From Mycolicibacterium smegmatis (GTDB lineage Bacteria > Actinomycetota > Actinomycetes > Mycobacteriales > Mycobacteriaceae): a DNA stretch of 32,000 nt. Within the stretch, counting starts at the first letter, position 1, and each line of letters opens with the position of its first letter. Below the pieces are notes generated by a model. That model did not search any database, was not told the DNA's origin, and saw only the letters and a program-made list of their open reading frames with translations. The stretch spans positions 4,500,001 through 4,532,000 of the forward strand of contig NZ_LN831039.1 in NCBI RefSeq assembly GCF_001457595.1. Reading direction: 5' to 3'. The translations under genes and the position numbers were made by a program. Shown piece after piece: positions 1-32,000 of this stretch.

Positions 1-207
1 TTCCAACAGCGCCCGGTAATCGGTCTGCTGGGGGTCGTAGGTGATCTCAACCGCCTCGGCGTGTCCGGGATGGTTGCGGTAGGTGGGGTGGTCGTTGTCT
101 CCCCCGGTGTAACCGACCCGGGTGGAGATCACGCCGGGCAGCGCGCGGATGAGATCTTCCAGTCCCCAGAAACATCCGCCCGCCAGCACTGCAGTATGGG
201 TTGTCAT
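1..207 (-). CDS. msrA: peptide-methionine (S)-S-oxide reductase MsrA, N-terminal part; gene runs off the left edge
   Basis: Minus-strand translation from the ATG at 207-205 reads [69 protein letters not shown], which includes the MsrA GCFWG active-site motif. The start overlaps the upstream msrB stop in an ATGA. Confidence 0.9.
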
Positions 208-413
208 GGTTGTACCTCGTTGAGTTGGGAGTCGGTGTGTCGTGTCGAATCGCCGGACGAGTCGAAGAGGCTCAGGTAACGCCCGTATCCCTCGGCTTCC
301 AGATCGTCGCGGTGGATGAAACGCAGCGACGCTGAGTTGATGCAGTAGCGCAGCCCGCCGTCGGACATCGGGCCGTCGGTGAAGACGTGCCCGAGATGGC
401 TGTCCCCGTGGCG
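204..413 (-). pseudogene. msrB: msrB 3' fragment (C-terminal half of methionine-R-sulfoxide reductase), separated from its 5' half by an IS
   Basis: Minus-strand frame reads [55 protein letters not shown]..., carrying the MsrB HLGHVF / RYCINS signature. It has no start codon of its own and abuts the IS end. Confidence 0.85.
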
Positions 414-445
414 GAATTTGTCAAGGTGTTTGAGTCCAGTGGGTG

Positions 446-1459
446 TTAAGCGGCTTCCGTTTCGGTCTCCTGTTCGGCCGGTTTGGGTGGGTTGATCGCC
501 GCGGATTCAGGTAGGTCGATGACCTTGGGTGCGGTGTCGCGGCCGAATCGGCGTGGGTGGCGCGCCCTGGCGTCGGCGAGCACGGCTCGGCGCTGGGTGT
601 CTTTCCCGCCGGCGAGGCCGTAGAACACATCGGCGGGTGTGTGCAGCCCGATGCCGCTGTGGCGGTGTTCATGGTTGTACCACTGCACGAATCGGTCCAT
701 GAAATCCCTCGCGTGATGGATGGATTCGAAGCGTTCCGGGAACGCCGGCGCATACTTCAAGGTCTTGAACCAGGACTCGCTGTAGGGGTTGTCGTTGGAT
801 ACCTTGGGCCGCGAATGCGAGCGGATGACGCCCAGATCCGAGAGCAGTCCGGCGACGGTGTTGCTGGTCATCGAGGTGCCCCGATCAGCGTGCACGACGT
901 GTGGGATGCCGTAGGTGCCGAAGATCTGTTCCATCATCTCCTTGGCCAGCTGGCCGCATTCGCGGGCGTGCACATGGACCCCGACGATGTAACGCGAGTA
1001 AATGTCGATCATCACGTAGGCGTCGTAGTAGACCCCTTTGACCGGGCCGGCCAGTTTGGTGATGTCCCACGAATACACCTGCCGCGGCGCGGTGGCCACC
1101 AGTTCCGGGCAGACCGCTTTGCGGTGCCGGGCCAGCCGACGGCGCTCCTTGACCAGCTTGTTGGCATTGAGGACGCGGTACATCGTCGACACCGAACACA
1201 GGTAGCTGCCTTCATCGAGCAACGTGGCCCACACCTGCATCGGCGCGGCATCGACGAACCGGGCACTGTTGAGCACCTCAACCACCCGGGCGCATTCGGA
1301 CTCGGTGAGCTTGTTGACCGGGACCGGTCGTGGTGCCCGATCGGCAGGCGCCGGCGCGGGTTTGGCGCGTCGAGTGGCCGTCGAGCGGTGCATGCCGGTC
1401 ACCTCCGCGGCCTTGCGGGTCGGAATCTGGATATCCCGCAGATCGTTGTAGGCATCCAT
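446..1459 (-). CDS. IS3-family transposase OrfB (DDE / rve integrase domain)
   Basis: 337-aa ORF with DDE-type motifs ([33 protein letters not shown]). Its ATG overlaps the orfA TGA (TGATG). Confidence 0.9.
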
Positions 1460-1887
1460 CAGCGCTTGGTCGGCGGCGTGTCGGTGTCCGCGCTCTCGGA
1501 GAGAGACTCCAAGAGCGCGTGTGCTTTTCCCATGATCCCCAGGGCAGCCTCGGTGGTCGCCAGCCGATTATTGGCCTGGGCGAGTTCCTTTTTCAGGCGG
1601 GCGATCTCGGCCTGCTCGCGGGTGAGTTTACCGACCTTCTCCCCAGGTGCCTTGCCTTCCAACACCCCAGCATCGCGTTGTTTGCGCCACTCGGCGATCT
1701 GCGAGGAATACAACCCCTCACCGCGCAGGTACGCCCCACCATCGTTGGTCGTACAGGCCTGCTCATAGGCATCCAGGTGGGCCAGCTTCTGCGCCGGAGA
1801 AATCGAGCGCCGCCGGCGCGGGCCATCAGATCGCGGTGAAGGTGCCACCGCTCCAGTCTCGCGCACAGCAGCCATCGTCGTCGTCAT
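1459..1887 (-). CDS. IS3-family transposase OrfA (HTH plus coiled-coil region)
   Basis: 142-aa ORF immediately upstream of orfB, with a heptad-like [29 protein letters not shown] segment typical of IS3 OrfA. orfB lies in the -1 frame relative to it. Confidence 0.85.
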
Positions 1888-1976
1888 GGTTCAGGTGATT
1901 CCGTTCTCGCCCCGAGATCAAGCCAAGTTGCCAAGTTGCTAAGTACCAGTGGACTCAACTCACCCTGACACCCAGG

Positions 1977-2267
1977 GTGGCGTGAACGAACTTCGGTGCG
2001 CACCATGAAGTGACTGCGGTCAGACTTCTCGACGACGTAGCCGTCGTCGAGTGGTCTGGTGAAACTCGGCCAACCGGTTCCGCTGTCGAACTTGTCGGCA
2101 GAGGCGAACAACGGCTCCCCCGACACCACGTCGACATAAATGCCTGGTTCGTGATTGTTGACGTACTCACCGGAGAAGGGTGGCTCGGTGCCGCTCTCCT
2201 GGGTCACGTGGTACTGCTCGGGGCTCAGCGCCTCGAGTGCGTCGGGATTCTTGCGATATTCGTGCAT
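1977..2267 (-). pseudogene. msrB: msrB 5' fragment (N-terminal part of methionine-R-sulfoxide reductase)
   Basis: ATG at 2267-2265 preceded by GAGGAG. It reads [97 protein letters not shown] and then runs into the IS end. Joining it to 204-413 through one copy of CGCCAC restores ...[17 protein letters not shown]... Confidence 0.85.
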
Positions 2268-2289
2268 TCGGATGCTCCTCAGGACTCGG

Positions 2290-3066
2290 CTAGTTGCGTC
2301 CGGCCATGACGCCACCGTCGACGTTGAGAATCGCCCCGGTGATCCAGTCGGCCTGGTCGGACAGAAGGAACGTGATCGCGTTCGCCACGTCGGCCGGCGT
2401 ACCCACGCGGCCGAGGGGGTGCATCGGCGCGAACGTCGCGAGGGTGGCATCGATCTCGTCTGCGGGGATGAACTTTTCGTACAGCGGTGTCTTCACGACC
2501 GCCGGTGCGACCGCGTTCACACGGATGCCGTTGCCCGCCAATTCGATTGCCAGATTGTGTGTGAGAGCGTGCAGGGCCGCCTTCTGCATGGAGTAGGCCG
2601 TCGACGGGGTTGCCCCGATGGCCTGGTGCGCCCACATGGAGCCGATGTTGACAATCGATCCACCTACGGTTTGGGCCACCATGCCTGCCACCACGGTCTG
2701 GGTGAGGAAGAACAGCGCGTAATTCAGATCGAGATACGAATCGTAAGACTCGGCGTCGTAGTCCAGGAACGGCTTCGGGACGAAGAAGCCGGCGGCATTG
2801 ACCATCAACGTCGCGTCACCGTGATGCTCGGAAAGCGCTGTCTGGACGTCGGCAACCGCGGCCCGGTCTGTCAACTCCGCGGCGATTCCCCAGGCCTGTC
2901 CCCCTCGGCTCTTCACTTCGGCAACCGTGTCATCGACACGACGTTTCGAACGTCCGATGACCACGGCGCTTCCGCCGCGATCGACGATGTCTAGCGCTGC
3001 TTGGCGTCCCATCCCGGCACTACCGCCGACAACGACGACCTTCTTGCCCTCGAACTCTCCACCCAC
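2290..3066 (-). CDS. short-chain dehydrogenase/reductase (SDR) family oxidoreductase, paralog 1
   Basis: [14 protein letters not shown] Rossmann motif, NAAG, and catalytic S...YSMQK (YxxxK). The GTG at 3066 has GAAAGGA upstream. An alternative GTG lies at 3090 (the ORF-track start). Confidence 0.85.
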
Positions 3067-3137
3067 TGCTCGGATCCTTTCGTAGATCACCTGCGCTGCC
3101 GCCCAGGCATGTAGAAGGTCGAGCCTGGCTCCGAGGA

Positions 3138-3179
3138 GGGTTAGCTGTCGTCACCCCGCGGGGTCAACCACCCGGGTGA
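3138..3179 (-). promoter_or_regulatory. composite element copy A, sense for SDR1-msrB-msrA
   Basis: Minus strand reads TCACCCGGGTGG-TTGACCCCGCG-GGGTGA-CGACAGC-TAACCC. It lies 71 nt upstream of the GTG at 3066. Confidence 0.7.
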
Positions 3180-3202
3180 ATCGGGTTCCGCGGCGCGGAC
3201 GT

Positions 3203-3244
3203 TCACCCGGGTGAGGAACCGCTGTGGGCGATGACTGTTCACCC
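3203..3244 (+). promoter_or_regulatory. composite element copy A', sense for the cupin-to-MFS operon
   Basis: Plus strand reads TCACCCGGGTGA-GGAACCGCTGT-GGGCGA-TGACTGT-TCACCC. It lies 58 nt upstream of the GTG at 3303 and is back-to-back with copy A. Confidence 0.7.
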
Positions 3245-3302
3245 GCCGCTGGTGAAGGCTGCTCGTCAAGACACCCGAATGAGAGGGAACGAAAGGGCAG
3301 CC

Positions 3303-3737
3303 GTGAGAGTCCTGAGAGCATTCACCGCACTGACCGCCGTTCTGGCGGTGGCGCACGCTGCCCATGCCGATCCGATGCCGCCGAACGCCAACCAGGCACC
3401 GGTGGTGCGCAAGGTGTTCGACCAGCCCAGCAATGTTCCGGGCAAAGTCGTGCAGGCCGTGACCGTCAGCTACCCACCCGGGTCACGCAGTGCGCCTCAC
3501 CACCATGCGAAGTCAGCGTTCATCATGGCTTACGTGATCTCAGGCGCGATCCGAAGCGAAGTCGAGGGCGCGCAGCCGGCGCGGATCTACCATGCCGGCG
3601 AGACGTGGAGCGAATCCCCTGGCGCACACCACACGATCAGTGAGAACGCCAGTGCCACCGAACCCGCCGAATTGCTCGCGGTCTTCCTGCTCGATGCCGG
3701 CGACGGTCCGCGCACCACAGACGACCCGACCCGTTGA
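3303..3737 (+). CDS. secreted cupin-domain protein, paralog 1
   Basis: Signal-peptide-like N-terminus VRVLRAFTALTAVLAVAHAAHA/DP. Cupin core YPPGSRSAPHHHAKSAFIMAYVISGAIRSEVEG...YHAGETWSESPGAHH. The GTG at 3303 is preceded by GAAAGGG. Alternative starts are 3279 and 3231, but 3231 lies inside element A'. Confidence 0.75.
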   Translation: MRVLRAFTALTAVLAVAHAAHADPMPPNANQAPVVRKVFDQPSNVPGKVVQAVTVSYPPGSRSAPHHHAKSAFIMAYVISGAIRSEVEGAQPARIYHAGETWSESPGAHHTISENASATEPAELLAVFLLDAGDGPRTTDDPTR

Positions 3738-3749
3738 GGCGGAGGGTCT

Positions 3750-4304
3750 GTGCACACGCCTGATCCGGTTCGGGTCGTCCGGTTTGCCCTTCGGTTGTCA
3801 CTGGCCGCGGCATTTCTGTCCGCCGTCGCAGACCGCTTCGGCTGGTGGGAGCCACTGGGCCAGGGCAACTGGGGCAGCATGAGTACCTTCGCCGAATACA
3901 CACACCAGCTTGTTCCGTTCTCGCCGGGATGGCTGCTCACCGCTATCGTCTGGGCGTCCACCGCAACCGAATCCGTACTGGGGGTGTTGTTGCTGACGGG
4001 CCGGTGGCCGAGATACGTCGGTGCGGCAACTTGTTTGGTGCTCATCGTGTTCGGTGTTGCGATGGCGGTCTCTCTCGGTGTCGAGTCGCCGCTGAGCTAC
4101 AGCGTGTTCACCGCCGCGAGCGGTGCTGCGGCCTACGCAGTGCTCGGCACCACATCGCCGCTTCATGCGCCGGACGGCAAGGAGTCCATCGCTCGGACAC
4201 CCCGTCGCACCTCGATGGGGGGCCCTCAGCGTATTGACGTCGAGGCGGGCCGGGCAGCCCAGGCTGTTTTGGTCGAACACCACTGGAAGCGATGGTGGAC
4301 ATGA
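3750..4304 (+). CDS. DoxX-like integral membrane protein
   Basis: 184-aa ORF with four hydrophobic segments. The GTG start is preceded by GGAGGG. The arrangement resembles DoxX/MhqP-type proteins (family call from memory). The Arg-rich C-terminal tail is unusual. Confidence 0.6.
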   Translation: MHTPDPVRVVRFALRLSLAAAFLSAVADRFGWWEPLGQGNWGSMSTFAEYTHQLVPFSPGWLLTAIVWASTATESVLGVLLLTGRWPRYVGAATCLVLIVFGVAMAVSLGVESPLSYSVFTAASGAAAYAVLGTTSPLHAPDGKESIARTPRRTSMGGPQRIDVEAGRAAQAVLVEHHWKRWWT

Positions 4305-5785
4305 TCCGACAAGAGTTCGACGTCGTCGTTATCGGCGGCGGTGTGGGCGGCGTGGCCGCCGTGCGAAAGCTCGCGGCGGCCGGGCTCACGGTCGCGATCA
4401 TCGAGGATCGGCTGGTCGGTGGTGAGTGCCATTACTTCGGCTGCAACCCGAGCAAGACACTCATCCGCCCGATCGAGGTGTTCAACCTGGCGAGAGCAGT
4501 CCCCGGGGTACGGGAGACCATTGGGAAAGAGATAGTTTACACCCCAAGAGTTTTCGACAAGCGCGACGCGATCATCGAGTACCTCTCGGACCACGACCGG
4601 ACCACCTCATTGCAACAGGCCGGCGCAGCGGTGTTCCACGGGTCCGGCCGATTGAGCGGTCCCAGAACCGTGCGGGTGACGCACACCGATCGCCACGCCG
4701 GCCACACCGACTCTGTCCTGACCGCGCTCCACGCGGTCGTTCTCGCCACAGGCACCCGTCCCAACATCCCGGCGGTACCGGGGTTGGCCCAGGCACGCCC
4801 GTGGACCAACAGGGATCTGACCACCATGACACACGTGCCTGGGCGCACTCTGGTCGTCGGTGGCGGTCCGATGAGCGTCGAGTTCTCCACGATCCTGGCC
4901 GGCCTGGGTTCCGAGGTGACGCATCTGGTACGCGGAAACTCATTGCTGGGCGGTTGTGAACCCGAAGCCCGTGAGATGGTCACGCAGTCGTTGCGAGACA
5001 ACGGCGTCACGTTCCACTTCGGCACGCAGTTGTCGGGGGTCGCCCGTCCGGTGCCGGCCGGGCCGGTCACCGTGACTTTCAAGAACCGGACCGCCGAGGT
5101 CGACGAGATCGTGCTTGCCGCCGGACGGCACACCAACACCGACGACCTCGGACTGGACACCGTCGGTCTTCGCAGTGGCGAAATCGTCGCAGTCAACGAC
5201 AATCTCCAGGCGGTCGGCGTCCCCGGCGGCTGGTTGTACGCTCTGGGCGACACCACCGGACGTGCACGGCTGTCACACATCTCGACCTATCACGGCCGAC
5301 TTGCGGCCGACATCATCGTCGCCCGGGCCGCCGGCCACCACCACCTGCTCGACGAGCTCTCCGCACGCGACGCCCACAGTCAGGCGCAGGTCATCTTCAC
5401 CGACCCTCAGTTCGTCAGGGTGGGGCGCTCGGAACATCAAGCCAGAGCGGAAGGTCTCGCGGTGAGGACACGAACTGCGCACTACCCCGAGGCCGTGACG
5501 CATTTCGCACTCAACAGAGACGAGTTCGTCGGATGGGCCAAACTGGTCATCGACGACGAGCACAACACCCTGCTGGGCGCGACGTTCGTGGGTCCGCAGT
5601 TCTCCGAGTTGGTGCAGGCAGCCACTCTGGCCATCGTCGCGAAGCTGCCCATCAGTCTCCTTCGCCACGCCGTCGCTCCGCACCCGACCATCAATCAGGC
5701 ATGGGATCCGCTCCTCGCGCAGGAAACCGAACTTGTTCAGCACCTGAGGACCTGCGAGCCGACAACGCACCGGGTGGCGCTGTGA
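4292..5785 (+). CDS. class-I FAD/NAD(P)-dependent pyridine nucleotide-disulfide oxidoreductase
   Basis: FDVVVIGGGVGG FAD motif, redox-active GGECHYFGCNPSK (CxxxxC), second Rossmann motif LVVGGGPMSVEF, and C-terminal HPT motif. An alternative ATG lies at 4301. Confidence 0.85.
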   Translation: MVDMIRQEFDVVVIGGGVGGVAAVRKLAAAGLTVAIIEDRLVGGECHYFGCNPSKTLIRPIEVFNLARAVPGVRETIGKEIVYTPRVFDKRDAIIEYLSDHDRTTSLQQAGAAVFHGSGRLSGPRTVRVTHTDRHAGHTDSVLTALHAVVLATGTRPNIPAVPGLAQARPWTNRDLTTMTHVPGRTLVVGGGPMSVEFSTILAGLGSEVTHLVRGNSLLGGCEPEAREMVTQSLRDNGVTFHFGTQLSGVARPVPAGPVTVTFKNRTAEVDEIVLAAGRHTNTDDLGLDTVGLRSGEIVAVNDNLQAVGVPGGWLYALGDTTGRARLSHISTYHGRLAADIIVARAAGHHHLLDELSARDAHSQAQVIFTDPQFVRVGRSEHQARAEGLAVRTRTAHYPEAVTHFALNRDEFVGWAKLVIDDEHNTLLGATFVGPQFSELVQAATLAIVAKLPISLLRHAVAPHPTINQAWDPLLAQETELVQHLRTCEPTTHRVAL

Positions 5786-6750
5786 GCCTCCGTGCGGCGG
5801 GTGTGCGCGCTTTCGGCGACGCGGTACAGACCCTCGAGATCCACGCGCCGCGCCCTTTGGCAACTGACGAGGTCCTCATCGAGGTTCGCAGCGCCGGTAT
5901 CGGCAATTGGGATGACATCATCCGCACCGGCGGATGGGATGTCGGCACGCGTCCACCACTGGTACTCGGCGTGGAAGGGGCCGGGGTCATCAGGAGCGTC
6001 GGCAGCGACCAGACCGGCTTCCGCATCGGCGATGAGGTCCTGTGTCACCCCGTTCCGCTTCGCGATCAAGGGACATGGGCGCCATACCTGATCGCGCCCG
6101 TCGGATCTCTGGCGCGCAAGCCGCCTGAGATCTCTTGGGAGACCGCAGCGGTCTTCCCGATCCCCGCGTTGACCGCTGAGCAGGTCGTCGGCGATGCGTT
6201 GGCCCTTGGGGATTCGGACACCTTGCTCGTCCACGGAGCGGGTGGGCTCACCGGTGGGCTCATCGTCCAGTTGGCGGCCCTGCGCGGAGTCGATGTGCTC
6301 GCCACCGCAAGCCCACGCAGCGCCGACCGGGTGCGCGGGTACGGCGCACGTGAGGTGCTCGACTACCGGGATCCGTTGTGGCCACATCACGCAAAGGCGT
6401 TGACAACAACCCCCATCCGCGCCGTCGCCAACGCGGCCCCCGGCGGCGCTGACGCGGCGATGACGTCACTGGCCGACAGCGGCCGATTGGTGACCATCAC
6501 ACCGGATCCGCCGGCATCAACCCGTGGCATCACCGTCGGTTCCGTCTACGTACGGTCCGACGGTGCTCAACTCGCCCGCCTGACGGCATTACTCGCTGCT
6601 CGGCAATTGCGCATGCCGGCCCCGCGGACCTGCCGTCCGGAGGAGGCAGCCGACGCTCTCGCGCGGGTCGTCGCAGGCGAAGAGCCCAGCGGTGTGGCCA
6701 TCAACCCGGGCCACCGCGCGGCCGGGGCGACGCCAGACCGCCCCGGATGA
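5782..6750 (+). CDS. MDR-family (zinc-type ADH / NADPH:quinone oxidoreductase-like) protein 1
   Basis: The GTG overlaps the upstream stop (GTGA). PLVLGVEGAGVIRSVG and VHGAGGLTGGLIVQLA motifs are typical of quinone-oxidoreductase-type MDRs. Confidence 0.8.
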   Translation: MSLRAAGVRAFGDAVQTLEIHAPRPLATDEVLIEVRSAGIGNWDDIIRTGGWDVGTRPPLVLGVEGAGVIRSVGSDQTGFRIGDEVLCHPVPLRDQGTWAPYLIAPVGSLARKPPEISWETAAVFPIPALTAEQVVGDALALGDSDTLLVHGAGGLTGGLIVQLAALRGVDVLATASPRSADRVRGYGAREVLDYRDPLWPHHAKALTTTPIRAVANAAPGGADAAMTSLADSGRLVTITPDPPASTRGITVGSVYVRSDGAQLARLTALLAARQLRMPAPRTCRPEEAADALARVVAGEEPSGVAINPGHRAAGATPDRPG

Positions 6751-6799
6751 CCGTGACTCACCCAACACCGAAGCAGTTTCAACACCGAGGAGCATCGCG

Positions 6800-7195
6800 A
6801 TGACAACCACCAGCACCAGGATCCACACCGGGGTCGGCGCCCACATCGCCACTGGATACGCCGATGCGATCGCCGTACCCAGCGCTGGCACAACGATTTA
6901 CGTGTCTGGGACTCCCGGGTTGCGTGAAGACGGCACCACGCCCGAGGACTTCACCGAGGAAGCCCGGCAGTGCTGGGCCAATGTCGAGGCCGCGCTCACC
7001 AAGGCGGGTGCCGCCCTCACCGACATCGTCTACATGCGGCAATGGCTCACGAGCCGCGACAACGTGTCGGCGTACATGGCGGTGAGCGGAGACGTCATTC
7101 GTCATCAACCCGCGGCCATGCTCACCATCGTCACCGGCCTGGTGTGGCCCAGCATCCACGTCGAGGTCGAAGTCGTCGCAGTCCTGCCGGCATGA
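6800..7195 (+). CDS. RidA/YjgF/L-PSP family protein
   Basis: ATG preceded by GAGGAG. 131 aa with ...IYVSGTPGLREDGT...EARQCWANVEAALTKAGAALTDIV...VEVEVVAVLPA, typical of the RidA fold. Confidence 0.85.
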   Translation: MTTTSTRIHTGVGAHIATGYADAIAVPSAGTTIYVSGTPGLREDGTTPEDFTEEARQCWANVEAALTKAGAALTDIVYMRQWLTSRDNVSAYMAVSGDVIRHQPAAMLTIVTGLVWPSIHVEVEVVAVLPA

Positions 7196-7593
7196 GTGAC
7201 CATCCTGTCATCGACCTGTCGGTCGACGAACTGCTCACCACGACACGTTCTGTACGCAGGCGTCTCGATCTCACCCGGCCCGTTCCTCTCGGCCTGATCC
7301 GGGAATGCCTGGAAATCGCGGTGCAGGCGCCGACGTCGGGCAATCTGCAGAACGCCAGCTTCATCGTGGTGACCGACGGCCGACAGCGCCGGGATATCGC
7401 TGACGTGTACCTGAGCACCTGGAACCAGATCGCCGCGTCGCCGTACGCGGTGGCCGACCGGTTCAAGGATGACCCAGTACGAAATCGTCAACAGCGCAGG
7501 GTCTCCGACAGCGCGGCCTACTACACCGGCACAACCTTCCACCGTGCCAAGCGGATCCCGCTCGACGATGTTCTGCACGTCGACCGATGGTGA
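7192..7593 (+). CDS. nitroreductase-family protein, apparently internally deleted (134 aa)
   Basis: ATGA overlap with the ridA stop. The N-terminus LSVDELLTTTRSVRRRLDLTRPVPLGLIRECLEIAVQAPTSGN matches nitroreductase-family N-termini. The extreme C-terminus TFHRAKRIPLDDVLHVDRW matches family C-termini. The roughly 80-90 residues normally in between are absent. Confidence 0.6.
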   Translation: MSDHPVIDLSVDELLTTTRSVRRRLDLTRPVPLGLIRECLEIAVQAPTSGNLQNASFIVVTDGRQRRDIADVYLSTWNQIAASPYAVADRFKDDPVRNRQQRRVSDSAAYYTGTTFHRAKRIPLDDVLHVDRW

Positions 7594-9035
7594 GTTTGCG
7601 CAGCGTGGCACCGACCCACCGTGCGATGGTGGTCGCGGTGACGGTGTCGATGGTCGCGTTCCTGGACTCCACGGTGATCAATTTGGCCCTGACAGCCATC
7701 GAACATGACCTGGGCGGCGGACTTCCGCTGCAGCAGTGGATCGTCGACGGCTACCTGTTGACCATGGCAGCCGCGATCCTGCCAGGAGGATCGATCTCGG
7801 ACCTGTTCGGACGTGTCCCGGTGATGCGGTTCGGGCTGGTGGTCTTCGGGGCCGGATCGGTTCTGGGTGCCGTGGCCGCCTCGGCAGAAGTGCTCATCGC
7901 CGCGCGGCTCATCCAGGGTCTCGGCGCGGCGTTCCTGGTGCCCGGCTCGCTGGCACTGATCAACACGGTCTTCGACAAAGCACACCAGTCTGCGGCGATC
8001 GGTGTGTGGACCGCGTGGACGGGAACCGCATTCGCGCTGGGCCCGCTGCTGGGCGGCCTGTGCGTCGACCTGCTCGGCTGGCGTTGGGTTTTTGTGCTGT
8101 CGGCGATCCCGATGGCTGCCGGGTACGCGTTGACGTTTTGGCTGTGCCCGGTGTCGGGGCACGTCGTGGGTGCCCGCGTCGACGTCGTCGGGGTCGTTCT
8201 GTCGTCGGTGGGACTGGCCGCGACCGTCTTCGCATTGATCGAGTCGCAACGGAGAGGCTGGGCCGACCTGGTCGTCGCCACGCCAGCGGTCCTGGGAGTC
8301 GTCGCGCTGTCCGGTTTCGTGGGCCGGCAGCGGCGCAGCACGCAACCGTTGCTTCCGTTGTCACTGTTCACGGTTCGCAATTTCACCGCAGTCAACCTGG
8401 TGACGGTGTTCGTCTACGGCGCGTTGACGCTGGGCTCGCTGACTGTCGTTCTCTACGCCCAGGAAATCGGCGGATACTCGGCCACCGCCGCAGGACTGGC
8501 CACGCTACCGATTCCGGTCATGTCGTTCATCCTCGCCCGCCGCGTCGGCCGTATCGCCGCGCGGACGGGACCTCGCATGTTCTTGATCGCCGGTCCCGCC
8601 CTGTCGGGTCTCGGGATGGCGCTGGTCCGTTTGAAGGACAATGGATTCCACGCCACGACGGATCTGTTGCCCGGTATGGTTGTCTTGGCGCTCGGCCTCG
8701 TCCTCACGGTCACGCCGCTGACCTCGATGGCTTTGGCGTCGGTTCCGACCGAGCACAGTGGTTTGGCCTCCGCAGTCAACAACGCCGCCGCTCGACTGGC
8801 GGCGCTGGTATCCGTAGGCTCGATGGGGATGATCACCGTCGGCTCGACCGCTGCCGGTTTCGTCAACCTCTTGAAGGTCAGCGCCGCGCTGTTCGTCCTG
8901 GGATCGTTGTGTGCCGCAGTGTGGATATCCGATTCCCTCGGGGGATACGGACCTGTGCCCTGCGACCTCGCGGCATCGTGCCGCGACCGGCCCGGTGTCC
9001 AGCCGGCACTGGCCGAACAGTCACCTCCGCAGTGA
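7587..9035 (+). CDS. MFS transporter, DHA2 (EmrB/QacA-like, 14-TMS) drug:H+ antiporter type
   Basis: 482 aa and highly hydrophobic. LDSTVINLALTAIEHDLGG and GGSISDLFGRVPVM motifs. The start overlaps the upstream stop. Confidence 0.9.
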   Translation: MVSLRSVAPTHRAMVVAVTVSMVAFLDSTVINLALTAIEHDLGGGLPLQQWIVDGYLLTMAAAILPGGSISDLFGRVPVMRFGLVVFGAGSVLGAVAASAEVLIAARLIQGLGAAFLVPGSLALINTVFDKAHQSAAIGVWTAWTGTAFALGPLLGGLCVDLLGWRWVFVLSAIPMAAGYALTFWLCPVSGHVVGARVDVVGVVLSSVGLAATVFALIESQRRGWADLVVATPAVLGVVALSGFVGRQRRSTQPLLPLSLFTVRNFTAVNLVTVFVYGALTLGSLTVVLYAQEIGGYSATAAGLATLPIPVMSFILARRVGRIAARTGPRMFLIAGPALSGLGMALVRLKDNGFHATTDLLPGMVVLALGLVLTVTPLTSMALASVPTEHSGLASAVNNAAARLAALVSVGSMGMITVGSTAAGFVNLLKVSAALFVLGSLCAAVWISDSLGGYGPVPCDLAASCRDRPGVQPALAEQSPPQ

Positions 9036-9812
9036 CGGCAGGCTACCGTCGGCGAGGTACTTCTTCTGGACATGTGCGTCGATCCAATCGGCGTAGCGAG
9101 TCGAGAAGATCGTGGCGTCTGGATTGGGCGCGAGGGTGTGATCGTCGATCACCGCGCCGAAGTACGGTGCACCGGGATCGGTCACGACCCGGCGCTGATC
9201 TCCCCGGGCCGCAAGACCGGTACGGACGAAGTCGTCCATGCCGATGACTTCCGGCCCAGCGATCTCGACCACCCCGTTGGCAGGCTGACCGAGTGCAGCA
9301 CGAGCGACGGCTGTGGCGACATCATCGGCCGCGATGGGACGGAACGAGGCATGCGGCAACCTGACAACATCGCCGTCGGTCGCGGAATCGGCCAATCCGA
9401 CCGCAAATTCGTAGAAGGGTGTGGCCCGCACGATGGTGTACGGCCGGCCGGAATCCCTGATCAGGTTCTCCTGGGCCGCCTTCGCGGTGTTGTAGCCGCT
9501 GTCCGGCATGCTCTGCGCACCCACCACCGACAGCACGACGTGATGGGAGACGCCTGCCTGCCACTCGGCCGAGAGCAGGTTCGCGGTGGTGGTGACGAAG
9601 AACCGCATCACCGGGTCGTCGTCGAACACCGGTGAACCGGACACGTCGACCACGACATCCGCGCCCGCGACCGCGGCGGCGAGGCCTTCCCCGGTGAGTG
9701 CGTCGACACCTGAGCGACGGGATGCGGCGGTGACGTCGTGGCCCTGCGCACCGAGCTTCGCCGCCACTTTGGCGCCGATCAGGCCACGACCGCCGATGAC
9801 CACGATCTTCAT
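9021..9812 (-). CDS. NAD(P)H-binding, NmrA-like atypical SDR
   Basis: MKIVVIGGRGLIGAKVAAKL N-terminal Rossmann motif, 263 aa. It converges on and overlaps the MFS gene end by 15 nt. Confidence 0.85.
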   Translation of the reverse strand: MKIVVIGGRGLIGAKVAAKLGAQGHDVTAASRRSGVDALTGEGLAAAVAGADVVVDVSGSPVFDDDPVMRFFVTTTANLLSAEWQAGVSHHVVLSVVGAQSMPDSGYNTAKAAQENLIRDSGRPYTIVRATPFYEFAVGLADSATDGDVVRLPHASFRPIAADDVATAVARAALGQPANGVVEIAGPEVIGMDDFVRTGLAARGDQRRVVTDPGAPYFGAVIDDHTLAPNPDATIFSTRYADWIDAHVQKKYLADGSLPSLRR

Positions 9813-9841
9813 GAGAGTCCTTTCACAACCGGTCGAATCAG

Positions 9842-10279
9842 TCAGAGGATTCGCCAGTCGTCGTCGGCCACGATGTGCATGGCCGATTCCTCGGCTGACG
9901 CGGCGCCGCCGTCGATACCGACGTCGTAGGCGCGGTAATCGGAAGTGGAATCAGTCGGGTCGATCTCGAAGGCGAGAAGCCGGCCCGCGCGGGCATCGCC
10001 GACCTGATTGTCGATGGGTTCGCCATCGCTGTCGACGCTGTCACCGATGCCGTCGCCGTCCCAGCGGTCGGTCGTGTCTGGCACCTCGCGGGCCAGACGG
10101 CGCGTCAGACTCTCATGCATACGCGCCTCACGCTCCGTGAGCCCCCACGCACCCAGTTCTCGCGGGCTTTCCGGAGGTGAATAGCCTTCGTCCAGACCGA
10201 TACCGGTCTGCTCGGAGTCCAGGCTCTCCTCAGGTTCGAGGAGATGGCTCGAGACGTCGTCGAATTCAGAAATACCCAT
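9842..10279 (-). CDS. small highly acidic protein (DUF5709-like, assignment from memory)
   Basis: The ATG at 10279 is preceded by GAAACGGAGA. 145 aa rich in D/E, with ...GLDEGYSPPESPRELGAWGLTEREARMHESLTRRLAREVPD... The part of the ORF upstream of this ATG overlaps element B. Confidence 0.6.
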   Translation of the reverse strand: MGISEFDDVSSHLLEPEESLDSEQTGIGLDEGYSPPESPRELGAWGLTEREARMHESLTRRLAREVPDTTDRWDGDGIGDSVDSDGEPIDNQVGDARAGRLLAFEIDPTDSTSDYRAYDVGIDGGAASAEESAMHIVADDDWRIL

Positions 10280-10351
10280 CGGTGCGGTCTCCGTTTCTTC
10301 TCGCGGTGTGACCGCGCAGAGCGATTGCTGTTTCGAGCATGGGGCGCATGA

Positions 10352-10392
10352 AGGCGAGTTGTCATCACCCTGTGCGCGATTCACCCGGGTGA
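10352..10392 (-). promoter_or_regulatory. composite element copy B, sense for acidic protein / NmrA-like genes
   Basis: Minus strand reads TCACCCGGGTGA-ATCGCGCACA-GGGTGA-TGACAAC-TCGCCT. The spacer is 1 nt shorter than in the other copies. It lies 72 nt upstream of the ATG at 10279. Confidence 0.7.
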
Positions 10393-10407
10393 GCGAATCA
10401 GATGGAG

Positions 10408-10815
10408 TCAGACGTCCACCACGGCCTGCAGAATGTCGAACTCACCGAAAAGCGTTCGGCCACATGAGGGACAGTGAACGACACGCCGCAACAGTCGGTG
10501 CACCCTGGTCGGCGTCATCTTGGCCATGATGCGCCGCGCGGCGTTCTCCAACGCATCGCGGTGATCAGCGCAGACGAAACCACAAGCATTGCCGTACTCG
10601 TCACAGTCGAAGCGCCGGCAATCTCCGACGACATGAAACTCCACGTACGCCACCGCGGTTCTTTCGCAACGAAGCCCTGATTTCGGACATCCCAGCTCGC
10701 ATTGCGTCGCAATGTCGCTGTGCCCGATGACGTCACGGAGGATGTCCGATCGGTTGCCCGGCACGGTCCCGTCGGATATCGGGCCCGGCTCCGGAGATCC
10801 GGTGTTGAAATGCAT
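10408..10815 (-). CDS. cysteine-rich hypothetical protein (9 Cys, C-terminal HCPSC)
   Basis: The ATG at 10815 is preceded by GAAGGGGAAG. The longer ORF-track start (10893) lies inside element C. No confident family assignment. Confidence 0.5.
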   Translation of the reverse strand: MHFNTGSPEPGPISDGTVPGNRSDILRDVIGHSDIATQCELGCPKSGLRCERTAVAYVEFHVVGDCRRFDCDEYGNACGFVCADHRDALENAARRIMAKMTPTRVHRLLRRVVHCPSCGRTLFGEFDILQAVVDV

Positions 10816-10876
10816 CCACTTCCCCTTCGAGTTCGCTGACCGGACGATGCGGTGTGTCACAGACTTCATTCGGGCA

Positions 10877-10918
10877 GGGCGAACGGTCATCACCCTGACC
10901 TTCCGTTCACCCGGGTGA
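10877..10918 (-). promoter_or_regulatory. composite element copy C, sense for the Cys-rich gene
   Basis: Minus strand reads TCACCCGGGTGA-ACGGAAGGTCA-GGGTGA-TGACCGT-TCGCCC. It lies 61 nt upstream of the ATG at 10815. Confidence 0.7.
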
Positions 10919-10953
10919 TCAGAGCGAAGTTTGCGCTGAGGCGGTGCCTTTGC

Positions 10954-13233
10954 TCAGAGCAAGCCGAGTTCACGACCGCGGGCAACCGCCGAATTGCGGT
11001 TGTCGACGCCCAGTTTGCGGTAGATGGCCCGCTGGTGGGTCTTCACAGTATTGAGCGAGACGTAGAGTCGCTGACCGATGTCGCGGCGCGACAGCCGGGT
11101 GGCCAACAAACGAAGAACCTCAAGTTCTTTCGATGTCAGGTCCTCGGCGATGTGTTCGTCGTTGTACGCCGCGACCGCCACTCGGCGTCCCTGCCCGGCC
11201 GATCCGATCATGGGGTGCACCGCGACGTTGTCCGGACACCGGCGAAGCAGCGCACCTGCCTCGCTGCGACTTTTCTCGGCCGCTTCCAGATCTCCGAAGT
11301 CGTTCAGTATCTTCGCCCTCACCATCAAGGCCTTTGCGACCTCGAGGATTCCCGCGCCCTTGCGGGCCAGGCCGACCGCCAGATGAGCCGCGTCCGCGGC
11401 AGCGGCCCATTCACCGCTGGCGTACAGGACGACCGACACCGCCAACGACACTGCGACATCGATGAAATTCTGAGTGCCGGCCGGATCGGGGCCCACGCCC
11501 GTTGCCCGGCGAATCAGATGCTCGGCGTCAGCGAGCTGACCGGATTCGGCCTCGATCAGCGCGAGATAACCCAGCGCATACACACGATGGCGTCGGTCCC
11601 CTGTCCTCTCTGTCAGCTCTACGGCACGCTGCAGTTCCGTGCGGGCCTCGTCGATGTCGCCCGAGAAGTACAGGGCGGCCCCGTAGGTGACATGGGCCGC
11701 GGACCGAGCCGGCGGTGCCTCGCCGAATTCAAGGGTGGCCGCTTGGCGGGCCGCGTCGAGCGCATTCGTGACGTCACCAATTTTGAACGCGTAGACCTCA
11801 CGGAGCGCGACCAACTGCTCGGACAGGCCGGCTCGTGCAGAACCCTCGGCGGCCGATACTCCCTCGAGCCCGGCTGCGACCGCTTCGATCCATATCCGCG
11901 CATCGTCGAAAAGGCCGACGTTCAACGCGACCCACGCACGGATGGCACTGAGCCGTGGATCGCCCCTGACGGTGCCCTCGGGCAGAAGGTCGAGCCAGCC
12001 CGACACGGTCGACAGTCCACCGCCGGCCAGTTCGTTGGCCCAGTCCTCGACGATGAGGTCCGCGCTCTCGGCGATGTCTCCGGCGGCCACGAGGTGACGC
12101 AGCGCCTCGTCGACGAGACCCTCGGCCTCGAACCACTTCGCGGCTCGGCGGTGCAGCCCGGGCACGAGTTCGGGTTCGCAACGGTGCAACTCCGCACGCA
12201 GAAGCTCACCGAACAGGTGGTGATATCGATACCAGTGCCGTGACATGTCCAGCGGCACCAGGAAGAGATTTTCGCGCTCCATCTCCTCCAGCACCGATAC
12301 CGAGTCGGAAGACTGCAACACCGCGTCGCACAGCGCACCGTTGAACCGTCGCATCACCGAAGTACGCAGGAGGAAATTGCGAATCCGCGGTGACTGGCGG
12401 TCGAGCACCTCGGCCATAAGGTAATCGACGATATGGCGGTTGTCGCCTGCGAACGTCCTGATGAAGGCCGCTGCCTGCGCGCGCCCGGCGAGCGAGAGTG
12501 CGGCAAGGTAGAGACCTGCGGCCCACCCTTCCGTTCGCCGGTGCAACAGCCGGACATCCTCCTCGGTCAGGTCCAACCCCAGGACATCGTTGAGCAGCTG
12601 ACCGGCCTCGCCGACCCCGAAACGTAGATCGTCGCTGCGCATTTCGACGAGCTCACCGTTGGCACGTAGCCGAGCCAACGGCAGGAGCGGATCTGACCTG
12701 GTGGCCAGAACGACGTGCAGGTTCGCCGGCATCCTGCCGACGGCAAACGCCACCTGCTCGTGGATCGCGCGATTCACCACCATGTGGTAGTCGTCGAGAA
12801 TCAGCACGATCGGACGTGCGACCGCGTCCAGATCGTTCAGCAGGGTGGGCAGGACAACCTGAATCGGATCGGCACCCATGGTCAACAGTTCGACAGCGCG
12901 GGTACCCACACCCGGGCTGATCTTCTGCAGTGCCGCGATGACGTACATCCAGAACCACACGGGGTCGTTGTCGGATGCATCGAGTGACAGCCAGCCGAAT
13001 CGCTGGTCCTTGCCTGCACCCAGCGCCCATTGGGAAAGCAACGTGGTCTTGCCCCATCCCACAGGTGCACTCAGCAGGATCAGCCTGGACCGGCAGCTTT
13101 GCGACAGTGCATCAAGCAGGGCGGTGCGGTGAACGAGCTGACCGGCGATGGCCGGGATGTGCAATTTGGTGGCGAGCAGAACTGCGCGTTCCGTGTCACC
13201 ATGTCCCGCTGCGGGTCCCTCTGAGGCGTCCAT
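10954..13233 (-). CDS. large ATP-binding LuxR-family (LAL / MalT-like STAND) transcriptional regulator 1
   Basis: N-terminal LLATKLHIP... plus P-loop LLSAPVGWGKTTLL. Long helical/TPR-like middle region. C-terminal LuxR HTH LTSKELEVLRLLATRLSRRDIGQRLYVSLNTVKTHQRAIYRKLGV. The ATG at 13233 has GGAG upstream. In-frame alternative starts lie at 13383, 13449 and 13575. Confidence 0.85.
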   Translation of the reverse strand: MDASEGPAAGHGDTERAVLLATKLHIPAIAGQLVHRTALLDALSQSCRSRLILLSAPVGWGKTTLLSQWALGAGKDQRFGWLSLDASDNDPVWFWMYVIAALQKISPGVGTRAVELLTMGADPIQVVLPTLLNDLDAVARPIVLILDDYHMVVNRAIHEQVAFAVGRMPANLHVVLATRSDPLLPLARLRANGELVEMRSDDLRFGVGEAGQLLNDVLGLDLTEEDVRLLHRRTEGWAAGLYLAALSLAGRAQAAAFIRTFAGDNRHIVDYLMAEVLDRQSPRIRNFLLRTSVMRRFNGALCDAVLQSSDSVSVLEEMERENLFLVPLDMSRHWYRYHHLFGELLRAELHRCEPELVPGLHRRAAKWFEAEGLVDEALRHLVAAGDIAESADLIVEDWANELAGGGLSTVSGWLDLLPEGTVRGDPRLSAIRAWVALNVGLFDDARIWIEAVAAGLEGVSAAEGSARAGLSEQLVALREVYAFKIGDVTNALDAARQAATLEFGEAPPARSAAHVTYGAALYFSGDIDEARTELQRAVELTERTGDRRHRVYALGYLALIEAESGQLADAEHLIRRATGVGPDPAGTQNFIDVAVSLAVSVVLYASGEWAAAADAAHLAVGLARKGAGILEVAKALMVRAKILNDFGDLEAAEKSRSEAGALLRRCPDNVAVHPMIGSAGQGRRVAVAAYNDEHIAEDLTSKELEVLRLLATRLSRRDIGQRLYVSLNTVKTHQRAIYRKLGVDNRNSAVARGRELGLL

Positions 13234-13445
13234 GTCCGAACTCCACGAATTGAATGAATCCAACGTCAAGGTAGGAATATTCGGCCTTGACGAGTACTGG
13301 GTGAGCGCCCTTTGCCCGACTTTCCAGAGACTTTCTGCCGGGGCGCCGTGGCGCGTTGTCCGCGATGCTCGCGGTGCAGTCATTGAAACAGACGAATCCT
13401 GCGTGATTTCTGGCGGCTCGTACGGGCGGCGCTTGGTGGGCGCGC

Positions 13446-13532
13446 TCATGGCCGTCTGGACACCAGGATGTAGCCGCCGAAGCCGATCACCACCGGCACC
13501 ATCGCCAGCATTCCCAAAAATGTGCTGATCAT
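13446..13532 (-). CDS. candidate 28-aa hydrophobic small protein / upstream ORF
   Basis: TGAGGAAG precedes ATG; the ORF reads MISTFLGMLAMVPVVIGFGGYILVSRRP-stop. Third-codon positions are mostly G/C. Its TGA overlaps (ATGA) the in-frame ATG at 13449 of the LAL1 reading frame. It is too short to appear in the ORF track. Confidence 0.35.
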   Translation of the reverse strand: MISTFLGMLAMVPVVIGFGGYILVSRRP

Positions 13533-13746
13533 CTTCCTCAAACCTTTTGTATCGCTGGCGCGTTGGCCTCCTCAACCCATGACACCGCTGCGCACAGATG
13601 GTGAGCGCATCTGCCCATCATCGTTTTCAGCTCCGGGTCGTTGCGCTCCGCGGCTGGATCTCGGGTCGAGCGTCGACGGTTGCAGCGATTCAGAACTCGA
13701 TAATTTCTCTGATGACCACGTTCGCAGCCCCGGGCCGTCGCCACCA

Positions 13747-13761
13747 TCACCCGGGGGGTGA
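13747..13761. promoter_or_regulatory. variant of the palindrome with an expanded centre (TCACCC-GGG-GGGTGA)
   Basis: TCACCCGGGGGGTGA lies between the two LAL genes. The downstream GGGTGA-YGACNNY-TCRYCC module is not found at the canonical spacing on either strand. Confidence 0.4.
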
Positions 13762-13811
13762 TCTTTAGTGCGTCTTCGGCGTATGCCTAGTCGACACGAG
13801 CCGGATATGAG

Positions 13812-16643
13812 TTAATCAGCGCGGTGAATGAACTGCGCCAGTTGAGCCCGCGAAGTGACGCCGAGTTTGGCGAACGCGTTACGGACGTGCGTCTTCACCG
13901 TGTGCGGGGAAAGCTGCAGATGCTCTGCCACGGCCCGGTTGGTCGCGCCCTCGGCGATCAACTGCACGACCGTGAGTTCGGAATCGGTGAGACTGTCCCA
14001 GCCCGTTTTCGCACGTTGGGTTGCCACGACCCGCCGTTCCGCCCCCAGACGACGCAGCGCGCGGCCGACTCGGCGGGCATCAGCTGTCGCTCCGCACTCG
14101 CTGTAGGCGTCGAATGCCGTGTTGAGCTGGTCGAGCGCCTCGGTACCGCGTTGTGCGCGAATCAGTTCGGCGCCGGCATCTGCGGCCGCGCCGGCGTACA
14201 GAAGCGGCCGCGGGAATGCGCGAAGCGATTCCGCAGCACGCACCAGCGCGTCGGCGTCGTGCTCGAGAATGCCGCGGGAATACCCGACCACCGCCCTGAA
14301 CAGCGGCACCGCGGGCCGCTCACGACCGAGCACCTCGGCAGCCTGCAACACCCGCGCACGCAGACCCGCATCACCGGCGGCTGATGCCACCTGCGCGGCC
14401 AGGATCAGCCGGACCAACGCGTGCGGGAAAAGAGGTGTCCCCAGTAGGTTGATGTCGCCGAGCCAGCGCGCTGCCTCGTGGATGTCACCGCGATACCACG
14501 CCGCACGCGCGAGGACGTACGCGCAGGCTCGGCGCTGGCCGGGCGGACCGGTGCAGTGAGCATCGTGCGCATCGTTTGCCGTCTCCAGCAACAGGTTCCG
14601 GTCATCGGAGTGTGCCGCCACCTCGGCAAGGATCAGCATGCGGTGTACGTCCAGTTCCTGCGCGCCGGACGCCTGCGGAGGTGGCAGTGACTCAGCTGCG
14701 CCACGAGCGGCCGACAGGCGGCCCGCCGCGAGATGGACCCATCCGGCGTAGACGGCCCAGTTGTCGAGGACCATCGCGCTGCGTTCCCGGTCGGCTTGCG
14801 CGATGCCCTCGGCGGCCCGGTTCGTCGCGTCGTCCAGTCTTCCGACCACGGCCAGCATGTTTGCGTGGAACATCCCGGCATAGGCATGTGCCAGCGCCGT
14901 TTCATTCGTGTAGGCGATTCCACGAAGCTGTTCGAGGCGGCGCAACGCGCGGACCGCGTAACCCTCACCAGAATCGAGCAGGGCATGGGTGACCTCGGCC
15001 ATGATGATGGCCTCCGGATCACCGGTGGACGCGGCCGCGGCGGCAGCTTCGTCGGCTGCGGTACGTGACTGCGCGTCCTCGTCCTGCAATACCAGGTTGT
15101 AGGCCAGGGATGCCAGATGCCGGGCGCGGGTGAGCTCGCTGATGCCTCTCAATCTCAGCGCTCGGCGGCTCTCCGCCACCCGTTGCGGCGAGCTGTGCTT
15201 GGTCTGCGTCGGTAGCCGCAGCCGGATCTCGGCCTCCACCTCGGGCGACGCCGCATCCGCGAGCGCCATGTCGGCCAGCTCTTCGGCTTCACCGTAGCGG
15301 CTGGCCCGGTTGAGCCAACCCACCGTTTCCGCAATCAGGGATCCGTGTTCGGCGTCGTCGGCTGGCGACAGTTCCAACGCACACCTGCTCAGATCCGCGG
15401 CGGCGCCCGCATCTCCGCGGCCGACTGCCTGCGCGGCTTCTCGCAGTGCGTCGATCGCCTCCCGGTCACCCGGCTCGGCGCTGCGGGCCAGCTGGGTGGC
15501 GACCTCGGCAGGCGCAGCACCCATCCCGAGCATGACCGACGCCGATTGGCGTTCCATCGCCCGCCGCAACGACTTCGGCAACGACTGCCTGGTGGCCTCG
15601 CGCAGGAGATCGTGCCGGAATCTCAACTGTTCACCGTCTTCGATGAAAAGATCTGCGTGCACGGCCTCTTCGAGCGACGACAGCAACGACGTCGGCGATC
15701 GTTCGAGCATCGCGGCCAGCAAGCCCGCGGTGAAGCGGTCCGGCAGTACCGCTGCCACCCGGACCACCTCTGAGGCGCCCTCGGAGAGCAGATCGAGCCG
15801 TTGGTGCATGCTGGCACCGAGACGCCGTGGCAGAGCAAAACCCGAGGCCACCGCACGGCCATCGGAGAGGCCGAGCCGTCCCTCCTCGCCGAGACCGCGG
15901 ACGAGCTCGCTGATCAGGAACGGATTGCCGTGCGCCTTGGCAGCCAGACTCAGCAACGAGGTGTCGGCCCGTGCCCGCACCGCGTCCTGAACCATGTCGG
16001 CAACCGCATCCGGCGTCATCGCCGCCAGTCGCAGGAACGTGGCATCGGTTCGCTGCAACACCGACAACGTCTCCTGCACCGCCTGTCCCCCAGCCCCGGT
16101 GCGGGCCGTGAACACCCACAACACCGGCACATCGATCTCTGTGGTCAGCGACCGCAGCGCCAGCAACGTCGCGTTGTCAGCCCAATGAATGTCTTCGAGC
16201 ACGATCATCAGAGGCGTCTGGGCGGCGGCCGCACGGATCGCGTTGTGCAGATCGTGCACCACCCAGTAGCGCAGGTCTGCCGAGCCACCCAGTTCGCGCA
16301 GCGCCGCCACGTCGCCGATCGGGGGATCGGCGCGCAACGTGGCCATGAACAGCGAGAAGAACGGCACCGTCTGCTGATACTCGAACGCTTCCCCGAACAA
16401 CGTGCGAACCCCGCACTTGTCGGCCAGCCCCAACACCTCGGTCAGCAAGCGACTCTTCCCGATGCCCGGGGGCCCCTCGATCACCAGCACGCCGCCGCGC
16501 CCTCGGGCCGCTGCGGTAATCAGTGCACCGGCAGTTTTCAGCTCATCCGCTCGCCCACGAATCGGCGGCGTGATCAGCCGTTCGCCGCCGACGTCGAAAA
16601 AGTCGGTTGAAGGCCCCACCGGGGTGTCCTGTCTACGGTTCAC
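13812..16643 (-). CDS. large ATP-binding LuxR-family (AAA/STAND ATPase - TPR - LuxR HTH) transcriptional regulator 2
   Basis: 943 aa. P-loop VLVIEGPPGIGKSRLL, Walker-B-like LMIVLEDIHWAD, long alanine-rich helical repeats, and C-terminal LTDSELTVVQLIAEGATNRAVAEHLQLSPHTVKTHVRNAFAKLGV. The GTG start at 16643 is approximate. Confidence 0.85.
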   Translation of the reverse strand: MNRRQDTPVGPSTDFFDVGGERLITPPIRGRADELKTAGALITAAARGRGGVLVIEGPPGIGKSRLLTEVLGLADKCGVRTLFGEAFEYQQTVPFFSLFMATLRADPPIGDVAALRELGGSADLRYWVVHDLHNAIRAAAAQTPLMIVLEDIHWADNATLLALRSLTTEIDVPVLWVFTARTGAGGQAVQETLSVLQRTDATFLRLAAMTPDAVADMVQDAVRARADTSLLSLAAKAHGNPFLISELVRGLGEEGRLGLSDGRAVASGFALPRRLGASMHQRLDLLSEGASEVVRVAAVLPDRFTAGLLAAMLERSPTSLLSSLEEAVHADLFIEDGEQLRFRHDLLREATRQSLPKSLRRAMERQSASVMLGMGAAPAEVATQLARSAEPGDREAIDALREAAQAVGRGDAGAAADLSRCALELSPADDAEHGSLIAETVGWLNRASRYGEAEELADMALADAASPEVEAEIRLRLPTQTKHSSPQRVAESRRALRLRGISELTRARHLASLAYNLVLQDEDAQSRTAADEAAAAAASTGDPEAIIMAEVTHALLDSGEGYAVRALRRLEQLRGIAYTNETALAHAYAGMFHANMLAVVGRLDDATNRAAEGIAQADRERSAMVLDNWAVYAGWVHLAAGRLSAARGAAESLPPPQASGAQELDVHRMLILAEVAAHSDDRNLLLETANDAHDAHCTGPPGQRRACAYVLARAAWYRGDIHEAARWLGDINLLGTPLFPHALVRLILAAQVASAAGDAGLRARVLQAAEVLGRERPAVPLFRAVVGYSRGILEHDADALVRAAESLRAFPRPLLYAGAAADAGAELIRAQRGTEALDQLNTAFDAYSECGATADARRVGRALRRLGAERRVVATQRAKTGWDSLTDSELTVVQLIAEGATNRAVAEHLQLSPHTVKTHVRNAFAKLGVTSRAQLAQFIHRAD

Positions 16644-16705
16644 CGGACTGCCACTTCAGTGAGCCAGTCTAGGCCTTTTGATCACCGTCCCGAACACCGC
16701 ACGTG

Positions 16706-16747
16706 TCACCCGGGTGGTCTCGCCGCGGGGATGATGACGGTTCACCC
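16706..16747 (+). promoter_or_regulatory. composite element copy F, sense for ndh-HAD; the palindrome also lies 62 nt upstream of divergent LAL2
   Basis: Plus strand reads TCACCCGGGTGG-TCTCGCCGCGG-GGATGA-TGACGGT-TCACCC. It lies 116 nt upstream of the ndh ATG. Confidence 0.7.
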
Positions 16748-16863
16748 CGTGCGGCGGCAAGCTCAGTCGACGAAACACTGCCGCCCGCGAAGCAACGCCG
16801 TGGCGGACGTCCACGCGTCACCGGGCACCGGGCTCTCCGGCTCGTCGAGATCAAGGAGTTCAT

Positions 16864-18282
16864 ATGCGCCCAGCCAGAATTGTGATCGTCGGTAGCGGAT
16901 TCGCCGGCTTCGAATGCGCACGCCGGCTGAGCAAACAGCTGAAACGGCACCGATCCGAGGCAGTCGTGACCCTCATATCTCCGGTCGACTACCTGCTGTA
17001 CACCCCGCTTCTGCCCGAGGTTGCCGGTGGCGCAACAGATCCACGCTTCGCCACCGTGCCCCTGAACGACAGGCTCCCGGAAGTCCAGTTCATCCGCGCC
17101 TATGTCGATTCGGTGGACTTGTCCGCGCGTTCGCTGCGCTGTCGCGATCAGGAGAACATGTCCCACGAGCTTTCGTGGGATCGCCTCGTCCTGACCCCTG
17201 GCTCGATCAGTCGCCTGTTCGACATCCCCGGACTCGCCGAACATGGACGCGGGCTCAAATCGACGGCGCAGGCGCTTTTTCTGCGCGATCACATCATCGA
17301 ACAGTTCGAACTGGCACGCATCGACGAGGACCGTGAACGCGCGAACGCGCGTAAGACGGTGGTGGTTGTCGGATCTTCATATTCCGGAACGGAACTCATC
17401 GCACAGCTGTGCGCGATGGCTTCGGTGGCGGTGCACGACTTCGGATTCGAGCCCGGCGACGTACGACTGATCCTGGTGGAGCGTTCGGGACGGTTGATGC
17501 CCGAAATCGGGCCTGCGCTGGCAGTTCGCGCCGAACACGTGCTCAAACGGCGCGGCGTACGGTTCCTCACCGGTGTCACACTGTCTCGGGTCGCTGCCGA
17601 CCACGTCATCCTGAGCGACGGAACCCGCATCGGCACCTACACCGTCGCGTGGGTTGCCGGAGTCGTCGCCAGCCCGCTGATCACGGCCACGGGCCTGCCG
17701 ACCGAGAAGGGCAGGCTCAAGGTGGGTCCTGATCTGCAGGTCCCCGGTTTCGACGGCGTCTTCGCAGGCGGCGATGCCGCAGCGGTACCCGATGTCACCA
17801 ATCCCGGGACGATAACGCCGCCGACGGCCCAACACGCCACCAGGCAAGGCAAAATTCTGGCCCGAAACGTCGCCGCAAGCCTCGGCTACGGCAGCGCGCG
17901 CGAGTATCGGCACCGCGATCTCGGGACCGTTGTTGACCTGGGTCCCGGGTTCGCCGTCGCCAATCCTCTCAACATCCCGCTCTCCGGGTTTCTGGCGAAA
18001 CTCGTGACCCGCGCCTACCACCTGTACGCCATTCCGCGTAACGCCAACCGGTGGGCAGTGGCGCTCGGGTATCTCACCAACGTCCTGTTCGGGCGGCCAT
18101 TGGTGTCGATCGGCTTCGCCCAGCCGTCGTGGGCACAGTTTTCCGCGAGCGAGGAGTTCATGACCGCACCCACGGCGACGCAGCCACTCGACGAGCAGAT
18201 GTACACCGACGACCTCCGCTTCCAGGAAGCTTCCGCCGACCGGGCCTCGGCGCCGGGCGATCGGGCCAGAAAGGCAACATGA
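16864..18282 (+). CDS. ndh: type II NADH:quinone oxidoreductase (NDH-2), divergent copy
   Basis: AAGGAG RBS. RIVIVGSGFAG FAD motif, YTPLLPEVAGG, GGDAAAVPD. The second dinucleotide motif is atypical (VVVVGSSYSGTE instead of GxGxxG). Confidence 0.9.
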   Translation: MRPARIVIVGSGFAGFECARRLSKQLKRHRSEAVVTLISPVDYLLYTPLLPEVAGGATDPRFATVPLNDRLPEVQFIRAYVDSVDLSARSLRCRDQENMSHELSWDRLVLTPGSISRLFDIPGLAEHGRGLKSTAQALFLRDHIIEQFELARIDEDRERANARKTVVVVGSSYSGTELIAQLCAMASVAVHDFGFEPGDVRLILVERSGRLMPEIGPALAVRAEHVLKRRGVRFLTGVTLSRVAADHVILSDGTRIGTYTVAWVAGVVASPLITATGLPTEKGRLKVGPDLQVPGFDGVFAGGDAAAVPDVTNPGTITPPTAQHATRQGKILARNVAASLGYGSAREYRHRDLGTVVDLGPGFAVANPLNIPLSGFLAKLVTRAYHLYAIPRNANRWAVALGYLTNVLFGRPLVSIGFAQPSWAQFSASEEFMTAPTATQPLDEQMYTDDLRFQEASADRASAPGDRARKAT

Positions 18283-19091
18283 TCCGCCACTCTCCTCCGA
18301 TCCGACTGCTACTCGCCGACGTCGACGGCACCCTGGTGACGCACGACAAGGTCCTCACGCATCGCACCCTCGCCGCGGTCGCCAAGCTGCGGGAGGCCGG
18401 GATACTGTTCGCCGTCACCAGCGGCCGTCCGCCGCGCGGCATGTCGAAGCTCATCGAACCACTCGGACTGACAACGCCGCTCGCTGCGTTCAACGGCGGG
18501 CTGTTCGTGCGGCCGGATCTGTCGGTCATCGAACGACGCATGATTTCGGATGACGTGACAGCGGCGGTGATCGAGCAACTCGACACCGACGGGCTGACCG
18601 TATGGGTCTACCGGGGCGCGGACTGGCTGGTGCCCGATCCCCATGGGCCTCATGTGGCGCGGGAGGCCCGGACCGTCGGGTTCGGCCCGACACCGATCGA
18701 GAGCTACCCGCCGATCTCACGCGGTGTGTCCAAAATTGTTGGCGTCAGCGATGATCACGACGCGGTACGCAAGGCGGCAGCCCGGTTGCGCGAGCGCTTC
18801 GCAGACCACGTGTCGGCGGCGACATCACAACCGTACTACGTCGACGTCACCCATCCCGACGCGAACAAGGGCGCTGTGGTCTCTTTCTTGTCCGCCGCCT
18901 ACGACATCGCCACGGAGTCGATCGCCACGATCGGCGACATGGCGAACGACGTGGCGATGTTCCGGAAATCGGGGCTCAGCATCGCGATGGGAAACGCCGG
19001 CGACGAGGTCAGACGGGCCGCCCGTTGTGTCACCGCCTCGAACGCAGACGACGGGTTCGCCGACGCCGTCGAGCGGTTCGTCCTGCCGTAG
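18279..19091 (+). CDS. Cof-type HAD-IIB family hydrolase (phosphatase)
   Basis: ATGA overlap with the ndh stop. LLLADVDGTLV (DxDGT), VTSGRP, KG..., and IGDMANDVAMF motifs. Confidence 0.85.
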   Translation: MIRHSPPIRLLLADVDGTLVTHDKVLTHRTLAAVAKLREAGILFAVTSGRPPRGMSKLIEPLGLTTPLAAFNGGLFVRPDLSVIERRMISDDVTAAVIEQLDTDGLTVWVYRGADWLVPDPHGPHVAREARTVGFGPTPIESYPPISRGVSKIVGVSDDHDAVRKAAARLRERFADHVSAATSQPYYVDVTHPDANKGAVVSFLSAAYDIATESIATIGDMANDVAMFRKSGLSIAMGNAGDEVRRAARCVTASNADDGFADAVERFVLP

Positions 19092-19124
19092 CGGCGCCCG
19101 CTGGGGAATCGATCCGGTGACCCG

Positions 19125-19760
19125 CTACGACGAATCCAGCTGTTCGTTCTTGATGCCGGCGATGACAGCCGCGTCGGAGGCGACGACCTGGGTGGCGGTA
19201 TGCAGCACCGCACGCACGTCGTCGGCGGGAATGACCGCGGCCCCGGAGGTGTCGGCGAAAATGTAGTCGCCGGGAAAAACCGCCACCCCGCCGATCACGA
19301 CCGGATGGTTCGCCTCGAAGGGGGTGACAGTGTCGCCGCCCCACCGTGTTGTTTCGCCACGACAATAGACAGCCAGGTCGTACTGCTCGAGTTCGGCGAA
19401 ATCGCGCAGCCGACCATCGGCGAGTACGCCGGCGAGCCGGTGGTTTTCGGCACGCGAGAGCTTTGTTCCGCCACCCAACGAGACTTCGGTGAAACCGTTG
19501 CTCGCCAACACCAGAACGCAACCCTCACCGCCGCGCTCGATGGCCTGGTAGAACAACCGCCTGAAGTTGTGACAATCGGGCGGCAGGGCGGCCGAACAGG
19601 CAGGAAAGTAACTGATGGTCACCGCGGGCCCGAAGAGCCGGCGTCCGGGGGTCGGACTCACCAGGTCGAGAAGATGGCAGCGATGCCGATGCAGTCGCCC
19701 CATCGCATCGACGATGTCGGCCGTACGCACCCGGCCGGCGAGCAACTCAAGGGGCTCCAT
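19125..19760 (-). CDS. RraA-family protein (RraA / 4-hydroxy-4-methyl-2-oxoglutarate aldolase-like)
   Basis: [21 protein letters not shown]...GGGTKLSRAENHRLAGVLADGRLRD...VVIGGVAVFPGDYIFADTSGAAVIP. The ATG overlaps the transketolase TGA (TGATG). Confidence 0.8.
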   Translation of the reverse strand: MEPLELLAGRVRTADIVDAMGRLHRHRCHLLDLVSPTPGRRLFGPAVTISYFPACSAALPPDCHNFRRLFYQAIERGGEGCVLVLASNGFTEVSLGGGTKLSRAENHRLAGVLADGRLRDFAELEQYDLAVYCRGETTRWGGDTVTPFEANHPVVIGGVAVFPGDYIFADTSGAAVIPADDVRAVLHTATQVVASDAAVIAGIKNEQLDSS

Positions 19761-21709
19761 CAGGCCGTCAGCGTCTCGTCGTCGTCGGATCGGCCGTCGT
19801 CGGATCGGCCGTCGTCGGATCGGCCGTCGTCGGCCTGCAACAGGTGTCGCGCAGCCTTGTCGATACTTGCCGCGTCTATCGCGGCATCCGCGAGCAGTTC
19901 GGCAGGAGTTCCCGAGCCCGGCATGGCGCGAACGGCCAGGTGCATCAGCTTCAGACGCGGTGTTTCCGCACCCGAGATGGCCTCGAGCACGGCCGAGCCG
20001 AGTCCACCCTCGGGGTGATGGTCCTCGGCGATGACCAATCGTGCACCGGTGTCGCGCACAGCTTCGAGCAGCGTGTCCCGGTCGATCGGCTTGACGGAGT
20101 AGACATCGATGACGCGGGCCGCGATCCCGTCGCGGTGCAGCGATTCGGCGGCGGCCAGGCATTGGTGGACGGTGACACCGGCACCGATCAGGGTGACGTC
20201 GTCGGCGCTGCTGGACCGCAGCGTGTGGGAGCCGCCGATGGTGAACACGGTGGCCGGCTCGTAGAGGACCGGGTAGGCACCACGGGTGGTCCTCAGATAA
20301 CGGACCCCATCGGCATCCGCCATCAGGTCGACCAGCGCGACCGTACTTGTCGCGTCGCTGGGATAGAGGACGGTCGCGCCGTGGACGGACCGCATCATCG
20401 CCAGGTCTTCCAGCGCCATCTGAGAGGGTCCGTCGGCACCGATCTCGACGCCGGCATGGGACCCGATCAGGCAGATGTTCGCCTGTGAGACGGCCGCCAT
20501 GCGGATGAAGTCATGCGCCCGGGTCAAAAACGCGGCAAAGGTCGATGCGAACGGAATGTAGTGGCGGACATGGAGACCGACGGAAGAGGCAACGAGTTGT
20601 TGCTCGGCGATGAACATTTCGAAGTATCGCTCGGGGTGGTGCTCGGTGAACTCTGCGGCGCCGGTGGAGTTGCTGACTTCGCCGTCGAGCGCCACCACCC
20701 GGCGATTGACCGCGCCCAGTGCGGCCACCGCGGCTCCGTATGCCGCCCGGGTGGCGACCTTCTCACCCGGTGCGTAACGCGGCCGGTCCGAGAACCCATC
20801 CGGATTGCCCGCCCCGGGCGCCGACGATTGACCGGAGCGTGACGCCGGTTTCGGTCCCGCGACGGTCAGACCCTCGACCTCGCCGAGCTCGGCCAGTGCG
20901 CGCCGCGCCATTTCGGGCGGGAAAGCCTTGCCATGCCAACCCTCTCGGTCCTCGACTTCGCTGAAACCGCGACCCTTGACGGTTCTCGCGAGGATCACCG
21001 TCGGCTGCGTTGTGTTACGCGCGGCGGTGAGCGCCTGGTCGATGGCCTCCAGGCGATGGCCGTCGACGGAGATCGCCCGCGCACCGAAAGCTTCCACGCG
21101 TTTGGCGTAGGTCTCCAGATCCCAACCGAACTCGGTGGGTCCGCGCTGGCCCAACCGGTTGACATCGACGATGACGGTGAAGTTCGAAAGGCCGTAATAG
21201 CCGGCCTTGTCCAGTGCCTCCCAGACCGACCCCTCGGCCATCTCACTGTCGCCGCACAGCGTCCACACGTGAAATCCAGACCTGTCGAGGAACTTGCCCG
21301 CGAGCGCGACGCCGACCCCGATGGCGATCCCCTGTCCCAGTGAGCCGCTGGCAACGTCGACCCACGGCAACACAGGCGTGGGGTGGCCTTGCAGGCGTGA
21401 GCCGAAGCGGCGGTAGCCGGTCATCAGTTCCGTGTCGGTGATGACACCGACGGCTTTGAACGCGGCGTACAACAGCGGCGAGGCATGCCCTTTGGACAGG
21501 ATGAAGTGGTCGTTGTCAGGGTGATCCGGGCGCTCCCAGTCATAGCTGAGGTGGCGAGCGAGCAGAACCGCCGTCAGATCGGCGGCCGACATGCTCGAAG
21601 TCGGATGTCCGGAGCCGGCGGCAGTGCTGGCTCGGATGGCGTCGGCGCGCAGTTGCCGCGCCAGTCGCCCCACCAGCGTGGTGTCGATGCGATCGTTCGA
21701 TTCATTCAA
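19760..21709 (-). CDS. transketolase-family protein (single-chain, about 650 aa)
   Basis: [41 protein letters not shown] (ThDP GDG-like), and [18 protein letters not shown] motifs. The TTG start at 21709 overlaps the ctaD stop by 8 nt. Confidence 0.85.
19781..19835. repeat. 15-bp perfect tandem repeat, 3 full copies plus a 10-bp partial copy
   Basis: GTCGTCGGATCGGCC occurs three times (19781-19825), followed by GTCGTCGGCC. On the minus strand it encodes (DDGRS)x3 at the C-terminus of the transketolase. It lies 21-75 nt upstream of the RraA-like start. Confidence 0.9.
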
Positions 21710-23453
21710 CGGGATGGCTCCTCGCCTGTGGTTGTGGAAGCGTCACCGCACCGGGTCCTCCCTGGGTGCGCCCGGGGTGGGACTCGGCACGAAGCCGCTC
21801 GATCATGTGGGGATAGTGCAACTCGAAAGCTGGTCGCTCGGAACGGATTCTGGGCAGCTCGGTGAAGTTGTGCCGCGGCGGCGGGCAGCTGGTGGCCCAC
21901 TCCAGGGAGTTGCCGTAGCCCCACGGATCGTCGACCGTGACGGGCTCGCCGTATCGCCAGCTCTTGAACACGTTCCACACGAACGGCAGCATCGAGACGC
22001 CCAGGATGAACGAACCGATGGTGGAAACGATGTTGAGGGTGGTGAACCCGTCGGTGGGCAGGTAGTCGGCGTATCGGCGTGGCATGCCTTCTGCGCCGAG
22101 CCAGTGGTGCACCAGGAATGTGGTGTGGAATCCGATGAGGGTCAGCCAGAAGTGCAGCTTGCCGAGCCGGTCATCCAGCAGTCGGCCCGTCATCTTCGGA
22201 AACCAGAAGTACACCCCGGCGTACGTTGCGAAGACGATCGTGCCGAACAGCACGTAATGGAAGTGCGCCACGACGAAATAGCTGTCGGTGACGTGGAAGT
22301 CCAGTGGCGGGCTGGCCAGGATCACCCCGGTGAGCCCACCGAGCAGGAACGTCACGAGAAAGCCCACCGAGAACAACATCGGCGTCTCGAACGTCAACTG
22401 GCCCTTCCACATGGTGCCGATCCAGTTGACGAATTTGATCCCGGTCGGCACCGCGATCATGAACGTCATGAAGGAGAAGAACGGCAGCAGCACCGCGCCG
22501 GTGGCGTAGAGGTGGTGGGCCCACACCGCGATCGACAGAGCTCCGATGGAGATGGTGGCGTAGACCAGCGTGGTGTAGCCGAAGACCGGTTTGCGGGAGA
22601 ACACCGGGAAGATCTCGGTGACGATGCCGAAGAAGGGCAACGCGATGATGTAGACCTCGGGATGGCCGAAGAACCAGAACAGGTGCTCCCACAACATGGT
22701 CCCGCCGTTGGCCGAGTCGAAGACGTGTGCGCCCAGATTGCGGTCCGCGGCCAGGCCGAACAGCGCCGAGGTCAGAAGCGGGAAAGCGACCAGCACGATC
22801 ACGCTGGTCACCAGGATGTTCCAGGTGAAGATCGGCATCCGGAACATGATCATGCCCGGTGCGCGCATGCACACCACCGTGGTGATCATGTTGACCGCAC
22901 CGAGGATGGTGCCCAGTCCACCGACGATCAATCCGAAGATCCACAGATCACCACCCGCGCCCGGCGAGTGCATGGCGTTCGACAGCGGGGTGTAGGCGGT
23001 CCACCCGAAGTCGGCGGGCCCACCCGGGGCGAGGAAGCCGCCGAGTGCGATCGACGCACCGAAGAGAAAGAGCCAGAACGACAACGCATTCAGTCGCGGA
23101 AACGCCACATCGGGGGCGCCGATCTGCAGAGGCACCACGAGGTTGGCGAACCCGAACACGATGGGAGTGGCATAGAACAGCAGCATCACCGTGCCGTGCA
23201 TGGTGAACAGCTGGTTGTACTGCTCGTTGGAGAGGAACTGCAGGCCGGGTACCGCCAACTCGGTGCGGAGCAGCAGTGCCATCAATCCGCCGATGAAGAA
23301 GAAGATGAAGCACGCGACGACGTACATCATCCCGATCAACTTGTGGTCGGTTGTGGTCACCAACTTGTACAGCAGCGTCCACCTGGGGCCGAGCCGTTGC
23401 GGAAACGGTCTCCGCGCCAGGAGTTCTCCTGCCGATGGAGCGTGGGTCGTCAA
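21702..23453 (-). CDS. ctaD: cytochrome c oxidase (aa3-type) subunit I, orphan copy
   Basis: [36 protein letters not shown] and AHFHYV metal-ligand motifs are all intact. The TTG at 23453 is preceded by AGGAGAG and gives the usual N-terminal length; the ORF track extends to the GTG at 23498. No ctaC or ctaE in the window. Confidence 0.9.
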
Positions 23454-23545
23454 CGGTCCGGTTCTCTCCTGTCCGTCGCACGTGCGACGGTCTTCCACCC
23501 GTCGCCGCGCATGCCCTTGTCGAGACTCGATCCTGGCCCGGTACC

Positions 23546-23587
23546 GGATGAGCTGTCTTCACCCAGCCGCACCGATCACCCGGGTGA
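23546..23587 (-). promoter_or_regulatory. composite element copy D, sense for ctaD-transketolase-rraA
   Basis: Minus strand reads TCACCCGGGTGA-TCGGTGCGGCT-GGGTGA-AGACAGC-TCATCC. It lies 92 nt upstream of the TTG at 23453, and its palindrome end (23587) is 28 nt downstream of the GNAT stop at 23616. Confidence 0.7.
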
Positions 23588-23615
23588 ACAGTCGCCGCGC
23601 ATGAACTTCCCTCGC

Positions 23616-24221
23616 TCAGGTCCGCGAGGCACAACCCGGTTCCGGCAGATCCAGGTCCGCCTTCCGGAGTCGATACACCTGCAGCGACAACCCGTAGTAC
23701 TTCGTGGTCTCGCCGACCCACTCCATACCGACCCGCCGCGCGGTGGCCACGGCACGACGATTTCCTGGCCGCATGACCGCGAACACCTCGCTGAGGCCGG
23801 CGTTCTCGAAGGCCTGGTGCGCGACGGCATGGCCGGCTTCCGAGCCGTATCCGTGACCCCACATCGCGGGGGCGATCTGCCATCCGATCTCCAGGTCGCT
23901 GCGCCCGGGCGGAAGCGGGAGAAGAGTCACTCCCCCGATCACCTGTCCGGATCGGTGGTCGGTGATTGCCCATCGCCCCAACGGCAATCCCTCGGAGTCG
24001 CTCTCGGCGATCCAGGAGCCCAACACATGTCGCATGTCCTTGCGGTCGACGGCGTTGGGCAGCGCCGGACACAGCCAGCGAGCCACCTCCGGGTCTCCGT
24101 AGATCGCACACGCCGCGACATCATCGTCCAGACGCCACGGCCGCAACATCAGACGGTGTGTGCGGATCTGTCGCGTCACGGGATCGAGTTCGACGTGGCG
24201 TCGATCGCCTGAGGGGTTCAT
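23616..24221 (-). CDS. GNAT-family N-acetyltransferase (RimJ/RimL-like)
   Basis: THRLMLRPWRLDDDVAACAIYGDPEVARWL ... EIGWQIAPAMWGHGYGSEAGHAVAHQAF ... The ATG at 24221 is 5 nt after the SDR2 stop. Confidence 0.8.
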   Translation of the reverse strand: MNPSGDRRHVELDPVTRQIRTHRLMLRPWRLDDDVAACAIYGDPEVARWLCPALPNAVDRKDMRHVLGSWIAESDSEGLPLGRWAITDHRSGQVIGGVTLLPLPPGRSDLEIGWQIAPAMWGHGYGSEAGHAVAHQAFENAGLSEVFAVMRPGNRRAVATARRVGMEWVGETTKYYGLSLQVYRLRKADLDLPEPGCASRT

Positions 24222-24226
24222 CAGTG

Positions 24227-24997
24227 TCAGTTCCGCCCCGCCGTGAATCCTCCGTCGACGTTGAGGATCATTCCCGTGATCCAACTCGACTCGTCGGAGA
24301 GCAGATACCTGATGGCGCCTGCAATGTCGGTCGGAGTACCGACTCGCCCGAGCGGGTGAAGCGGTGCGAACTCGCCGAGTGTGGCATCGATCTCGTCCGT
24401 GGGGAACCACCGCTGAAGAGCCGGGGTTCTCACCGCGGCCGGCGACACCGCGTTGACGCGGATCTTGTGCCGGGCGAGTTCAATGGCCAGATTGTGGGTG
24501 AGCGCGTGCAGGCCGGCCTTCTGCATCGAATGCCCCGTCGAAGGAGTGACGCCGAGCGCCTGATGCGCCCACATGCTGCCGATGTTGACGATGGAACCAC
24601 CATCGCCGCCGGCGATCATGCCGCGCACCACGGTCTGGGTGAGGAAAAACAGCGCATAGTTGAGCTCCATGTACGCGTCGTAGTCCAGTTGCCCGTACTC
24701 GAGAAACGGTTTGGGGATGAAGAATCCGGCCGCATTGACGAGCAACGTGGCGTCTCGGTGTTGCTCGCCGAGCACGCGCTGGATATCGGTGACGGCATCG
24801 CGGTCGGTCAGCTCCGCGGAAATACCCCAGGCGTCGCCACCCCGGTTCACCAGATCGTCCAGGGTCTCGTCGACACGGGCTTTCGAGTGCCCGACGACCA
24901 CCGCGCTGCCACCGTGGTCGACGACGTCGGCGGCGACCCGGCGGCCGATACCGGCGCTGCCGCCGACGACGACCACCTTCTTCCCCTCCAGATGCAT
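24227..24997 (-). CDS. SDR-family oxidoreductase, paralog 2 (catalytic Tyr replaced by His)
   Basis: GGAGGGAG RBS, then [18 protein letters not shown]. Colinear with, and by eye about 70% identical to, the SDR at 2290-3066. The YxxxK position reads GHSMQK (CAT codon). Confidence 0.85.
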   Translation of the reverse strand: MHLEGKKVVVVGGSAGIGRRVAADVVDHGGSAVVVGHSKARVDETLDDLVNRGGDAWGISAELTDRDAVTDIQRVLGEQHRDATLLVNAAGFFIPKPFLEYGQLDYDAYMELNYALFFLTQTVVRGMIAGGDGGSIVNIGSMWAHQALGVTPSTGHSMQKAGLHALTHNLAIELARHKIRVNAVSPAAVRTPALQRWFPTDEIDATLGEFAPLHPLGRVGTPTDIAGAIRYLLSDESSWITGMILNVDGGFTAGRN

Positions 24998-25026
24998 GTT
25001 CGGGCTCCCTCCCTCGGCGGATGTGT

Positions 25027-25935
25027 TCACGAGCGGTGCAACTCGACGTTCTGCGGATGGAAATCCATTGATATGTGGGGCCTCTCGGGATCCAGGTGAA
25101 CGGATTCGAGTTCGCACTTGAGCACCGACGTCGTGGCGTTGTGCGGGTCGCTCGCAGCCAACTCGACCACCAATCGCAGCTGCGTCGATTCGGTCATGCC
25201 ACGTCCCGAGACACGGATCGTGGGCAACTCGCTGAGGATGTCGAGTCGCATCGGTATGACCCGCATGGGGTGGCGAGGTGGATCCGCGCCGTCACCTGCG
25301 GTGTTCTGCGGAGCATCCAGCGCGATACGCCCGGCATCGGCGAGCAGCAGGTCGTTCCCCAACGCCTTGCCCGTCAGGGTGATCGAGATCGAGCCCGCCG
25401 GATGCGAATGCTGCGGATCGTCGACCGTGAGCGTCGCGCTTGCCTGGGCCAACACCAGTTCACGAGTCACCTCGTGCCACCGGTCCCGCAACACATCATC
25501 GACGCTCGGCGTCACCGCGTCACCGGTTTTCGTGACGCGCAGTGGTTCTCGGTAACCGAGCTCTTGCTCGTCGACCCGCTCCAGTAGCGGTAGAGCCGGA
25601 TCGCGCAACATCGTCAGCACGAAGCTGCAGGGAATGTCGGTGCGGAGATTGGTGTCCTGGTAGTGGATCACGTCACCGCCCGGCCCCCAGAACGCGTCCC
25701 CGGCGCGGAGAACACGTGCCGGCTCACCGTCGCGCTCGAAGAGCATCTCCCCGGCGATCATGTAGCCGAATGCCGGACCCCCGGGGAGACGATGCGGCGG
25801 GGCTCCACGGGCGCCGGGCGGATGGTTGACGAGTACGGTGATCACGGCGACCTGGGCAGGTATGTGCGGCGACCGGACTTCCTGGATCACCGTGATCGTC
25901 GAGCCGGATTCGGGATCAGCCCAATCCTGCAGCAT
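25027..25935 (-). CDS. cupin-domain protein (paralog 2) fused to a roughly 190-aa C-terminal domain of unknown function
   Basis: N-terminal HPPGARGAPPHRLPGGPAFGYMIAGEMLFERDGEPARVLRAGDAFWGPGGDVIHY aligns with the cupin at 3303-3737. The ATG at 25935 is preceded by GAAGGAAA. An alternative TTG at 25968 overlaps the upstream stop. Confidence 0.65.
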   Translation of the reverse strand: MLQDWADPESGSTITVIQEVRSPHIPAQVAVITVLVNHPPGARGAPPHRLPGGPAFGYMIAGEMLFERDGEPARVLRAGDAFWGPGGDVIHYQDTNLRTDIPCSFVLTMLRDPALPLLERVDEQELGYREPLRVTKTGDAVTPSVDDVLRDRWHEVTRELVLAQASATLTVDDPQHSHPAGSISITLTGKALGNDLLLADAGRIALDAPQNTAGDGADPPRHPMRVIPMRLDILSELPTIRVSGRGMTESTQLRLVVELAASDPHNATTSVLKCELESVHLDPERPHISMDFHPQNVELHRS

Positions 25936-25964
25936 TGGATTTCCTTCGTCGCGATCGTGAACGC

Positions 25965-26885
25965 TCAATCCTCTGTGACGCGCACGATCGTCTTTCCCGT
26001 GGTGCGCTTCTTTTGGTTGAAGGCGCTGGGCGCGTCGGCGAGCGGCACCACGCGCCCGACGACGGGCTTGAGCCGTCCCGTCCGTACCCGAGCGGCGAGG
26101 TCGGCGAGACGTGCGCTGTCAGGTTCGACGAGGAAGTACAGTGCCCGTCCGTCGCGCGGCTGGGTCTTGGGTGGCTCGGCGAGGGTGACCAGCGTTCCTC
26201 CGGCGCGTACGAGCGCGATCGAACGTTCCATGATCTCTCCGCCGATCACGTCGAACACCACGTCGACCTCCCCGGCGTCTTCGAGCTTGTCATCGTCCAG
26301 GTCGAGGAAAGTGTGGGTGCCCAGCTCGAGAGCCCGATCCCGATCGGCGGCCCGCCCGGTGCCGATGACCCGCGCCCCCACCTCACGAGCGAGCTGCACC
26401 GCAATGGAGCCGACACCACCTGCCGCACCGTGGATCAGCACGGTTTGTCCCGCGACGAGCTGCGCGTGCTCGAACAGGCCCTGCCACGCGGACAACCCCG
26501 AGATCGGCAGCGCCGCGGCCAATGTGTGGTCGACGTCGTAGGGCAACGGTGCGAGGTGACGCGTCTCCACTGCGGCGTACTCGGCCAGGGAGCCGTTGCG
26601 TGCCCAGTCTGCCAATCCGAACACGCGCTGACCGATCGTGAAACGTGTGGTGCCGTATCCCAATTCGACCACAACACCCGACAGTTCGTGTCCGGGCACA
26701 CTGGGTGTGCGGTCGCGTCCCGAGCGCTCGGTCCACGTATCCGGCCAGTCGAGTTCGCCCCGTGTGAACCCCGCGGCGTGCACACGTACGACGACGTCGT
26801 TCTCGGAGACCACGGGATAGGGCAGTTCTGTCAGCGACAGACCGGAGACGCCGGCATCACGATCGGAAACTGTCACAGCCTTCAT
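25965..26885 (-). CDS. MDR-family NADPH:quinone oxidoreductase / zinc-type ADH-like protein 2
   Basis: AGGAGGA RBS. MKAVTV..., VPGHELSGVVVELG, VLIHGAAGGVGSIAVQLA. ATGA overlap with the upstream small ORF. Confidence 0.85.
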   Translation of the reverse strand: MKAVTVSDRDAGVSGLSLTELPYPVVSENDVVVRVHAAGFTRGELDWPDTWTERSGRDRTPSVPGHELSGVVVELGYGTTRFTIGQRVFGLADWARNGSLAEYAAVETRHLAPLPYDVDHTLAAALPISGLSAWQGLFEHAQLVAGQTVLIHGAAGGVGSIAVQLAREVGARVIGTGRAADRDRALELGTHTFLDLDDDKLEDAGEVDVVFDVIGGEIMERSIALVRAGGTLVTLAEPPKTQPRDGRALYFLVEPDSARLADLAARVRTGRLKPVVGRVVPLADAPSAFNQKKRTTGKTIVRVTED

Positions 26886-27166
26886 TGCGCATCCTCCTGA
26901 TAAGGGTTGGGGAGGCCGACCGACTCGCCGTCTCCATTGGCGATGGCACCCGTCGGGCCGGCCGCGGACCATTGCTGAACGCTGACGAGCTCGAGTCCCA
27001 GATCGCGGACGCGGTCGAGCAGTCCGTACAGTTGTGACTGGTCCCGGATCTCGCCGACGAACATCGACTCTGTCGCACCAGCTTCAAGGCGCATCCCCTC
27101 CAACGCGGACCCGAACCGCTCGGTGACGCACCCCCGAATGCAGATCTGGTACATCGTCGGCTGCAT
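26882..27166 (-). CDS. small (94 aa) hypothetical protein, first gene of the operon
   Basis: GGAGGG RBS. MQPTMYQICIRGCVTERFGSALEGMRLEAGATESMFVGEIRDQSQLYGLLDRVRDLGLELVSVQQ... It resembles small actinobacterial proteins of unknown function (recollection only). Confidence 0.55.
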   Translation of the reverse strand: MQPTMYQICIRGCVTERFGSALEGMRLEAGATESMFVGEIRDQSQLYGLLDRVRDLGLELVSVQQWSAAGPTGAIANGDGESVGLPNPYQEDAQ

Positions 27167-27211
27167 GATGCCCTCCGATCGCCATCTGCCGACCAAGCGT
27201 TCACCGGACAG

Positions 27212-27253
27212 GGGTGAGCAGTCATCACCCCGCATGTGAGATCACCCGGGTGA
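27212..27253 (-). promoter_or_regulatory. composite element copy E, sense for the small-ORF/QOR2/cupin2/SDR2/GNAT operon
   Basis: Minus strand reads TCACCCGGGTGA-TCTCACATGCG-GGGTGA-TGACTGC-TCACCC. It lies 45 nt upstream of the ATG at 27166. Confidence 0.7.
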
Positions 27254-27382
27254 GTGTTGTGTTTTTGCTGAATCTTCTGTGGCCCTTGATGATTACAAGT
27301 CGTACTCTCGGCAGAGTCCGAGTTCCGCGACGGGCGCACCTGGGCCCTCGACAGCGGACACATCGACGGAAAGGTCCGGAAC

Positions 27383-28795
27383 ATGCGGTATGACGTCGTC
27401 GTGCTCGGCGCGGGTTCGGGAGGCTAAGTGGCCGCCATCCGCGCCGCACAACTCGGGTTGTCGGTGGCGATCGTGGAGGCCCACTACTGGGGCGGGGTGT
27501 GCCTGAACGTGGGATGCATCCCGTCCAAAGCTCTTTTGCGCAACGCCGAGATCGCGCATCTCCTGAGGGAGTTCGCCGATGTTTTCGGCATCGAGGGCGA
27601 GACGAAGATGCGCTATGACGCGGCCTATGAACGGTCCCGCACGGTCGCCGCGGACCGGGTGCGCGGTTTGCGATTCCTCATGCGCAAGAACAAGATCGAC
27701 GAGTACGAAGCCCACGGGACCTTCATCGACCGCCACACCATGCACATCGCCGGCGAGGATATCGACACTCAGATCGGCTTCGATTCGGTGATCATCGCCA
27801 CCGGAGCCGCCCCGCGGTTGCTGCCCGGCACCACCCGTGGGCCCAGGGTGCGCACCTTCGAAGAGCAGATCATGGCGTCGACGCTGCCGTCGTCGATCGC
27901 CATCATCGGGGCCGGCCCGATTGGCGTCGAATTCGCCTATCTCCTGGCAAATTACGGCGTCGATGTGACCCTCATCGAGGCCCTTCCGCGGATGCTGCCC
28001 AACGAAGACGAGGACGTCTCCAAAGAGATCGCCAAGGCCTACCGTGCCCTGGGCATCACTGTCCTGACCGGTACGCACATCGAGGATTTGGTCGAGACGG
28101 CCGACGGCGTCACCCTCACCTACCGCAGGTCCGGGTCCGTCGACGCCGAGACCCTCATCGTCGATGTCGTGTTGCAGGCCATCGGGTTCGCCCCCAGAAC
28201 CACGGGCTACGGGCTCGAACACCTGGGCGTGGACCTGGACCCACGCACCGGTGGCATCGCGATCGACGACGTCATGCGGACCACCGTGCCCGGCGTGTAC
28301 GCCATCGGCGACGTCACCGCGAAGCTGATGCTCGCGCATGTGGCCGAGGCGCAGGGCATCGTCGCCGCAGAGGCGATCGCAGGCGCACCCACGCTGGGGT
28401 TCGCCGAATACACCACGATGCCCCGCGTGACGTTCTGCAACCCCCAGGTCGCGAGCTTCGGGCTGACCGAAGCCCAGGCCCGCGCCGATGCCACGGCACG
28501 CGGCAGCGACATCGCTGTCGCGAAGTTCCCGTTCCGTGCCAACGGAAAGGCCCACGGCTTCGGCGATCCCACCGGATTCGTGAAGGTCATCACCGATCTC
28601 GCGCACGGCGAGCTTCTCGGGGCGCACATGGTCGGCGCCGAGGTCGCCGAACTGCTCCCCGAGTTGACGCTGGCCCAACGCTGGGATCTGACCGTCGAAG
28701 AACTGGTCCGCAACGTCCACACCCACCCGACACTGTCCGAGGCGCTGCAGGAGACGTTCCACGGGCTGGCGACCGGCAAGATGATCAACTTCTAG
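27383..28795 (+). pseudogene. lpd: dihydrolipoyl dehydrogenase (Lpd) with an in-frame TAA at codon 15
   Basis: The ATG at 27383 (GGAAAGG RBS) reads [54 protein letters not shown]... The TAA at 27425-27427 sits where Lpd proteins have Tyr. The remaining 455 codons are intact through ...HPTLSEALQETFHGLATGKMINF. Confidence 0.8.
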
Positions 28796-28934
28796 ACGTT
28801 CCCGCGTGTGTCAGCCGACGACGCCGTCACCGCACTCGATGACAACGAAACCTCCGCACGCGTCGATTCACTGTCCAGGAATGCTCCTGCCGTAGCGGCG
28901 CCGTGGATAGGAAGTCATGGTGCGCGCATTGATG

Positions 28935-28948
28935 CGTTACATGTAACG
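28935..28948. promoter_or_regulatory. 14-bp perfect palindrome, candidate antitoxin operator
   Basis: CGTTACATGTAACG lies 7 nt upstream of the antitoxin ATG at 28956. Confidence 0.4.
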
Positions 28949-28955
28949 TTGGGGT

Positions 28956-29165
28956 ATGACTCCCGCGCGTGACCGAGTACGCCGACATCGCGAGCGGCTG
29001 CGGCGACAAGGTCTGCGGCCGGTGCAGATCTGGGTCCCCGACGTGAATGCACCCGAATTTCGCCGGGAGGCGCACCGGCAGTCTGAGTTGGTCGCCGCCG
29101 GCGAGCATGAGGCCGAAGATCAAGCTTTCGTCGACGCGATCTCCGTCGACTGGGACGACGCCTAA
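28956..29165 (+). CDS. type II antitoxin, MazE-like (DUF3018-type, from memory)
   Basis: 69 aa. RVRRHRERLRRQGLRPVQIWVPDVNAPEFRREAHRQS followed by an acidic tail. It sits directly upstream of a MazF/PemK toxin gene with a 2-nt gap. Confidence 0.7.
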   Translation: MTPARDRVRRHRERLRRQGLRPVQIWVPDVNAPEFRREAHRQSELVAAGEHEAEDQAFVDAISVDWDDA

Positions 29166-29167
29166 GC

Positions 29168-29497
29168 GTGCGGCGCGGCGATATCTACACCGCGGCGGCG
29201 CGAGGTGCGTACACCGGCAAGCCTCGGCCGGTCCTCATCATCCAGGACGACCGATTCGATGCCACCGCGTCGGTCACCGTCGTGCCGTTTACGACAAGCG
29301 ACACCGACGCACCGCTTCTGCGAATTCGAATCGAGCCAACGCCAGCCACCGGACTCTCCACAGTCAGCTCGTTGATGATCGACAAGGTGACCACAGTTCC
29401 CCGCTCCAGCTTGACGCACCGTGTCGGCCGACTGGCGGAGACAGACATGGTCAGGACCGACCGCGCACTCCTGGTTTTTCTGGGAATCGCCGGGTGA
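29168..29497 (+). CDS. mazF: type II toxin, MazF/PemK-family endoribonuclease
   Basis: 109 aa. RRGDIYTAA...GKPRPVLIIQDD...VTVVPFTTS...SSLMIDKVTTVPRSSL, typical of the PemK/MazF fold. Confidence 0.85.
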   Translation: MRRGDIYTAAARGAYTGKPRPVLIIQDDRFDATASVTVVPFTTSDTDAPLLRIRIEPTPATGLSTVSSLMIDKVTTVPRSSLTHRVGRLAETDMVRTDRALLVFLGIAG

Positions 29498-29539
29498 CCA
29501 CCTGCTTCGGCACGATCCATGAACCCAGCGGCCACGTCG

Positions 29540-30103
29540 TCAGCGTCCGAGGTCAGACGGCCTCGGCAGGTTCGTAGTCCAGCGCGAAGCCAAGGCGTCG
29601 ATGATGGCTCGCTGCTGGGCTTCGTCGTGGTCGTGCATGAGAAGTCCTTCGACCGTGAAGACGCCGATCATGACTTCGGCGTCGGGTGCGGGGACCCCGG
29701 CGGCCTGAAGTTCAAACTGAAGCAGGCTGCCGGTGATCGTATGAAAGTTCTGATGCCATTCGGCGACCGCTGCTGAGTGCTCGACGCGGGCATGCACGGT
29801 TGTCACGAGGCGGCTCATCTCGGTGAGTTTGCCGACGATCCATAGCAACCGCGCCGCAATCGGTTGGCTTGCAATCTCTTCATACTGCGGCCACACGTCG
29901 GCCATGACGGCCTCAAGCACCGCGATCAACACTTCGTCTTTGTCCGGGAAGTACCAGTAGATCGTGTTCGGTGCCACTCCGGCTTCTTTGGCCAGGCGAC
30001 TCATCGGGGTGGCGTCATATCCCGCGTCGATGAACAGTCGCCTCGCCGCCGCAACGATCTCCGCGCGTTTCTCGGCGGCGGCCTGCGGGCGCTTCGGCGC
30101 CAT
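29540..30103 (-). CDS. TetR/AcrR-family transcriptional regulator
   Basis: GAGGAGG RBS. KRAEIVAAARRLFIDAGYDATPMSRLAKEAGVAPNTIYWYFPDKDEVL HTH signature. An alternative ATG lies at 30127. Confidence 0.9.
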   Translation of the reverse strand: MAPKRPQAAAEKRAEIVAAARRLFIDAGYDATPMSRLAKEAGVAPNTIYWYFPDKDEVLIAVLEAVMADVWPQYEEIASQPIAARLLWIVGKLTEMSRLVTTVHARVEHSAAVAEWHQNFHTITGSLLQFELQAAGVPAPDAEVMIGVFTVEGLLMHDHDEAQQRAIIDALASRWTTNLPRPSDLGR

Positions 30104-30136
30104 CACGTCCTCCTCGATGCCGTTCACGTCACGCCA

Positions 30137-30187
30137 TGTTGAATACCGTTCAATAGGCTGCTACGTTTTGTTGAACAGCATTCAACA
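30137..30187. promoter_or_regulatory. two tandem inverted repeats, candidate TetR operators in the divergent promoter region
   Basis: TGTTGAA-TACCG-TTCAATA (30137-30155) and a perfect TGTTGAA-CAGCA-TTCAACA (30169-30187) lie between the tetR and hydrolase starts. Confidence 0.55.
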
Positions 30188-30193
30188 TACATC

Positions 30194-31144
30194 ATGGAGG
30201 CCGCGACGATGGCTCAACCGCTCAGCTACACCCGAGACGACGTCACCTTCATGTCCGACGGCACATCGTGCGCAGCGTGGCTCTATCGGCCCGACGGCGT
30301 CAACAATCCGCCCATCGTGGTACTTGCCCACGGGTTTGCCGCCTTCCGCGAACTGCGCCTGGACGCCTACGCCGCACGATTCGCCCAGGCCGGCTACGCC
30401 GCCCTGGTGTTCGACTACCGGCACTGGGGTGCGAGCGACGGACAACCCCGCCGCATCCTTGACATCCCAAAACAGCAGACAGACTGGCGGGCCGCCATCG
30501 CCTACGCCCGCAGCCTGGACAACGTCGACACCACCCGACTGGTGGGATGGGGTTCCTCCTTCGGCGGTGGCCACGTTCTCACACTGGCCGCCCGCGACCA
30601 CGAATTCGCCGCCGCCATCGTTCAGGTCCCCCACGTCAGCGGACCCGCTTCAGCCTTCTCTCAATCCCCCAAACTGGTCGCACGCCTCATCGCCGCAGGA
30701 CTGCGCGATCAGATCGGCGCATGGTTCGGGGGTGCACCGCACCGAGTGACATCCATCGGCAGGCCCGGCGAATTCGCCATGATGACCTCACCCGGCGCCT
30801 ATGAACTCGTCGAGGAAATGGCCGGGGGCGAAGCGGCCGAACACATGCGCGCGCAACTCGAGGCCGAGAACGACGTCGCCGCCCGCATCGCTCTGCGCGT
30901 GCCGCTGTATTCACCGGGACGGCACGCCGCCAAAATCACCGCACCGACCTTGGTTCAACTCGCCACGAAAGACGACGTCACGCCCTACGCGAAAGCCCGA
31001 AAAATCGTGGCCCGCATCCCGAACGGAGAGGTGCGGTCCTACGACATCACGCATTTCGAGCCGTACGTGGACCCGCATTTCGAGCAAATCGTGACCGATC
31101 AGATCGACTTCCTGAACCGTCACGTCGGAGCTGGCACCCGATGA
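30194..31144 (+). CDS. alpha/beta-fold hydrolase
   Basis: 316 aa. VVLAHGFAA, nucleophile elbow GWGSSFGGG, and a C-terminal ...YDITHFEPY His region. An alternative ATG lies at 30209. Confidence 0.85.
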   Translation: MEAATMAQPLSYTRDDVTFMSDGTSCAAWLYRPDGVNNPPIVVLAHGFAAFRELRLDAYAARFAQAGYAALVFDYRHWGASDGQPRRILDIPKQQTDWRAAIAYARSLDNVDTTRLVGWGSSFGGGHVLTLAARDHEFAAAIVQVPHVSGPASAFSQSPKLVARLIAAGLRDQIGAWFGGAPHRVTSIGRPGEFAMMTSPGAYELVEEMAGGEAAEHMRAQLEAENDVAARIALRVPLYSPGRHAAKITAPTLVQLATKDDVTPYAKARKIVARIPNGEVRSYDITHFEPYVDPHFEQIVTDQIDFLNRHVGAGTR

Positions 31145-32000
31145 GCGCACCGGCGTCATCGACTCCAACCCTGCCGGCGTCGGTGCACACGCTAGTCGTG
31201 GGTGCGGGGTTCGCCGGGCTGGCCGCGGCCGCAGCGGTGCTGCGCGAAGACCCCCGAGCCGACCTCCTGATCATCGAGCGGGCCGACGAGGTCGGCGGAA
31301 CCTGGCGCGACAACACCTACCCCGGTTGCGCGTGTGACGTCCCGACCTCGCTCTACTCGTTCTCGTTCGCCCCCAGCGCGAAGTGGAGTCACACCTTCGC
31401 ACGCCAACCCGAGATTCACCGCTACCTCACCTCGGTTGCCGACCAGACAGGACTGCGGCACCACCTGGTCACCGGATGCGAGCTACTCGGCGCAGCGTGG
31501 GACGACGACGAGCAGCGTTGGCGGGTTCGAACCTCCCTCGGCATGGTGACCGCCACGGTCCTGGTCGCCGCGACCGGGGCACTCTCCACCCCGAAGCTGC
31601 CCGACGTGCCCGGACTCGACCGCTTCGGCGGCACGGTTTTTCACTCCGCCACCTGGAATCACGACCACGACCTGACCGACGAGCGGGTCGCCGTCGTCGG
31701 CACCGGGGCCTCAGCGGTGCAGTTCGTGCCCGAGATCGCTGACCGCACCGCTCACCTGACGGTGTTTCAACGAACCCCGGCGTGGGTGCTACCCCGGCTA
31801 GACCGCACCCTCGGCCGCCTCGAGAAGGCGCTGTACCGCCGGATTCCGCTGTCGCAGAGACTGGTCCGCGGGATGGTCTACATCTACCGGGAGGGCTACC
31901 TCGCGCTGCTCGCGCACCTGACCTGGCTGCTACCGCTGCTCGAAATCATCGCCAAGACACAACTGCGCCGCCAAGTGCCCGACCCAGCCCTGCGCAGGGC
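31141..32000 (+). CDS. flavin-dependent Baeyer-Villiger-type monooxygenase (EthA-like), N-terminal part; runs off the right edge
   Basis: ATGA overlap with the hydrolase stop. LVVGAGFAGL, GGTWRDNTYPGCACDVPSxLYSFSF, BVMO fingerprint FGGTVFHSATW (FxGxxxHxxxW), and VAVVGTGASAVQ. The frame stays open to the window end, so it is absent from the ORF track. Confidence 0.8.
   Translation, partial: MSAPASSTPTLPASVHTLVVGAGFAGLAAAAAVLREDPRADLLIIERADEVGGTWRDNTYPGCACDVPTSLYSFSFAPSAKWSHTFARQPEIHRYLTSVADQTGLRHHLVTGCELLGAAWDDDEQRWRVRTSLGMVTATVLVAATGALSTPKLPDVPGLDRFGGTVFHSATWNHDHDLTDERVAVVGTGASAVQFVPEIADRTAHLTVFQRTPAWVLPRLDRTLGRLEKALYRRIPLSQRLVRGMVYIYREGYLALLAHLTWLLPLLEIIAKTQLRRQVPDPALRR

Follow-up and report, generated by a model that had tools for sequence, protein, structure and literature searches.

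A four-hexamer element of Mycolicibacterium smegmatis as a candidate MalT-type activator site at oxidative/chlorine-stress promoters

What reads a composite element that stands seven times in front of genes within a short stretch of the Mycolicibacterium smegmatis genome, and with what effect? The window, by which we mean the whole 32,000-nt stretch of DNA analysed, holds genes MSMEG_4418-4444 of strain mc2 155. We propose, with a probability of roughly 0.6, that the element represents sites of a MalT-family activator, and that the sigma-A promoters concerned depend on such an activator and serve an oxidative/chlorine-stress regulon.

Seven copies of the element in the window

A direct check bore out the sequences, coordinates and strands of the seven copies given in a preliminary description of this DNA (Table 1), as well as their intergenic placement. 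All of them have the layout TCACCCGGGTGA-N10/11-GGGTGA-nGACnnn-TCACCC and face the downstream gene. At one mismatch or fewer, TCACCCGGGTGA is matched 8 times in the window against 0.22 times expected from dinucleotide shuffles, 0/100 of which gave 8 matches, in agreement with the earlier claim that the palindrome occurs far above chance. The eighth match, at 22322 inside ctaD, lacks the other hexamers and was set aside as a chance match. A scan with a composite pattern of 27 positions (palindrome, N10-12, GGGTGA, n, GAC, nnn, TCACCC) rendered precisely the seven copies at 0-2 mismatches; the remaining matches at up to 8 mismatches were shifted or overlapping readings of true copies, or noise, and 20 shuffles gave 0-1 matches each at that threshold.

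The segment that the preliminary description gave as an invariant YGACNNY is actually nGACnnY: it opens with C in A, with A in D and with T in the other five copies. Plausible start codons lie 34-116 nt after the element (45-116 nt in the preliminary description). Copies A and A' are placed back to back, with 35 bp between the centres of their palindromes. Within the 12-mer palindrome the half-sites are just 6 bp apart from centre to centre, a distance awkward for a classical HTH dimer.

Table 1. Elements, -10-like hexamers, downstream units and regulator genes in the window (positions are those of the window)
Feature	Coordinates	Strand	Description
Element A	3138..3179	(-)	Precedes SDR-MsrB unit; 2/27 mismatches
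Element A'	3203..3244	(+)	Precedes cupin-to-MFS operon; 1 mismatch
Element B	10352..10392	(-)	10-nt spacer; precedes DUF5709 / NAD(P)-binding NmrA-like unit
Element C	10877..10918	(-)	Precedes small Cys-rich ORF
Element F	16706..16747	(+)	Between divergent LAL2 and Ndh-like genes; precedes Ndh-like gene
Element D	23546..23587	(-)	Precedes ctaD-transketolase-RraA
Element E	27212..27253	(-)	Perfect copy; precedes small protein-QOR-cupin-SDR-GNAT
-10-like hexamer A	3122..3127	(-)	CAGGCT; predicted TSS about 3115
-10-like hexamer A'	3255..3260	(+)	AAGGCT; predicted TSS about 3267
-10-like hexamer B	10336..10341	(-)	CATGCT
-10-like hexamer C	10861..10866	(-)	AAGTCT
-10-like hexamer F	16758..16763	(+)	CAAGCT
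-10-like hexamer D	23530..23535	(-)	CAGGAT
-10-like hexamer E	27196..27201	(-)	AACGCT
Unit A	1884..3090	(-)	SDR (MSMEG_4419), MsrB (MSMEG_4418); cut off downstream by IS3 insertion (Pfam)
Unit A'	3279..9035	(+)	Cupin, DoxX/MauE-like, pyridine-nucleotide-disulfide oxidoreductase, Zn-ADH/QOR, RidA (MSMEG_4424), nitroreductase, MFS pump (MSMEG_4427) (Pfam)
Unit B	9021..10279	(-)	DUF5709 protein, NAD(P)-binding NmrA-like protein (MSMEG_4429/4428 region) (Pfam)
Unit C	10408..10815	(-)	Small Cys-rich ORF
Unit F	16864..19091	(+)	Ndh-like flavoprotein (MSMEG_4433), Cof-type HAD phosphatase (MSMEG_4434)
Unit D	19125..23498	(-)	CtaD paralogue (MSMEG_4437), transketolase (MSMEG_4436), RraA-like
Unit E	23616..27166	(-)	Ferredoxin-fold protein, QOR (MSMEG_4442), cupin (MSMEG_4441), SDR (MSMEG_4440), GNAT (MSMEG_4439)
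LAL1 (MSMEG_4430)	10954..13575	(-)	MalT-family STAND regulator; proposed cognate binder of the element
LAL2 (MSMEG_4431)	13812..16643	(-)	AAA_16 + LuxR HTH regulator, 943 aa

Conservation in other genomes

Another 107 copies were collected from other Mycobacteriaceae and from Actinomycetota. The fourth hexamer, which was absent from the search pattern, is TCACCC at one mismatch or fewer in all of them and exactly so in 82. Only the hexamers, their spacing and the -10 hexamer described below are conserved, and flanks and spacer vary, as had been noted for the window. A same-strand coding ORF starts 15-211 nt downstream in 90 of the 105 testable copies, and the genes found there are orthologues or functional relatives of window genes; across families of Actinomycetota the element is conserved before orthologous genes. 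Hexamer-only conservation, orientation and related downstream genes together support the earlier view that the element is under selection for cis-regulation and is no mobile repeat. The regulon content outside the window, which includes thioredoxin, TrxB-like, MsrA, MsrB, molybdopterin oxidoreductase, DUF417, DUF326 and two ECF sigma factors, fits a single stress theme.

Proposed promoter layout

Exactly 10 nt past all seven copies there is a -10-like hexamer, VAnnnT, a fifth block that had previously been missed. At the same distance from the 107 external copies, the hexamer has A at position 2 in 102 and T at position 6 in 104, and none of the 107 opens with T. The element is real, it is conserved, and its link to a -10 motif is fixed. 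Among mapped M. smegmatis promoters, 79% have ANNNT, 63% of these being TANNNT, and VANNNT promoters are weaker (PMC6448022). A generic sigma-70 consensus scan called a promoter at none of A, A', B and C; this is expected, since their -10 hexamers are weak, but the scan does not back the promoter reading either.

The element is probably the upstream half of a promoter, and with the hexamer that follows it after 10 nt it would make up one activator-dependent promoter, a design that repeats more than 100 times across actinobacteria. If the start site is assumed to lie ~7 nt after the T of the -10, the palindrome (TCACCC/GGGTGA) would span roughly -64 to -53 and GGGTGA-nGAC roughly -41 to -32; TCACCC, the fourth hexamer, would fall near -28 to -23, and a sigma-A -10 that appears deliberately weak (VAnnnT and in no copy TAnnnT) near -12 to -7. 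A hexamer within the -35/-10 spacer is commoner for a repressor or MerR-like mode than for MalT.

MalT-like genes and their linkage to the element

Two large LuxR-family ATPase genes, also overlooked before, lie at the centre of the cluster. LAL1 has a nucleotide-binding domain, an arm, a TPR-like sensor and a LuxR HTH (Pfam TPR_MalT and GerE), matches NCBIfam MalT with E 4e-116 and E. coli MalT (PDB 8bob; residues 2-405) with E 2e-60, and carries a public annotation as MalT-like; judged by its sequence, it is a true MalT homologue. Its start is probably near 13233, because the public annotation gives 759 aa against the 873 aa of the ORF. LAL2, to which the number MSMEG_4431 was assigned from gene order, has the TVKTH recognition helix in common with LAL1 and is a possible second binder or co-regulator.

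Element C begins 36 nt past the stop codon of LAL1, and the same arrangement of regulator stop codon and element recurs in many other genomes. Among the families obtained by clustering the ORFs from 88 loci with the element, SDR (21 loci), LAL1 (20) and LAL2 (13) were the most frequent. The LAL1-type cluster comprises 22 ORFs (21 from the loci and 1 from the window), about 15 of them with an element no more than ~125 nt from the gene end; Egibacteraceae, Microlunatus, Microthrixaceae and Thermoleophilaceae are represented among those adjoining an element. Conversely, the element or a variant lies directly beside the LAL1-type gene in about 20 of 80 metagenome loci picked by LAL1 homology alone. 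MalT-like genes are tightly and widely linked to the element.

In this LAL1-homology set, with counts that ignore kinship, TCACCC(N)GGGTGA was found near 13/21 genes with Lys in the NT-x-K-T/S-H helix, no palindrome being found near the other 8, and near 0/19 with Arg in the same position (Fisher p = 2e-5, kinship ignored). For His, TCACCTAGGTGA was found in 3/5 by regex and in a fourth by eye. At the level of these sequences, the residue in the recognition helix and the half-site vary together, Lys pairing with GGGTGA, His with AGGTGA and Arg with neither.

Downstream units and hypochlorite response

The ORF at 1459-1887, previously taken as msrA, is orfA of an IS3-family insertion (orfB at 446-1459), and unit A is therefore SDR-MsrB, shortened by the IS. 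For the Cys-rich ORF of unit C no family assignment was found; it has homologues in 3 element loci. The ferredoxin-fold protein of unit E (27166-26885) has 94 aa.

In a published RNA-seq of M. smegmatis exposed to 1 mM NaOCl (PMC5430705, supplement), 16 genes of the cluster have a log2FC of 0.84-3.63, and at least six of the seven copies are followed by genes induced about 2-12 fold: unit A (2.46 for MSMEG_4419, 2.30 for MSMEG_4418), A' (MSMEG_4426, 1.15), B (1.39 and 1.86), F (1.19 and 1.15), D (1.02 and 1.27) and E (3.63 for MSMEG_4443, 2.27 for MSMEG_4444, others 1.69, 2.41 and 1.93). This co-induction supports the clustered redox-stress regulon suggested earlier; the NaOCl response is very broad, with ~a quarter of all genes above log2FC 0.8 by a rough estimate, which makes the induction a weak argument for a dedicated regulator.

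Proposed mechanism and alternatives

What follows on binding, on activation as against repression, and on start sites, stoichiometry and inducer is our inference. A MalT-family STAND ATPase, for which LAL1 is the proposed candidate, would multimerise and bind the four GGGTGA-type half-sites through its LuxR-type HTH domains; LAL2 may act with LAL1 or be modulated by it. The ATPase would open on a stress-related signal (oxidative, chlorine or electrophile), and its oligomer on the hexamers would recruit RNA polymerase to otherwise nearly silent promoters, and about seven units would thus be switched on for thiol and methionine repair, quinone and aldehyde reduction, alternative respiration and efflux.

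It could also be that LAL2 binds the element alone or as the main factor, LAL1 being a target or an auxiliary, which we consider doubtful. LAL2 has the same recognition helix, is divergent to element F at 63 nt, and has homologues in 13/88 element loci, several of them divergent from the element; however, 0/80 of the LAL1-centred metagenome loci have a LAL2 homologue, though about 20 have the element or a variant, and outside Mycobacteriaceae the element is adjoined by the MalT-like type only, not by the LAL2 type. The less MalT-like paralogue of Actinoplanes has slight effects only. With a Lys-type helix and element linkage in LAL2 too, LAL1 is the likelier rather than the certain binder of the two.

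The absence of the preferred T from the first -10 position in all 107 external copies points to a promoter that needs help, not one that needs shutting, and makes it unlikely that the element is an operator at which a LAL or another protein would repress from GGGTGA-N7-TCACCC and the upstream palindrome, possibly by looping, until released by stress. The inverted repeat, centred near -32 and flanking a -35-like TGAC, would have the classic geometry for occlusion, and the two sites, ~30 bp apart, could cooperate. Yet activation is the mode of the MalT family and of the Actinoplanes homologue, no TetR, MarR or similar gene co-occurs with the element, and the TetR of the window has no homologue in any element locus.

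We regard as quite improbable a reading of the element by an unlinked transcription factor or an alternative sigma factor (e.g. SigF, with -10 GGGTA), the LALs being mere members of the regulon, given that the half-site co-varies with the helix residue of the adjacent MalT-like protein. MSMEG_4424 and MSMEG_4428 are reduced in a sigF mutant, but the authors of that study saw no SigF consensus for either gene; and GGGTGA is superficially like the SigF -10, but no conserved GTTT-like -35 is present 14-19 nt upstream of either GGGTGA. In other species the element itself drives ECF sigma genes, although a sigma-only model leaves the dyad symmetry and the conserved ANNNT 10 nt past the element unexplained. 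Finally, a REP/MITE-like repeat or a structured RNA (leader or attenuator) in place of a protein-binding DNA site is very hard to sustain, even if the element is multicopy and its four mutually complementary hexamers could make alternative hairpins, since there is no Rfam match, the unconserved flanks and spacer show no terminal repeats or duplications, orientation and distance to the gene are fixed, conservation before orthologous genes spans families, and an element with a conserved -10 downstream of it would not be transcribed.

Comparison with known MalT systems

No description of this element or promoter design was found in the literature searched. The motif, called undescribed in the preliminary description, is so as regards this element and regulon; its kind is not, the MalT box and the Actinoplanes site having been described. 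The hexamers are like the E. coli MalT box, GGGGA(T/G)GAGG, also given as GGA(T/G)GA, and many copies read CGGATGAGGAC. They are likewise similar to the Actinoplanes MalT site, TCATCC-N5-GGATGA, through which MalT activates a 51-gene region that itself includes two MalT-like genes; this site overlaps the -35, its end lying 34.4 nt from the start of transcription (PMC7567727). The position predicted for GGGTGA-nGAC (~-41 to -32) would be that of the promoter-proximal E. coli MalT box and of the Actinoplanes GGATGA.

Occurrence of the element

Reading the window confirmed the positions and sequences of the seven copies of the element (A, A', B, C, F, D and E, the genes downstream of each being referred to as the unit of the same letter), in which a palindrome of the TCACCC/GGGTGA type is followed after 10 or 11 nt by GGGTGA-nGACnnn-TCACCC. 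With at most one mismatch, the 12-mer TCACCCGGGTGA is found eight times in the window against 0.22 expected occurrences (0 of 100 shuffles reached eight), which bears out the rarity by chance claimed for the palindrome in the preliminary description. A composite scan over 27 positions, comprising the four hexamers and the GAC with a spacer of 10-12 nt, rendered exactly seven sites at 0-2 mismatches, and shuffled sequences gave 0-1 matches even when up to eight mismatches were allowed. The same scan detected no degenerate extra copies upstream of the genes for LAL1 and LAL2, two LuxR-family ATPases encoded in the cluster, or of the 455-aa flavoprotein gene at 27428. The eighth match to the 12-mer, at 22322 inside ctaD, is not accompanied by the other blocks and was discarded as a chance match.

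Every copy is intergenic and directed at a gene, as had been described. The distance from element to plausible start codon was found to be 34-116 nt, so that the upper end of the range of 45-116 nt given earlier stands and its lower end does not, and the 7-nt block previously taken as an invariant YGACNNY actually reads nGACnnY. A fifth conserved block, a -10-like hexamer, and the regulators inside the cluster had been overlooked. Copies A and A' (3138-3244) lie back to back with their palindrome centres 35 bp apart, thus forming one 107-bp region with eight hexamers and two divergent promoters, in which each promoter has the palindrome of the other as an additional far-upstream site.

Gene content of the cluster

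The map was fixed by published gene numbers, namely those of the MFS pump (MSMEG_4427), the 759-aa MalT-like LuxR regulator (MSMEG_4430, our LAL1, which in this length corresponds to window 10954-13233), the cupin (MSMEG_4441) and the quinone oxidoreductase (QOR; MSMEG_4442), from which the NC_008596 coordinate equals 4,499,927 plus the window coordinate.

Features of the window and genes behind each element (window coordinates unless another sequence is named)
Feature	Position	Strand	Description
Unit A			SDR-MsrB, then IS3 insertion (Pfam)
Unit A'			cupin, DoxX-like, flavoprotein disulfide reductase, QOR, RidA, nitroreductase, MFS pump (Pfam)
Unit B			DUF5709, NmrA-like (Pfam)
Unit C			small Cys-rich ORF
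Unit F			Ndh-like, Cof phosphatase (Pfam)
Unit D			CtaD, transketolase, RraA-like (Pfam)
Unit E			small protein, QOR, cupin, SDR, GNAT (Pfam)
IS3-family insertion	446-1887	-	orfA with HTH_Tnp_1, orfB with rve integrase
MSMEG_4427	7587-9035		MFS pump of unit A'
LAL1	10954-13575		LuxR-family ATPase regulator, exact middle of cluster
LAL2	13812-16643		LuxR-family ATPase regulator, exact middle of cluster
MSMEG_4442	NC_008596 4525892-4526812		QOR of unit E
94-aa protein (MQPTMYQICIRG...)	26885-27166	-	first gene behind element E
455-aa flavoprotein	27428-28795	+	pyridine-nucleotide-disulfide oxidoreductase, divergent from unit E
MazF/PemK-type toxin	29168-29497		just right of cluster
TetR	29540-30127		just right of cluster

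The gene that had been named msrA proved to be orfA of the IS3-family insertion, which adjoins the MsrB gene. Since MsrA/MsrB pairs are found in element-driven units of other genomes, the insertion may have displaced the end of unit A. In the window, the 455-aa flavoprotein gene is without an element of its own; its homologues were found in 29 element-bearing loci of other genomes, directly behind the element in at least one of them. No homologues of the TetR, MazF, FMO and IS genes of the window were found in any element locus. In the MFS pump MSMEG_4427, the change L236R has been described in tryptanthrin-selected mutants and W167stop in a bedaquiline-exposed line, and, as an efflux pump behind an element, it may connect the regulon with drug tolerance.

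Promoter layout

A hexamer of the form VAnnnT (V being A, C or G) is located exactly 10 nt past every copy in the window (CAGGCT, AAGGCT, CATGCT, AAGTCT, CAAGCT, CAGGAT and AACGCT). A scan of one genome per species (GTDB), carried out with a pattern that included only the palindrome and GGRYGAnGAC, rendered at least 148 matches in at least 120 loci (L numbers below). The fourth hexamer, which was absent from the search pattern, is present as TCACCC within one mismatch in 107 of these matches and exactly in 82. In those 107 external copies, position 2 of the hexamer located 10 nt beyond is A in 102 cases and position 6 is T in 104, and the first base is never T (0/107). Spacer and flanks of the external copies carry almost no information. 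A same-strand ORF starts 15-211 nt downstream in 90 of 105 external copies, as compared with 49 of 104 in the opposite direction. The remaining 41 matches, including the beta-proteobacterial ones, have neither the fourth hexamer nor the -10, are situated in conserved coding sequence and were therefore rejected as chance matches. They include L024, L035, L036, L051, L061, L084, L114 and L119 (beta-proteobacteria; Burkholderiales-type MAGs), as well as L038, L055 and L091, which represent a second conserved coding sequence in some actinomycetes.

Each element comprises four GGRYGA/TCRYCC hexamers in direct and inverted orientation. At position 26 the external copies have G in 66 of 87 cases and A in 21, so that 21 of 87 read GGATGA there. 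Many of them read GGATGAGG, which is the core of the MalT box, and many read CGGATGAGGAC, which is close to a perfect MalT-box core. The preliminary description had regarded the cis element as undescribed: this holds for the specific element and regulon, which were not found in the literature searched, and does not hold for the hexamer, which is kin to known MalT boxes.

Of the promoters mapped in M. smegmatis, 79% have ANNNT at -13 to -6, 63% of these being TANNNT, and VANNNT is weaker (PMC6448022). A -10 that is always present yet never optimal is the signature of an activator-dependent promoter. Assuming a start site ca. 7 nt past the T of the -10, the palindrome is predicted at ca. -64/-53, GGGTGA-nGAC at ca. 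-41/-32, TCACCC at ca. -28/-23 and the -10 at ca. -12/-7; the overlap of the promoter-proximal box with the -35 is likewise predicted, its placement deriving solely from the conserved VAnnnT hexamer. In window coordinates, the predicted start sites are ca. 3115(-), 3267(+), 10329(-), 10854(-), 16770(+), 23523(-) and 27189(-). A generic sigma-70 promoter and terminator scan, based on an E. coli-type consensus, left A, A', B and C without a predicted promoter, and is uninformative because the actinobacterial -10 hexamers are weak here.

Regulon content and expression

Genes driven by the element in other genomes encode DUF417 membrane proteins, thioredoxin, a TrxB-like reductase, MsrA, MsrB, a molybdopterin oxidoreductase with an FAD/NAD reductase, DUF326 Cys-rich and DUF4440 proteins, as well as two kinds of ECF sigma factor. 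DUF417 (ca. 175 aa), which we take to be the family of E. coli RclC/YkgB from the reactive-chlorine resistance operon, is the second commonest first gene behind the element, with 11 copies (L071, L009 and nine further loci), and is not present in the M. smegmatis window. In about ten loci from other mycobacteria and uncultured Actinomycetota (e.g. L042, L003, L028, L029, L046, L090 and L105) the element precedes the gene for an ECF sigma factor of ca. 211 aa that, by eye, resembles SigH, and the second ECF type is found behind it in four loci (e.g. L109, 7049-7712); genes of neither type are present in the M. smegmatis window.

Published RNA-seq data on M. smegmatis exposed to 1 mM NaOCl, in which the cluster is not discussed by the authors (Hillion et al. 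2017, PMC5430705), give values for at least 16 genes of the cluster.

Expression of cluster genes upon exposure of M. smegmatis to 1 mM NaOCl (RNA-seq supplement of Hillion et al. 2017, PMC5430705)
Gene	log2FC
MSMEG_4418 (msrB1)	2.30
MSMEG_4419	2.46
MSMEG_4426	1.15
MSMEG_4428	1.86
MSMEG_4429	1.39
MSMEG_4430	0.84
MSMEG_4433	1.19
MSMEG_4434	1.15
MSMEG_4436	1.27
MSMEG_4437	1.02
MSMEG_4438	1.68
MSMEG_4439	1.93
MSMEG_4440	2.41
MSMEG_4442	1.69
MSMEG_4443	3.63
MSMEG_4444	2.27

According to these values induction extends to at least six of the seven units, the ORF of unit C not being assignable to a gene number, in agreement with the coordinated expression proposed at the outset. As the response to NaOCl is broad, the data support co-induction by oxidative/chlorine stress and do not speak for a dedicated regulator.

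A MalT-like protein as candidate regulator

LAL1 contains TPR_MalT and GerE domains (Pfam) and a visible Walker A motif, GWGKT. It matches the NCBIfam MalT family with E 4e-116 and 389 bits, below the equivalog cut-off of 537 bits, and is therefore not an orthologue of the maltose regulator MalT; no maltodextrin genes were found in the window or in the element loci. Its residues 133-536 match residues 2-405 of E. coli MalT (PDB 8bob) with E 2e-60 and, judged by its sequence, LAL1 is a genuine MalT homologue. In a yeast two-hybrid study, gp54 of mycobacteriophage Giles was found to bind residues 567-759 of MSMEG_4430, described as an HTH DNA-binding domain, in an interaction dispensable for infection, and Giles gp34 to bind the cupin MSMEG_4441 of unit E.

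Clustering of all GC3-supported ORFs in 8 kb around the element in 88 loci rendered SDR proteins (21), LAL1 (20) and LAL2 (13) as the commonest families. LAL1-type genes mostly touch the element, which follows straight after the stop codon, as does element C 36 nt past that of LAL1, or is divergent at the gene start, and this adjacency was also found in Egibacteraceae, Microlunatus, Microthrixaceae and Thermoleophilaceae. Conversely, among 80 metagenome loci (36-52% identical) for which homology to aligned LAL1 orthologues was the only criterion of choice, about 20 have the element or a recognisable variant beside the gene, the variants including TCACCCaGGGTGA, TCACCTAGGTGA, TCATCCgGGATGA and CCCCTAGGGG+GGGTGA.

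That the MalT-like HTH reads the hexamer is best argued from these 80 loci, in which a residue of this domain co-varies with the half-site found within ca. 330 nt. When the motif NT-x-[K/R/H]-T/S-H has Lys, TCACCC(N)GGGTGA is nearby in 13 of 21 cases, as compared with 0 of 19 when it has Arg (Fisher p = 2e-5); proteins with His have TCACCTAGGTGA, of the AGGTGA type, nearby in three of five cases by regular expression and in a fourth by eye, all these counts being uncorrected for phylogeny.

The main binder could instead be LAL2, composed of AAA_16 and a LuxR HTH. It likewise carries the Lys-type helix, which calls for caution in taking LAL1 as the reader; it shares only the HTH with LAL1, and none of the 80 LAL1-homologous metagenome loci contains a LAL2 homologue. 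We consider LAL2 an unlikely main binder.

The small protein behind element E

The 94-aa protein, whose gene is taken to be MSMEG_4443, could be placed in no family of Pfam or NCBIfam. Of its 594 homologues 120 were listed, and the few of these with a source name are almost all termed hypothetical; orthologues in other Mycobacterium are ca. 70-88% identical. An AF2 model (pLDDT 68) has a beta-alpha-beta-beta-alpha-beta order resembling ferredoxin, ACT and PII folds, and a fold search with it gave generic matches only, none of them significant. In distant Actinomycetota a homologue is the commonest gene directly after the MalT-like gene and the element, and it is typically next after the element in the LAL1-homologous metagenome loci. 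MSMEG_4443 also shows the highest induction by NaOCl in the cluster (log2FC 3.63). The 94-aa protein could be a partner of the regulator, MalK, MalY and Aes being partners or feedback inhibitors of MalT.

Proposed mode of action and alternative explanations

According to the most far-reaching and tentative reading, to which we assign a probability of about 0.3, a second regulon for oxidative/chlorine stress, widespread in Actinomycetota and parallel to SigH-RshA, has the MalT-type STAND ATPase as its master sensor and activator. Its ancestral core would be composed of the regulator, the four-hexamer promoter and an 80-94-aa ferredoxin-fold protein, perhaps the regulator's partner or feedback inhibitor, and in some species the system would stand above SigH-like ECF sigma factors. 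In the narrower mechanism that we propose for the promoters, and that we consider moderately probable, a stress-linked signal would open the MalT-type ATPase, a multimer would occupy the four half-sites, and this multimer would recruit sigma-A RNA polymerase to the weak VAnnnT promoter.

Some features are awkward for this mechanism: the half-sites of the palindrome are only 6 bp apart centre to centre, one half-site lies inside the -35/-10 spacer, and the palindrome is not nearby in eight MalT-like genes of the Lys type. A repressor acting at the element, to be weighed against the activator-type -10, appears to us rather improbable. It is also improbable, to a marked degree, that a factor encoded elsewhere or an alternative sigma factor acts here. 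Two genes of the cluster, MSMEG_4424 and MSMEG_4428, are lower in a sigF mutant, but the authors of that study give no SigF consensus (GTTT-N14-19-GGGTA) for them, and the sequence upstream of both GGGTGA hexamers is CACCCGGG or unconserved, with no GTTT-like -35 at 14-19 nt; a SigF or a SigH/ECF promoter was discarded, no fitting -35/-10 being present. A mobile or RNA element is very improbable, given the fixed orientation to genes, the absence of matches at the gathering score in an Rfam 15 scan of the whole window, and the conservation of the hexamers and -10 alone, with no whole-unit conservation of the REP/MITE type; against a mobile repeat the conservation pattern had been adduced before.

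Other known sites do not fit. The CRP/FNR consensus is TGTGA-N6-TCACA, a 22-bp dyad; here every copy separates GTGA from TCAC by 7 nt, and the pair further upstream reads TCAC-N4-GTGA. The ATAG repeats of an OxyR-like four-site operator are absent. The TetR protein encoded at 29540 was rejected as the regulator, since its homologue is absent from every element locus.

Significance

The kind of system is already known, that is, a STAND/LAL activator with multi-hexamer boxes at the promoters of a clustered regulon. The four-hexamer architecture, the spread in Mycobacteriaceae, the redox content and the NaOCl induction of this member were not found described in the literature searched, and when full texts were searched with the 12-mer or parts of it, only primers and unrelated organisms were obtained. 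In the literature searched on MSMEG_4418-4444 the cluster is not the subject of any study, and its genes are mentioned in passing only, in connection with MFS mutations, with the phage protein interactions from the yeast two-hybrid screen, among the sigF microarray data and in a list of LuxR proteins compiled in silico.

Large LuxR-family ATPases are abundant in mycobacteria, and to our knowledge a regulon or a signal has been assigned to hardly any of them. The present results would provide MSMEG_4430 with an operator, a local regulon of ca. 25 genes and an inducing condition (hypochlorite) in a tractable model organism. The same promoter design is present in many non-tuberculous mycobacteria (M. 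colombiense, M. intermedium, M. asiaticum, M. shimoidei, M. mantenii and Mycolicibacter), where its targets include thioredoxin, methionine-sulfoxide reductases, efflux pumps and SigH-like sigma factors, and it may therefore matter for how these species survive the oxidative burst of neutrophils and macrophages, as well as for drug tolerance. The co-variation of Lys, His and Arg with the half-site constitutes a testable recognition code for MalT-type HTH domains, and the element could serve in mycobacterial genetics as a promoter cassette that is ready for use, tightly off and inducible by stress. If the STAND ATPase is indeed the master sensor, STAND regulators would sense redox or electrophile damage, a class of stimulus that we do not know for them; interest would rise if the MalT-type protein senses oxidative damage directly or if the small protein belongs to the switch.

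Comparison with known systems

With the reactive-chlorine responses of E. coli (RclR-rclABC, MsrPQ, RidA) the regulon shares DUF417, a pyridine-nucleotide-disulfide oxidoreductase, a molybdopterin methionine-sulfoxide-reductase-like enzyme and RidA, the first three being presumably the families of RclC, RclA and MsrP, respectively. The E. coli regulators, the AraC-type RclR and the two-component HprSR, are unrelated to those found here, and the analogy is functional only. With the thiol-oxidative stress regulons SigH-RshA and SigR-RsrA of actinobacteria it has in common trx, trxB, msrA, msrB, quinone/NAD(P)H oxidoreductases and the response to NaOCl. SigH is an ECF sigma factor controlled through RshA, a zinc-containing anti-sigma factor, at GGAAY-N17-19-GTT promoters, whereas here a putative STAND activator would act on sigma-A-type promoters, and the GGAA...GTT motif is absent from the element.

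The MalT systems of E. coli and Klebsiella share with the present one a homologous regulator, promoters with multiple asymmetric boxes that point either way, and a weak core promoter that needs, here presumably, an activator; the box that they have over the -35 is predicted here. Unlike in E. coli, no involvement of CRP is evident and neither regulon nor signal is related to maltodextrins. We know neither a perfect 12-bp palindrome nor a hexamer in the spacer from mal promoters.

The closest parallels were found in Actinoplanes sp. SE50/110, where MalT (ACSP50_3915) activates 40 of the 51 genes of a genomic region through a site, TCATCC-N5-GGATGA, that overlaps the -35, ends 34.4 nt before the start site and was related by its authors to the E. 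coli box GGGGA(T/G)GAGG (Droste et al. 2020, PMC7567727). The half-site is GGATGA there and GGGTGA here, and that single site differs from the TCACCC-N0-GGGTGA, N11, GGGTGA-N7-TCACCC architecture. The genes also differ (peptidases, transporters and unknowns as against redox and stress enzymes), as does the inducing condition, maltose as against NaOCl. In both organisms, a MalT-like LuxR ATPase and a second regulator, in Actinoplanes a MalT-like paralogue, are encoded inside a large co-regulated cluster unrelated to maltose metabolism genes. A hexamer over the -35, the sense-strand copy of which ends ca. 35 nt before the start in Actinoplanes, is predicted to end at ca. -36 here. In both cases, motif and cluster are kept in relatives with the gene order shuffled.

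Follow-up and report, generated by a model that had tools for sequence, protein, structure and literature searches.

A MalT-type regulator as the probable reader of seven repeated promoter-like elements in a redox gene island of Mycolicibacterium smegmatis

Which protein reads the repeated palindromic elements that precede the operons of a redox gene island in Mycolicibacterium smegmatis, the standard laboratory model of mycobacteria? The window analysed here, a stretch of 32,000 nucleotides, corresponds to MSMEG_4419-4444 of strain mc2 155 (CP001663.1, about 4.505-4.528 Mb). In the literature searched, this island and both of its large regulators appear only in table rows or passing mentions; a stop mutation in MSMEG_4427 is mentioned there. 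An earlier note on this DNA had described two large LuxR-type ATPase regulators lying head to tail in the middle of the window and had proposed both as cognate factors of the elements. The layout was borne out by open reading frames and Pfam matches: the genes of LAL1 (MSMEG_4430) and LAL2 (MSMEG_4431) are both on the minus strand, head to tail, amid seven full elements. We consider it probable that the seven elements are activator-dependent promoters and that LAL1 is the factor reading them. The proposal of two cognate factors is hence supported for LAL1, given its MalT homology and its recurring pairing with the element, and is not supported as written for LAL2, whose likeness to LAL1 is confined to the HTH and whose homologues were found in mycobacterial loci only.

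As the note had also stated, the only other regulators found in the window are a TetR protein (29540-30127) and a MazE-like antitoxin (28956-29165). The TetR protein was rejected as cognate factor, because TetR homologues are absent from every motif locus listed. An Rfam scan across the window returned no family match, and a search of a plasmid collection was likewise without matches.

Architecture and distribution of the seven elements

The element spans about 58 bp and can be written as TCACCCGGGTGA, N10-11, GGGTGAYGAC, N3, TCACCC, N10, cAnnCT. Read on the strand of the downstream gene, it starts with the palindrome TCACCC|GGGTGA centred near -57, from which a spacer of 10-11 nt leads to a further GGGTGA followed by YGAC, whose GAC occupies the G-A-C positions of a -35 hexamer. 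Three nucleotides later TCACCC follows at about -28 to -23, and after another 10 nt a weak -10 hexamer, cAnnCT. Each element has four copies of the GGGTGA hexamer, and copy F carries GGATGA. The end of the proximal hexamer is placed 35-36 nt before the start site, which is predicted in each case from the -10-like hexamer; none of the seven predicted sites is among the start sites listed in the accessible part of the dataset of Martini et al. (2019). All seven elements are directed at a downstream operon and leave a sensible 5' untranslated region.

The repetition is far from random. Allowing up to two mismatches, the 12-mer occurs 13 times in the window against 2.85 expected occurrences, and none of 100 shuffles reached 13. 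A weight matrix trained on other genomes only recovered exactly seven full elements, with 45-61 bits against a top score of -13 among 20 shuffles, which confirms the number of copies counted before. Among 132 distinct instances, the fourth hexamer is conserved at 77-92% per position, and A at +21 and T at +25 are each found in 89%; the architecture is kept in distant taxa as well. In the region 10200-17000, a sigma-70 consensus scan gave no promoter matches, and a terminator scan found no terminator-like site at any element. Searching the literature for the 12-mer TCACCCGGGTGA gave irrelevant occurrences only. We know of no consensus among those of SigF, ECF sigma factors, Rex, CRP, DosR, CsoR/RicR and PhoP that fits TCACCCGGGTGA-N10-GGGTGAYGAC, and readings of the element as one of these sites were rejected.

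All seven copies lie within 24 kb around the two regulator genes, one upstream of each operon, and the same holds for other mycobacteria. Element A1 (3122-3179, minus strand, 46.0 bits) is the predicted promoter of an SDR-msrB operon (1884-3090, minus), which is preceded by the same element in many species. Facing the other way, A2 (3203-3260, plus, 45.0 bits) would serve an operon at about 3279-9035 (plus) with the order cupin, DoxX, disulfide oxidoreductase, Zn-ADH, RidA, nitroreductase and MFS. Element B (10336-10392, minus, 54.7 bits) is assigned to DUF5709 and NmrA-like genes (9021-10279, minus), and C (10861-10918, minus, 58.3 bits) would drive a gene for a Cys-rich protein of 135 aa (10408-10815, minus). 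The palindrome of copy C (10907-10918) begins 36 nt past the LAL1 stop codon, so that its location directly downstream of LAL1 was described correctly. Element F (16706-16763, plus, 46.4 bits) precedes ndh, encoding a type II NADH dehydrogenase, and a HAD hydrolase gene (16864-19091, plus), for which it is the candidate promoter. Element G (23530-23587, minus, 45.9 bits) would serve the operon at 19125-23453 (minus), in which a cytochrome oxidase subunit I paralogue is followed by transketolase-like and RraA-like genes. The top-scoring copy, H (27196-27253, minus, 60.8 bits), is the putative promoter of the operon at 23616-27166 (minus) with the order hyp117 (94 aa), Zn-ADH, cupin, SDR and GNAT. 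Homologues of hyp117 come after the element from mycobacteria to Thermoleophilia. Its AlphaFold2 model is of moderate quality (pLDDT 69), and Foldseek returned generic ferredoxin-fold matches (ACT, HMA, PII-like), none at E<=0.001; the model hence suggests a fold class only, ferredoxin-like, from which no function was deduced.

LAL1 and its recurring pairing with the element

LAL1 (10954-13233, minus), the proposed cognate activator, is a MalT-family STAND regulator of 759 aa with the domain order P-loop NOD, WHD_MalT, TPR_MalT and LuxR/GerE HTH. Its longest open reading frame (10954-13575, minus) would begin with TTG and encode 873 aa. However, this form is disfavoured by its overlap, in a different reading frame, with a conserved micro-ORF and by a published start site of MSMEG_4430 at window position 13390 (minus), given in the accessible portion of the supplement of Martini et al. 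(2019). The true start is likely the ATG at 13233, and the resulting 759 aa equal the annotated length of MSMEG_4430 (locus tag via PMC5705681). The sizes given previously, 759 or more aa for LAL1 and 943 aa for LAL2, are therefore in agreement with our values of 759 aa and 935-943 aa.

Pfam assigned PF17874 TPR_MalT (E=6.6e-13, above its cut-off) and PF00196 GerE (E=1.9e-12) to LAL1, together with a weak AAA_16 match, and PF25873 WHD_MalT is present in the precomputed matches of LAL1 and its homologues. Residues 19-422 match PDB 8BOB, E. coli MalT, with E=1.4e-60 (phmmer), and BLASTP aligned LAL1 and E. coli MalT with 31.7% identity over 555 aa (E=2e-64), the homology to the E. coli/Klebsiella protein extending over NOD, arm and HTH. 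The P-loop residues A56, P57, G59, G61 and K62 are invariant in 12 orthologues, and VLILDD forms a Walker B-like motif. The GerE HTH aligns with the E. coli MalT helix, and the recognition helices of LAL1, NTVKTHQRAIYRKLGV (NTVKTHQRA), and E. coli MalT, TTIKTHIRNLYQKLGV (TTIKTHIRN), are nearly identical. A yeast two-hybrid hit on the MSMEG_4430 HTH is mentioned in the literature for gp54 of phage Giles. To judge from its sequence, LAL1 is a true MalT homologue from end to end. It belongs to the MalT family by homology and is not the functional equivalent of E. coli MalT, because no mal gene is found behind any of the seven elements.

The assignment of LAL1 as the activator draws on the recurrence of the same LAL1-element pairing across distant actinobacteria. 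A motif-anchored scan of 185,579 species genomes with 22 specified bases yielded at least 120 loci, and among those listed the same target genes stand behind the motif. LAL1 orthologues (37-70% identity, about 750 aa) were found in the same 8-kb blocks as the motif, among others in Thermoleophilaceae, Solirubrobacterales, Streptosporangiaceae, Spirillospora and Acidimicrobiales. Orthologue and element also occur together in many mycobacteria and in genome bins of Thermoleophilia, Streptosporangiales and Acidimicrobiales, and two mycobacterial orthologue loci hold 5 and 2 elements within 20 kb. At 20 of the 29 testable genome loci the palindrome lies no more than 400 nt past the LAL1-like stop codon, an arrangement that recurs in many metagenome loci. 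The complementary, protein-anchored search gathered 80 metagenome loci encoding LAL1 relatives with 33-50% identity. The element (at most 4 mismatches in 22 positions) was detected in 29 of these 80 loci versus 1 in the control, and of 33 near-exact palindromes, 24 fell within the 11% of the sequence that flanks LAL1-like genes, with 0 in the reversed-sequence control. Among the closest metagenomic relatives of LAL1, about half have no recognisable element in the available DNA. Also in favour of LAL1, helix and palindrome covary in few lineages, possibly related to each other: relatives with STVRTQ or STIRSH go with TCCCCTAGGGGA, those with NTVHSQ with TCACCTAGGTGA and those with STIHSH with TCCCCCGGGGGA, each at the same position.

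LAL2 and the region between the two regulators

LAL2 (13812-16643, minus) is a large ATP-binding LuxR regulator with an AAA_16 P-loop (E=4.6e-18) and a GerE HTH (E=8.6e-17). The open reading frame, with a GTG start at 16643, encodes 943 aa, a form of 935 aa being also on record, and the Walker A motif GPPGIGKS is found at residue 57. The label P-loop ATPase-TPR-LuxR, once applied to both proteins, is verified for LAL1 with its TPR_MalT domain only; in LAL2 no Pfam TPR family was detected at E<=0.01, and a divergent helical repeat may be present. A PDB search with LAL2 returned matches to HTH domains only, and the region in common with LAL1 is restricted to the HTH of about 50 aa, LAL2 being otherwise not MalT-like. 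In size, N-terminal AAA_16 P-loop, long helical middle and C-terminal LuxR HTH it resembles the PikD and GdmRI/RII class, and like LAL pathway regulators it is encoded inside the cluster that it presumably controls. Secondary-metabolite clusters are the targets of such actinomycete LAL regulators, of whose binding sites few have been defined. The M. smegmatis cluster, in contrast, encodes redox enzymes, and the conserved partner of its DNA motif is the MalT-type LAL1 and not the AAA_16-type LAL2.

With the helix HTVKTHVRN, which has the TVKTH core in common with LAL1, LAL2 could read the same hexamer. This leads to an alternative that we regard as unlikely, namely that LAL2 binds the hexamers or is an obligatory partner of LAL1, which would then be a regulon member or co-sensor. 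LAL2 adjoins LAL1 in the island of M. smegmatis and other mycobacteria, it is usually divergent from and adjacent to an element-driven operon, and conservation among its listed orthologues is higher (75-83% identity versus 66-80% for LAL1). However, among 120 listed LAL2 homologues with 75-83% identity every named one is mycobacterial, and in the listed non-mycobacterial loci with the identical element no LAL2 homologue was found, LAL1-like genes only. At the level of the loci listed, the co-occurrence of regulator and motif, which the earlier note had named as a check on both proteins, was found in distant taxa for LAL1 and in mycobacteria only for LAL2. Furthermore, no element is ever directed at LAL2 in the mycobacteria compared, and its start lies between 63 and 423 nt from the nearest palindrome in other mycobacteria, a variation that argues against a fixed autoregulatory architecture. 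In M. smegmatis the palindrome of copy F, TCACCCGGGTGG at 16706-16717, indeed lies 62 nt from the LAL2 GTG, as had been observed, but the orientation of F, which faces ndh, away from LAL2, speaks against the autoregulation with which this position had been called compatible. In Actinoplanes, deletion of the second, less conserved regulator had slight effects only (PMC7567727). Under the preferred assignment to LAL1, LAL2 would be a lineage-specific accessory.

The spacer between LAL2 and LAL1 contains a conserved micro-ORF for a hydrophobic peptide of 28 aa (MISTFLGMLAMVPVVIGFGGYILVSRRP; 13449-13532, minus), preceded by a visible Shine-Dalgarno sequence, GAGGAAG, and found by tblastn with 60-79% identity at the same position in at least 8 other mycobacterial loci. 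The spacer also holds, at 13747-13761 as reported, the variant palindrome TCACCC-GGG-GGGTGA (TCACCCGGGGGGTGA), which has no neighbouring proximal box or -10 hexamer and appears as an orphan site of doubtful function. As a conserved operator of LAL1 or LAL2 it was rejected, because it is missing from four other mycobacterial spacers.

Known MalT systems and the remaining explanations

The closest known system is the MalT regulon island of Actinoplanes sp. SE50/110, described as a large region of the genome under maltose regulation (Droste et al., 2020; PMC7567727). There, MalT (ACSP50_3915) activates 40 of 51 island genes via TCATCC-N5-GGATGA overlapping the -35 region, as documented by deletion, overexpression and mapped start sites; the experimentally defined sites lie 34.4 +/- 1 nt before the start site, and the island includes two MalT-like genes and no mal genes (PMC7567727). 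Both islands have a MalT-like STAND-LuxR gene inside a set of many operons, a hexamer motif at -35 of each operon and a proximal half-site ending about 35 nt before the start, which in M. smegmatis is predicted. In both, the regulon is unrelated to maltose genes and two LuxR-type regulators are present, one of them more conserved, which in Actinoplanes is the main activator. The half-sites hardly differ between the two (TCATCC/GGATGA and TCACCC/GGGTGA). However, the spacing differs, the single Actinoplanes palindrome with its 5-nt spacer contrasting with a zero-spacer palindrome plus an inverted pair with a 7-nt spacer around -35 in M. smegmatis (TCACCCGGGTGA-N10/11-GGGTGA-N7-TCACCC). The islands also differ in gene content, amino-acid-related and unknown genes in Actinoplanes versus redox and respiratory enzymes in M. 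smegmatis, and in the second regulator, which is annotated as MalT-like in Actinoplanes whereas LAL2 is not MalT-like.

The resemblance to MalT boxes, called superficial in the earlier note, goes further than that: GGGTGA matches the E. coli core GGA(T/G)GA in 5 of 6 positions, the two recognition helices are almost identical, and the predicted distance of 35-36 nt compares with 34.4 +/- 1 nt in Actinoplanes. As at MalT promoters, there are several box-like hexamers in direct and inverted orientation, of which the proximal one would replace or overlap the -35 region; malPp reads GGATGA, 22 nt, CAAACT, and the M. smegmatis element GGGTGA, 23 nt, cAnnCT. E. coli boxes are asymmetric 10-mers, whereas the distal site in M. 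smegmatis is a perfect 12-bp palindrome. For a LuxR-type dimer such a zero-spacer palindrome would be unusual as a target, which speaks against LAL1. Unlike E. coli MalT, the M. smegmatis targets include no maltose or maltodextrin genes, and hence the inducer of LAL1 is presumably not maltotriose. Inhibitors of the MalK, MalY or Aes type were not found.

It is rather improbable that a transcription factor or alternative sigma factor encoded elsewhere reads the element, with the LAL1-like gene as a conserved neighbour or regulon member. MSMEG_4424 and MSMEG_4428 were altered in a sigF mutant microarray, though neither has a listed SigF motif (PMC4694148), and the element has -35-like and -10-like hexamers of its own. 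But the adjacency to a LAL1-like gene holds across class-level distances, even where the palindrome is altered, and half-site and geometry agree with the MalT core and MalT promoters. Moreover, the -10 hexamer cAnnCT resembles the housekeeping TAnnnT rather than the SigF GGGTA type, and no other regulator family recurred when the window proteins were compared with the motif loci listed.

We rate it as very improbable that LAL1 binds the elements as a repressor or dual regulator, in which case GGGTGA-N7-TCACCC near -32 would block access to the -35 region. These inverted hexamers lie on both sides of the -35-like ATGAC, in the classic operator position, and taken by itself a pair around -32 suits a repressor equally well as an activator; the absence of the predicted starts from the published starts listed, as far as that source was accessible, would be consistent with silent promoters. 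However, MalT acts as an activator, as do those LAL regulators that have been characterised. The -10 hexamer is without the usual first T, as expected of an activator-dependent promoter, the proximal hexamer sits where MalT boxes sit in activated promoters, and Actinoplanes MalT is an activator (PMC7567727). Despite their repeated, palindromic and intergenic nature and the place of copy C just past a stop codon, it is scarcely credible that the elements are repeats without regulatory function, such as REP- or MITE-like extragenic palindromes, or terminators. All seven are directed at a gene, their -10-like hexamer keeps a fixed distance, orthologous genes in many species are preceded by the conserved element, and there is no T-run, terminator-like stem or Rfam match.

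With LAL1 as the activator, and by analogy with MalT of E. coli and Actinoplanes, the TPR/arm region would sense a ligand, and with ligand and ATP the protein would turn oligomeric. Its HTH domains would then settle on the GGGTGA hexamers, of which the proximal one overlaps the -35 region, and RNA polymerase could be recruited to promoters that are too weak alone. About 30 genes in seven operons would be switched on jointly, among them those for MsrB, short-chain and zinc dehydrogenases, disulfide oxidoreductases, a nitroreductase and an MFS exporter, and also NDH-2, the CtaD paralogue and the small ferredoxin-fold protein.

If LAL1 drives the seven promoters, a single ligand-gated switch would govern about 30 redox, detoxification and respiratory genes, including a second type II NADH dehydrogenase and the CtaD paralogue. 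This would be relevant to respiratory remodelling in mycobacteria and to their response to oxidants or redox-cycling drugs, and would extend the Actinoplanes-based picture of MalT-type STAND regulators that run large, sugar-unrelated regulon islands in actinobacteria. Being nearly invariant from mycobacteria to Thermoleophilia, the element offers a handle for finding the inducer and defining the regulon in many species. Much more tentatively, the set of LAL1-like gene, element and hyp117 could represent an ancient sensing circuit of Actinomycetota that has not been described before. Its MalT-type STAND protein would respond to a signal other than a sugar, probably to redox, electrophile or quinone stress. 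The mycobacterial circuit may have grown to an island that includes an alternative NADH dehydrogenase as well as a cytochrome oxidase subunit, with LAL2 and the micro-ORF as a possible second tier, and changes in helix and half-site might form a readable recognition code of the MalT-type HTH.

The regulators LAL1 and LAL2

The two LuxR-type ATPase regulators that the earlier note had proposed as cognate factors of the repeated promoter element, LAL1 (MSMEG_4430) and LAL2 (locus tag MSMEG_4431; bioRxiv 10.1101/2024.03.06.583649), indeed lie head to tail on the minus strand, with ORFs at 10954..13575 and 13812..16643 (GTG start), respectively. Their joint label as P-loop ATPase-TPR-LuxR proteins holds for LAL1, in which Pfam detects TPR_MalT, GerE and a weak AAA_16, and only in part for LAL2, for which the Pfam search returned AAA_16 (Walker A GPPGIGKS) and GerE but no TPR. 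The window belongs to Mycobacterium (Mycolicibacterium) smegmatis; its 943-aa LAL2 protein recurs unchanged in strain mc2 155 (CP001663.1, about 4.505-4.528 Mb) as well as other strains. As the note had stated, the only other regulators encoded in the window are a TetR protein and a MazE-like antitoxin.

LAL1 is best started from the ATG at 13233; the resulting 759 aa are the length under which MSMEG_4430 is annotated as a 'MalT-like LuxR family' protein (PMC5705681). This start is also favoured because the PMC6448022 supplement lists a mapped start site for MSMEG_4430 at NC_008596 position 4513317 on the minus strand with a 142-nt leader, which is window position 13390 (-). The site lies downstream of a 28-aa hydrophobic micro-ORF (MISTFLGMLAMVPVVIGFGGYILVSRRP; 13449-13532, minus strand) with a good Shine-Dalgarno sequence between LAL2 and LAL1, which is kept in the same spacer of at least eight other mycobacterial loci at 60-79% identity, in some of them in two to three copies. 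The product is possibly a small membrane protein, or else a leader peptide. According to PMC5705681, gp54 of mycobacteriophage Giles bound residues 567-759 of MSMEG_4430, HTH included, in a yeast two-hybrid screen, and one section heading states that infection does not need this interaction; the bound part is encoded at 10954-11530.

Judged by its sequence, LAL1 is a genuine MalT homologue. It matches the solved ATPase module of E. coli MalT with E=1.4e-60, and the two proteins are 31.7% identical over 555 aa, with near-identical recognition helices (NTVKTHQRAIYRKLGV against TTIKTHIRNLYQKLGV). In LAL2, the part common to LAL1 or MalT is the HTH only, which spans about residues 690-759 of LAL1.

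The element as a predicted MalT-type promoter

All copies of the element have one orientation relative to the gene 3' of each; in the sense of that gene, the core order is TCACCCGGGTGA, N10-11, GGGTGAYGAC and then the gene. A scan for this motif with 22 specified bases in one genome per species (185,579 species) gave at least 120 loci, and 132 distinct instances, i.e. the matches listed and those in the window, were aligned on the proximal box. Two conserved parts that were absent from the search pattern emerged from the 132 instances, a fourth hexamer (TCACCC; +4 to +9, each position kept in 77-92%) and a -10-like hexamer (C/A)AnnCT at +20 to +25 (A 89%, C 80%, T 89%). Given this -10-like hexamer, the GAC of the proximal box coincides with the G-A-C positions of a -35 hexamer, and from both together the element is predicted to be a directional promoter of about 58 bp, in which four GGGTGA-type hexamers centred near -61, -55, -38 and -25 are combined with a weak -10. 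Among the matches listed, the distant non-mycobacterial instances mostly keep the fourth hexamer, and approximately 70% keep the A...T of the -10.

A weight matrix trained solely on other genomes recovered exactly seven elements in the window (45-61 bits; best shuffle -13), and palindrome matches at no more than 2 mismatches numbered 13 in the window vs 2.85 expected. All seven elements lie upstream of an operon, with a predicted start site that leaves a sensible leader. For A1, A2, B, C, F, G and H in turn, these predicted sites fall at 3112-3116 (-), 3266-3270 (+), 10326-10330 (-), 10851-10855 (-), 16769-16773 (+), 23520-23524 (-) and 27186-27190 (-) in window coordinates, to which 4,499,927 is added for the NC_008596 numbering. 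None of the elements overlaps an Rfam match in the whole window, nor a sigma-70 consensus promoter or a terminator-like site in the scan of 10200-17000. Three placements reported in the note were reproduced, namely copy C directly downstream of LAL1 (36 nt past its stop codon), a variant palindrome TCACCCGGGGGGTGA between LAL2 and LAL1 (13747-13761), and the palindrome of copy F 62 nt from the LAL2 GTG start.

The MalT box given in the note agrees with its description in PMC7567727, but the resemblance to it had been called superficial, which undervalues it. GGGTGA agrees with the core GGA(T/G)GA at 5/6 positions, copy F carries GGATGA itself, and the spacing is similar, with the proximal GGATGA followed by 22 nt and CAAACT at E. 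coli malPp and GGGTGA followed by 23 nt and cAnnCT here. The closest precedent is the MalT-like island of Actinoplanes sp. SE50/110 (Droste et al. 2020, PMC7567727), in which a MalT-like protein activates 40 of 51 genes and the motif TCATCC-N5-GGATGA overlaps the -35 region at 17 mapped start sites, its 3' end lying 34.4 +/- 1 nt before the start site. In our elements, 35-36 nt separate the end of the proximal hexamer from the predicted start site, a distance that by analogy points to an island working as a MalT-type regulon, although the arrangement of the hexamers is unlike that of both precedents. The Actinoplanes island encodes two MalT-like regulators, of which the more conserved one is the activator and deletion of the other had slight effects only (PMC7567727). 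LAL1 belongs to the MalT family by homology but does not qualify as the regulator of a maltose regulon; nor does the Actinoplanes MalT, which controls no mal gene (PMC7567727).

In such a mechanism, LAL1 would oligomerise on binding a ligand and ATP, the oligomer would occupy the hexamers of the element, and RNA polymerase would thereby be recruited to promoters whose -10 is without the usual first T. The kind of system is already known; mention of this island and its regulators in the searchable literature is confined to tables and passing remarks. Its value lies in a directly testable single-switch regulon, respiratory enzymes included, in a model mycobacterium, and in a promoter element that is conserved across classes of Actinomycetota.

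The LAL1-element linkage is conserved across genomes

The linkage was found in both search directions. Starting from the motif, the 8-kb blocks around it often contain a LAL1 orthologue (37-70% identity over approximately 750 aa), and the matches listed include genome bins of Thermoleophilaceae, Solirubrobacterales, Streptosporangiaceae, Spirillospora and Acidimicrobiales. Among these matches, 29 cases were testable for placement; in 20 of them no more than 400 nt, and usually no more than 100 nt, separate the stop codon of the LAL1-like gene from the palindrome 3' of it, as at copy C in the window. Starting from the protein, 80 metagenome contigs were collected on the sole criterion that they encode a LAL1 relative (33-50% identity); the element was present at no more than 4/22 mismatches in 29 of them, vs one match in the reversed-sequence controls. 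Furthermore, the 599 kb of metagenome contigs hold 33 near-exact palindromes, 24 of which fall within the 11% of sequence flanking LAL1-like genes (control pattern, 0), and two mycobacterial LAL1 orthologues have five and two elements within 20 kb.

Relatives without the canonical palindrome carry a different one at the same site, just after the LAL1-like stop codon, together with a changed recognition helix. The helices STVRTQ or STIRSH pair with TCCCCTAGGGGA, NTVHSQ with TCACCTAGGTGA and STIHSH with TCCCCCGGGGGA; the metagenome loci concerned (L147, L167, L169, L170, L173, L176, L163 and L133) bear the palindromes TCCCCTAGGGGA, TCACCTAGGTGA, TCCCCCGGGGGA and TTCACCTAGATGAA. A neighbouring protein that reads the site should leave just such covariation, which we regard as suggestive, since the lineages are few and perhaps related. 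The altered pairs may represent a recognition code for MalT-type HTH domains. Exact elements were also seen on contigs binned as Ruminococcus, Chloroflexi and Melainabacteria MAGs (L070, L090 and L097), with a LAL1-like protein also encoded on L090; these contigs are probably mis-binned actinobacterial DNA rather than an occurrence outside Actinomycetota.

Of the two cognate factors proposed, LAL1 is thus supported by the linkage and the covariation, but LAL2 resembles it in the HTH only and is missing from the distant blocks: among the matches listed, no LAL2 homologue was found in the 8-kb motif blocks of the five taxa named. In these matches, co-occurrence with the motif accordingly extends to distant taxa for LAL1 but not for LAL2, of which at least 120 orthologues (75-83% identity) were obtained, every source-named one among the matches listed being mycobacterial. 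As a rule these genes are found alongside LAL1, in some cases duplicated in tandem. In several mycobacteria (L025, L078, L098 and L100), two tandem paralogues (72-83% identity to LAL2) adjoin LAL1, which shows duplication of the LAL2 lineage inside the island. Autoregulation of LAL2 through copy F finds no support beyond proximity, because the element is oriented to drive ndh, the nearest element in other mycobacteria is likewise divergent from LAL2 at a distance varying from 63 to 423 nt from its start, and the variant palindrome of the LAL2-LAL1 spacer is not conserved in the other mycobacterial spacers compared. Since the core of its helix is also TVKTH, LAL2 could bind the same hexamer, and it could act upstream of LAL1 or together with it.

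Genes behind the elements and edges of the island

The common theme of the element-driven genes is redox, detoxification and respiration. The operons comprise SDR and msrB; cupin, DoxX, disulfide oxidoreductase, Zn-ADH, RidA (MSMEG_4424; PMC4694148), nitroreductase and an MFS pump (MSMEG_4427; PMC11591709); DUF5709 and an NmrA-like protein; ndh and a HAD hydrolase; a cytochrome oxidase subunit I paralogue with transketolase-like and RraA-like proteins; and hyp117, Zn-ADH, cupin, SDR and GNAT. The PMC6448022 supplement gives the locus tag MSMEG_4442 to the Zn-ADH at 25965-26885. Element C, directly after LAL1, drives a gene for a Cys-rich 135-aa protein (10408-10815, minus strand) without a Pfam family, whose homologues (52-59% identity) adjoin the motif in other mycobacteria too. 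In another mycobacterium, the element also precedes thioredoxin reductase plus thioredoxin, and SDR plus msrB plus msrA.

The gene hyp117 (26882-27166, minus strand), driven by element H, encodes 94 aa from its ATG at 27166, which is probably the start rather than 27235. Among the matches listed, its homologues (80-94 aa) are the commonest gene 3' of the element in distant taxa, and no other gene is so widespread immediately 3' of it, the range running from mycobacteria to Thermoleophilia. No Pfam family was found for hyp117; its predicted fold is ferredoxin-like (beta-alpha-beta-beta-alpha-beta), and the model gave weak, generic structural matches (ACT, HMA, PII-like).

In a sigF-mutant microarray (PMC4694148), MSMEG_4424 (6800-7195) was down in log phase (-3.48) and MSMEG_4428 (9842-10279) in stationary phase (-3.26), with a SigF promoter motif given for neither, which hints at an indirect link of SigF or oxidative stress to the island.

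The island may be bounded on the left by an IS3-family transposase pair (HTH_Tnp_1 plus rve; 446-1887, minus strand) just left of msrB, and on the right, beyond the last element, by MazE/MazF-like toxin and antitoxin genes (28956-29497, plus strand) and by divergent genes for TetR and a hydrolase (up to 30127). At its longest, the cupin ORF begins at 3231 (+), within element A2; with transcription predicted to start at 3266-3270, the implied start codon is an ATG (3279) or a GTG (3303, +), and either one yields a signal-peptide-like N-terminus, (M)RVLRAFTALTAVLAVAHA.

Follow-up and report, generated by a model that had tools for sequence, protein, structure and literature searches.

In M. smegmatis, subunit I of the aa3-type oxidase, CtaD, has been visualized within the CIII2CIV2 supercomplex, and the copy present in most of these structures is the canonical protein of 575 aa (PDB 6ADQ and related entries). 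Three ctaD genes are listed in Table S1 of Berney and Cook: MSMEG_1040, MSMEG_2320, and MSMEG_4437. In that table, MSMEG_1040 and MSMEG_2320 follow ctaC, ctaE, ctaF, and qcrCAB (0.3-0.5 / 0.8-1.0 / 2.9-4.1), and MSMEG_4437 is flat (1.3 / 1.2 / 0.9). MSMEG_4437 lies in the stretch of Mycolicibacterium smegmatis DNA analysed here, which covers MSMEG_4430-4439 and is referred to in its full length of 32 kb as the window. The genes that concern us are as follows.

10954-13575, minus strand: MSMEG_4430, MalT-like LAL regulator (annotated start about 13233, 759 aa)
13812-16643, minus strand: MSMEG_4431, second LAL regulator, with AAA_16 and GerE domains
16864-18282, plus strand: MSMEG_4433, NDH-2-like flavoprotein annotated as "dehydrogenase", 472 aa
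18279-19091, plus strand: MSMEG_4434, Cof-type HAD-IIB phosphatase
19125-19760, minus strand: MSMEG_4435, RraA/aldolase-family protein, 211 aa
19760-21709, minus strand: MSMEG_4436 (tkt), short "mammalian-type" single-chain transketolase, 649 aa, TTG start
21702-23453, minus strand: MSMEG_4437 (ctaD), aa3-type cytochrome oxidase subunit I paralog, 583 aa, TTG start

An IS element and duplicated modules are also found in the window, marking the island as plastic. Our preferred explanation, which taken as a whole we consider evenly poised between right and wrong, is that MSMEG_4430-4439 and their neighbours are part of a conserved mycobacterial stress island with the same activator-type promoter before each operon, and that these operons form a regulon under a MalT-like (LAL) regulator that would tie the pentose-phosphate supply of NADPH to the repair of oxidised methionine and to variant respiratory parts.

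The ctaD paralog

MSMEG_4437 is preceded by a GGAGAG Shine-Dalgarno sequence, clears the 880-bit cut-off of the actinobacterial aa3 subunit I model with 999 bits, and contains all of the ligand and channel motifs; the complete haem-copper oxidase subunit I that the initial annotation had placed behind a copy of a shared element is indeed present. The protein is 86% identical to canonical CtaD and is a true accessory paralog of it. It is not the sole copy in the genome, canonical ctaD being located elsewhere (MSMEG_1040 and MSMEG_2320). MSMEG_4437 corresponds to chain V of PDB 6HWH at 582 of 583 residues, which is most simply explained by the canonical copies having been annotated as frameshifted. 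No COX2 or COX3 gene was found in the 32 kb. The earlier remark that ctaC and ctaE are not nearby is therefore true of the window but not distinctive, since canonical ctaD is likewise apart from ctaC (MSMEG_4268) and ctaE (MSMEG_4260), making the "orphan" state normal for mycobacterial ctaD. Paralogy alone is not special either, because mycobacteria have other ctaD paralogs in unrelated contexts.

The CtaD proteins of the island, from fast- and slow-growing species alike, form a group separate from canonical CtaD. In MSMEG_4437, WAHH-L-Y replaces WAHH-M; the island CtaD clade has WAHH-L, as against WAHH-M in 113 of the 120 nearest homologues. The element-driven CtaD of Mycolicibacter kumamotonensis, however, retains Met. 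Clade-specific changes in CtaD number three, one of which runs the opposite way, from Leu to Met. Both ctaD and tkt are under purifying selection, with dN/dS values of 0.11-0.13 and 0.13-0.19, respectively.

A promoter-like element shared by the operons

The element was searched for as the composite motif TCACCCGGGTGR-N14/15-GAnGAC, which matches seven times in the 32 kb and not once in 100 shuffles. Every copy in the window is intergenic and oriented towards a gene:

3147-3179 (minus strand) and 3203-3235 (plus strand): back-to-back copies, facing SDR-MsrB leftward and cupin-DoxX-disulfide reductase-ADH_zinc-RidA-MFS rightward
10361-10392, minus strand: upstream of DUF5709/NmrA-like
10886-10918, minus strand: upstream of a gene for a 135-aa protein
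16706-16738, plus strand: upstream of the NDH-2-like gene
23555-23587, minus strand: upstream of ctaD
27221-27253, minus strand: upstream of the 94-aa protein-ADH_zinc-cupin-SDR-GNAT operon

The last of these operons terminates just upstream of the ctaD element. The ctaD element and that of the SDR-MsrB operon (3110-3180) are 70% identical over 71 nt. In the general layout, TCACCCGGGTGA, a perfect palindrome, has its centre near -58, and a proximal GG(G/A)TGA(T/G)GAC box (consensus GGGTGAtGAC) is centred near -37, overlapping a -35-like TGACa that is followed by a 17-nt spacer and a weak -10 of fixed form, nAnnnT. For the two gene groups that the initial annotation had described as wired to one element, a description that the conserved, directional copies bear out, the promoters are laid out as follows.

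16706-16763, plus strand: NDH-2-like promoter element, with palindrome TCACCCGGGTGG at 16706-16717, proximal box GGGATGATGAC, -35-like ATGACG from 16732, predicted -10 CAAGCT at 16758-16763, and predicted transcription start near 16770
23530-23587, minus strand: ctaD promoter element, with palindrome TCACCCGGGTGA at 23587-23576, box GGGTGAAGAC, -35-like AAGACA from 23561, predicted -10 CAGGAT at 23535-23530, and predicted transcription start near 23523

The start given for MSMEG_4433 in the available part of the Martini TSS table is exactly window position 16864. Among 154 distinct copies from many species, the nAnnnT hexamer lies exactly 26 nt past TGAnGAC in 115 (next best offset, 10 copies), and the element reads as an activator-type promoter.

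Many other mycobacteria have this arrangement as well. In a genome scan, the element turned up chiefly in Mycobacterium, Mycolicibacter, and Mycolicibacterium, where it again precedes orthologues of the genes seen here: across Mycobacteriaceae it is conserved before SDR-MsrB-MsrA, TAL, ctaD, tkt, the NDH-2-like gene (in at least six species), and quinone and disulfide reductases, and hyp94-ADH_zinc-cupin is also among the conserved element-linked orthologues. Further pentose-phosphate genes are the transaldolase gene of relatives and, in one MAG, those for G6PD, 6PGD, and PGI. The element also precedes cydAB in one MAG (DUF417-cydAB, L130), and there the second LAL type occurs in three tandem copies.

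Gene chains behind the element

The NDH-2-like protein contains Pyr_redox_2, and its nearest solved structures are the NDH-2 enzymes of C. thermarum, B. subtilis, and S. aureus. The first nucleotide-binding motif, GSGFAG, is at residue 10 and the second, GSSYSG, at residue 170; an acidic residue after the second β-strand and an AQHATRQG motif are present. The second motif, singled out as atypical from the start, proves to be clade-specific, reading G[A/S]SY[S/A]G in all eight orthologues read, whereas GxSxxG is found in 3 and GxGxxG in 119 of 125 family representatives. At the junction with the HAD gene (ACATGATCC), the two reading frames overlap by ATGA at 18279-18282, and the HAD protein clears the cut-off of the Cof subfamily (TIGR00099, 164 bits versus 137), both as first annotated.

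In the ctaD chain, the overlaps described earlier were likewise confirmed. The TTG start of tkt, which agrees with the N termini of orthologues, overlaps the ctaD stop by 8 nt (GAGGAGCCATCCCGTTGAATGA), and the tkt stop shares one base with the start of the RraA-like gene in CTGATGG (TGATG). The transketolase scores 937 bits on NF004559, aligns with human TKT at E = 1e-170 with all catalytic residues conserved, and ends in a C-terminal tail with a (DDGRS)x3 repeat. MSMEG_4435 scores under the cut-offs for both a true RraA and an HMG/CHA aldolase. Because of the overlaps, ctaD, tkt, and the RraA-like gene are likely to be co-transcribed and translationally coupled in M. smegmatis. The idea of ctaD-tkt as a fixed unit did not survive comparison, as the junction varies by lineage. 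In M. agri and Mycolicibacterium sp. XJ662 the order is TAL-ctaD-tkt, and Mycobacterium sp. Soil538 has TAL-ctaD with no tkt, with overlapping junctions recurring in all three. The M. intracellulare island has the element and TAL-tkt-RraA, with ctaD elsewhere in SDR-SDR-MsrB-MsrA-ctaD, and in one MAG tkt directly follows the element. The link is therefore shared regulon membership rather than a ctaD-tkt partnership, and we regard the overlaps as an incidental result of the close packing of genes under common control, not a sign of physical partnership.

Regulation, alternative explanations, and proposed mechanism

As activators, the likeliest candidates are the pair of large ATP-binding LuxR-family (LAL/MalT-like) proteins encoded mid-island, a link based on adjacency and on a resemblance between the element and the E. 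coli MalT box. With the MalT model, MSMEG_4430 reaches 389 bits, and an element copy lies 36 nt beyond its stop; MSMEG_4431 is transcribed divergently from the NDH-2-like gene. Orthologues of MSMEG_4430 adjoin element copies in L027, L129, and L130 and head the island in L131, and LAL genes are the only regulators that repeatedly adjoin the element across genomes. The anatomy of the element would also fit a repressor or another regulator. In M. agri and XJ662, the ends of the island carry ECF sigma genes.

In published chemostat arrays, MSMEG_4433-4437 are flat in slow growth and at 2.5% and 0.6% O2, and therefore hypoxia, initially named as a condition to examine, is not the trigger. MSMEG_4431 rises 4.5-fold in slow growth and at 0.6% O2, with the target genes flat. 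The available supplementary tables of an H2O2 RNA-seq study do not list MSMEG_4430, 4433, 4435, 4436, 4437, or 4440, and those of two respiration-inhibition studies do not list MSMEG_4430-4432 or 4435-4437.

The same regulon and promoter could work by de-repression, with a dimeric repressor of the TetR, MarR, ArsR, or LysR type, encoded nearby or elsewhere, bound to GGGTGA/TCACCC inverted repeats over the -35 and to the upstream palindrome and released by an electrophile or oxidant; the LAL genes would then be mere neighbours or targets. This is unlikely, but it has real points in its favour: the second inverted repeat, GGGTGA-N7-TCACCC, extends over the -35 hexamer into the spacer, where repressors classically bind; the -35-like TGACa is near consensus, which might allow transcription with no activator present; in L129, one element copy is immediately followed by a LysR gene; and MSMEG_4431 rises without its putative targets. 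However, the -10 is weak and lacks the first T, many copies have a degenerate distal half-site in the second repeat, so that asymmetric activator boxes fit better than a symmetric operator, and no regulators other than the LAL genes recur beside the element. Were the element a transcribed RNA leader, riboswitch, or attenuator rather than a promoter, its four complementary hexamers could in principle give alternative TCACCC/GGGUGA hairpins. We give this very little credence: Rfam has no match to the element, the 154 copies contain no compensatory change in the would-be stem, an A.C mismatch at one pair in 23 copies is never compensated, a perfect 6-0-6 palindrome is unable to fold as a hairpin, and the -10-like hexamer follows at a fixed distance.

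Two further alternatives concern ctaD itself. That it is a redundant duplicate in a rearranging island, rarely or never expressed, contributing gene dosage only and joined to tkt by accident, seems improbable given that the island CtaDs form their own clade in fast- and slow-growing species with low dN/dS, share a private substitution at an otherwise invariant site beside the CuB ligands, and are repeatedly placed behind the element or inside an SDR-MsrB-MsrA-TAL operon; in keeping with such a duplicate are the high identity to canonical CtaD, which extends to every catalytic residue, the flat array values, gene order that differs between species, the plasticity of the island, and the further ctaD paralogs at unrelated places. 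More doubtful still is an island CtaD that is no part of the usual aa3 complex but acts as a haem-copper protein on its own or with island redox partners, scavenging O2, peroxide, or NO. In none of the islands read do ctaC, ctaE, or ctaF accompany ctaD, and Oxidored_molyb and FAD_binding_6 genes, whose molybdoenzyme and FAD reductase products could be such partners, lie within one to three genes after ctaD in M. agri, XJ662, and Soil538. Solitude is uninformative, however, as canonical mycobacterial ctaD is also solitary, the subunit interfaces are probably retained at 86% identity, and subunit I of A-type oxidases alone lacks an electron entry site.

In the preferred explanation of an activated regulon, the LAL proteins would switch the island promoters on upon binding a ligand, in response to a signal that may be of the oxidant or electrophile type. 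One output would be pentose-phosphate isozymes for NADPH, here the island transketolase, accompanied by the sugar-phosphatase-like HAD enzyme and the RraA-family aldolase-like enzyme. A second would be NAD(P)H-consuming repair and detoxification by MsrA, MsrB, SDRs, quinone oxidoreductases, flavoprotein disulfide reductases, RidA, cupins, and DoxX. The third would be variant respiratory parts, namely the NDH-2-like flavoprotein with its changed dinucleotide-binding motif and the alternative CtaD. Subunit swapping and respiratory remodelling, as first suggested, are plausible. Compared with the canonical subunit, which it would replace in the aa3 oxidase of the CIII2CIV2 supercomplex, the island CtaD may be an oxidation-hardened isoform or one whose kinetics are otherwise changed, because Leu takes the place of an otherwise invariant Met beside the two CuB histidines.

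Genes, junctions, and the shared putative promoter element

The gene order derived in the window (G+C content ~65%) agrees with the naming of MSMEG_4433-4439 by Berney and Cook (2010), in whose table 4433 appears as "dehydrogenase", 4434 as "Cof protein", 4435 as "dimethylmenaquinone methyltransferase", 4436 as "transketolase", 4437 as "cytochrome c oxidase subunit I, ctaD", and 4439 as "acetyltransferase". The start of MSMEG_4433 falls exactly at window position 16864 when computed from two transcription start sites (TSSs) in the table of Martini 2019, one located 142 nt before MSMEG_4430 and the other 4064 nt before MSMEG_4433. The main features are as follows:

16706-16738, + strand: copy of the element before the NDH-2-like gene
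16758-16763, + strand: predicted -10 of that copy, CAAGCT
16864-18282, + strand: NDH-2-like gene (MSMEG_4433), product carrying GSGFAG (residue 10) and GSSYSG (residue 170)
21702-23453, - strand: ctaD (MSMEG_4437), a full-length actinobacterial aa3 subunit I gene with a TTG start after a GGAGAG Shine-Dalgarno sequence
23535-23530, - strand: predicted -10 of the ctaD copy, CAGGAT
23555-23587, - strand: copy of the element before ctaD

The stop codon of the NDH-2-like gene and the ATG of the gene for a Cof-type HAD phosphatase overlap in the sequence ATGA. On the opposite strand, TTGAATGA contains the ctaD TGA and also the TTG start of a 649-aa transketolase; GAGGAG precedes this TTG, which is confirmed as the start by the agreement of orthologue N-termini (MSELADRRIDTT...). 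At the TGATG junction that follows, the stop codon of the transketolase gene shares one base with the ATG of the next gene, which encodes an RraA-family protein of 211 aa. Genes for COX2 or COX3 are absent from the 32-kb window. The initial annotation had described all of these overlaps correctly, as well as the GSSYSG second motif, the complete ctaD with neither ctaC nor ctaE nearby, and the wiring of the NDH-2-like gene and ctaD to one element, copies of which are found upstream of both.

This element, a composite of the form TCACCCGGGTGR-N14/15-GAnGAC, has seven copies in the 32 kb, compared with none in 100 shuffles, and each copy in the window is intergenic and points towards a gene. A genome scan using one genome per species found the element in at least 120 tiles; those listed are mostly from Mycobacterium, Mycolicibacter, Mycolicibacterium, and uncultured Actinomycetota, and the few from elsewhere are probable chance matches. 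The consensus layout of 154 distinct copies is TCACCCGGGTGA, 11 nt, and GGg-TGAtGACa.CTCACCC. In 115 of the 154, nAnnnT follows the T of TGAtGAC at a distance of exactly 26 nt; the next best offset accounts for 10 copies. The element is predicted to be a promoter composed of a -35-like TGACa, a 17-nt spacer, and a weak -10, with the box GG(G/A)TGA(T/G)GAC centred at approximately -37 and a perfect palindrome centred at approximately -58, a geometry that is derived from the fixed nAnnnT at +26. The predicted transcription starts of the two copies before the NDH-2-like gene and ctaD are near window positions 16770 (+) and 23523 (-), which would be about 4,516,712 and 4,523,465 in mc2155 with an offset of 4,499,942.

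The same sequence could be read as an RNA hairpin formed by GGGTGA and TCACCC. No compensatory changes are seen for this pair (one position, for instance, has 23 A.C mismatches, none of them compensated), and an Rfam scan of the window at the gathering score returned zero matches, making an RNA structure unlikely; the lack of covariation and the -10 at a fixed distance downstream led us to reject the hairpin and to retain the promoter reading. A generic sigma-70 and terminator scan of positions 16500-23800 returned no consensus promoter and no convincing terminator. Known sigma-factor classes were rejected as well: the -35 positions of both the SigF type (GTTT-N15-17-GGGTA) and the ECF type (GGAAC...CGTC/GTT) misfit, and only single copies match either, by chance. 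The ctaD promoter and the promoter of the SDR-MsrB operon share 70% identity over 71 nt, which suggests that ctaD-tkt-RraA moved together with a duplicated promoter.

The island CtaD and the proteins encoded beside it

MSMEG_4437 scores 998.8 bits on NF050116 (cut-off 880) and matches Pfam COX1 with an E value of 6e-158. The motifs HGT (residue 86), PDVAFPRLN (114), GHPEVY (263), WAHH (311), TGIK (337), and HFHY (397) are all present, and the six metal-ligand histidines, the cross-linked Tyr, and the residues of the D- and K-channels align identically to those of M. smegmatis CtaD. Berney and Cook list MSMEG_4437 as one of three ctaD genes, the other two of which, MSMEG_1040 and MSMEG_2320, each bear the annotation "contains a frameshift"; MSMEG_4437 is a paralog. 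In their arrays, MSMEG_1040 and MSMEG_2320 track ctaC, ctaE, ctaF, and qcrCAB, down in slow growth and up at 0.6% O2, and the values for MSMEG_4437 are 1.3 / 1.2 / 0.9. The interpretation offered in the initial annotation is partly supported. Its factual statements stand. Its description of ctaD as an orphan is literally correct for the window, but the argument built on it is weakened in that canonical ctaD, too, lies at a distance from ctaC and ctaE. The idea of hypoxia as a trigger is weakened by the published arrays, in which the MSMEG_4433-4437 genes are not induced by hypoxia or slow growth.

All but one of the 583 residues of MSMEG_4437 (582/583) match chain V of PDB entry 6HWH, a structure of the M. 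smegmatis CIII2CIV2 supercomplex. The canonical 575-aa CtaD, which is 86% identical to MSMEG_4437 and differs from it at roughly 80 positions, is the sequence deposited in 6ADQ and at least seven further M. smegmatis entries. The use of the MSMEG_4437 sequence in 6HWH probably arises from the annotation of both canonical copies as frameshifted.

In a neighbour-joining tree, the island CtaDs (those of M. smegmatis, M. agri, M. intracellulare, and several metagenomic relatives) cluster apart from the canonical copy, and dN/dS values for MSMEG_4437 against three island copies are 0.11-0.13. Three alignment columns set the island clade apart, the sharpest being the residue that follows the two CuB histidines (residue 315). 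This residue is Leu in all island CtaDs, including those of M. colombiense and one MAG. Among the 120 nearest homologues, 113 have Met there, as do the enzymes of cattle, Rhodobacter, and E. coli. In Mycolicibacter, the CtaD driven by the element retains Met (WAHH-M). The Met-to-Leu change beside CuB fits the hypothesis of an oxidation-hardened CtaD isoform. A different ctaD paralog, M. liflandii "CtaD_3" (locus L133, 8001-9734), keeps WAHH-M and is inserted in an unrelated context, between two alpha/beta-hydrolase genes near panB and glnA2-glnE; extra ctaD copies have therefore been gained more than once in mycobacteria.

The NDH-2-like protein aligns with solved NDH-2 enzymes (4NWZ, E = 4e-43; YjlD, 1e-39; S. 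aureus NDH-2, 5e-34), and its nearest solved structures are NDH-2 enzymes of the Firmicute type. Of the two GxGxxG motifs by which NDH-2 enzymes are recognized, it has the first, as GSGFAG, and carries GxSxxG (GSSYSG) in place of the second. The form G[A/S]SY[S/A]G is kept in 8/8 orthologues, compared with the wider family, where 3 of 125 cluster representatives have GxSxxG and 119 have GxGxxG. The protein keeps an acidic residue behind its second strand. The product of the overlapping gene, MSMEG_4434, is a Cof-type HAD-IIB phosphatase (TIGR00099, 164.2 bits; cut-off 137).

The transketolase, MSMEG_4436, scores 937.5 bits on NF004559 (cut-off 488), contains the N, Pyr, and C domains, and is of the short "mammalian" type, matching human TKT with an E value of 1e-170. 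Alignment to 4KXU shows that the ThDP/Mg motif and the catalytic His, Glu, and Arg residues are conserved, with GHP, GHA, GHP, GD(S)-N, WHGK, IAEQ, GSH...DGPSQ, and RT(T)R retained. Homologues that are ~70% identical occur across Actinomycetota outside any island context; a homologue in Jatrophihabitans has no island context around it, and the family is therefore far wider than the regulon. Its neighbours in relatives, namely TAL as well as G6PD, 6PGD, and PGI, argue for a role in the pentose-phosphate pathway. The C-terminal tail of the M. smegmatis protein contains (DDGRS)x3, encoded by a perfect 15-nt tandem repeat, CGTCGTCGGATCGGC, present in ~3.6 copies at 19780-19833. In mycobacterial orthologues this tail is variable, of low complexity, and ~25 aa long, and Streptomyces homologues are without it. 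The RraA-family protein falls below the cut-offs of both RraA (NF006875, 45.9 bits vs 136; TIGR02998, 34 vs 241) and the HMG/CHA aldolase-oxaloacetate decarboxylases LigK/PcmE (TIGR02798, 49.8 bits vs 304.5; NF006731, 47 vs 179), and is assigned only to the Pfam superfamily RraA-like, at 98 bits.

Genes downstream of the element in other species

Gene contexts were obtained by tblastn of the window proteins against loci from other genomes. The element is found upstream of SDR-MsrB in many species, and also upstream of an operon comprising a 94-aa protein, ADH_zinc, cupin, DoxX, disulfide reductase, ADH_zinc, RidA, and MFS, with a spacing that is always 85-86 nt. At least six species, among them M. 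colombiense, M. scrofulaceum, and Mycobacterium sp. HNNTM2301, have a copy before the NDH-2-like gene. Copies also precede the ctaD of Mycolicibacter kumamotonensis and the transketolase gene. In M. agri, one element is followed by SDR-MsrB-MsrA-TAL-ctaD-tkt-...-molybdoenzyme-FAD reductase-DUF6510-RraA. Mycolicibacterium sp. XJ662 has the same order, with a MalT-like regulator at its head and overlaps of 4 nt between TAL and ctaD and 8 nt between ctaD and tkt. Mycobacterium sp. Soil538 has SDR-MsrB-MsrA-TAL-ctaD-molybdoenzyme-FAD-RraA, adjoined by the NDH-2-like gene and tkt, and in M. intracellulare the element leads into TAL-tkt-RraA-GNAT, with SDR-SDR-MsrB-MsrA-ctaD further along. TAL-ctaD(-tkt) sandwiches are seen repeatedly, in several species of Mycolicibacterium and Mycobacterium. 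From these gene contexts, the constant feature across species is membership of one predicted regulon.

Two of the compared loci extend the gene set. In a MAG (locus L129), element copies are located before DUF6510-RraA and the NDH-2-like gene, beside a MalT-like regulator. Adjoining this regulator (12316-21606) are genes for a Cof-type HAD, 6PGD, PGI, a transketolase fragment, a GH15 glucoamylase/trehalase-like protein, and G6PD, and one element copy points at a LysR-type regulator. In an uncultured Actinomycetota (locus L130, 1-17521), three tandem AAA_16-GerE regulators of the same LAL type as MSMEG_4431 and a MalT-like regulator are followed by two element copies, one of which heads DUF417-cydA-cydB. 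This copy is a second link of the element to an alternative terminal oxidase.

A small Oxidored_molyb protein and a FAD_binding_6/NAD_binding_1 reductase are encoded after ctaD or tkt in three species (L004, 10326-11669; L131, 11987-13327; L132, 5720-7108); this pair resembles an MsrP-like sulfoxide-repair pair and is absent from the M. smegmatis window. The 94-aa protein (26882-27166, - strand) belongs to no family and is the first gene product after the element in many mycobacteria (85-86 nt) and also in Solirubrobacterales MAGs (L109, L114, and L126), where it is 45-47% identical and the spacing is 75-92 nt. A single-sequence structure model (pLDDT 69) is ferredoxin-like, resembling ACT/PII, with no significant match in the PDB.

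At the left edge of the window lies an SDR-MsrB-[IS]-MsrA operon, in which an IS element (rve integrase ORF, 446-1459, - strand) separates MsrB (1884-2300) from the start of MsrA (207-1, off the window edge). MsrB and MsrA adjoin in relatives, inside the SDR-MsrB-MsrA-TAL-ctaD operon. Several modules are present twice in the window, namely the SDR (2290-3090 and 24227-24997; 75% nucleotide identity over ~440 nt), flavoprotein disulfide reductase, ADH_zinc, and cupin genes. These pairs suggest repeated internal duplication within the island. A MazE-MazF (PemK) toxin-antitoxin pair and a TetR-family gene are situated at 28956-30103, just past the last element-driven operon.

Candidate regulators and comparison with known systems

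Two LuxR-family proteins are encoded in the island, and full-text literature searches on the locus returned nothing beyond two mentions of them: MSMEG_4430 as a 759-aa "MalT-like LuxR family" regulator and MSMEG_4431 as a LAL-type LuxR protein. The MalT-like regulator of the window is 100% identical to a protein assigned to M. smegmatis and scores 389 bits on the MalT model, below the equivalog cut-off of 537. The Martini 2019 table includes an antisense TSS inside MSMEG_4430 (mc2155 4512742, +; window ~12800) and a TSS 142 nt upstream of its annotated 759-aa start (4513317, -; window ~13375); the latter favours the 759-aa start over an 873-aa ORF. In published arrays, expression of MSMEG_4431 (13812-16643, - strand) rises by 4.46-fold under slow growth and by 4.44-fold at 0.6% O2, whereas MSMEG_4430 and MSMEG_4433-4437 are unchanged. 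The supplementary tables of an H2O2 RNA-seq study do not list MSMEG_4430, 4433, 4435, 4436, 4437, or 4440, and those of two respiration-inhibition studies do not list MSMEG_4430-4432 or 4435-4437.

In the reading that we favour, the pair MSMEG_4430 and MSMEG_4431 would act as activators that control the island regulon through the element. This assignment is suggested by the 389-bit MalT score, the activator-like anatomy of the predicted promoter, the similarity of its box to the MalT box, and the adjacency of LAL regulators to element sites, which is seen in the island and for orthologues in L027, L129, L130, and L131. Control of the element promoters by a repressor instead of a LAL activator is a serious rival. 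If the LAL activators are the regulators, the regulon would link the supply of NADPH with repair and detoxification reactions that depend on NAD(P)H and with variant components of the respiratory chain. The inducing signal would be an oxidant or electrophile with damaging effects on methionine and on quinone-linked chemistry, a proposal based on gene content: MsrA, MsrB, quinone and disulfide reductases, RidA, and DoxX, together with the MsrP-like molybdoenzyme in relatives. A more speculative extension, which we consider rather unlikely, is that many non-tuberculous mycobacteria possess a "replace and repair" respiratory programme, in which a MalT-like sensor would induce the oxidation-hardened CtaD (Leu for Met beside the CuB histidines), the variant NDH-2, methionine-sulfoxide reductases, and a private pentose-phosphate module, such that aa3 would be rebuilt with a resistant subunit under a specific oxidant or electrophile stress.

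The mycobacterial cytochrome bcc-aa3 supercomplex is a drug target (telacebec class), for which M. smegmatis serves as the structural model. A second, differently regulated catalytic subunit with a private substitution next to the active site, present in this model organism and in M. avium-complex species, could alter oxidase properties or sensitivity to inhibitors or oxidants under stress. A practical consequence is that the deposited supercomplex structure 6HWH bears the sequence of the paralog, not of canonical CtaD. MSMEG_4437 itself was already listed in 2010 (Berney and Cook); descriptions of the conserved promoter element or the regulon it defines, the TAL-ctaD-tkt operon, the island CtaD clade signature, and the GxSxxG subfamily of NDH-2-like proteins were not found in the literature searched. 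The conserved motif defines a putative regulon of mostly uncharacterised redox genes, and the candidate regulator pair makes the purpose of these genes experimentally tractable.

Similar to NDH-2 (C. thermarum 4NWZ; mycobacterial Ndh, MSMEG_3621), the NDH-2-like protein is a two-Rossmann-fold flavoprotein with the FAD motif GxGxxG and an acidic residue behind the second strand, and its C-terminal region is similar to the helices that anchor NDH-2 in the membrane. It differs in its second motif, in having AQHAxRQG for AQxAxQ, and in its distant relationship to the mycobacterial Ndh-type structure (E = 7e-31, compared with 4e-43 for the Firmicute type). The candidate regulators resemble E. coli MalT and the LAL family (e.g., mycobacterial IniR, NF038181) in their STAND ATPase, TPR repeats, and GerE helix-turn-helix, and the element, if it is a promoter, would resemble MalT targets in its G-rich asymmetric boxes in both orientations, with the proximal one predicted at approximately -37, and in its predicted weak core promoter. 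The MalT box, GGGGA(T/G)GAGG, is similar, not identical, to the element box GGGTGAtGAC. Unlike the MalT regulon of E. coli, the candidate targets are redox and respiratory genes and not maltodextrin genes, and two different LAL proteins lie side by side.

Canonical CtaD (MSMEG_1040/MSMEG_2320, 6ADQ chain F; M. tuberculosis Rv3043c) and MSMEG_4437 belong to the same family, with identical ligands for haem a, haem a3, and CuB and identical D- and K-channel motifs, and both are encoded away from ctaC and ctaE. The main differences are that MSMEG_4437 belongs to another regulon with its own type of promoter, has pentose-phosphate and repair genes as neighbours, does not follow the expression of ctaC, ctaE, and qcr under slow growth or hypoxia, and has WAHH-L rather than WAHH-M, plus Y245F. 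An additional catalytic-subunit copy encoded away from the structural operon is also seen in P. aeruginosa, whose cbb3 orphan subunits ccoN3Q3 and ccoN4Q4 reportedly form hybrid isoforms. These extra ccoN copies show condition-dependent expression, and their swapping into the complex has been proposed or shown. They encode a C-type oxidase subunit, whereas MSMEG_4437 is of the A type, they have other regulators, and they are not known to be fused into operons with sugar-pathway or methionine-sulfoxide-repair genes; subunit swapping is demonstrated for the P. aeruginosa cbb3 oxidase, whereas for MSMEG_4437 we infer it. Paracoccus denitrificans has two very similar aa3 subunit I genes, ctaDI and ctaDII, one of them solitary, for which no shared promoter element or stress island is known. 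The overall gene set is reminiscent of E. coli SoxRS-type regulons, which likewise combine pentose-phosphate NADPH supply, reductases, and stress-resistant isozymes of core enzymes. Unlike in SoxRS, to which its regulator and gene set are unrelated, the island includes tkt and tal of the non-oxidative branch, along with a subunit of a respiratory oxidase.
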